Shown here one piece after another: positions 1 to 64,000 of a DNA stretch of 64,000 nt. A program made the translations under genes and the position numbers. Origin of the DNA: Isurus oxyrinchus. Taxonomy: Eukaryota. The stretch's first letter is position 1; the number at the start of each line of letters is the position of its first letter. The DNA lies in contig JANJGN010000926.1 in assembly GCA_026770705.1 (NCBI GenBank), positions 62,001 to 126,000 of the forward strand. The letters run 5' to 3'. Under the pieces are notes generated by a model. It worked only from the letters and a program-made list of their open reading frames with translations. It was not told where the DNA came from and ran no database searches.

Positions 1-253
1 CAATAGAGAGAAACATTGGACAGGGAGTCCAACAGCACAATGATCCATTCTCACCAATGTTCCACGCTAAGGAGAAAGTTCCGATTGTCCACTCTTAGAG
101 TGTTTACAATGAAAACATTCATTCCACATTGAATCCCAGTGGATGGGTCAATATTACAGCAAATGTTGCAGTGATATGAAGTTTGATTGTTCAGCCAGAG
201 TGAGAGATTGAAAGCGGAGAGTCAGTGATGATTTCTTTCTGTGTGTTCTCTAG

Positions 254-393
254 ACAGTGGAGGAGAGATTCTGCACGTGATCCTGATCCTGGGAATACGA
301 GCTGTGATATTCCTTGTGGCTGTGGTTATCACTATCACTGGAGTCTGTGTCTGGGAGAGACAAACAGTGAAAGGAAGTCGACAGACTGTTTGA
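254..393 (+). CDS. Terminal TM/cytoplasmic exon of a putative activating-type Ig-superfamily receptor (rest of gene lies left of the window)
   Basis: Pyrimidine-rich acceptor (tttctttctgtgtgttctctag) at 251-253. Phase-1 reading gives xSGGEILHVILILGIRAVIFLVAVVITITGVCVWERQTVKGSRQTV*: a hydrophobic TM with an internal Arg and a ~12-aa tail with no Tyr. AATAAA at 777-782. Confidence 0.7.
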
Positions 394-1123
394 AGCTTTG
401 TACAGCAACAATCTGGTCAGTCAGTGCGGACAAATAACGTGTGATGTTGTGTTAAGTTGTAATGAAACTGGTCAGTGTCCTGGTTATAATCATCTCCGTA
501 TCATCGAGTCATTCCAGCAATGGAGGAGGACATTTGGCCCATTGAGTCTATGCTGTCTCTCTGTAAAGCAATCCACTCAGTCCCATCCCCTGCTCTATCC
601 CCGTATCCCTGCAAATTTATTTCCAATTTCCGTCCAATTTCCTTTTGAAATTGTTCATCGAATAGGAATGAACAGAAATGTGACGTTGCTAAACTCTGTT
701 CTCTGATTGGAATGTGCTTTCTGAATGCTGCACCTTTTTCACGCTGCGATAGATTGTAAGAAGCATTTGGCTTATGAATAAAATTACATTGATTAACTCA
801 AGTGATTAAAATGCTCAGCCTGTTCTGTAGATATTTAAAGATTAAAATTCTTGTTTTGCTGCAAAATACTTGGCTCAAAGACATAGCTTCCTGTTGTCAC
901 GTTTTCCAATCAGATGAATTCCTCTGTCCATCTTTATAATAGAAATTTCCAATGTAAACATGTCACATTGTAACTGCACACACTTGCCAGTGGCTGGTGT
1001 GATACCAAAGCTGTCTTGCTGCAGAGAAACAGCGAGAAATATTCCTGTTGTGTGCATGAACTTCATGTTAGCATGAGACACAGGCATCAGATGAAATTTT
1101 GTGCAATTTGTACAATGTTCTTT

Positions 1124-1445
1124 AGACAGTGCAGCACTCCCTCAGATCAGACCCTCCGACAATGCAGCACTCCCTCAGTTCAAACCCTCTGACAGTGCAG
1201 CACTCCCTCAGTTCAGAACCTCCGACAGTGCAGCACTCCCTCAGTTCAGACCCTCTGACAGTGCAGCACTCTCTCAGTTCAGACCCTGTGACAGTGCAGC
1301 ACTCCCTCAGTTCAGACCCTCCGACAGTGCAGCACTTTCTCAGTTCAGACCCTGTGACAGTGCAGCACTCCCTCAGTTCAGACCCTCCGACAGTGCAGCA
1401 CTCCCTCAGTTCAGACCCTCCGACAGTGCAGCTCTCCCTCAGTTC
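1124..1445. repeat. 30-bp minisatellite (gacagtgcagcactccctcagttcagaccctcc)
   Basis: About 10 directly visible tandem units; source of spurious repetitive ORFs. Confidence 0.95.
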
Positions 1446-1541
1446 TTCTCCGCCGATGCTGCCAGACCTGCTGAGTTTTTCCAGGTATTTCTGTTTCTGT
1501 TTCTGTTTTGAATTTCCAGCATCTGCAGTTTTTTTGCTTTT
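1444..1541 (+). mobile_element. Penelope-like terminal fragment
   Basis: ttcttctccgccgatgctgccagacctgctgagtttttccagg matches the end of the Penelope copy at ~44470-44533. Confidence 0.7.
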
Positions 1542-1544
1542 AGT

Positions 1545-2450
1545 GCTGGGCAGTTCCTCAGCAAGGATTCGGGCCACAAAACATTGCGAGTGCTGTGGGT
1601 CTGCGCCACGATTTAGAGAGCTGTGCTTGGCACGCCTATTCTAGTCCCAGTCCAGTGTGGTGGGGAGAGTCTGGCAGTCCTGGGTTGGTGGTGCCCAGCA
1701 TGGTGTGCAGGACGTGGTCAGTCGCTCACACACGTCCATCCTGGGGGTGGGTGGCTTGATACTAGGCCGCAGGTGGCACAATCCCAGTCAGGGGAGGCAT
1801 CTGCAGCCTGTCAGTGGGGAGCAGGTAATATAGAGAGTAGGGGTGGGGGTGGGAATCGAGGGGGGCCGGTGGTCTCTGTAAGTCACAGTACAATGGGCCT
1901 CTAGTTGGAGAGAGGTCAGGTCTACATGGGGCATTGGGATGTCAACATCAGACAGTCTAGGGAGGAGGACTGGGATGTCAACCCCGAACACAATAAGATC
2001 AAGGATTAGAGAGGAAGGGAGGAGACTGATTGGAAGGAGGGGAATGTGCACATTATGCTCCTCCAGCACGATGGGAGGGACTGTGATGGTTACGGGGGTG
2101 GGGGGGCGGGTGACGTGTGAGGGGATAGACGCTTACCTGGTGGTATTGCCTCAGCCCCACCCTTTTTCAAGCTGATCCAATGTCGCAGTTGAAGAATAAG
2201 CTACAAAACAAATTGGCAGGGGAGGTCTCCCAGGGCCTGTGGGAGACATCACCCACTGCACTCATAGGCCTGTTTGAAGGGGCACCCGAACAATTCCGGC
2301 TTTTCCAAATGATGAGGAAGACACAGCTGCACCCCGAGTCCCCTACTGGGGATCCAGACGGTTGCAATAGCTCTGCGAGGGACTCATGGGCTCCACAGTG
2401 ACTCCCTAATTAGCGACTGGAAGGTTTATGTTCATTTATCTTTATTATCC
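1545..2450 (-). mobile_element. Degenerate L1/Tx1-like retroelement 3' fragment (tentative)
   Basis: Minus-frame IIWKSRN resembles the C-terminal motif of L1/Tx1 ORF2; GC-rich and fragmented. Confidence 0.3.
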
Positions 2451-2559
2451 GTTCATATTGAGCAATGGAGCTCCTGATTTGTCACCTTTCTGTACCTCGT
2501 CCAATGCTTCTGTTATCAGGACTTCCACATCGATGTGAAAGAGCCATGATGATAGCAGA

Positions 2560-2680
2560 CAGTCGCACAATGGGAATGGCACTAGGCCAGTGATCCAGAG
2601 GCCCAGGTGAATGCTTTGAAGGCACGGGTTCAAATCCCACCACGGCAGCTGGAGGAATTTCGATTCGATTAATCAATAAA
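2560..2680 (+). mobile_element. tRNA-derived SINE 5' fragment (HE1-like)
   Basis: B-box-like ggttcaaatccc; similar copies near 14890-15225 and 52620-52890. Confidence 0.5.
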
Positions 2681-2789
2681 TTTAATTGATTGATACATTT
2701 TTTTCTTATTCATTTCAGGGATGTTGGTGTCACTGGCTAGGCCAGTATTTGTTGCCCATCCCCAATTGCCTTTGAGAACATATGGATAT

Positions 2790-3725
2790 CTGAGTTAGGA
2801 TCAGGAGTAGGTCACTCAGCCCCTCGAACCTGCTCCGCCATTCAGTAAGATCATGGCTGATCTGATTGTCACCTCAACCTCACATTCCTGTCTACCCCCA
2901 ATGACCTTTCACCCCCTTGTTAATCAAGAATCTATCTAGCTCTGCCTTAAAAATATTCAAAGACCCTGTTTCCACTGCCTTTTGAGGCAGAGTGTTCCAA
3001 AGACTTACTACCCTCTGAGAGAAAACATTTCGCCTCATCTCTATCTTAAATGAGCGACCCCTTATTTTTAAACCATGACCGCCTAGTTCTAGATTCTCAC
3101 ACAACAGGGAACATCCTCTCCATATCCACCCTGTCAAGACTCACCTGGATCTTAAAGGTTTTAATTAAGTTGCCTCTTACTCTTCTAAACTCCAGTGGAT
3201 ACAAGCCTAACCTGTCCAACCTGACCTCATAAGACAAACCACCCATTCCTGGTATTAGTCTAGTAAACCTTCTCTGAACTGCTTCTAATGCATTTACATC
3301 TTTCTTTAAGTAAGGTGACCTTACTGTACAGAGTACTCCAGATGTGGTCTCACCAGTGCCCTGTACAACTGAACGTAACCTCCCTACTTTTCTATTCAAT
3401 TCCCCCACAGTAAATTATAACATCCCATTAGCTTTCCGATTGACCTGCTGTATCTGCAAACCAGCCTTTTGTGATTCATGCACGAGGACACCCAGATCCC
3501 TCTGCATCTCAGAGCTCTGCAATCTCTCACCTTTTAGATAATAATCTTCCTTCTTGTTCTTTCTGACAAAATGAACAATTTCACATGCGCCCACATTATT
3601 CTCCATTTGTCAGATCTTTGCCCACTCACTTAACCTATCGATGTCACTTTCTAACCAACTTACATCCTCTTCACAATTTACTTTCCAACCTATCTTTGTG
3701 TCAGCAGCTCATTTAGCCGCCATTC
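2790..3725 (-). mobile_element. CR1 LINE RT 3' fragment
   Basis: Broken ORFs with CR1 RT C-terminal motifs (SPYLKKDVNALEAVQRRFTRLIPG, LEFRRVRGNLI, FSQRVVSLWNTLP). Confidence 0.9.
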
Positions 3726-4199
3726 CTGGGCAGTCCAGGTGCTTCTCCACCGAGGTTCAAATGAGCACAGTTTATATATTTTTTACTCTCAGTTACAAGG
3801 TAATGGTATTAGTTAGACAAAGGCCACAGCACAATGACCCTCCGGTGGGCTGATAATTGTGTTCTTGTACAGTAATTACAGGGCAGAGACTGGCTATTGT
3901 CCTTTTGAGACAGCAAAGAATCTATGTTTGTTCACTACAAAAGGTTTCCGGAGGCTGACTGGATGTGGTTCAAGGCCATCGGAGGGTGTGAAATAACCTT
4001 CCCCATTTCTTGATTGAGTCACCCTGTGTCCTTGTGTGTGTGTCTCCCATTTCCTCATTGCAAATTTACAGCTGAGCCCTTTGTACAGGTTTTTAGCTTT
4101 CACGTAAGGATGTGATTGTCTGTGTACGCTTTGTCACCCTAGCTGCTGGTCCTGGCTGGCTCTTTAAAATAAATCCAAATTTTCTGCACCTTCAGTGAG

Positions 4200-5270
4200 A
4201 TTCTCTCTTGTTGAAGCTGGTCATTGCCTGGCACTTGTGTGGCATGAATGTTACTTATCACCTGTCAGCCCAAGCCTGGATGTTGTCCAGGTCTTGCTGC
4301 ATTTGGACATAACTTGCTTCAGTATCTGAGGAGCCGTGAATGATGCTGAACATTGTGCAAACATCAGCAAACATCCCCACTTCTGACCTTATGATGGAAG
4401 GAAGGTCATTGATGAAGCAGCTGAAGATGGTTGGGCCTAGGACACTACCCTGAGTAACTCCTGCAGTGATGTCCTGGAACTGAGATGATTGACCCCCAAT
4501 AATCACAACCATTTTCCTTTGTGCTGGGTATGACTCCAAGCAGCGGAGAGTTTTCCCCCGATTCCCATTGACTCCAGTTTTGCTCGGGCTCCTTGATTTG
4601 CCACACTCAGTCAAATGCTGCCTTGATGTCAAGGACAGTCACTCTCACCTCTGGAGTTCAGCTCATTTGTGCATGTTTGAACCAAGGCTGTAATGAGGGC
4701 AGGAGCTGAATGATCCTGGTGGAACACAAACTGAGCGTCAGTGAGCAGGTTCTTGCTAAGCAGGTGCTGCTTGAAAGCGCTGTTGATGACCCCTTCCATC
4801 ACTTTAGTAATGATCAAGAATAGACTGCTGGGTAATTGGCTGGGTTGGATTTGTCCTGCTTTTTGTGTACAGGACGTATCCCATAGCCGGGTAGTTGCCA
4901 GTGTTGCAGCTGTACTAGAAAATTCCAGAAAAGCTTGGCTAGGGGCGCAGCAAGTTCTGGAGCACAAGTCTTCAGTACTATTGCCAGAATATTGTCAGGG
5001 CCTGGAGCATTTACAATATCCAGTGCCTTCAGCCCTTTCTTGATGTCACGTGGAATTAATCGAATTGGCTAAAGATTGGCATCTGTGATGCTGGGGACCT
5101 CCGGAGGAGGCCGAGATGGATCACCCACTCAGCACTTCTGGCTGAAGGTTGTTGCGCATGCTTCAGTCTTGTCTTTTGCACCGATGTGCTGGGCTCCTCC
5201 ATCATTGAGGATGGGGATATTTGTGGAGCCTCCTCCTCCAGTGAGTTGTTTAATTGTCCACGACTGGATG
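4200..5270 (-). mobile_element. CR1-clade (HER1-like) LINE RT fragment
   Basis: RT motifs GVTQGSVLGPTIFSCFINDLPS and MFAD, with frameshifts. Confidence 0.85.
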
Positions 5271-5279
5271 TGACATCTG

Positions 5280-5600
5280 GAATGCGAAGCTAGTTTCAGT
5301 AATGGTGACCATGAAACTAAGGCCAATTGTTGCAAAAACCCATCTGGGTCACTAATGCCCTTTGGGGAAGGAAACCTGCCGTCCTTACCCATTCTGGCCT
5401 ACGTGTGACTCCTGACCCACAGCAATGTGGTTGACTCTTAACTGGCCCCTGAAATGGCCGAGCAAGCCACTGAGTTATATCAAAACCCGCCACAGACCAG
5501 TCAAACCAGGTGAACTGCAGCACTTCGAAAAGGCAGCTCAGCACCCCCTTCTCAAGGGGTCAGTCAGAAACAGGTAACAAACGCTGTCCACATCCCGTGA
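5280..5600 (+). mobile_element. SINE (HE1-like) 3' part
   Basis: Body and tail shared with other SINE copies and with the HER1-like LINE 3' end. Confidence 0.5.
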
Positions 5601-7110
5601 AAGAATTTTGGTAAAAAGGTAGCCGTGTATCACCACCCACGGCCAGCGCCAACCCCCCCACCCCTACCTGATTGCACCAGTTTCAGATTACACCAGGTCA
5701 ATGAACGGATAGAAACTCAAACCAATGAGATGAGCACAGAGCAGGATCAAGCCAGAGAGAGTTGGTGGGAAGAATTGGGAAAGCAACAAAAAAGGCAGAG
5801 CGGACACTAACACTATAACAAAGTAAAGACCAGAGGAGGAAGGAAGCAAGTGCGAAGAGGAATTGAGAGTAGAGCTGGTAGGCTGCTTGTCGAAGCCAAG
5901 GAACCTCCATAGGTCACACCCACAGTGCTGTTGGGGAGGGAGATACATGATTTTGACCCAGGATCATCAAGTTTTGCACTGGCAGAGCCTTTAAAGAAAA
6001 GGGACCTTCACTACCCGTGTCCCCCGCCCAACAAAGCTGTTGACATGCCGAGTCCACCTGTACAGGCAACCTCCAGACAGTTGACTACAAAGGCCATTGC
6101 AGCTGCTGAATATGACTTCCAGTTTCAAAACCTTCATGAATACAAGGATGGGGGATTCAGCAGGAATATTCCTGCACATCCTGTGGCAGATCCTGTAAAT
6201 AAAAGGGACCTTCACTCACTCCTCAAAGCTGCTGACCTGCTGATTCACATCTACAGGCAACCTCCAAACAGTCGACTAGAGAAGACAATGCAGCTGCTGA
6301 ATGTGACTCCTAGTTTCAAACCCTTCACTCTGGAAAGAAGGAATCCAGAGCAATGGGCCTCACTATGATACTTGACAGAAACTGATTTTAACTCTCATCT
6401 CTAAGTATTATTTTTCCTTTGCTTACATTTTAATCCCTGCACCTGATGGCTTTATTGCTTCAACTTAAATAACTTTCAGCAGGAGCCAGGTTCAAATTGA
6501 ATGGACAAGCAGGCTTGGGGGGCCAAAAGGCCTACTCCTGCCTCTGTTTATTTATGTTTGTGTTGTTATGTAGTGGAACTAGAGAGGTTATAGCAGTTAT
6601 GAGAGCATTAAGCAAACAGCAGCAAGAATTGAACACCTACGTTGTGGTTTATGAAAAGCTTTTCAACCTGGTCAACTGGTAAAATCTGTTGAAAGTGGGC
6701 TATCATGGCGTGTGCCCTTTGTGAGATATTTGTAACAACGTTCTCGATGTCGGAACAGTTTGCATTGAACAAAGCTGATCTTTACCCAGAACTTCAGAGG
6801 AAGGGGGGACAATTGTTCCCTGGTGTGGGGGGCATGGTGGGGGGGGAGGGTGAGGGGGAGACAAGTAGCCTGAAATACCAAGCCAGACACTTTGTGAAGA
6901 CAAAAGTTGTTTGTTCATTTTTTTTTACAAATCATAATCTTTACAATTAAAGTCCCGACAAGATAATGGTGAATCATGAACACATTGTCGGGGTGAATCT
7001 GTGCCCGGGAGCATAAAGCAGCAAAATCAGGAACCCGCTTTACATCTCTCTGAATTTTAACTATCATTAACCCCAGTAACATCCATTCAAATGACTTAGT
7101 CATAAGATTC

Positions 7111-7565
7111 CTCACACATTCACTTGCACACTCACACACCCACACCCACACAGACACACTGACACACTCACTCATTCACATTGACACACACTGACACAGT
7201 CACACACACCCACACAGACACACTGACACACTCACTCATTCACATTGACACACACTGACACAGTCACACACACCCACACAGACACACTGACACACTCACT
7301 CATTCACATTGACACACACTGACACAGTCACACACACCCACACAGACACACTGACACACTCACTCATTCACATTGACACACACTGACACAGTCACACACA
7401 CCCACACAGACACACTGACACACTCACTCATTCACATTGACACACACTGACAGTCACACACACCCACACAGACACACTGACACACTCACTCATTCACATT
7501 GACACACACATATTGACAATCACACACACACACACACACGCTCATAAAGACAGACACAAACACAG
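7111..7565. repeat. CA-rich ~62-bp compound minisatellite
   Basis: About 6 repeats of cacacccacacagacacactgacacactcactcattcacattgacacac. Confidence 0.9.
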
Positions 7566-7869
7566 TCACGTGAGGTGAATAGTGTCGATGTATTTAAGGG
7601 GAAGCTGGATAAACACACGAGGGAGAAATGAATAGAAGGATATGGTGATGGGGTGAGATGGAGAAGGGGTGGGCGGAGACTCGTGTGGAGCAGAAACACC
7701 AGCATGGAGCAGATGGGCCGAATGGCTTCTTTCCCTGCTGTAAAACGCAGGTAAAGTTTCAGTTGGAATTAATGAACAGGGCCTGTGTGAAATAGATTGC
7801 TAAGCAATGATAAGGAGGGGAGAGGCTGTGGCATGGTGCAGGATGACCTTGCGTGAATGAGGCCAGGGT

Positions 7870-7980
7870 CTAATATCTACAGCAGAGACCACAAGTCTCA
7901 TTTGATTCTCTCGAATTACAGCAGTTACAGCAGAATCTGCAGAATCTGCCCATTCTCTTCTGGCGCTGCAGCAAGGAGCC
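7870..7980 (-). CDS. HAMP: Hepcidin-like gene exon 3 (furin site and mature 8-Cys peptide)
   Basis: Acceptor ctcctgcttttccag, then GSLLQRQKR|MGRFCRFCCNCCNSRESNETCGLCCRY*. RxKR furin site and the C-CC-CC-C-CC hepcidin cysteine pattern. Confidence 0.92.
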   Translation of the reverse strand, partial: GSLLQRQKRMGRFCRFCCNCCNSRESNETCGLCCRY

Positions 7981-8064
7981 CTGGAAAAGCAGGAGCACAA
8001 TAGGTGAGAACATTCCGGAAAGAAAGAAGGCATCATTTCAATCAGGCGCGTCATTGGAAGGAGG

Positions 8065-8446
8065 ATGGCGCATTTCTATAGCGCCTTTCCCCTCCTCAGG
8101 ATGGCCCAAAGTGTTCCACAGCTGAAGGAAGGACTTTTTCTGAAGTGGGCTCACCGCTGTAATGTAGGAAACGCAGCAGGCAATTCACGCACAGCAAGAT
8201 CCCACAAACAGAAATGTGATAATGGCCCCGATTTTCAGTTTTTTACCAATGTCAGTTGAGGGATAAATGTTTGCCCCAGGAAAGTGGACATAACTCCACC
8301 CATCCAGCCCGCACCACCCCCTCCACACATACCCCCCAACTCCTGACGCACTTCATCTAAATTGTGGCCATGGAATCCTCTATATCCACCTGAGAGGGCA
8401 GATTGGTTGCCCCAGTTTAATGTCTCATCTGAAAGACAGCGCCTTC
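8065..8446 (-). mobile_element. SINE (shark SacSINE/DeuSINE-like) running into the 30-bp array
   Basis: Homologous to 10470-10775 and, in reverse orientation, to 25200-25480. Confidence 0.55.
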
Positions 8447-8780
8447 AACAGTGCAGCACCCCCTCAGTACTGACCCTCCGACTGTGCAGCACTCCCTCAG
8501 TACTGACTCTGACAATGCAGCACATCCTCAGTACTGACCCTCCAACAGTGCAGCACTCCCTCAAGACTGACCCTCTGACAATGCAACACTCCCTCAGTAC
8601 TGACCCTCCGACTGTGCATCCCCCCGCCGGTACTGACCCTTCGACAATGCAACACTCCCTCAAGACTGACCCTCTGACAATGCAGCACTCCCTCAGTACT
8701 AACCCTCTGACAATGCAGCACTCCCTCAGTACTGACCCTCTGACAATGCAGCACACCCTCAATACTGACCCTCCGATAGC
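8447..8780. repeat. 30-bp minisatellite (cagtgcagcactccctcagtactgaccctccga)
   Basis: About 11 tandem units. Confidence 0.95.
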
Positions 8781-10312
8781 TCGGTCATTCCTCAATTACG
8801 CCTGGTGGTCCTTTTAACTCAGAGCTGAGAGTTGCAGAGAATCGAGCAGACACCCTGAACTGACACTTGCAGTGCAAGTACTGGGAGCGCGCTGGTCATT
8901 ATCATGCTGCTGTCTGTGGGATCTTACAGTGCGCCAATGGCTGATTCTTTTCCCACATTACATCAGTGACCTCAAATGAAAGAAAAAAGCACTTGATTGT
9001 CTGCGAAACACTTTGGGACGTCCTGATGTGTTGGAAGGCGCTAGAGAAATGCAAGTCCTCTTTGTCTTTCACTCGATCCTCTAAGGTGTCTGTTGATTAA
9101 CCAGCCTCTCGGTGTATGATGTAGGCCTGGTTATAAACAGTTAGAAGGATCAAATATCAAAAGTGCTTTGGCTGACAGTCAAACCGATTGTGCATTCGGA
9201 GAGATTAGATATGGTCTGCACACAATGACTCCAGTCTCTGGCACTGAATGCCGCCTGGGGTCTCCCTTCCACATAACAATCACAACTTGCATTTACACAG
9301 CGCCTCTGACATTGCAAAATGTCCCAGCCCACATTACCGGAGCGTAAATCAGAGAGAAGTCTAACACTGAGTCACATATGGAGATATTAGGGATAGGTGA
9401 CCAAAAGCTTGGTCAAAGATGTCAGTTTTTAAGGAACGTCTTAAAGGAGAGAGAGAGAGAGAGGCAGAGAGGTTAAGGGAGGGTATTCCGGAGCTCAGGG
9501 CCCCAGGCAGCTGAAGGCACGGCCACCAATGGTGGAGCGATGGGAATCAGGGGGTCCCGGGAGATGCAGTAATGTCAGAGATTTTGGAGGAACATCGGGA
9601 CCGGAGGAGGTGTTCTCCTGCTCCATATCTCTCTCTCTCTTCCTCTCATCCACTCCTCCTCTCCCTGTCTCTCTCTCTCCTACTCTTCCTCTCAATTGCC
9701 CTCTCTCCCAATCTTTCTCTCCTCTCTCCCTTTTCCTGTCTCTCTCCCTCTCTCTCCCCTGTCTCCTTCTCCCACTCTGTATCTCTCCCTCTCTCTCACA
9801 CTATTTTTGTACCTTTCGCTCACTCTGTAACTCTCCCTTTCCTGTTAATTTCTCTCTCTTGGACAATCTCTCTTCCCTTTTCACTTTCCCTCACTCTGCA
9901 TCTCTTCTTTAATTTCTCCCTCTGTCACTCTCTCCCACCGATGTTCTTTCCCTTTCACCCCTCCCCGTCCCACTCTCTGTCTCTCTCTTCCAATCCCTCC
10001 CTCCCCCATTCCATCCCTCTCTCCGACTCTCGACTCCCAGCCTCTCTTTAACCCACTCCCAGGCTGGATCAGTCTCCCTCTCACTATTCCCGGCGTGGGT
10101 TACATTTAAAATTCCTGTGGGGATATGTTCACTTCCTTGGAATTGCCTCTTCCCAGCTTTGCAAAAAAAGGGGGGGGGGGGCTCGATTTCAAACATGCCT
10201 CCTGAGTATAACCGAGACAGACTGCCACTGAAATCAGCTTGAAATCAGAAAACTTTCTGTGGAAGAAACGAGCAGGGAGAAACCTTAAAATAAGGAATGA
10301 ATTTCCACCTAC

Positions 10313-10369
10313 CGTGTCCGGGGAATCCACAGATTTCTCAATCGTCGAAGAACCTAAAGCAGTGTCAAC
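10313..10369 (-). CDS. HAMP: Hepcidin-like gene exon 2 (propeptide)
   Basis: Acceptor ttctttttgcag, donor gtaggt. 57 nt, open only in phase 0 (VDTALGSSTIEKSVDSPDT), in frame with exon 3. Size and phase resemble vertebrate HAMP exon 2. Confidence 0.75.
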
Positions 10370-10469
10370 CTGCAAAAAGAAAGAATTTATCAGGGAGAAA
10401 GTGAGAGGAGGATTGAGGGAGAGGGAGAGAGAGAGAGAGAGGTACAGGAGAGAGAGGGGGAGGAGGACA

Positions 10470-11220
10470 GACTTGCATTTCTCTAACGCCTTTCACCACA
10501 TCCCAAAGCATTTCACAGCCACTGAAGGATGTTTTTGAAGTGCACTCACACTGTAGGAAATGTGGCAGCTGATTTGTGCACAGCAAGATCCCACAAATAG
10601 CAATGTGATCATGGCCTAGATCATCTGTTTTTGGTGATGTTGGGTGAGGGATAAATATTGGTCCCAGGACACCGGGGAGAACACCCCCTGCTCTTCCTCC
10701 AAATAGTGGCTGTGGGATCTTTCACACCCGCCCGAGAGGGCAGACGTGGGACTCAGTTTAATGTCTCATTCAACATTGTTGTGCTCCCTCAGTACTAACC
10801 CTTTGACACTGCAGCACTCCCTCAGTACTAACCCTTCGATAGTGCTGCGCTCCCTCAGTACTGTCCCTCCGTCAGTGCAGCTCTATTTCAGTACTAACCC
10901 TTCGACACAGCAGCACTCGCTCAGTACTGACCTCCGACAGTATAGCACTCCCTCAGTACTGTCCCTCCAATAGTGCAACACTTCCACTCTACTTACCCTG
11001 TAACAATGCAGCACTTCCTCAGTACTGACCCTCCGTCAGTGCAGCGCTCCCTCAGTACTGACCCTCCGACAGTGCAACACTTCCACAGTACTGACCCTGT
11101 AACAATGCAGCACTTCCTCAGTACTGACCTCCGACAGTATAGCACTCACTCAGTACTGTCCCTCCAATAGTGCAACACTTCCACACTACTGACCCTCTGA
11201 CAGTGCAGCACTCCCTCAGC
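10470..11220. repeat. SINE plus 30-bp minisatellite array
   Basis: Same SINE-then-array arrangement as 8065-8780. Confidence 0.85.
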
Positions 11221-11296
11221 ACGGAGTGTTGACCGACGTTATGGGACTGAATTCCCTGGAGTGAGACTCAGACCAGAGATTTAGGTAGGGTTGTTC

Positions 11297-12730
11297 CGGC
11301 TGGAGGAGGTTACAGAGATAGGGAGGGTTGTAGAGGCTGGAGGAGATAACAGAGATAGGGAGGGTTCTAGACGCTGCAGGAGGTTACAGAGATAGGGAGG
11401 GTTGTAGGGGCTGTAGGAGGTTACAGAGATAGGGAGGTGAGTAGGGGCTGTAGGAGGTTAAAGAGATGGGGGGGTTGTGGGGGCTGGAGGAGGTTACAGA
11501 GGTAGGGAGGGTTGTAGAGGCTGGAGGAGGTTACCAAAATAGATACTGTTGTAGGGGCCACAGTAGGTTACAGAGATAGGGAGAGTTATAGTGTGGAGAG
11601 GACGTTATAGAGTTCATGAGCATTGTAGGGGCTGGAGGAGGTTACAGTGATTCTGAGGGTCGTGGGGCCTGGAGGAGGTTACAGAGATAGGGAGGGTTGT
11701 AGGGTCTGGAGGAGGTTACAGAGATAGGGAGGGTTGTAGGGTCTGGAGCAGGTTACAGAGATAGGGAGGGTTGTAGGGTCTAGAGGAGGTTACAGTGATC
11801 ATGAGGGTTGTGGGGCCTGGGGGAGGTTACAGAGATAGGTAGGGTTGTAGGTGCTGGAGGAGGTTACAGAGATAGGGAGGGTTGTAGGATCTGGAGGAGG
11901 TTACAGTGATCGTGAGGGTTGTGGGGCCTGGGGGAGGTTACAGAGATAGGGAGTGTTGTGGGGACTGTAGGAGGTTACATAGATAGGGAGGGTTGTCGGG
12001 TCTGGAGGAGGTTACAGAGATAGGGAGGGTTATAGGGACTGGAGGAGGTTACAGAGATAGGGAGGGTTGTAGAGACTGTAGGATGTTACAGAGATAGGGA
12101 TTGTTGTAGGGGCTGGAGGATGTTACAGAGATAGGGAGGGTTGTAGGGGCTGGAGGAGGTTACAGAGATAGGGAGGGTTGTAGGGGCTGGAGGAGGTTAC
12201 AGAGATAGGGAGGGTTGTACGGGCTGGAGGAGGTTACAGAGATAGGGAGGGTTGTAGGGGCTGGAGGAAGTTACAGAGATAGGGAGGGTTGTAGGGGCTG
12301 GAGGAGGTTACAGAGATAGGGAGGGGTGTAGGGGCTGGAGGAGGTTACAGAGATAGGGAGGGTTGTAAGGCCTGGTGGAGGTTACAGAGATAGGGAGGGT
12401 TGTAGGGGCTGGAGGAGTTTACAGAGATAGGGAGGGGTGTAGGGGCTGGAGGAGGTTACAGAGATAGGGAGGGTTGTAGGGCCTGGTGGAGGTTACAGAG
12501 ATAGCGAGGGTTGTAGGGGCTGGAGGAGTTTACAGAGATAGGGAGGGTTGTACGGGCTGGAGGAGGTTACAGAGATAGGGAGGGTTGTAGGGGCTGGAGG
12601 AGGTTACAGAGATAGCGAGGGTTGTAGGGGCTGGAGGAGTTTACAGAGATAGGGAGGGTTGTACGGGCTGGAGGAGGTTACAGAGATAGGGAGGGTTGTA
12701 CGGGCTGGAGGAGGTTACAGAGATAGGGAG
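11297..12730. repeat. 32-bp minisatellite (ggctggaggaggttacagagatagggagggttgtag), G-rich on +
   Basis: About 45 visible tandem units. Confidence 0.95.
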
Positions 12731-12932
12731 TCGCTGAGGAGGGATTGAAAACAAGAATGAGAATTTCAGGGGAAACGACAGAAGGAAATGATGTTAAATT
12801 CATAGAGGGCGACAATATTAAAGGCACGAACATAATAATATCAAACTGCGGAAGAGACCAGTCTATCTGGGTGGTAGACGTAGAGTCATGTGCAAGAAAC
12901 ACCTCACCCAGAGGGACATCTCTTAGCTTAAC

Positions 12933-13024
12933 CTCGACAAGGAGAAGAAGTGACTCAGCTGCAGGGAGAGCAGCAAAGTCAGAGTGAACAAGACAAGTCG
13001 CCATTTCATCTGGGAGCTTCCCAT
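12933..13024 (-). CDS. HAMP: Hepcidin-like gene exon 1 (signal peptide); splice/phase defect as assembled
   Basis: (MGSSQ)MKWRLVLFTLTLLLSLQ... is signal-peptide-like. The GT donor at 12932 is in phase 2, incompatible with phase-0 exon 2. An in-phase CAG|CTGAGT at 12958 looks like a G>C-mutated donor. Confidence 0.6.
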
Positions 13025-13095
13025 CTCTGCCTGTCTCTTCTGATCTTCTGGCTCTGCTTTGATGCTTTGGTTTGTAACTAGAGGAGCTTCCTGCT

Positions 13096-13310
13096 CTTAT
13101 ACCTGAAACACTTGAAGGGGACAGCCGCGGGTGGGTAGCTGTGTGGTATCACACCCATTTCTGGATATTGCAGTGTCGATGTTCCCTGTCCCACTGGCCT
13201 GGGACCAGCAGTAAGGTCACTGGGACATTGAATGTCTGGCGCCGAGAACTATCAGTCCCTCCGCAACGCCCTTCACCTTGTGCAAATATGTGTTCATATT
13301 GATGCAACAC
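13096..13310 (-). promoter_or_regulatory. Putative HAMP promoter: TATA-like box, BMP-responsive GGCGCC with adjacent SMAD element, C/EBP-type sites
   Basis: TATAAG (minus) at 13096-13101; GTCTGGCGCC at 13234-13243; TTGTGCAA at 13278-13285; TGATGCAA at 13300-13307. Confidence 0.55.
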
Positions 13311-13689
13311 AACATAGCAAAAACATAGGGACTGGTTCTTATGTCGGCAAATCAGGTGAAGCGCACGCCCCCTAACCCCTTACTCCTCTCATTGCTCCTC
13401 CTTCCTGCCAGACACTTACTATTTTACAAATTGTGTGCGTTGCTTTTATTTCGGACAAGGGGCCTCGAGGGGGAACTGATTTACGCTGAGGTTTAGGGGT
13501 TAACAGCCATGTCATGTGTTGATCGGTCAGTGTTTACCATGTGGAGACTGTCTGTCACCAGCTTTGTTAATGGTTTATCCAGGAACATTGAAGGGCATGA
13601 ACGTTCTTGCTTTGTATGGAACAAGTCACCAACTGGGTTCAGTCATCGACTCAGACTCACATCAACATAAACTGGCTTCTGACAGGTAA

Positions 13690-14300
13690 GTTTCTATTAC
13701 ATGAGGGTAGGAGGAGGCCATTTGGCCCCTCGAGCCTGCTCCACCATTCAAAGAGTTCATGGCTGATCTGCAAACTAGCCCCATATGCCTTTGTCCCATC
13801 TCCTTTAATACCTTTGGATAACAAAAATCTATCAGTCTCACAGGTTTAAAATGAACAACTTGATCGTGCATCAGTTCCTGTTTGGGGAAGAGAGTTCCAA
13901 ATTTCTCCCACCCTTTGTACTTCCTAATTTAATTCCTTTTTAGGCTCTGACCCCGAGTCCCAGACTCCCCCCAACCAGGGGAAATGGTTTCTCTTTATCG
14001 CCCCCGATCTGTTCCCCTTAATATCATGAGAACTTTCATCAAATCTCCTGCTTAACATTCTAACTTCCAGGGAATACAAGCCGAGTTTGTGTTTAATCTC
14101 TCCATGTGATTTAACCCTTGGAGTCCCGGTCTCATTCTGGTAAACTGACACTGCTCTCCCTCCGAGGTCAATATATCCTTCCTAAGGTGTGGGGCCCAGA
14201 ATGTCTCACAGTGACTCCAGGTGTGGTCTAGCCAGGGCTTTATGTAGACTGAAGCATGACCTCTGCCCCCTTATATTCTAATCCGTGAGATAGAAAGGGC
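13690..14300 (-). mobile_element. CR1 LINE 3' fragment
   Basis: Homologous to 2790-3400 (LGLYSLE, GLEYKG). Confidence 0.75.
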
Positions 14301-14889
14301 AGAGTTCCAGAATTGTTGTGTTTATTCGACAACAGAATAACAGAGGAAGGTTTCCTCTCTGCCCTCTTCAGCCCCACTGGGAAGGTCAGGATGAGAAGGT
14401 TGGGCTGGGTCCCCTGTACTGGACACTCGCTGAATCTTCCAATGATAGTTCTGGGCTGGATTTCAAAACGCATAGACAAGGATTCAGTGTTCCATCACAT
14501 TCTGCCTTTGTCTCTTTTCCTCTCGTTCTCTTTCTCTACCATCCTCTCTCTCTATCTATCTATCTTTCTCCTCATTCTCTCCTGCTTCATCTCTATCACT
14601 TTCTTTCTACTTCTTTGTGTGTCTCTGTCTGTCTCTCTCTCTCACTCTTTCTTTCCTTGTCCTTATCTCTTTCAGTGTCTCCCTCTTTCTCTCTCTCTCT
14701 CTCTCTCTAAATGTGCCCCTCTCTAACAGTTTGGCCCAGTACTCTTATTTCCCTGTTTTACTGGTGTTCCATTTGAAGGTATACAAGACCAGATCAGACC
14801 AGAATGTTTATTTTCCAGTGTTTACTGTGTTTTTTTCATTCTGGGTGTCTCTCGACTCTGTCTGTCCCTCTCTGTCCTTTTATTTCATT

Positions 14890-15225
14890 CTTTCATGTGA
14901 TGTGGACATCACTGCCTAGGCCAGCATTTATTGCCCAACCCTAATTGCCCTTGTTCAGAGGCCACTTTTTAAAAGTGAACCACATTGCTGTGGGTCTGGA
15001 GTCACATGTAGGCCAGACCAGGTAAGGACAGCAGATTTCCCTCCCTAAAGGGCATTTGTGACCCAAATACAAGAATCAGCAATGGTTTCCTGGTCATCAT
15101 CGGACTTTTAATTCCAGGATTTTATTGAGTTCAAATTCCACCAACTACTGTGGTGAGATTCTAACCAGGGTCCCAGGAGCATTACACTGGGTCTCTGGAT
15201 TACTGGTCCAGTGAAAATACCATCA
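14890..15225 (-). mobile_element. SINE (HE1-like)
   Basis: Reverse complement of the SINE pieces at 2560-2680 and 5280-5600. Confidence 0.55.
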
Positions 15226-15384
15226 GGCCAACACCTCCCCACTCTTCCCTTCCTCCATCTTTCACACTTGTTCTGTCTCTCTCTCTCACTCTCCTTCTCT
15301 CTTCTCCCTTTCTCAGTCTCTGTCTGTCTCTCAATCTCTCTATCACTCTCTATCTCCTGGAGGCTCTCTCTCTGACTGTCTCCC

Positions 15385-17250
15385 TCCCTATATCTGTAAC
15401 CTCCTCTCTCTCTCCCTTTCCTCCAGCCCCTACAACCCTCCCTTAGGCAGCCTCCACCTGCCTCTACAATCCTCCCCATCTCTGTAACCACCTTCAACCC
15501 CTACACCCCTCCCTATATCTGTAACCACCTCCAACCCCCACAACCCTCCCCATCTCTGTAACCACCTTCAACCCCTACACCCCTCCCTATACCTGTAACC
15601 TCCTCCAGCCCCTGTAACCCTCCCTATCTCTGTAACCTCCTCCAGCCCCTACACCACTCCCTATCTCTGTAACCTCCTCCAACCCCTACAACCCTCCCTA
15701 TCTCTGTAACCTCCTCCAACCCCTACAACCCTCACTATCTCTGTAACCTCCTCCAGCCCCTACAACCCTCACTATCTCTGTAACCTCCTCCAACCCCTAC
15801 AACCATCCCTATCTCATTAACCTCCTCCAACCCCTAAAACCCTCACTATCTCTGTAACCTCCTCCAACCCCTACAACCCTCACTATCTCTGTAACCTCCT
15901 CCAACCCCTACAACCATCCCTATCTCATTATCCTCCTCCAACCCCTACAACCATCCCTATCTCATTAACCTCCTCCAACCCCTACAACCCTCCCTATCTC
16001 TGTAACCTCCTCCAACCCCTACAACCCTCCCTATCTCTGTAACCTCCTCCAGCCCCTACAACAATCCCTATCTCTGTAACCTCCTCCAGCCCCTACAACC
16101 CTCCCTATCTCTGTAACCTCCTCCAGCCCCTACAACAATCCCTATCTCTGTAACATCCTACAGTCTCTACAACCCTCCCTATCTCTGTAACCTCCTCCAG
16201 TCCCTATAACCCTCCCTATCTCTGTAACCTCCTCCAGCCCCTACAACAATCCCTATCTCTGTAACCTCCTCCATCCTCTACAGTCCTCCCCATCTCTGTA
16301 ACCTCCTCCAACCCTTCCTATATATGTAACCTCCTCCACAAGCCCATACAATCCTCTCTATCTCTGTAACAACCTCCAGCCCCACAACACCCTTATACCT
16401 GTAACCTCCTAGCCACTGTAACACTCCCTATCTCTCAAGCCTCCACCAGCCTTGACAATGCTCCCCATCTCTGTAACTTCCTCCAACCCCCAGTACCCTC
16501 CCTATTTCTGTAATCTGTTCCAGTCCCTACAACCCTCCCTATCTCTACAACCTGCTCCACCCCCTGCAACTCGCCCTATCTCTGTGTCATCCTCCTGCCC
16601 CTACAACCCTCCCTATTTCTGTAACCTCCTCCAGCCCCTACAACCCTCCCTATCTCTGTGTCCTCCTCCAGCCCCTACAACCTTCCCTATCTCTGTAACC
16701 TCCTCCAGCCCCTACAACCTTCCCTATCTCTGTAACCTCCTCCAGCCCCTACAACCCTCCCTATCTCTGTAACCTCCTCCAGTCCCTACAATCCTCCCCA
16801 TCTCTGTAACCACCTTCAACCCCTACACCCCTCCCTATATCTGTAACCACCTCCAACCCCCACAACCCTTCCCATCTCTGTAACCACCTTCAACCCCTAC
16901 ACCCCTCCCTATCTCTGTAACCTCCTCCAACCCCTACAACCCTCCCTATCTCTGTAACCTCCTCCAACCCCTACAACCCTCACTATCTCTGTAACCTCCT
17001 CCAACCCCTACAACCCTCACTATCTCTGTAACCTCCTCCAACCCCTACAACCCTCACTATCTCTGTAACCTCCTCCAACCCCTACAACAATCCCTATCTC
17101 TGTAACCTCCTCCAGCCCCTACAACAGTCCCAATCTCTGTAACCTCCACCAGCCCCTACAACCCTCCCTATCTCTGTAACCTCCTCCAGCCCGTACAACC
17201 CTCCCTATCTCTGTAACCTCCTCCAGTCCCTACAACCCTCCCTATCTCTT
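15385..17250. repeat. 32-bp minisatellite, C-rich on + (inverted relative to 11297-12730)
   Basis: Tandem units of cctacaaccctccctatctctgtaacctcctccagcc. Confidence 0.95.
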
Positions 17251-17499
17251 GAAGGGTTCTCAAAATTCCCACATTTTCCATATCATCAACAAGGATATCA
17301 CTTTTGCACCTTTAAACTGCTGAGTTAAGTGGAAAACCCTGCAGACAGGAGGCTGGGCCCATGAAGGCCCAAAACCAGTTGTCTGCTGCACTTTGTGACA
17401 AGCCCCGAATAAGTCCAAGGTCTAGAACCCAGGGAGTGGGAGCGATTCAGACGGCTCAGAAGTCGCAGGTGAAGCTGACACACACCACCACACCCTACA

Positions 17500-17958
17500 A
17501 GGGGCTGAATGGCCTCCTCCTGTTCCTGTGTAATGGGCTTCAGTGGCTGAATGGCCTCCTCCTGTTCCTGTGTAACGGGCATCAGTGGCTGAATGGGCCT
17601 CGTCCTTTTTCTGTGTAACAGGCTCAATTGGGCTGAATGGGCCTCCTCCTGTTCTTGTGTAACAGGCTCGAGGGGGCTGAATGGGCCTCCTCCTGTTCTT
17701 GTGTAACAGGCTCGAGGGGGCTAAATGGGCCTCCTCCTGTTCCTGTGTAACAGACATCACTGGCTGAATGGGCTTGCTCCTGTTCCTGTGTAACAGTCTT
17801 GAGGGGGCTGAATGGCCTCTTCCTGTATCTGTGTAACAGGCTCAATGGGCTGAATGGCCCCCTTCTGTTCCTGTGTAACAGTCTCGAGGGGGCTGAATGG
17901 GCCTCTTCCTGTTCCTGTGTAACAGGCTCGACGGGCTGAATGGCCTCCTTCTGTTCTG
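17500..17958. repeat. ~40-bp minisatellite derived from the CR1 3' tail (ggctgaatgggcctcctcctgttcctgtgtaacaggctcgaggg)
   Basis: About 11 tandem units; motif matches the CR1 terminal sequence. Confidence 0.85.
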
Positions 17959-17964
17959 TAAAAT

Positions 17965-18225
17965 TGTTGTGATACTGTAACTGCCTCTTTGGTTTCATTC
18001 AGCTGAATCTTCAGCTCTTCAGTCTCTTCCTTGTATCTCTTGCCTTCCTCCTGGAACATTGGACATGGTTGGGTCTTCCCTGCCAACTGTTTCTTCAGTT
18101 TGCTCAGAGCGGCACAGAATTCGCTTTCTTTCTCTTCAGGATTTTCCAGTGGAACCAACTCTGACCTGAGGGACACTTGCAGCCTGTGAGGATGCTTCAA
18201 TTCTTCAAACTCATTCCGAGATACA
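17965..18225 (-). pseudogene. Coiled-coil fragment resembling the UACA/RAI14/ANKRD24 family
   Basis: LQVSLRSELVPLENPEEKESEFCAALSKLKKQLAGKTQ...EEGKRYKEETEELKIQL resembles, from memory and not from a search, the UACA C-terminal coiled coil. No exon context. Confidence 0.45.
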
Positions 18226-19319
18226 CTCTCATATTCCCCCAGCAACTCAGCAACTCCTCCAGTGAAACATTTCAGAGCAGCTGAGCTTGGTTTTCTGGAA
18301 CCAGTCTCGGCCCAGAAGACTAGGGCCCTCACCTGTCGCTATGATCACTGGAAGCTGGGCTGTCTGCTGCCTGTAGGACACAGGTACTGGGATGAGGTCC
18401 TTTCCCTGTATGGATTCTCCAGTGTGTGTCTTCAGCTGATCCATTGTTGGCTCTAAATTCAGCGTCTGGGTTCCTTCATTTAGCTGTTTAAATGTGGGCT
18501 CTTCCACCACTGTGTCTGAGGCTCCCGTATCTGCCCCATTACTAGTGGCTGCCCATTCACTTGGGTTGTGATGGTTATAGGTTCAGTTTTTACCACTGTG
18601 ACATTGGACAGGGAATAGACATCGGTATCAGCAGCTTCAGGCTCTGTGATATTATTCCCTTCCATCATGTTGGTGCACTGCCTGATGGGCTGTCTCGATT
18701 TCACCCTGCATTGCTTTATTACCCGCCCCTTTCTTGTGGCAGTGATGGCATTCTGCCCCCTTGAACCTGCAGGTGTCCGGTACGTGCTCAATGCCCCCCA
18801 CATCGAGAACAGGCCAACTTCGGAGTTGCTGCTGAAATACTCCCACGAAGCCTTTTAGTTTCTGGAGCAGCAGAGACTGTCTCTCGCTTGGCGGCTGTCT
18901 CTCTCTCTCTCTCTCTCTCTCCAGTTTGAGCCTCACGCCCGGTGGTTGGTTCCTGTCCCAGCTGAGGACTGGCGCCATGTTGTACATCCTGTAAATCCCG
19001 CCAGTCTCTCCTAGCACTTTCCATGCATGGCGCTATTTTCATGGTGCGCTTCAAATCGATGTCGGCTTCTGCGAGTAAACGGCTCTGAATGGCGTTGGGG
19101 TGAAAGACACAAACCAATCGGCCCCGCAACATGTCATTGAGTGTGTCTCCGAGGTCCCAGTGCTCAGTCACCTGCTTCCACTTCACTGTATAGGTTGCGA
19201 TGGACTCTCCCTGGGCCCTTACTCTGGAGTTAAACTTAAACCTCTGCATTATTACCCACGGCTTCAGCTGAAAATACATCTTCATGAGGACGACTAATTG
19301 GTGAAAAGATTTAGAATTG
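18226..19319 (-). mobile_element. Ty3/Gypsy LTR-retrotransposon gag-protease fragment
   Basis: Gag-like QRFKFNSRVRAQGESIATY...LNDMLRGRLVC; zinc-knuckle remnants (CSRCGGH, CHHCHKKG); protease-like DTGAS and LLGRDW. Frameshifted. Confidence 0.8.
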
Positions 19320-19612
19320 GGTGTAATACACGTCACTGTCTTCAGCTCTGAGACTGTCAATCCTCACCGAACAATTCTTCCCTTCCAAGTCGCCGATTAT
19401 TTTAGCACGTCCCACGAATGTGGCCACCCCATAATTGGGATCTTTGGTGTATGTGATGGTATATTTCCATCTATACCAATATTTATACCAAGCTCCGTGC
19501 AGTGCTGTGTAAGAGTGGGAAGGAAAGTCAAAGCTACACGGAATAACCACACAAGAGCTGCTGATGGCCCTCCGAGGCAGCGCCTTCATAGACCATCCCT
19601 CTGACGTCACTC
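19320..19612 (-). pseudogene. Truncated divergent Siglec-like V-set exon
   Basis: Acceptor cctttcag, then GVTSEGWSMK...SSCVVIPCSFDFP...GAWYK...GRAKIIGDLEGKNCSVRIDSLRAEDSDVYY. Siglec V Cys pattern, cut just before the F-strand Arg by the Gypsy junction. Confidence 0.8.
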
Positions 19613-19644
19613 CTGAAAGGCAACAAGGGAAGAGACAGGACATC

Positions 19645-20115
19645 AAAAAGCAGAATATTACTTCAATGGAGAGAGGCAGCAGAATGTGGTACAGAGGGAT
19701 CTGGGTGTCCTTGTACATGAATCACAGAAAGTCAGCATTCAGGAACAGCACGGAATGAGGAAGGCAAGTGGAATGTTGGCCTTTATTGCAAAGGGATGGA
19801 GTATAAAAGGAGGGAAGTCTTGCTACAACTGTACAGGGCGTTGGTGAGATTGTATCAGGAGCAGTGTGTACAGTTCTGGTCTCCTTACTTAGGGAGGGAT
19901 AGACTCTGCATTGGAGGCAGTTCAGAGGAGGATCACTGGGCTGATTCCTGGGATGAAGGGGGTTTGTCTTATGAGGAAATGTTGAGCAGGTTGGGCCCTG
20001 TATCCATTGGAGTTTAGAAGAATGAGAGGTGATCTTATTGAAACATATAAGATTCTGAGGTGGTGGGGGGTTTGACAGGGTCGATGCTGAGGGGATGTCA
20101 CCCCTTGTGGGGGAA
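19645..20115 (+). mobile_element. CR1 LINE RT fragment
   Basis: MEYKRREVLLQLYRALVR...CVQFWSPYL. Confidence 0.85.
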
Positions 20116-20334
20116 TCCTGTGAAGCAATAAGGATGTTTTACTGCATTAAATGGCACCTTTAAATGGCACCTTTCAGGGAATTAAACAGCCCCAGGGAAT
20201 TATCTAATGTCAAGACAAGGAAGGAGAGATTGAGAAGGGACATCGCAAACCGATTCACCAAACACGGCAAAAATTCATTGTTCCCTCACTCCCTGTGCTG
20301 GGTGTCCAGCTTTTTCTCTCAGTGAGTTTAGTCC

Positions 20335-23300
20335 TCACAATATCTATCTATCACACTCTTCTGCTCTATCTCTCTCTCTCACACACACACATTCTCTCTC
20401 TAACACTCACAATCTCTCTCTATCACACTCTTCTGCTCTATCTCTCTCTCTCACACACACACATTCTCTCTCTAACACTCACAATATCTATCTATCACAC
20501 TATTCTGCTCTCTCTCTCTCACACACACATTCTCTCTCTAACACTCACAATCTCTATCTATTGCACTCTTCTGCTCTATCTCTCTCTCTCACACACACAT
20601 TCTCTCTCTAACACTCACAATCTCTCTCTATCACACTCTTCTGCTCTATCTCTCTCTCACACACACATTCTCTCTCTAACACACAATCTCTATCACACTC
20701 TTCTGCTCTATCTCTCTCTCTCACACACACACATTCTCTCTCTAACACTCACAATCTCTCTCTATCACACTCTTCTGCTCTATCTCTCTCTCTCACACAC
20801 ACACATTCTCTCTCTAACACTCAATCTCTCTCGATCACACTCTTCTGCTCTATCTCTCTCTCTCACACACACACATTCTCTCTCTGACAAACACAATCTC
20901 TCTCTATCACACTCTTCTGCTCTATCTCTCTCTCTCACACACACACATTCTCTCTCTAACACTCACAATCTCTCTCTATCACACTCCTGTGCTCTATCTC
21001 TCTCTCTCTCTCTCACACACATTCTCTAACAATCACAATCTCTCTATCGCACTCTTCTGCTCTCTCTCTCTCTCTCTCACACACACACCTTCTCTCTCTA
21101 ACAAACACAATCTCTCTCTATCGCACTCTACTGCTCTCTCTCTCTCTCTCACAAACACAATCTCTCTCTAACATTCACAATCTCTCTCTATCGCACTCTT
21201 CTGCTCTATCTCTCTCTCTCACACACACACATTCTCTCTCTAACACTCACAATCTCTCTCTATCTCACTCTACTGCTCTCTCTCTCTGTCTCACAAACAC
21301 AATCTCTCTCTATCGCACTCTTCTGCTCTCTCTCTCTCTCACAAACACACATTCTCTCTCTAACAATCACAATCTCTCTCTATCACACTCCTGTGCTCTA
21401 TCTCTCTCTCTATCACACACACATTCTCTCTCTAACACTCACAATCTCTCTCTATCACACTCCTCTGCTCTATCTCTCTCTCTCTCACACACACACATTC
21501 TCTCTCTAACACTCACAATCTCTCTCTATCACACTCTTCTGCTCTATCTCTCTCACACACACACATTCTCTCTCTAACACTCACAATCTCTCTCTATCTC
21601 ACTCTACTGCTCTGTCTCTCTCTCTCACAAACACAATCTCTCTCTATCGCACTCTTCTGCTCTCTCTCTCTCACAAACACACATTCTCTCTCTAACAATC
21701 ACAATCTCTCTCTATCACACTCTTCTGCTCTATCTCTCTCACACACACACATTCTCTCTCTAACACTCACAATCTCTCTCTATCGCACTCTTCTGCTCTA
21801 TCTCTCTCTCACACACACACATTCTCTCTCTAACACTCACAATCTCTCTCTATCACACTCTTCTGCTCTATCTCTCTCTCACACACACACATTCTCTCTC
21901 TAACACTCACAATCTCTCTCTATCGCACTCTTCTGCTCTATCTCTCTCTCTCACAAACACACATTCTCTCTCTAACACTCACAATCTCTCTCTATCGCAC
22001 TCTTCTGCTCTATCTCTCTCTCACACACACACATTCTCTCTCTAACACTCACAATCTCTCTCTATCACACTCTTCTGCTCTATCTCTCTCTCTCTCACAC
22101 ACACACATTCTCTCTCTAACACTCACAATCTCTCTCTATCACACTCCTGTGCTCTATCTCTCTCTCTCTCTCTCACACACATTCTCTAACAATCACAATC
22201 TCTCTATCGCACTCTTCTGCTCTCTCTCTCTCTCTCTCACACACACACCTTCTCTCTCTAACAAACACAATCTCTCTCTATCGCACTCTACTGCTCTCTC
22301 TCTCTCTCTCACAAACACAATCTCTCTCTAACATTCACAATCTCTCTCTATCGCACTCTTCTGCTCTATCTCTCTCTCTCACACACACACATTCTCTCTC
22401 TAACACTCACAATCTCTCTCTATCTCACTCTACTGCTCTCTCTCTCTGTCTCACAAACACAATCTCTCTCTATCGCACTCTTCTGCTCTCTCTCTCTCTC
22501 ACAAACACACATTCTCTCTCTAACAATCACAATCTCTCTCTATCACACTCCTGTGCTCTATCTCTCTCTCTATCACACACACATTCTCTCTCTAACACTC
22601 ACAATCTCTCTCTATCACACTCCTCTGCTCTATCTCTCTCTCTCTCACACACACACATTCTCTCTCTAACACTCACAATCTCTCTCTATCACACTCTTCT
22701 GCTCTATCTCTCTCACACACACACATTCTCTCTCTAACACTCACAATCTCTCTCTATCTCACTCTACTGCTCTGTCTCTCTCTCTCACAAACACAATCTC
22801 TCTCTATCGCACTCTTCTGCTCTCTCTCTCTCACAAACACACATTCTCTCTCTAACAATCACAATCTCTCTCTATCACACTCTTCTGCTCTATCTCTCTC
22901 ACACACACACATTCTCTCTCTAACACTCACAATCTCTCTCTATCGCACTCTTCTGCTCTATCTCTCTCTCACACACACACATTCTCTCTCTAACACTCAC
23001 AATCTCTCTCTATCACACTCTTCTGCTCTATCTCTCTCTCACACACACACATTCTCTCTCTAACACTCACAATCTCTCTCTATCGCACTCTTCTGCTCTA
23101 TCTCTCTCTCTCACAAACACACATTCTCTCTCTAACACTCACAATCTCTCTCTATCGCACTCTTCTGCTCTATCTCTCTCTCACACACACACATTCTCTC
23201 TCTAACACTCACAATCTCTCTCTATCACACTCTTCTGCTCTATCTCTCTCTCTCTCACACACACACATTCTCTCTCTAACACTCACAATCTCTCTCTATC

Positions 23301-24625
23301 GCACTCTTCTGCTCTATCTCTCTCTCTCACACACACATTCTCTCTCTAACACTCACAATCTCTCTCTATCACACTCTTCTGCTCTATCTCTCTCTCTATC
23401 ACACACATTCTCTCTCTAAACCTCACAGTCTCTCTCTATCACACTCTTCTGCTCTATCTCTCTCTCTCTCACACACACACACACATTCTCTCTCTAACAC
23501 TCACAATCTCTATCACACTCTTCTGCTCTATCTCTCTCTCTCTCACACACACACATTCTCTCTCTAACACTCACAATCTCTCTCTATCACACTCTTCTGC
23601 TCTATCTCTCTCTCTCTCACACACACACATTCTCTCTCTAACACTCACAATCTCTCTCTATCGCACTCTTCTGCTCTATCTCTCTCTCTCTCACACACAC
23701 ACATTCTCTGTCTAACACTCACAATCTCTCTCTATCACACTCCTGTGCTCTATCTCTCTCTCTATCACACACACATTCTCTCTCTAACACTCACAATCTC
23801 TCTCTATCACACTCCTCTGCTCTATCACTCACACACACACACACATTCTCTCTCTAACACTCACAATCTCTATCACACTCTTCTGCTCTATCTCTCTCTC
23901 TCACACACACACATTCTCTCTCTAACACTCACAATCTCTCTCTATCACACTCTTCTGCTCTATCTCTTTCTCTCTCTCGCACACATTCTCTCTCTAACAC
24001 TCACAATCTCTATCACACTCTTCTGCTCTATCTCTCTCTCTCTCTCACACGCACACATTCTCTCTCTAACATTCACAATCTCTCTCTATCGCACTCTTCT
24101 GCTCTATCTCTCTCTCTCACACACACACATTCTCTCTCTAACACTCACAATCTCTCTCTATCACACTCTTCTGCTCTCTCTCTCTCTCTCACACACACAT
24201 TCTCTCTGTCTCCCTCCCTCAAATACATTCTCTCTCTCTCTCAGACACAAACACTCTCTCACACACTCACACACTTTCCTTAAAACTAACACAATCTCTC
24301 TTTCTGTCAAGCACACACTCTCTCTTTTACACACACACTCTCTCGCTCAGACACACACATTCTCTCTCTCTCAAACATTTAACATTTCTCTTCATCTCGA
24401 TCTTCTGCTGTCTCTCTCTTTCTCTCCCTCGCACACACACACACTCTCTGTCACAAACACACTCTCTCTCCCATACACTCTCTCTCACACACTCTCACAT
24501 GCACACTCTCTCCCTCATATACAAACACTCTCCCTCACACATGCACAGACTCTCTCTATCTCTTTTTCTCTCTCACACAGTCTCTCTGTCTCTCTCTGTC
24601 TCTCAGACACTCTCTCTCTCTCTGA
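20335..24625. repeat. Large CT/CA compound minisatellite (~60-bp unit) with a 1160-bp higher-order duplication
   Basis: Unit tctctctatcacactcttctgctctatctctctctcacacacacattctctctctaacactcacaa; identical ORFs at 20989 and 22149. Confidence 0.95.
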
Positions 24626-51300: not shown

Positions 51301-52032
51301 AAGAATCACTTCATTGGCTGTGAATCAGTTTAGGATCGTCCTGAGGTGGTAAAAGGCGCTATGGAAATGTGAGACTTACTTTTGTATTTTGAAAGCAGGT
51401 TTTCAAGGATGAGATGGGAACTGAGAGGTAACAACAATCAGCAGCAACTTTCCTATTTTCAAACTTGGTGGGGAATGTGTCACTGAGCTGAATACACTTT
51501 CACTCCCAGACCCTTGAATTGCCAACACCGGGGTGTGGGTGATGGAGCAGTCCACAGCTCATGGAACCCTGGCTCATCATTCTCTCAGAGATCTGGGTCA
51601 CTGATCCCATTGCTCTCTGTGGGAGCTTCCTGTGTACAAACTCACTGCCACGTTAGACAGTGACTATACTTCAAGAATTTCTTCATTGTCTGTGAAGTGA
51701 TTTGGTACATGCTGAGGTGATGAAAGACGCTATAGGAATGCAAGTCTTTACTTTGTCGATTTGTCAGACTTTTAAACAGGATTAGAGAGACTGATGGGAG
51801 TGGATAACCTGATAGCATTGATGGACACAGTCAATACATTTAATCATTGATATTAAAGTGATTATTAGAGGTTGCTTTAAGACTGAACTGGAAGCAATCA
51901 CCAGGTTATTGAGAATCAGACAGTGTGTAAAAATAAGCTGTGTTTTGTGTTAATATGTAAACGTCACAGTTTGTGTTATTTCCCATTGAGTGTTGAATGT
52001 GAATTGTTGAGTAATTATAACACAGCACTTAC

Positions 52033-52401
52033 CAGAAATGTGAAGCTGGGTTTCAGGGTAATAGTTATGGCTCGGACCATTGTCAAATTCTATTCTGAAA
52101 TAATAAGGTCCTGCATCTTCCCGTCTGATGTTGTTTATAATCAGGGAACAGTCGCCATCTTTCAGGTCTCCAGACAGCCGGGTCCGATGGCGGAACCGTG
52201 GTAACTCGTGACTGTGATCCTTGGAGTGAAAGGCAATGGGAGCCCAGGGAATCTGTTTCTCATTATTAAACCAGACTCCACCTCGCGGTTGGTTTTCCAA
52301 ATGTGATGGATAACTGTAATGACATGGAATCTGTACACACGAGCTTTCATGAGCTGTCACCTCTCGTGGAGTGTCACCTTTCCACTCTTGTGACAGTCCA
52401 A
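52033..52401 (-). CDS. Siglec-like A V-set exon 1 (essential Arg present)
   Basis: 369 nt, phase 1-1: VGLSQEWKGDTP...SSCVQIPC...GDCSL...DAGPYYFRIEF. Confidence 0.92.
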
Positions 52402-53281
52402 CTGGGGAGAGAAATATCAATATTTAACTCTGGATGTTTTTTCGATCCACTAGACTTGATATGTACTCCCTCCATCACTAGGGCACAGTGGCTGCAGTGT
52501 GGACCATTTACAGGACACACAAGGAAATCCCCAAGGTTTCACAATGGATGGAAGAGAATCCTGGACACAGGAGTGGACTAGTTGATTCTACATTGGCTCA
52601 TGGTCCTCAGGACCCTGTTTAGTTTTTTCAAATTACTCATTCATATCATTTATTACCCATCCCATGTCTATCAGAGGTATTTAAGATTCAACCACATTGC
52701 TGTGGGTTTGGAGTGACATGTCCTCCAGACTGGGTAAGGGTGGCAGATTTCCTTCCCTATAGGTGATCAGTGAACCAGGCTTTTTAATCCCATTCATCTG
52801 CCGTGATGGGATTCACATCCAGGGCCCCAGAGCATCACCCTGGGCCTCTGGAATACTAGCCCAGTGACAATACCTCTCTGCTACCGCTTCCCCTTAGTGA
52901 AGCCAGTCTTCCACCCAACACAGTGTCTACAAGACCCACCAATTGAGATCCATTCAGTGCTGATTTACAAGACAGGACAATGGATTAGGAGCCCTCAGAA
53001 CTCCCCCCATTATCACCGTCATGAATCACTAATTAGCCTAACATTCCTGTCTGCTCTTCAACACAGCTGATTGGCTAATCTGATTCAATCTGATTGGTGT
53101 TCATTCCCTCTTCAATGTTTAAGGAATCACCAATCACTCGGCCTCTAGTTATTCTCCTGCCCACAAGAGGGAACATTCTCTCTCTACCCAGTCAATCAAA
53201 ACCTTTCATCTAATCCTAGTGGTGCTTGAGTATATAGTCGGGAATCCAGGGCAATGGAGCCTCAGGAGAAGAGATGGAAAC

Positions 53282-53756
53282 CCTGTGAGGTGGAACGTCA
53301 CTGAGGCCATCCGAGTTGAAGCGACTTTTGGAGAGAATTCCAAGGCAGGATGTACGAAGTTGAAGACTGGAATCCCTCATGAGAGAAACAGAGTTTCAGT
53401 GAGATTGGTTGACTGACAGTGTTCACTGATGTCCGGGTGGGTTGTTGTGAAATCCATGGGCTCTGTCTTGGTTGCGTTTACAATTTAATGAGTAATGTGG
53501 CTGTGAGACCACAGTTTGCCTGTTAATTCACATGAGCTCATATTAATCCAGAATGTTAGGGTATAAGGTGGATATTGTAAATTATTTTATCTTTCTGAGC
53601 TGGTGCAGTAAAGTTTATTTTTGTTTGTTTAAAAGCCATGGAAACTCTGTTTCTCTCATGAGGGATTCCAATCTTCAACTTCGTACATCCTGCCTTGGAA
53701 TTCTCTCCAAAAGTCGCTTCAACTCGGATGGCCTCAGTGACGTTCCACCTCACAGG
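53282..53756. repeat. 116-bp near-perfect inverted repeat (MITE-like or foldback)
   Basis: 53282-53397 versus 53641-53756, one mismatch seen, 243-bp spacer. Confidence 0.9.
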
Positions 53757-53875
53757 AATCTTGTAGCTTTATTCTCTTCGCAGGCGTCTTAAATCTCAAA
53801 CCTCGTCTCCTTGAAACAAAACATTACTTGTTCCTAACTGTAAATTACCAAAAAAAATTGGTTTCTGTTCCTCCA

Positions 53876-55116
53876 TCAGCAACTCTTCAGAATCCTGCTG
53901 AAGTCACGGATATTTCAGAAGGACAGGGAACAAGAGGTTTCTGGTATCAGCGTTTTGTGTGGGGCCCAGTTCAGTTTGAACAAATAAACAACACCATCTT
54001 TGAAAGTCATGAACCCACCACAGCGGCACCTCCGACACATGCAGAGCTCAGGCGAGAGGCGCTTTGTTAGTGTGTTTCACAGGGTCTGCTGGAGTAGGGT
54101 CAGTGCTGAGAGGGTCTGCTCAAGGATCATAACAATCTGGACTTGCACCTTCCAAGTAATAAGATTTTGTAAATGTATTCATTCATGGGATGTGGGCGTC
54201 GCTGCCAAGGCCAGCATTTGCTGCCCATCTCTAATGTCCCGTGACATAATCTCTGTAGCAGAGTAGAGACAATCATGATCACTCAGGATATTTGACATCT
54301 ATCCACATGAGCAGCTTTACCTTCCTTCTCTCTTTCAGTTATCTTACTCCCTTATTGAAGTTTCTAGCATGGTGAGAACTGGATGGTTTGCTCGGACATT
54401 TCAGAGGAACCACGTTGCTATGAGTCTGGAGTCACATGTAGGCCAGACCAGATATAGACGGCAGATTTCCTTCCCTAAAGGCCATTAGTGAACCAGATGG
54501 GTGTGTATGACAATCGATGATAGTTTCATGGTCTCCATTACTGAGACTAACTCCCATTAGTGTAAACAGAGTGAACAGTTTTCCATTGATCCCACCTTTC
54601 CCGTTCTCTCCGGTATTTTACACACTATTGCTCGATAATTTGATTCTGCCAAGGACCCCTTGGAAAATCATGGACCCCAATGGAATAAGGAATCTCTTTG
54701 GATCCTCATTGTCTGAGGAATCTCTTTGGATCCTCATTGTCTGAGGAATCTCTTTGGATCCTCATTGTCTGAGGAATCTCTTTGGATTCTCATTGTCTAA
54801 GGGATTATTTCTGATCCAAACCCCATATTGTTGTATTGTTGATTCCGATGCAGCATTGTAGACTGACTTGTCCCCAAGCTCAGCACTGACCCTACTCCAG
54901 CAGACCCTGTGAAACACACTAACAAAGCGCCTCTAGCCTGAGCTCTGCATGTGTCGCAGGTGCCGCTGTGTTGGGTTCATGACTTTCAAAGGCGCTGTTG
55001 TCATTTTTTTTGTTCAAACTGAACTGGGCCCCACATGAAATGCTGATACCAGAAACCTCTTGTTCCCTGTCCTTCTGAAACATCTGTGATTCAGCAGGAT
55101 TCTGAAGATTTGCTGA
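53876..55116. repeat. ~235-bp diverged inverted repeat enclosing a 28-bp x4 tandem (54688-54800)
   Basis: 53876-54110 versus 54879-55116 (reverse complement). Confidence 0.85.
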
Positions 55117-55989
55117 CAAGGGTCTTAAATTGTCTGATTGTTGAATGAAACAACACAGGAGGAGCTCATTTGACTCATCGTGCATGTGCTGGCTCTTTCC
55201 CAATTCCTCTCCAGCACCTTTCACACAGCCCTGCAAATTTCCCTTCAAGTATTTATCCAGTTCCCCTTCTGAAAGTTCCTGTTGAATCTGCTTCCACCGG
55301 CCTTTCAGGCAGTGAGTCAATGGTCTCTCTCTGAGCTGCAAAGTGCTCAGATTCTGTGAAATTTAAACTCTGCTGCAGATCAGACACAATCATGATAACT
55401 CAGAATATTTGACAGTTTTACACACGGACAGCTTTACCTTCCTTCTCTCTTTCAGTTATCTTGCTCCCTTATTGAAGTATCTAGCATGGTGAGAATGGAC
55501 AGGAAGTGTGACACTGAACAGCCTGTCTATTCTAGGAGCTGCTGTGTTGTCTTCATGGGAAATTTTGAATAAAGGCAGCAAAGGATACAAATTTCAGACC
55601 ATTGCTATCGGAGACCTCACATTAGGATAGGCTTCACCCCCAAGGTTTTATCCCTGCTTCTCTACTCAACCCATCAATCCCCATCGCTCACTGACCAACG
55701 TCTGACAGCACCTGAATTTTAAGATTCTGCTCTCGCTGCTACAACCCTGCCTATCCCTGTACACTCCTCCAGCCCCTACAACCCTCCAAGGCCTCTGCTC
55801 TCCTCCAATTCTGCTGTGAGACAGGGAGTCAGTGTATATCAGTGAGCACAGGGGTGATGGGTGAATGGGACTTGGTGTGAGTTTGTACACTGGGTCACTG
55901 CTAAATCAGTTCCCAATTAGAGGTCAATAAGAATGATCTTTTACAAAGACTATTAACCATAAATCTGTCCGAGCTGACAATGGTATTAC

Positions 55990-56029
55990 CTTGGAGAAGT
56001 GACAGGAGGAAGTATGATTTACCGATCAT
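55990..56029 (-). CDS. Siglec-like A signal-peptide exon (coding part; exon 55990-56071)
   Basis: Acceptor ctctttcag; MIGKSYFLLSLLQ+G|gtaata. Phase-1 join to V1 gives MIGKSYFLLSLLQVGLS-QEW. Confidence 0.85.
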
Positions 56030-56462
56030 TGTCCACTCCCAGATATTTCCTCAGCTTATAACTCTGAAGTTCTGAAAGAGAAAGGAGTTAATGAGACTTC
56101 ACCTCTTGTCCGAATGCTCTCGAGAGATCAGAACTGCTTTTAGACAATATCTTCACAGACTAATTTGATTCTTTGTGGGATGATAGGTGCTCTGCAGAGA
56201 GGTACAAGTCTTTCAGAAAGAAAAACAATGAAGGACTTGCATTTCTATAGCACCTTTCACCACCTCAGGATGTCCCCAAGCTCATGTCCCTTGAGCTAGA
56301 AAGATGTTCTGTACAACAGACTTGAGCCTCACACCCAGATCTCAATAATCAGTAGAAATCTTTCAAAGGCATCAATCATTGGAATCTGTCTTTATAAAGT
56401 CACAACATCAACAAAGGACGGTGTTGGTGGTGGAAGTGAATTCCAATCGTTCCGTTACTTAC

Positions 56463-56550
56463 CCAGGACCTGTCCGACTGCTCGCCTGGGGAGGAACTGC
56501 CCACACGCTCTGCTTGGGCTGAATGACCTCTTCCTGTGCTGCTCCCTCTG
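56463..56550 (-). other. Candidate non-coding first exon of Siglec-like A
   Basis: Strong donor TGG|GTAAGT at 56462; GC-richer segment with an ETS-like caggaag motif. Confidence 0.4.
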
Positions 56551-57259
56551 TGTATTTAATTAGAAAGAGCTGATGTATCTCTGTGAGACAAAATGAGGAA
56601 GTTGGAACAAAGTGACAGAACAGCACTTTGCTGTGCACTGTCAGTAAACCCTGTGTCTGTATAAGGATATAAGAACATTACAAGTAGGATGTGTTTTTTC
56701 TTGAACTTACTAATGAAATTGGTGCAATGAAAGGGGCTTTTATTGTTCGAAGAGCTGGAGTTCAGAAGACCGAGTGATACAATGGAAAATTTACTTTCAA
56801 AGGGAAAGCTAGCTATATAAAGGAAGGAGCTTGTGTGTGTGAGGCAGGAGCATTTCAGACCTAACCAGCCTGTAGCCTCCAACCAACTAGCAAAGGAACC
56901 TCATTCAGAACTCGTATTGTCAAATGTGCTTTGCCTGGTGTCTATATTATGTCAATGGTTCATTGTTGCCTTAGTAGAGATTTACGTCGGGGTGATTAAT
57001 TGGGGATTTGTTAAAAATTTATTATAGTAGTTATTTGTAGCCAATGTGTATGTGTTAAATTTGTTGTTAAATTAATAAATGGTTTATTTAGTTTTATATA
57101 AAAAAACTCAAAAGCCTCGGTCGTCTTATTCCTGCTGAATTCAAAGTCTTCATCTTGAAATTACAATCAGCAAAATAGGGTTATGACAGTTGTTTCAATT
57201 TTCCCTCTGGGATTTGAACAACTCAGCCTTTACCCTTGGCTGTGTCCTAGTCCCTAATA

Positions 57260-58905
57260 CACCACGTCTACAGGTTCCACTTTATCCAATCCACTTGTTA
57301 CATCCTCGAGGAAATCTAATTATTTTTTCAAACATGATATCCCTTTCACAAACCCATGTTGACTCTGTCTGATTGAATTATGGATTTCTAAATGTCCTGC
57401 TGCTCCCTCCTTCATAATGAATTCTGGTATTTTCCCAATGACAGATATTAGACTAACTGACCTGTAGTTTCTTGCTTTCTACCTCCCCCCTTTATTGAAC
57501 AGAGGTGTTTCATTTATGTTTTTCCAATCCGCTGGGACCTTCCCATAATCTAAGGAATTCCGGAAGATTACATCCAATGCATCCACCGTCTCTGCAGCCA
57601 TTTCCTTTCAGACCCTCACATTCAGGCCGTCTGCTCCATGGGACTTGTCAGCATCTGTCTCATTAGTTTTCTTAATACTTTTTCTCTGGTGATAGTGATT
57701 GTTTTATGTTCCTCCCTCCTTGTTGCACCGTGACTTTCTCCTGCTATTGGGATGGTTTTAGAGATTTTTACTGTGAAGACAGACCCAAAATTCTTGTTGA
57801 AAGTCTCTGTCATTTCCTTGTTTCCCATTATTAATTCCCCAGTCTGATTTTCTATGTGTCCCATTATTACTGGAGCTTCTCTCTTATTTTAATGTACAAC
57901 ATCTCACTGTCATTGTTTATGGTTCTTGCTAGTTTACTCTCATATCATCATTTCTGCCTCCTTATATTTCTCCCCTCACTTTTCTGGTTTCTCAAATATT
58001 CCCAATCTCCAGCCTATCACTAAGCATCCCAACATTGCCGGCTTTATCTCACAATTGGATACCGTCCTTAGCTTCCTGAGTTAGCCGCCGATGCTCCATC
58101 CTTTTTATAGATTCTTTCTTTCTTACTGGAAAATATTGTCATTGGCATTTATGAACAATCTCTTTAGACACCTGTTACTCTTCATCTCCCACTGCCCCCC
58201 CCTTTAACCTGCTGTCCCACTCTACTTGGGCCGACTCTACTTTTAACCCTTGTAATTGTCTTTAGATAAGTTTATGACACTAGTTTCAGACCCAAGTTTC
58301 TAATTTGAATATTAAATTTCAATACCGTAGGATTACTCTTCCCTTGAGGGTCCTTTACAATGAGATGTTAATTAGTCTTGTCTCAGTAACATTGCCTGGT
58401 CTAAAACAGCCTCTTCGCTGCTTTGTTCCATGTTGGATTGTTCTCAAATACTGTCCTGAATACAATCTGTATAACCTCGCTGAAAGCTACATTTGCTAAT
58501 CTGATTTGTCTAATCTATACGCCGATTGAAAACTGCCATGGTTAATGTGGTGCCTTTCTCATAAACCTCCTCATGTATTGATTTATAATCTATCCCTGCA
58601 GTGTAACCACTGTCAGGGGGGAGTATAAACCAAGCCATCAGAGATTTCTTTCCCTTGCAATTCCTTATATTCACCCAAACTGACTGTGCATCTTGACATC
58701 TGAGCCAAAATCATTTCTCACTACTTCAGAGGTCTCATCTTTTATTGAGAGAGCTACCCCATCTCCTTTTCATTTTTCCTATCCTTTCAAAAAGTCCAAA
58801 TATCCTTCAATTTTCAATTTCCATCCTTGGTCACCTTGCAACCAACTCTCTGCAGTGTCCATCTTATCGTACCCATTAATCTCTATTTGTGCTATGACTT
58901 AATTC
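57260..58905 (-). mobile_element. Old CR1 LINE fragment
   Basis: Degenerate ORF2 homology (GELIMGNKEMTETFNKNFGSVFT). Confidence 0.7.
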
Positions 58906-58934
58906 ATTTTGTTCCAAGTTTATGTTTTATATAT

Positions 58935-59670
58935 TCATTCGTCCATGGGAAGTGGGCATCACTGGCTAGGCCAGCATTTATGGCCCATCCTTAATTACCT
59001 TGAGAAGGTGGTGGTGAGCTGCCTTCCTGAACCTCTGCAGTCCATGTGGTGTAGGTACACCCACAATGCAGTAAGAGAAGGAAGTCCAAGATTTTGACCC
59101 AGTGGCAGTGAAGGGACGGCGATATATTTCAAAATCAGGATGATGTGTGGCTTGGAGGGGAACTTCCAGGTGGTGGTGTTCCCCTATGCCTGCTGCCCTT
59201 GTCCTTCTCAATGGCAGAGGTTGTGTGTTTGGAGGGTGCTGTTGAAGGAACCTTGCTGAGTTGCTGAAGGTCATGTTGTAGATGGGACACACTGCTGCCA
59301 CTGTGCATTGACGATGGAGGGAATGAGTGTTGCTGTGGTTGAGGGGGAGCCAATCAAGCGGGGCTGCTTTGTCCAGGGTGGTGTCGAGCTTCTTGAGTGT
59401 TGTTGGAGCTGCACTCATCCAGGCAAGTGGAGAGTATTCCATTCACACTCCTGCCTTGTGCTATGTTGATGATGGACAGGATTTGAGGAGTCAGGAGGTG
59501 AGTTACTCACCGCAGGATTCCCAGCCTCTGAGCTGCTCTTGTAGCCACAATGTTTATGTGGCTGACCCAGTTCAGATTCTCGTCAATGGTGACCCCCAGG
59601 CTGTTAACAGTGGGGGATCCAATGATGGTGCTGCCATTGAATGTCAAGGGGAGATGGTTAGATTCTCTCT
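58935..59670 (-). mobile_element. HER1/CR1-like LINE 3' fragment
   Basis: MEYSPLAWMSAAPTTLKKLD; same family as 32795-33866 and 63065-63520. Confidence 0.85.
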
Positions 59671-61283
59671 TGTGTGCATTCAGATTAAGAACCTTTCTGT
59701 CTTTTCCCCATTTCCCCTACTCTGACCTTATTTGCTGGGACACTGGTTGATGCTGGTTTCAGTCTCAGTTTGTCTCAGTTGGTCACACTCTGGCCTCTGT
59801 CTCGAGACTGATGTTCCCTGTTGGTAGTGACAGTGATGGGGGTGTTGGGGAGGGTGTGTATATTGACCCCACTGGTCCCCCTCCCCTGCTCCGCCATTCT
59901 GTCCTGGGAGACCCGCCAGGATCCTTGTTCCAGCTGTGATGGGCAGCCCTTCCACACTTGCCTGTGGGCCCCGCACTTCATGTGTAAAAGCGCTAAGTTA
60001 GAGCGGGGATGGAGAAATGAACAGGGGGCGTGGGATGAGTGTGGGGGTCTCACAGCCAGAACTGACCCTGCCCTTAACTCTGTGGAGGGGGGGAGGTTTC
60101 ACCAGCTCTCTGTCTTTGCAACATCATAACCGCAGTGTGAAGATTGTCCCCATTCCCTGTATCTTAATAATATTGTAAAGACAACTGGGAGATGTCCTGC
60201 AGTCTCTGAGAAAGAATTTGGTGCACCTACAGCACCACCACTGGCAAGAGAGTGTAAGTACAGTGTGACATGTTTACATGGGAAATTTTCATGATAAATG
60301 TGGACACAGGAATTTACATAATTTGGTGGGGGAAATGCAATGACATGAATTAACAGATTGGAGCAGGAAGGTTGTCCCAGAGTAAGATGTTTAATAAAAA
60401 TATATCTGTACAGAGTTGTCTGGGCATTTCAATCCCTTGTGACAATAAATGTAATATTATAGAAAATGCAAAAGCTTCTTGTAATCTATCACAGAATAAA
60501 CAAGTTGCAGAATTCAGAAAGCACATTCTGAAATGTTAACAAAGTTCAATGACGTCACATTTCTGCTAATTACTATTCGGCCATGTTGGCTGCACGCAGT
60601 CAGGCAGTCCCTCGGTTGTGATGTGTCCACACAGCAGGACTGGGATGCATCAGCATCAAAGGACATGCTTAGTTGTTGCTGTGCAATGCATTTATTGTGA
60701 GCCTGTTGCACACACGCCCTGTCGAAGGAGCATCCATGGTTCCATTCTGAATTGAGGCAGATCAAATTTACTACAACAACTTGCATTTATATAGCACACA
60801 TAATGTAGCAAGCTGTCCCAAAGCTCTTCAGGGGATTGTTAACCACATATAAATCCATCGCTGAGACACATAATGAGATATTAGGGACAGGTGACCAAAA
60901 GCTGAGTTAACAAAGGCAGTTAATAAGGACCNNNNNNNNNNNNNNNNNNNNNNNNNNNNNNNNNNNNNNNNNNNNNNNNNNNNNNNNNNNNNNNNNNNNN
61001 NNNNNNNNNNNNNNNNNNNNNNNNNNNNNNNNNNNNNNNNNNNNNNNNNNNNNNNNNNNNNNNNNNNNNNNNNNNNNNNNNNNNNNNNNNNNNNNNTCCC
61101 CAATGACTTAGCATCAAGTCGTCACTGGGGAAACATTTCATTCCAAACCACACCAACCACAGATCCATTCAGTCCCTTCCTCCCTCTCTCCCCCTCTCCC
61201 CCAGTGGGTTGTCTCATGTTCCCAGGAAACTTAATCTCTGCCCCCACCCACAAACCTCCTCACCCCCACTCCCCGTTTCACAC

Positions 61284-61532
61284 TCAGTTTCGCTTGAATC
61301 TGATCTGTGCTGAATCTGTCTCCTCTTCCCTGTGGACAGACCCATCACCACTGGGCACCCTGAAGACTTGGGGATTGGCATAGAGAAAGTCCGCGGGATT
61401 GTCAGGGTTCCCATGTCCAACATCGCCTCCCACTGGACCTTCAGAGAGACCCCGGGGAGCTGGGGTCTCCCCCTCGCTAGTTGTGTCTCTGGTTGTGTTC
61501 CGGGGCTCAGTAATCAGCACGTTCTGTTTACC
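61284..61532 (-). CDS. Paralogous Siglec-like terminal cytoplasmic exon B with degraded Tyr motifs
   Basis: 249 nt, intact frame: ...ADFLYANPQVF...EETDSAQIRFKRN* versus LFYANI and TEYAQI in gene A. Confidence 0.75.
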   Translation of the reverse strand, partial: GKQNVLITEPRNTTRDTTSEGETPAPRGLSEGPVGGDVGHGNPDNPADFLYANPQVFRVPSGDGSVHREEETDSAQIRFKRN

Positions 61533-61953
61533 CTACAGAGAAATGGAAACAGAAGACATCCTCACATCATTTACTGGCACTGATAGGGTTAAATTATTGT
61601 GCAGCGTCGTTAGTGTCAGTCGTGGCTCAGTGGGTTTAACCCTCTCTCATGTCATCTGAAAGAAACCACCTATGGCAGTGCAGTGCTCCCTCAGTACTGA
61701 CCCTCTGATAGTGCAGCACTTCCTCAATGCTGACCCTCCGACAGTGAAGCACTCTCTCAGTACTGACCCTCCGACAGTGCGGCACTCCCTCAGTACTGAC
61801 CCTCTGTCAGTCTCGCACTCAATCGGTAATGGCTCTGGTGAGTGACGGCTTGGATTCTGCACTCAGGTGCCTGGTGTGAGGCTCAATAACATGAATCTTG
61901 TAATCAGAGAGAGGATGAGAGAGAGGGATAGAGATGAAGGGACAGAGACAGAG

Positions 61954-62710
61954 TGTTATGAATCTTTTAATGTATGTAATGTAATTGGAAATGGTCTATT
62001 TAAAAAGAGGTTTAGTCTGTGGGTGTGTTTGTGTGTGTTTCAATTGGATTAAAGCCAGCCAGTCTGGGTACTTTGATGTATAGTAGTTTTGAGATGTAAA
62101 CAATGAGGTAAAGTGGTAATTTGCATTTTTAAATAGAGCATTCAATGTCTGGGGGTGAAATCTTAAACCAATCAACATTTATATTAAGAATAAAATTGAG
62201 ACAATGAAAGGGGATTTATTGTTAGAAGAGGTGGAGTTCAAAGGTCCTGATGATACAATGAGAATTTACATTCAAATAGAAGTGCTGGGTATAACTTGAG
62301 CAGTTTTGTGTGTGCAGAGCAGAGGCTTGTAACATCAAAGCAGCTGTAAGCCTTCACCTGTCTGCAAAGGAACCAAAGTGAAAGGAACCTCATTTGGAAT
62401 TTGTGAGGTGAAAATGCTTTGCTGGAATCTGCTTAAATTCTATGGGTTATCTTAGAGGAGATTAGTTTGGGAATTTGTTAAAAAGTTATGATAATACTAG
62501 TTTGTAGCCAAGCGCATATGTTTAACTAGTGCAAATTAATAAATGCTTCATGTAGTATGATATAAAACCATCCCGAGAACTGGTGGTCTTATTCCTGAAT
62601 TTAGAGCTGCATCTCAAACATTCCACTGGGAAATATAGGTTATGACAGTTGTTTAAAGTTTCCCTCTGGGATTTTAAACAACAGCCTTTACCAGTTGCTG
62701 TGTCATAACA
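61954..62710. mobile_element. Solo-LTR-like insertion
   Basis: TGTTATGA...TCATAACA termini; absent from the paralogous intron of gene A; related sequence at ~56600-57250. Confidence 0.65.
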
Positions 62711-62845
62711 GAGAGACAGCATGATACTGAACCATTGCTGACTCCACAGGTACAAATCAGTGGGTAACTGGGCTGGGAATCTGGGACACGTGTTGTCTAC
62801 ACACTGAGGTTGAAGCTTTGGAGTGAGTGTAAACAGCTCCTGTAC

Positions 62846-62927
62846 CTGGTGCTTCACAGAGAGTGGACTGGGGGTCAATGCAATGTCACTGGTCCCTGAA
62901 ACTCTCTCCTCCATCGCTGTCTTTCTC
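62846..62927 (-). CDS. Paralogous juxtamembrane cytoplasmic exon B
   Basis: 82 nt, RKTAMEERVSGTSDIALTPSPLSVKHQ, splice sites intact. Confidence 0.75.
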
Positions 62928-63064
62928 CTGAAATAACACAATAACACACTGTGGTTATCATATAGCAGTGAGTCAGTGCAGCACAGACACAGAGCCCACT
63001 GTAACCTTACACCAACGACTGGACTGTCACTTTCAATCACTTCTACACAAAGCACAGAATCTAG

Positions 63065-63525
63065 AATCTCGACACCATCCAGGACAAAGCAGCTCGATTG
63101 ATCGACACCCCATCCACCACATTAAACATTCACTCCCTCCACCATGAACACACAGTGGCAGCAGTGTGTGTACCATCTACAAGATGCACTGCAGCAACTC
63201 AGCAAGGCTCCTTCAACAGCACCTTCCAAACCCACGACCTTTACCATCTAGAAGGACAAGGGCAGCAGACACATGGGAACACCACCACCTGGAAGTTCCC
63301 CTCCAAGTCACTCACCATCCTGACTTGGAAATATATCACCGTTCCTTCACTGTCGCTGGGTCAAAATCCTGGAGCTGCCTCCCTAACAGCACTGTGGGTG
63401 TACCTACACCACATGTACTGCAGTGGGTCAAGAGGGCAGCTCACCACCACCTTCTAAAGGGGCAATTAGGGATGGGCGTTAATGCTGACATCACCAGTGA
63501 CAGCCACATTCGATGTAAGAATTAA
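63065..63525 (+). mobile_element. HER1/CR1-like LINE 3' end
   Basis: CTIYKMHCSNSARLLQQHLPNPRP...; tail gggcaattagggatggg. Confidence 0.85.
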
Positions 63526-63537
63526 AAATCTCACAGC

Positions 63538-64000
63538 TCAATGTATTTATTGTGAGCCTGCGGCACACACACCCTGTCGAAGGAGCCTTTGTGGTTCCAT
63601 TGTTAATCGAAGCAGATCAGAGTTACTACAACAACTTGCATTTATATAGCACCTTTAATGTAGCAAAATGTCCCAAGGCTCATCCGGGGATTGTTAGTCA
63701 CATCTTCACCTGACTCTGAGGCACATGAGGAAATATTAGGGACAGGAGACCAACAGCTGAGTCAACAAAGTCAGTTATTAATGGGCATCTTAAAGGAGGA
63801 GCTGGAGATAGAGAATGAGATACAGACAGAGAGAGAAAGACTGAGAGAGAGAGAGAGAGAGACACAGTGAATCTCGGTCCCCAATGGCTCAGCATCCAGT
63901 CCTCTCTGGAGAAGCATTTCATTCCAAACCACACCAACCGCAGCCCAATTGCATCCCTTCCTCCCTCTCTCCCCCTCTCCCCCAGTGGGTTGTTTGCTAT
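63538..64000. repeat. Direct duplicate of the 3' flank of exon B (~60685-61215)
   Basis: Shared tttattgtgagcctg...gtcgaaggagc and catttcattccaaaccacaccaacc...ccccagtgggttgt. Confidence 0.85.

What the first reader, a model, noticed from the sequence alone, without database searches (positions are those of the whole stretch)
254..62927. Candidate paired inhibitory/activating Siglec-like receptor cluster next to hepcidin in a shark-like genome
Seen: an ITIM+ITSM Siglec-like gene, a paralogous tail with both Tyr motifs degraded, an Arg-in-TM short-tail exon, a third broken V exon, and a hepcidin gene. Established: mammalian HAMP lies beside MAG (Siglec-4) and CD22, and paired Siglecs such as Siglec-5/14 use a charged TM residue to recruit DAP12. 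Inference: this is the chondrichthyan HAMP-MAG/CD22 region with a lineage-specific expansion that may have produced paired receptors independently of mammalian CD33-related Siglecs.
Basis: partly seen in the sequence, partly recalled or inferred. Interest (0 to 1): 0.8.

Follow-up and report, generated by a model that had tools for sequence, protein, structure and literature searches.

The report
Shark Siglec cluster around hepcidin
This stretch of a shark genome holds a hepcidin gene surrounded by sialic-acid-receptor (Siglec) genes, including one complete inhibitory gene and the last exon of an activating-type relative, a pairing so far described mainly in mammals.

Summary
Gene A (minus strand, 56029 to 35053) is complete. 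It has a signal exon, two V-set exons that both keep the essential Arg, a C2 exon and seven near-identical Ig exons. The true TM exon lies at 37715-37811, followed by a small cytoplasmic exon and an ITIM+ITSM tail.

Exon 254-393 (+) encodes an Arg-bearing TM and a short tail. The same module ends 9 predicted Siglec proteins from three shark orders. In great white shark models it follows heads up to 118/120 identical to gene A's V domain, so a paired activating partner is plausible.

Tail B belongs to a second conserved tail type. Only its distal Tyr loss is copy-specific. The third V exon is a truncated orphan of an Arg-less subfamily. Hepcidin exons 1 and 3 are present.

Not shown:
- expression
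- the link between exon 254-393 and its ectodomain, which lies off the window
- the signalling adaptor
- MAG/CD22/USF2 synteny

The flagged gaps lie at least 3.5 kb from any exon. The scan noted hepcidin-in-Siglec clusters on eight other pieces of this genome. The family is annotated automatically in other sharks, but my searches found no paper describing it.

The parts
254..393 (+). Terminal exon of an activating-type family member. It has a phase-1 acceptor, a TM segment with Arg (codon 298-300), a 14-16-residue tail and a stop at 391-393. The ectodomain exons lie before the window start.
   Evidence: 93.5% identical to the C-terminus of Carcharodon models P0181/P0183; same module in 9 proteins
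7870..7980 (-). Hepcidin exon 3: RQKR cleavage site, mature peptide with eight Cys, an 8-residue loop carrying an N-E-T sequon, and the stop codon
12933..13024 (-). Candidate hepcidin exon 1: ATG, signal peptide, donor AG|GTTAAG; TATAAG at 13094-13102
   Evidence: assignment to hepcidin is inferred from position and strand
19323..19612 (-). V3: the 5' part of a V-set exon of an Arg-less Siglec subfamily, cut off after ...DSDVYY; orphan relic
35053..35301 (-). Gene A last exon, tail type 1: ITIM LFYANI 35140-35157, ITSM TEYAQI 35071-35088, internal donor-like ATCAG|GT 35064-35076, stop
36755..36836 (-). Gene A cytoplasmic exon (82 bases, phase 2 to phase 0)
37715..37811 (-). Gene A transmembrane exon, with no charged residue in the TM segment
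   Evidence: 97% identical to the TM of P0168/P0179
38590..38739 (-). Ig8: relic holding the 3' half of an Ig exon, with no acceptor
39217..48720 (-). Array of seven 282-base phase 1-1 Ig exons: Ig7 39217-39498, Ig6 40307-40588, Ig5 41367-41648, Ig4 45118-45399, Ig3 46433-46713, Ig2 47430-47711, Ig1 48439-48720. Six of them are 266-274/282 identical pairwise. Ig3 has a 1-base deletion near 46587-46600.
49331..49627 (-). Gene A C2-set exon (first constant domain)
49999..50367 (-). Gene A V-set exon V-b, with essential Arg codon at 50060-50062 (YFFRIE)
52033..52401 (-). Gene A V-set exon V-a, with Arg codon at 52094-52096 (YYFRIE). The duplicated block 51833-52451 is 95% identical to 49799-50417 (the block holding V-b).
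55990..56029 (-). Gene A exon 1, from ATG: signal peptide, donor CAAG|GTAATA
61284..61532 (-). Cassette B tail exon, tail type 2: FLYANP 61371-61388, TDSAQI 61302-61319, TAG acceptor, open frame, stop. The internal donor seen in tail A is lost here (ATCAGAT).
62846..62927 (-). Cassette B cytoplasmic exon. The surrounding block is 92.6% identical to A's. No TM exon for it lies in the window.

Best explanation
The window is a piece of a multigene Siglec cluster of an elasmobranch, most like lamniform sharks, with a hepcidin gene embedded in it.

Gene A (minus strand, 56029 to 35053) encodes a signal peptide, two tandem sialic-acid-type V-set domains, one C2 domain and up to seven near-identical Ig domains. 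These are followed by an uncharged TM segment and a tail with an ITIM (LFYANI) and an ITSM (TEYAQI). I infer that it is an inhibitory receptor. Ligand binding would lead to tyrosine phosphorylation and recruitment of SH2 phosphatases.

Exon 254-393 (plus strand) is the last exon of a neighbouring family member. It supplies a TM segment with an embedded Arg and a short tail without motifs. This module is conserved across three shark orders. In predicted proteins of other sharks it is joined to V-V-C2 heads nearly identical to those of ITIM-tailed genes. I infer that it is the activating partner of a paired system. The Arg would pair with an acidic residue of an ITAM adaptor of the DAP12 or FcR-gamma type.

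In a tree of 66 V domains, 8 of them from Arg-TM proteins, those 8 lie scattered among the ITIM-type domains. The TM module itself is conserved. So the heads appear to be exchanged or homogenised between the two signalling types, as in primate Siglec-5/14.

Cassette B (cytoplasmic exon plus type-2 tail) is a tandem extra 3' cassette behind a gene that lies beyond the window end. It has lost the distal Tyr.

V3 is a truncated orphan exon.

Shown: the exons, motifs, homologies and identities. Inferred: signalling, adaptor use, expression, and which exons are joined in this genome.
For: Exon table with canonical splice sites and matching phases.

Siglec identity of the V domains, with the Arg retained.

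TM, cytoplasmic and tail exons were mapped with the Cetorhinus protein P0003 and others.

The tail aligns with the C-terminal ITIM/ITIM-like pair of a mammalian CD33 (13/39 identical, E 6e-4 for the single comparison).

The Arg-TM module occurs in 9 of 262 fetched proteins. A later scan of the proteins held found 10 with a charged TM residue and a short tail: these 9 plus one from outside the shark clade. The 9 are named Siglec-12, -13, -14, CD33-like and pIgR-like, from Carcharodon, Scyliorhinus canicula, S. torazame and Chiloscyllium. These genera belong to three orders.

V-b is 118/120 and 115/120 identical to the activating-type models P0183 and P0181. The best ITIM-type model reaches 112/120. 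The C2 exon is 92-96/98 identical to both kinds.

In the tree of the last V domain (66 rows), the activating label needs 7 changes for 8 rows. Starred branches join activating and ITIM-type proteins of the same genus, for example P0165/P0006 with P0167/P0001 at 100/100.

Precedent: Siglec-5/14 and Siglec-11/16 share their first two domains through gene conversion (PMC4042635, passages read). Homogenisation restricted to the ligand-binding domains of opposing receptor pairs has also been described (PMC3210942, passages read).
Against: The ectodomain that feeds exon 254-393 is outside the window, so the pair in this genome is not demonstrated. The link rests on automated gene models of other species, some of which clearly contain read-through errors.

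The 118/120 match is to a protein from another assembly, and possibly another species.

A donor-like GT at about 367 could let the Arg-TM exon continue into further exons, although 5 of the 9 homologous models end at the same ...KGSRQTV.

No adaptor gene was examined. The search for DAP12 in sharks listed 10 papers, none of them, by title and abstract start, on a shark adaptor.

Ig3 carries a frameshift as assembled. The array is full of gaps, so gene A may be defective or mis-assembled there.

Pfam found nothing for the tails or for the Arg-TM exon.
Confidence: 0.68

Rival explanations
1. The region is the orthologue of the mammalian USF2-HAMP-MAG-CD22 block, and the family arose there from a MAG/CD22-type ancestor by lineage-specific expansion.
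For: Hepcidin is flanked by Siglec exons.

For the full-length relative P0168, the best PDB match is MAG (152 bits) ahead of CD33 (92 bits).

In the quick tree the elasmobranch clade groups with shark proteins named MAG-like or Schwann-cell-myelin-protein-like, with SH-aLRT 93, not starred.

In Pristis and Heptranchias, proteins named CD22-like or MAG-like and family members are listed with the same longest-contig length (10,237,845 and 15,743,313). This suggests one scaffold for each. That is an inference from equal lengths only.

In teleosts, hamp-usf2 lies beside ffar2 (PMC10029227, passages). A reference title in that paper places the human FFAR cluster close to CD22.
Against: No USF2, LSR, MAG, CD22 or FFAR was detected in the window.

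For the V domain alone, CD33-related Siglecs score slightly above MAG (60.9 against 55.2 bits), and CD22 is far below (25 bits).

Gene A's architecture and tail are unlike those of MAG or CD22.

The 'MAG-like' shark protein P0144 matches mouse MAG with only 177 bits over about 480 residues, so a true MAG anchor is missing from my trees.

The human gene order is recalled, not tested here.
Confidence: 0.35
2. The family is the cartilaginous-fish counterpart of the CD33-related Siglecs. On this view the ITIM plus ITIM-like/ITSM tail, and perhaps the pairing, go back to the jawed-vertebrate ancestor rather than arising independently.
For: The tail has the same two motifs, in the same order and at the very C-terminus, as Tupaia CD33.

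The best single-domain PDB matches are Siglec-5, -8, -7 and CD33.

RefSeq's automatic names for relatives are mostly CD33-related ones.

Two V-set domains also occur in proteins named Siglec-12.
Against: The clade holding the four named mammalian CD33-related proteins is starred (99) and excludes every shark sequence.

The tail similarity is short (13/39) and could be convergence on SH2-binding motifs.

The locus is next to hepcidin. By recall, that is not where the mammalian CD33-related cluster lies.
Confidence: 0.3
3. The Arg-TM forms are not activating receptors. They would be decoys, poorly expressed by-products, or artefacts of automated gene prediction in a tandem array.
For: Every link between the Arg-TM exon and an ectodomain comes from predicted models. 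Several models in this family contain intron read-through or fused neighbours. No adaptor, transcript or protein evidence was available.
Against: The module is conserved nearly residue for residue across three orders, including the Arg and the tail. That argues for selection on a coding exon.

It has a strong phase-1 acceptor that fits every Ig-type exon of the family.

Nine independent models in five assemblies use it as the last coding exon.
Confidence: 0.15
4. Cassette B is a dead relic of a tandem duplication and is never used, rather than an alternative or additional 3' cassette of the upstream gene.
For: The distal Tyr is lost (TDSAQI), whereas 4 of the 6 type-2 tails picked up read TEYAQI (P0191 reads TEFTQI and P0168 AEYAQI).

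The acceptor is TAG, where tail A has CAG.

The internal donor present in tail A is lost.

No TM exon lies upstream of it within the window.
Against: Both exons keep open frames and usable splice sites.

pN/pS against tail A is about 0.55-0.6 in both halves, not 1.

The predicted proteins P0179 and P0184 join two such cassettes in frame, so tandem cassettes can be read together.
Confidence: 0.5

Closest known systems
Primate paired Siglecs: Siglec-5/Siglec-14 and Siglec-11/Siglec-16
   Same: One partner has ITIM-type motifs. The other has a charged TM residue and a short tail. The first domains are kept nearly identical, while the TM and tail differ (PMC4042635, passages; PMC5701461, listing and abstract start only). 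Here V-b is 96-98% identical to activating-type models, and the TM and tail are unrelated.
   Different: The shark heads have two V-set domains. The Arg-TM module is old: it is shared by three shark orders. In V-domain trees it is spread over many branches. Adaptor use is untested. The locus is beside hepcidin. The partner's ectodomain is not in the window.
Mammalian CD33-related Siglecs (CD33, Siglec-12)
   Same: V-set domain with the essential Arg, followed by C2 domains and a C-terminal ITIM plus ITIM-like/ITSM pair. Proteins named Siglec-12 also show two V-set hits.
   Different: The V domains fall outside the mammalian clade. Gene A has a stalk of seven repeated Ig exons, and the family has a second tail type (YANPQV).
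MAG (Siglec-4) and CD22, the neighbours of HAMP in mammals (gene order recalled)
   Same: A Siglec gene lies next to hepcidin. MAG is the best full-length PDB match of the relative P0168.
   Different: The domain count, the tandem V domains and the tail motifs differ. CD22 is a weak match. No orthology test was possible.
RefSeq-predicted elasmobranch 'Siglec' proteins (for example Carcharodon P0183 and P0168, Cetorhinus P0003 and P0186)
   Same: They belong to the same family, exon for exon. V-b is 98% identical to P0183, the Ig exon 98% to P0197-P0199, V3 91% to P0186 and tail A 82% to P0003.
   Different: These are automatic predictions with borrowed mammalian names. None is identical to the window. 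My five literature searches found no paper describing them.
Fish hepcidin (bass hepcidin, PDB 1S6W)
   Same: All eight Cys align, and the CRFCCNCC start is identical. A furin-type RQKR site is present.
   Different: The loop is three residues longer and carries an N-glycosylation sequon. Pfam scores 26.9 bits, just under the cut-off of 27. Exon 2 was not located.

Membership tests
[quoted passage not shown] | N-terminal V-set Ig domain with the conserved F-strand Arg | tested here: met
   Pfam V-set at 5e-13 and 3e-10. The best 18 PDB matches are all Siglecs, and YFFR aligns with the Siglec-5 motif. The Arg codons are at 50060-50062 and 52094-52096. V3 and its intact relative P0186 lack the Arg.
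[quoted passage not shown] | Siglec cysteine pattern in the V domain (C-x4-C early, third Cys in ...DCSL...), followed by C2-set domains | tested here: met
   SCVQIPC and DCSLII align with Siglec-5. The next exon hits C2-set_2 at 1e-7, and the later exons hit Ig_3/I-set. That this pattern defines the family is recalled.
[quoted passage not shown] | Binds sialylated glycans | not testable with these tools
   Needs a recombinant V-domain Fc fusion tested on glycan arrays, with an Arg-to-Ala control.
CD33-related Siglecs | Membrane-proximal ITIM plus distal ITIM-like/ITSM at the C-terminus | tested here: met
   LFYANI and TEYAQI are present. They align with the C-terminal end of Tupaia CD33.
CD33-related Siglecs | V domain groups within the CD33-related clade | tested here: not met
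   In the quick tree of 271 V domains, the clade with the four named mammalian proteins (99, starred) holds no shark row. Caveats: short alignment (129 columns), most rows unnamed, and no mammalian MAG, Siglec-1 or Siglec-15 in the tree.
MAG / CD22 orthologue | MAG or CD22 domain architecture and tail (V plus 4 C2 without ITIM, or V plus 6 C2 with several Tyr motifs; recalled) | tested here: not met
   Gene A has two V, one C2 and seven Ig exons, with an ITIM/ITSM tail.
MAG / CD22 orthologue | Conserved neighbours USF2, LSR and FFAR around HAMP | tested here: inconclusive
   Only hepcidin is in the window. Ten further ORFs gave no Pfam hit, and tblastn of all fetched proteins hit only family exons.
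Paired inhibitory/activating receptors (Siglec-5/14 type) | One member with ITIM-type motifs | tested here: met
   Gene A.
Paired inhibitory/activating receptors (Siglec-5/14 type) | A partner with a basic residue inside the TM segment and a short tail without motifs, attached to a Siglec ectodomain | tested here: inconclusive
   The exon is present. Its attachment to V-V-C2 heads is seen only in nine predicted proteins of other assemblies. The ectodomain in this genome is off the window.
Paired inhibitory/activating receptors (Siglec-5/14 type) | Near-identical ligand-binding domains in the two partners | tested here: inconclusive
   Gene A's V-b against activating-type P0183 is 118/120, and the C2 exon is 92/98. 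Activating and ITIM-type proteins of one genus cluster together. This is a comparison across assemblies, not between two genes of this genome.
Paired inhibitory/activating receptors (Siglec-5/14 type) | Association of the charged TM with an ITAM adaptor, and co-expression of both partners | not testable with these tools
The search listed no paper that, by title and abstract start, deals with a shark adaptor.
Hepcidin | Eight-Cys mature peptide after a furin site, encoded by the last exon of a small secreted precursor | tested here: met
   A signal-peptide exon lies 5 kb upstream on the same strand. The middle exon was not found.

The most novel reading that the evidence does not exclude
Galeomorph sharks have an ancient paired Siglec system. 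On this reading a single conserved Arg-TM/short-tail module, more than 100 million years old by the spread over three orders (the age is recalled), is repeatedly recombined with, or homogenised against, tandem-V heads of ITIM/ITSM-tailed neighbours. The CD33-type ITIM+ITSM tail already sits in the hepcidin neighbourhood. That would place the origin of the CD33-type signalling tail, and of Siglec pairing, at or before the base of jawed vertebrates, in the HAMP-MAG-CD22 region. It would agree with the proposal that all Siglecs share one ancestral region (Cao et al. 2009; title seen in a reference list only).
Probability: 0.3. Interest if true: 0.7.

Novelty: new member of a known kind. Interest (0 to 1): 0.5.

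Why it matters
Paired Siglecs such as Siglec-5/14 are usually discussed as a recent primate or mammalian answer to pathogens that mimic host sialic acids. If sharks have a conserved activating module attached to heads that track those of inhibitory neighbours, the same solution exists in the oldest living jawed vertebrates. The history of Siglec signalling tails then becomes testable, because the locus sits beside a stable landmark gene, hepcidin.

In practice, the corrected gene model gives a template for annotating the many similar clusters in this genome and in other shark genomes. It covers the true TM exon, the two tail types, the tandem tail cassettes and the symmetric Ig exons. In those genomes, automatic models currently carry borrowed mammalian names and contain read-through errors.

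Tried and rejected
(1) I first read the hydrophobic-looking frame at 36.9 kb and 62.9 kb as a TM exon with premature stops in both copies, which would have made both pseudogenes. tblastn with P0003 then found the real TM exon at 37715-37811 and showed that only the last 82 bases there are an exon.

(2) Tail B as a decayed copy of tail A: rejected in part, because the YANPQV...FKRN form recurs in six predicted proteins.

(3) V3 as the broken V exon of MAG. This was suggested by the FDFP...HG-WY look, which I recalled. PDB scores put sialoadhesin, MAG and Siglec-5 within one order of magnitude. The 91% match is to a Cetorhinus 'Siglec-13' with the family's own TM and tail. Rejected.

(4) I took the ORFs next to V3 (17.7-19.4 kb) for a gag/protease retroelement by eye. 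Pfam found nothing, so this stays an impression.

(5) Hepcidin relatives. The word-index search found none and the Atlas gave no usable hit. Of 30 candidate middle exons, the three phase-compatible ones of 20 residues or more were sent to Pfam and none gave a hit.

(6) The search with the Arg-TM end of P0006 found only 2 proteins. The word index is too coarse for a 48-residue piece.

(7) Small extra tblastn hits at 3-284, 37554-37628, 39833-48123 and 56424-56565 turned out to match read-through parts of gene models, with stops in the window. They are not exons.

(8) Literature. Five searches for shark, elasmobranch or fish Siglecs, one for hepcidin in cartilaginous fish, two for adaptors and one for HAMP/MAG/CD22 synteny gave no description of this family. 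Cao et al. 2009 is not held. Supplementary files were not consulted; those of the whale shark genome paper (PMC8455134) may list Siglec families.

(9) A phylogeny against mammalian MAG, CD22, Siglec-1 and Siglec-15 could not be built. Those sequences did not reach the best 150, and PDB sequences cannot be fetched as proteins.

Full report
WHAT THE WINDOW IS. The 64-kb window is vertebrate DNA rich in minisatellites and retroelement fragments, with 12 runs of N. Protein relatives of its Ig exons are all from sharks, rays and skates. The search of 1.84 billion representatives with one V exon gave 1407 proteins at E<=0.001 and 33 at E<=1e-30. [quoted passage not shown] The search with the closest full-length relative, P0003 from Cetorhinus maximus, gave 114 proteins at E<=1e-20, and every listed name is an elasmobranch. 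The highest identities to the window are 118/120 for the V domain of a Carcharodon carcharias protein and 90/92 for an Ig exon of Cetorhinus proteins. No protein is identical. The source is therefore a lamniform-like shark, and I cannot name the species.

GAPS FIRST. The six N runs flagged in the finding (25935-31511) lie in a stretch where no exon of any kind was found. The nearest exons are 3542 and 6322 bases away, and tblastn with all fetched proteins hit nothing between 19.7 and 33 kb. These runs sit inside a roughly 1.4-kb unit present three times. No reading frame crosses them, so 'in frame' does not apply. Continuity and true distances cannot be judged. Five more runs lie in the Ig-exon array, four of them starting 7-18 bases after the GT donors of Ig1 to Ig4. 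They are intronic, but they make the number of Ig exons a lower bound. One run lies 188 bases past the stop of tail B.

GENE A. On the minus strand I could place 14 exons with canonical AG/GT borders and matching phases.
- Exon 1, from the ATG at 56029 (signal peptide).
- V-a, 52033-52401.
- V-b, 49999-50367.
- A C2-set exon, 49331-49627.
- Seven Ig exons of 282 bases between 48720 and 39217.
- A TM exon, 37715-37811.
- An 82-base cytoplasmic exon, 36755-36836.
- The last exon, 35053-35301.

Both V exons hit Pfam V-set and Ig_CD22, and the next exon hits C2-set_2. Of 74 PDB sequences matched by V-b, the first 18 are all Siglecs. Siglec-5 scores 1.2e-15, MAG 6.5e-14, sialoadhesin 2.5e-12 and Siglec-15 1.5e-9, while CD22 scores only about 1e-4. 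The window's YFFR aligns with the Arg motif of Siglec-5. V-a and V-b are a recent duplicate: 619 bases are 95% identical including intron flanks, with pS 0.063 and pN 0.038.

The six clean Ig exons are 266-274/282 identical to each other. All are phase 1-1, so any number can be spliced in. Ig3 has a 1-base deletion (281 bases) that would shift the frame if the exon is used. Next to the gaps, an assembly error is possible. An eighth copy is only a 3' half. The tail carries LFYANI, which fits the ITIM pattern, and TEYAQI, which fits the ITSM pattern (the consensus patterns are recalled). Relatives with two to four V domains and with repeated Ig domains exist as predicted proteins, so this architecture is not peculiar to this assembly.

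A CORRECTION ABOUT THE TM. The hydrophobic-looking frame at about 36.9 kb, and its copy at about 62.9 kb, contains stop codons and is intron. The true TM exon was found only by mapping the Cetorhinus protein.

THE ARG-TM EXON. Exon 254-393 on the plus strand has a strong phase-1 acceptor. It encodes a TM segment with Arg (codon 298-300) about one third of the way in from the outer side, then 14-16 residues and a stop. Pfam has nothing for it.

The same module ends 9 of the 262 proteins held: three from Carcharodon, three from Scyliorhinus torazame, two from S. canicula and one from Chiloscyllium punctatum (names). A generic scan of the proteins held for a charged TM residue with a short tail found these 9 plus one protein from outside the shark clade. 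The genera belong to Lamniformes, Carcharhiniformes and Orectolobiformes. In the Carcharodon models P0181 and P0183 the module follows V-V-C2 directly, and it is 93.5% identical to the window exon. The exon's ectodomain must lie before the window start. An earlier first-stage note speaks of three V exons there (unchecked).

IS IT A PAIR? Gene A's V-b is 118/120 and 115/120 identical to the activating-type models P0183 and P0181, and at most 112/120 to any ITIM-type model among the 21 proteins compared. The C2 exon is 92-96/98 identical to both kinds. I built a careful tree of the V domain next to the C2 domain, with 66 rows: 8 activating-type, 12 type-1 tails including the two window exons, 2 type-2 tails, and 44 whose tail my patterns did not classify. 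In it the activating label needs 7 changes for 8 rows. Shuffled labels did as well in 137 of 500 trials, so the label is not clustered. Starred branches join activating-type and ITIM-type proteins of one genus.

The TM module itself is conserved across all nine. This is the pattern described for Siglec-5/14 and Siglec-11/16, where gene conversion covers only the first two domains (PMC4042635, passages), and for other opposing receptor pairs (PMC3210942, passages). The weak points are these:
- All links between head and TM come from automated models.
- Some models in this family are visibly wrong.
- The comparison is across assemblies.
- No transcript, adaptor or binding data exist here.
- A GT at about 367 could in principle act as a donor.

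TAIL B. The cassette at 62846-62927 plus 61284-61532 repeats gene A's cytoplasmic and last exons (92.6% and 87% at DNA level). The tail frame is open, and the tail peptides are 59/81 identical. The first 47 codons are almost the same (pS 0.096, pN 0.053). The last 35 differ strongly (pS 0.47, pN 0.28).

Aligning with relatives shows two conserved tail types in lamniform models. Type 1 reads ...YANINFSKLP...TEYAQIRFQKN, as in tail A. Type 2 reads ...YANPQVFRVP...TEYAQIRFKRN, as in tail B, and it occurs in six predicted proteins. So the altered first motif of tail B is a family trait. It keeps Tyr followed by x-Asn, a Grb2-type pattern by recall. Only the distal TDSAQI is peculiar to this copy.

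Two predicted proteins (P0179, P0184) read two cassettes in a row. They use a donor inside the tail exon (ATCAG|GT), in the same phase as the TM exon's donor. That site is present in tail A and lost in tail B. No TM exon for cassette B lies in the window. Earlier notes say that another terminal exon lies just beyond the window end (unchecked). I therefore read cassette B as an extra tandem cassette of the upstream gene, and whether it is used remains open.

V3. The exon at 19323-19612 has a good acceptor and 97 codons of a V domain, then runs into unrelated sequence after ...DSDVYY. Its Pfam V-set score is below the cut-off (23.6 against 26). Its PDB matches are Siglecs: sialoadhesin at 1.3e-10, then MAG and Siglec-5 at about 2e-9. 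It is 91% identical to the start of Cetorhinus P0186, a V-C2-Ig-TM protein with the family's type-1 tail. That protein's F strand reads ...VYYFYVD, with no Arg. No further exon of that gene type is in the window. V3 is a truncated orphan of an Arg-less subfamily.

HEPCIDIN. Exon 3 (7870-7980, minus strand) follows a CAG acceptor and encodes RQKR, then a 27-residue peptide with eight Cys. Pfam Hepcidin gives E 6e-6 and 26.9 bits against a cut-off of 27. The best PDB match is bass hepcidin, with every Cys aligned and three extra loop residues in the window's peptide. A signal-peptide exon with a TATAAG upstream lies at 12933-13024. I could not identify the middle exon. The gene lies tail to tail with the plus-strand Siglec gene, 7.5 kb from it, and 6.3 kb from V3, so it is inside the cluster. 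Earlier first-stage notes report the same arrangement on eight other pieces of this genome (unchecked).

ORTHOLOGY. A quick tree of 271 V domains from the best 150 representatives puts the window's V exons in a starred clade of 26 galeomorph shark rows, inside a 54-row elasmobranch group. That group sits beside shark proteins named MAG-like, with support 93, not starred. It lies outside the starred clade holding the four named mammalian CD33-related proteins, and outside the group with shark CD22-like proteins.

The tail, in contrast, resembles the C-terminus of a mammalian CD33. For the full-length relative P0168, MAG is the best PDB match. No USF2, LSR, MAG, CD22 or FFAR is visible in the window. 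Teleost hamp-usf2-ffar2 linkage is in print (PMC10029227, passages). The human HAMP-MAG-CD22 order is my recollection. Whether this is 'the' MAG/CD22 region, or a counterpart of the CD33-related cluster, stays open.

Expression, splice joints, the flanking windows and synteny in other sharks were therefore not tested.

VERDICT. This is an ordinary-looking but undescribed member of the Siglec paired-receptor kind, already present as automatic predictions in related shark genomes.

Noticed in passing
window 46587-46600 (Ig3, minus strand): Ig3 is 281 bases long instead of 282. One base is missing relative to the other six copies, which would shift the frame. The exon lies between two assembly gaps, so this may be an assembly error.
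   Followed up: partly
window 35064-35076 and 61295-61307: Tail A holds a donor-like ATCAG|GT just before its last codons, in the same phase as the TM exon's donor. The predicted proteins P0179 and P0184 of other sharks use such a site to read a second cytoplasmic-plus-tail cassette. In tail B the GT is lost.
   Followed up: partly
window 19323-19612 and protein P0186: The V3-type subfamily (Cetorhinus 'Siglec-13' models) has Tyr where Siglecs have the essential Arg. It may therefore be a Siglec-like receptor that does not bind sialic acid.
   Followed up: partly
window 7873-7953: The mature hepcidin peptide has an 8-residue loop with an N-E-T glycosylation sequon. Its N-terminus lacks the His-containing start that I recall for iron-regulatory hepcidins. 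It resembles the CRFCC type of fish hepcidin.
   Followed up: partly
window 1125-1446, 8442-8776, 10784-11219, 26825-27113, 35481-36544, 48851-49215: One 33-base minisatellite family occurs six times on both strands, giving long false ORFs. Two copies lie inside gene A: one between the cytoplasmic and tail exons, the other between the C2 exon and Ig1. One or two lie in the hepcidin gene.
   Followed up: no
window 11274-12730 and 15419-17249: A 37-base minisatellite of about 1.5-1.8 kb is present twice in inverted orientation. One copy lies inside the hepcidin gene region and one upstream of it.
   Followed up: no
window 20334-24623: A 4.3-kb satellite with a period of about 70 bases and strong C-over-G skew lies between V3 and gene A.
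   Followed up: no
window 42222-44533: An inverted duplication (97% identical arms of about 0.97 kb) sits in the intron between Ig4 and Ig5. Its ORF has a weak GIY-YIG hit (E 7e-4, below the cut-off). By recall this looks like a Penelope-type element.
   Followed up: partly
window 27586-31135: A unit of about 1.4 kb is repeated three times (87-97% identical). Each of the first two junctions carries two N runs at the same relative place. This may be an assembly artefact.
   Followed up: no
window 3-284 (+): Sequence just upstream of the Arg-TM exon matches, at 54% with stops, a read-through part of the S. torazame model P0165. This points either to a conserved intron segment or to a shared repeat.
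   Followed up: partly
window 17.7-19.4 kb (-): The ORFs that follow the break in V3 look to me like gag and protease of an LTR retroelement. Pfam found nothing, so the cause of the truncation is not established.
   Followed up: partly

Follow-up and report, generated by a model that had tools for sequence, protein, structure and literature searches.

A divergent hepcidin locus with a probably defective or non-canonical first splice donor inside a Siglec cluster of a mako shark

Whether hepcidin originated as an antimicrobial peptide or as the hormone acting on ferroportin is an open question, for which cartilaginous fish form the deciding outgroup. In human hepcidin the N-terminal motif contains His. 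The N-terminus of the peptide was reported to be essential for ferroportin (PMC6958404), and in sea bass Hamp1, which starts with QSHLSL, lowers ferroportin whereas Hamp2 does not (PMC5665920). Hepcidins of the HAMP2 type have been reported only from acanthopterygian lineages (PMC3978493, PMC3325200). Fish precursors are described as 81–96 residues long (PMC3978493), with a coding exon 1 of 87 nt and a convertase motif RX(K/R)R (PMC3325200). As for sharks, plasma proteomics of the nurse shark names hepcidin, and the passage concerned gives no orthologue among whale shark predicted proteins (PMC9207270). Our literature search, with subscription journals mostly outside its reach, returned no paper characterising any shark hepcidin and only this one naming the nurse shark peptide. 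In a paper on the heart transcriptome of the white shark, hepcidin appears in a cited reference and nowhere else.

In the window, by which we mean the whole stretch of 64,000 nucleotides that was analysed, the minus strand from 13024 to 7870 carries three exons in order, with the layout of signal peptide, propeptide, and propeptide end plus mature peptide (Table 1). The sequence-only reading had proposed a hidden three-exon hepcidin gene here. Family and layout stood, with the Pfam match, splice sites, promoter motifs and Siglec neighbours in their favour, but an open joined precursor did not. The assignment to hepcidin holds, whereas the locus, as the sequence reads, is not an intact three-exon gene. 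It represents a new, divergent member of a family that is itself already known, including from nurse shark plasma. Taken as a whole, we give a somewhat better than even chance to the reading in which a real hepcidin (HAMP) gene of this lamniform shark lies within a tandem Siglec cluster, its first donor mutated or misassembled and its peptide probably mainly immune.

Table 1. Features of the hepcidin locus and its surroundings (positions in the window)
Feature	Position	Strand	Basis or remark
C/EBP-like site, weak	13278..13285	-	25 such matches on minus strand
GGCGCC BMP/SMAD-response-like element, then AGAC	13234..13243	-	motif match
TATA-like box TATAAGA	13095..13101	-	77 nt upstream of first ATG; no ATG in between
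Exon 1, coding part, preferred model	12932..13024	-	31 codons from ATG 13024, 26 from in-frame ATG 13009
First donor of preferred model, TTAAGC, defective or non-canonical; preceding exon ends in AGG	12926..12931	-	one base short of 8.7-bit in-phase donor
TAA in signal-peptide frame	12923..12925	-	intronic in preferred model; premature stop with 12907 donor
Next canonical in-phase donor GTGAGG	12902..12907	-	6.8 bits; past TAA stop
Intron 1, 2562 nt	10370..12931	-	37-bp minisatellite 11282-12730, 33-bp minisatellite 10784-11219, interspersed repeat 10469-10790
Exon 2, 57 nt, phase 0-0, acidic Ser/Thr/Pro-rich propeptide	10313..10369	-	splice sites
Intron 2, 2332 nt, GT-AG	7981..10312	-	interspersed repeats 8070-8445, 8894-9070, 9282-9463; 33-bp minisatellite 8448-8776; CT-rich tract
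Exon 3, propeptide end with RQKR furin-type site (7965-7954)	7954..7980	-	sequence; motif RX(K/R)R
Mature peptide, 27 aa, 8 Cys; stop TAG 7872-7870	7870..7953	-	Pfam, PDB match, sequence
Ig-domain end and transmembrane exon, Siglec-like gene, downstream side	3..390	+	93% over 46 aa to white shark P0021
V-set exon relic of Siglec, truncated, upstream side	19323..19634	-	sequence comparison
Multi-Ig Siglec gene(s), leader to cytoplasmic tail	35056..56550	-	sequence comparison

The exon-3 frame reads as had been claimed, from 7980 to 7870 with a CAG acceptor in front, and the open reading frame track is indeed out of frame: 7800-8075 is the only minus-strand stop-to-stop frame of at least 80 aa there and it has no Pfam match. 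The exon-3 peptide matched Pfam Hepcidin (PF06446) at E 6.3e-6 and 26.8–26.9 bits against a gathering cut-off of 27, a score that comes from exon 3 alone (profile positions 24-52 of 53). The profile check suggested for this peptide gave an E-value of 6e-6, with 26.8 bits falling 0.2 bit below the curated cut-off. The profile was matched by one of 297 non-repeat open reading frames of the window and by none of 29 further ones, and tBLASTn found no second hepcidin copy within the 64 kb, which leaves a single copy there. In 300 windows simulated with a third-order Markov model the cysteine pattern did not occur. The closest PDB entry was the fish hepcidin 1S6W, with all 8 Cys aligned (E 0.12, alone not significant). 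Single-sequence AlphaFold models of the peptide were helical rather than beta-hairpin and disagreed with each other (pTM 0.40), so we treat them as uninformative, though they lend the hepcidin call no support; Foldseek returned no match for the model.

The C-terminal mature peptide carries the C-CC-CC-C-CC frame of 8 cysteines, a net charge of +2, a pI of 8.2 and a reduced mass of 3160 Da. Its core CRFCCNCC is identical to that of the teleost HAMP2 type (hybrid striped bass 1S6W, sea bass Hamp2), with which it also shares the C-terminal CG-CCR-aromatic, the lack of a QSHL N-terminus, the RXKR site and the three exons. It differs in the loop between Cys5 and Cys6, which has 8 residues, is acidic and carries an N-E-T sequon, compared to 5 residues in the teleost peptides; the introns of 2.3–2.6 kb contrast with the 87–191 nt described for fish hepcidin (PMC3325200). 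Since HAMP2 is reported only from acanthopterygians, this likeness points to convergence or an older state, not to HAMP2 orthology; judged by the reported range of the clade, a lamniform shark host falls outside it. With HAMP1 and human hepcidin-25 (1M4F, 2KEF) the locus shares the 8-Cys frame, a precursor of about 84 residues, a GGCGCC promoter element, the Siglec neighbourhood (as we take it to be in human) and 9 residues from exon-3 start to cleavage site (again presumably the human value). The differences are a shorter N-terminal segment without His, only faint similarity in sequence (E 3.2), a search upstream of the gene that turned up no exact STAT site and a first donor that is non-canonical as written. 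The residues before the first Cys are MGRF, in place of a six-residue, His-containing segment of the QSHLSL kind. A further comparison is the nurse shark hepcidin, also from a shark, which is expressed and lies outside the whale shark predicted proteins (PMC9207270).

The 57-nt phase-0 exon exists as proposed and its splice sites are strong: the acceptor reaches 11.3 bits (99.7th percentile of 5562 AG sites) and the donor 7.7 bits (98.6th percentile of 4133 GT sites), as scored with a simple home-made matrix of consensus frequencies. It is the only exon on the minus strand of the window that is phase 0-0, 30–120 nt long and flanked by an acceptor of at least 9 and a donor of at least 6 bits. 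An equally good exon arose in 13 of 1000 simulated 4.86-kb segments, an optimistic figure given that the thresholds were derived from exon 2. Searched alone against Pfam, neither exon 1 nor exon 2 gave anything significant (exon 2 had 0 matches), which leaves exon 2 without homology support.

A signal-peptide-like frame does begin at 13024/13009. By hydropathy and charge pattern it has a basic n-region and a 12-residue hydrophobic core (best 10-residue hydropathy 2.84), and its ATG was the only one of 377 unmasked minus-strand ATGs to pass a signal-like filter set post hoc. An open precursor made of all three exons was not confirmed: the frame reaches the TAA at 12925-12923 with no usable in-phase GT donor ahead of it. 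With the sequence unchanged, not a single open join of the signal frame to 10369 and exon 3 was found by canonical GT-AG splicing. The GT at 12932 scores 3.1 bits and is in phase 2, and 12907 is the only strong in-phase GT donor. Read-through of the TAA was rejected, as TAA is the least leaky stop codon, and so was re-initiation at ATG 12919, which offers no signal peptide.

Every possible one-base change (substituted, inserted or deleted) was scanned in a 140-nt stretch of exon 1, and the best open model was a substitution at 12931, giving a donor of 8.7 bits. A near-donor of this kind is expected 0.04 times in the 12 in-phase positions. Its score falls in the 7.2–10.7 range of all 8 Siglec donors of the window, a range biased upward since each of these is the best GT near a mapped exon end. 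With this change the TAA becomes intronic, coding exon 1 measures 78–93 nt, near the 87 nt of fish, and the precursor 81–86 residues, inside the fish range of 81–96. The best single-base explanation is a T at 12931 where the donor needs G. This T may be a mutated splice site, a mistake of the assembly or one of the rare natural TT donors. As the 8 Cys, RXKR, the three other splice sites, TATA and GGCGCC are all intact, any loss would be recent.

Under the preferred reading, a TATA promoter with a BMP-response-like element would drive transcription, probably hepatic, of three exons with 31, 19 and 36 codons. These would encode an 86-residue precursor (81 from the second ATG). Signal peptidase would act on it first, and cleavage at RQKR by a furin-type convertase may then release a 27-residue peptide with four predicted disulfides. 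With TT in place of GT at 12931, splicing would mostly shift to the GT one base upstream, with a frameshift, or to 12907, with an in-frame stop, so that the copy as written would yield little or no secreted peptide. The base itself is probably a recent mutation or an assembly error. A real T would mean one of two things: either this lamniform shark carries a loss-of-function allele of an immune/iron gene, or the TT intron is one of the few that work. Should the T stem from the assembly, the result is a useful, ordinary annotation fix.

The same gene could also have been hit elsewhere. Exon 1 would then end at 12908, before the GTGAGG donor, with the TAA at 12925 as a nonsense change, or one base would be deleted ahead of the 12932 or 12902 donors. 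The copy would then be a null allele or young pseudogene within a birth-and-death cluster, unless the assembly has slipped here. Seven substitutions in the TAA do open a precursor of 89/94 residues with the 6.8-bit donor, many one-base insertions open precursors of 81–96 residues with donors of 3.1–4.8 bits, and the window holds other broken parts, namely the truncated Siglec V exon, a Siglec Ig exon whose frame is shifted by one base near 46595, and 12 N gaps. However, these donors score below that of the 12931 model, an exon 1 of 102–117 nt is longer than the 87 nt of fish, no N gap lies within 13 kb of the gene, and a near-perfect in-phase donor just past the signal peptide would be left to chance (about 0.04). 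We consider such a lesion unlikely, albeit the most serious of the other accounts of exon 1. That the gene is intact, with a natural TT donor at 12931 serving a fraction of transcripts and throttling hepcidin output, seems improbable to us. The rest of the gene is intact, the exon end shows the same G and TTAAG pattern as FANCC c.165+1G>T and the natural TT donors of FBXO9 and ETV1, and TT is reported to be second among non-canonical donors, mostly in highly expressed genes (PMC6280755). But in the experiments described there, TT sites depended on a second GT at +5/+6 to be spliced accurately, and the shark has GC there; variants without it were spliced inaccurately or used cryptic sites, and most GT>TT changes disrupted splicing (PMC6280755). 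A competing GT donor also lies 24 nt downstream. An open frame through other splicing or another start is very unlikely, even if the models are many: ATG 13004, in another frame, with donor 12932 or 12902; 12932 joined to a different middle exon, either 9439-9376 or 10256-10133; or a start within the intron, at ATG 8013. Rescue models that add or exchange an exon number 58, several direct joins exist as well, and a 47-residue frame from 8013 is in frame with exon 3. Against them, the frame from 13004 contains acidic residues, reaches a hydropathy of 1.9 and offers no signal peptide, the best rescue reaches 19.1 bits over three sites against 25.8–27.7 for exon-2 models and skips the best exon, one rescue exon lies in a repeat, and the 8013 leader is a translated polypyrimidine tract without promoter evidence. 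No extra intron-1 exon with sites above 4 bits rescued the frame with exon 2 kept; in a relaxed search one did among the best 25 of the 58 models, with a first donor of -2.0 bits. To chance resemblance without any gene we give next to no weight. The Pfam score just under the cut-off and the empty homologue searches speak for it, but the 0 of 300 simulated windows speak against it. So does the correct order and strand of every part, from TATA, signal frame and middle exon to the acceptor and furin site, together with the synteny.

Regarding function, the most likely role, held with moderate confidence and by analogy with teleost HAMP2, is that of a mainly acute-phase antimicrobial or immune peptide that would be a weak iron hormone or none, as the MGRF N-terminus lacks the His-containing, ferroportin-contacting segment of HAMP1 and the loop is longer and bears a glycosylation sequon. 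Counter to this, a net charge of +2, two Glu and a sequon are modest for an antimicrobial, and the BMP element points to iron control. A HAMP1-type iron hormone under BMP/SMAD control, binding ferroportin via a lineage-specific N-terminus (Phe before Cys1, Arg-Phe after), is a possibility that we hold to be real yet the weaker one. The GGCGCC element, one copy only in 64 kb, a place among Siglec genes presumably like that of mammalian HAMP, the restriction of HAMP2 to acanthopterygian lineages and a low charge that suits a hormone agree with it; the 4 residues without His ahead of Cys1, against 6 in HAMP1 peptides (PMC5665920), and the core shared with sea bass Hamp2 and 1S6W do not. The locus supplies a defined peptide of 27 residues, whose N-terminus differs from that of HAMP1, for work on shark ferroportin and on bacteria. 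A bolder reading, to which we assign a small chance, is an unannotated lamniform hepcidin that works like teleost HAMP2 (antimicrobial, without the ferroportin-binding N-terminus) across about 400 million years, with a glycosylated extended loop and an output limited by a conserved natural TT donor. If true, the antimicrobial-only type would have two separate origins or would represent the older state, and a functional TT intron would be conserved outside mammals.

Human hepcidin BMP-response elements are described as GGCGCC (PMC3879105). This motif occurs twice in the 64 kb, and only the copy ahead of exon 1 has an adjoining AGAC/GTCT; it lies about 170 nt upstream of the presumed start, compared to -84/-79 in human. 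The 1.3 kb that follow the stop codon contain neither AATAAA nor ATTAAA.

The exon-3 frame, searched against a database with proteins of 16 shark and ray genera, found no homologue among proteins of 30–97 residues and 3 candidates, none of them scoring, among those of 98–2000 residues. The query had 55 aa, 19 of them intron-derived, and also missed teleost peptides that share the core, so this negative says little about distant relatives and is moderately informative at best where near-identical sequences are concerned. Phmmer with the 36-mer on 1.84 billion representatives gave one match (E 1.7e-4), to a protein of 105 residues. It lies in three stretches close to the N-terminus, a position at odds with a hepcidin precursor. 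From the ESM Atlas came no usable match. That annotation could miss the gene, as had been suggested, is consistent with the two homologue searches without result and with a whale shark protein set lacking the nurse shark orthologue. Exon 1 has no canonical in-phase donor, so that the copy as written is broken or splices at a non-canonical site, and this alone gives annotation grounds to pass over the gene.

The introns are repeat-rich and of the size first described: 1297 bases are repeat-masked in the one of 2332 nt and 2334 in that of 2562 nt. The interspersed element, a putative SINE, is multi-copy in the window; ARAGORN found no tRNA-like match and Rfam no match.

The Siglec cluster around the gene has a white shark protein as its nearest match (98%). 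In the human HAMP-MAG-CD22 region, HAMP presumably lies near Siglec genes; our literature search on this synteny returned no paper stating the human arrangement. Siglec genes on both sides of the shark gene agree with that presumed arrangement, and the cluster marks where to look for hepcidin in other shark genomes.

On the minus strand, a strong CAG acceptor at 7980 precedes the third exon of the shark gene, whose reading is exactly that given by the sequence-only reading, with eight cysteines in the peptide that follows RQKR. As also claimed there, the ORF track covers this exon only out of frame: the sole minus-strand ORF in its 80 aa list at this place (7800-8075) has no Pfam match. The exon-3 frame itself matches Pfam Hepcidin (PF06446, E 6.3e-6) with a marginal score of 26.8 bits (cut-off 27), and is the only one to do so among 297 non-repeat ORFs of at least 40 aa and 29 further ORFs. 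When all six frames of the window are read, the cysteine pattern turns up once; none of 300 Markov-simulated windows contains it. Among five PDB matches the fish hepcidin 1S6W comes first (E 0.12) and human hepcidin last (E 3.2), a comparison that appears to point to the right family with weak scores. An alignment-free AlphaFold model of the peptide was helical (pTM 0.40) with no fold match; such a prediction neither backs a hairpin nor, at this alignment depth, refutes it.

The proposed 57-nt phase-0 propeptide exon is also present. No other minus-strand exon of this kind in the window qualifies at an acceptor of at least 9 and a donor of at least 6 bits (two exons do so on the plus strand), and an exon as good was found in 13 of 1000 simulated segments under post-hoc thresholds. 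Splice sites were scored with a simple matrix built on consensus frequencies. By itself, exon 2 received no homology support from Pfam. The signal-peptide exon was recovered as well: the ATG at 13009, in frame with that at 13024, starts a typical predicted signal peptide; of 377 unmasked ATGs on the minus strand, it alone passed a post-hoc signal filter. A TATAAGA lies at 13101, upstream of the ATG at 13024, with no intervening ATG. By its eight cysteines, RXKR motif, predicted signal and three exons, and with a marginal profile score, the shark gene can be assigned to the hepcidin family and would work as a hepcidin; it has no open canonical precursor, no HAMP1 (iron-hormone type) N-terminus and no place in the HAMP2 (acanthopterygian antimicrobial type) clade.

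Features of the hepcidin gene and its surroundings
Feature	Position	Strand	Description
Exon 3	7980-7870	minus	9 propeptide residues to RQKR, 27-residue peptide, TAG stop
Exon 2	10369-10313	minus	phase 0-0; acceptor 11.3 bits, donor 7.7 bits
GT donor	12907	minus	6.8 bits, strongest of the region; in phase, past the TAA stop
GT donor	12932	minus	3.1 bits; phase 2
Siglec-like gene	35056-56550	minus	V-set, C2-set, Ig, transmembrane and cytoplasmic exons
Siglec-like Ig exons	3-390; 19.3-19.6 kb (truncated); 35-56 kb; 61-63 kb

The three exons lie in order on one strand as proposed, but an open canonical precursor is not encoded, owing to a TAA and the lack of an in-phase GT donor ahead of it. The stop, at 12925-12923 in the signal-peptide frame, had been overlooked. 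In the unaltered sequence no splice that links the signal frame to 10369 and on to exon 3 stays open, and the sole open direct join pairs a donor of -2.0 bits with an acceptor of -0.2 bits. We scanned all single-base substitutions, insertions and deletions across 140 nt from 13009. Ranked first was one substitution at 12931, where a T stands in place of the G that a donor needs; it yields an 8.7-bit phase-0 donor and a precursor of 86 residues, 31 of them from exon 1 (81 and 26 when translation starts at the second ATG), with the TAA placed inside the intron. For comparison, all eight Siglec donors in the window score 7.2-10.7 bits. Near-donors like this one occupy 207 of 61812 positions, with about 0.04 expected per 12 in-phase positions. 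Seven changes that abolish the TAA ranked second (6.8-bit donor, 89/94 residues), followed by frameshift models of at most 4.8 bits. Replacing the middle exon gave 58 rescue models with a best total of 19.1 bits, against 25.8-27.7 when exon 2 is kept. On these scores, the hepcidin gene would be one base away from intact. The assembly is of draft type, with 12 N gaps in the window and a single-base frameshift in one Siglec Ig exon, but with no gap within 13 kb of 12931; both an assembly error and a real mutation would fit the assembled T.

As written, the exon ends in AGG and is followed by TTAAGC. The pattern '..G TTAAG' is common to this site, FANCC c.165+1G>T and the natural TT donors of FBXO9 and ETV1, and in the available part of that report accurate TT splicing required GT at +5/+6, other variants giving inaccurate splicing or cryptic sites (PMC6280755). 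By analogy, this would count against routine use of a TT donor at 12931. Given that requirement, frameshifted or stop-containing mRNAs are the likely products. Their stop would lie 72 nt ahead of the last junction and would invite nonsense-mediated decay, which a stop this far upstream elicits as a rule. That a HAMP2-like peptide, whether of independent or ancestral origin, is regulated through a conserved TT donor seems improbable. Additionally, we found no exact STAT site upstream and no AATAAA/ATTAAA within 1.3 kb downstream of the stop, both of which count against activity in general.

Signal peptidase would act on the precursor first, then a furin-like convertase, and the C-terminal part would form a four-disulfide hairpin (PMC3978493; PMC3325200). 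By comparison with characterised peptides, an antimicrobial or acute-phase role seems somewhat more probable than that of an iron hormone, because of the short N-terminus without His, the Hamp2-like CRFCCNCC core, and the loop and charge features. In the available parts of the reports, ferroportin is bound by the free hepcidin N-terminus (PMC6958404) and is lowered by sea bass Hamp1, which starts with QSHLSL, and not by Hamp2 (PMC5665920). The shark peptide instead has only MGRF, with no His, ahead of Cys1, and shares its core with sea bass Hamp2 and 1S6W, both of which speak against an iron hormone; its loop is longer than that of 1S6W (8 residues vs 5) and contains two Glu and an N-E-T sequon.

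An iron-hormone role, to which we give a little less than an even chance, draws on the low charge of the peptide (net +2, pI 8.2) and on copy number: concerning further HAMP copies, which the sequence-only reading had raised, the gene is single within the 64-kb window. It also draws on a GGCGCC with adjoining AGAC at 13243 (GGCGCC occurs twice in the window), the motif carried by human BMP-responsive elements (PMC3879105, in part), and on HAMP2 being reported, in the portions available, from acanthopterygian lineages only (PMC3978493; PMC3325200; PMC6240063).

No exon-3 homologue was returned from a database with proteins of 16 shark and ray genera or from the ESM Atlas, and a 50%-cluster library gave one unnamed match and no hepcidin-like homologue. 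This is in line with the view that annotation easily misses the gene; because teleost peptides sharing the core of the shark peptide escaped detection too, the searches suggest rather than prove that the orthologue is unannotated. They also agree with a report whose available part describes hepcidin in nurse shark plasma without a whale shark orthologue among predicted proteins (PMC9207270). Among the papers listed from literature outside subscription journals, none characterises a shark hepcidin: the section available of a review of fish antimicrobial peptides (PMC6795676) has no shark entries, and that of PMC3832898 names hepcidin in a reference only. The locus is a real, divergent and probably unannotated shark hepcidin gene.

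The claim of inflated introns held for length (2332 and 2562 nt, 56% and 91% repeat-masked), for 33-bp and 37-bp minisatellites and for a multi-copy interspersed element, a putative SINE. Two long arrays of the same 37-bp minisatellite in opposite orientation (11282-12730 and 15419-17249) stand on either side of the promoter and exon 1 and could favour deletion or inversion of this 2.7-kb segment.

Siglec-like Ig exons flank the hepcidin gene on both sides. Ends of two more Siglec-like genes, one oppositely oriented, at 3-390 (plus) and 61293-62947 (minus) place it inside the cluster. Human HAMP adjoins MAG and CD22. All 93 V-set exon homologues returned belong to 16 genera of sharks and rays; the top match, at 98% identity over 120 residues, is a Carcharodon carcharias protein, which places the window in the white shark or a lamniform close to it. 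The large Siglec-like gene has two near-identical V-set exons (52402-52034 and 50359-50000) and one C2-set exon. Its Ig exons include a tandem-duplicated set of seven or more, whose DNA is 84-97% alike; N gaps separate several copies, so their number may be mis-assembled. Compared with white shark proteins, one tandem Ig exon (46434-46711, minus), adjoining an N gap, shifts frame by one base near 46595; it is either a pseudo-exon or an assembly error. A V-set relic at 19323-19634 (minus) is truncated where the sialic-acid-binding strand would come; after it, at about 18250-19300, comes a decayed remnant that resembles gag/aspartyl protease (Pfam E 0.007).

Elsewhere in the window, decayed LINE reverse-transcriptase fragments (Pfam RVT_1) lie at 4261-4638 and 33429-33926, and a 3.9 kb array of a CT/CA-rich 70/142-bp unit with extreme GC skew at 20334-24207. 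At 27518-31135, an AT-rich unit of 0.8-1.1 kb stands three times in tandem (86-97% identical, N gaps between, GC down to 31%). Two 33-nt exon-like units of duplicated sequence (54339-54371 and 55456-55488, plus) have strong splice sites and equal scores. A 979-bp inverted duplication (42222-44533), its copies 97% identical, matches GIY-YIG endonuclease on either strand and is, by its look, presumably a Penelope-type retroelement.
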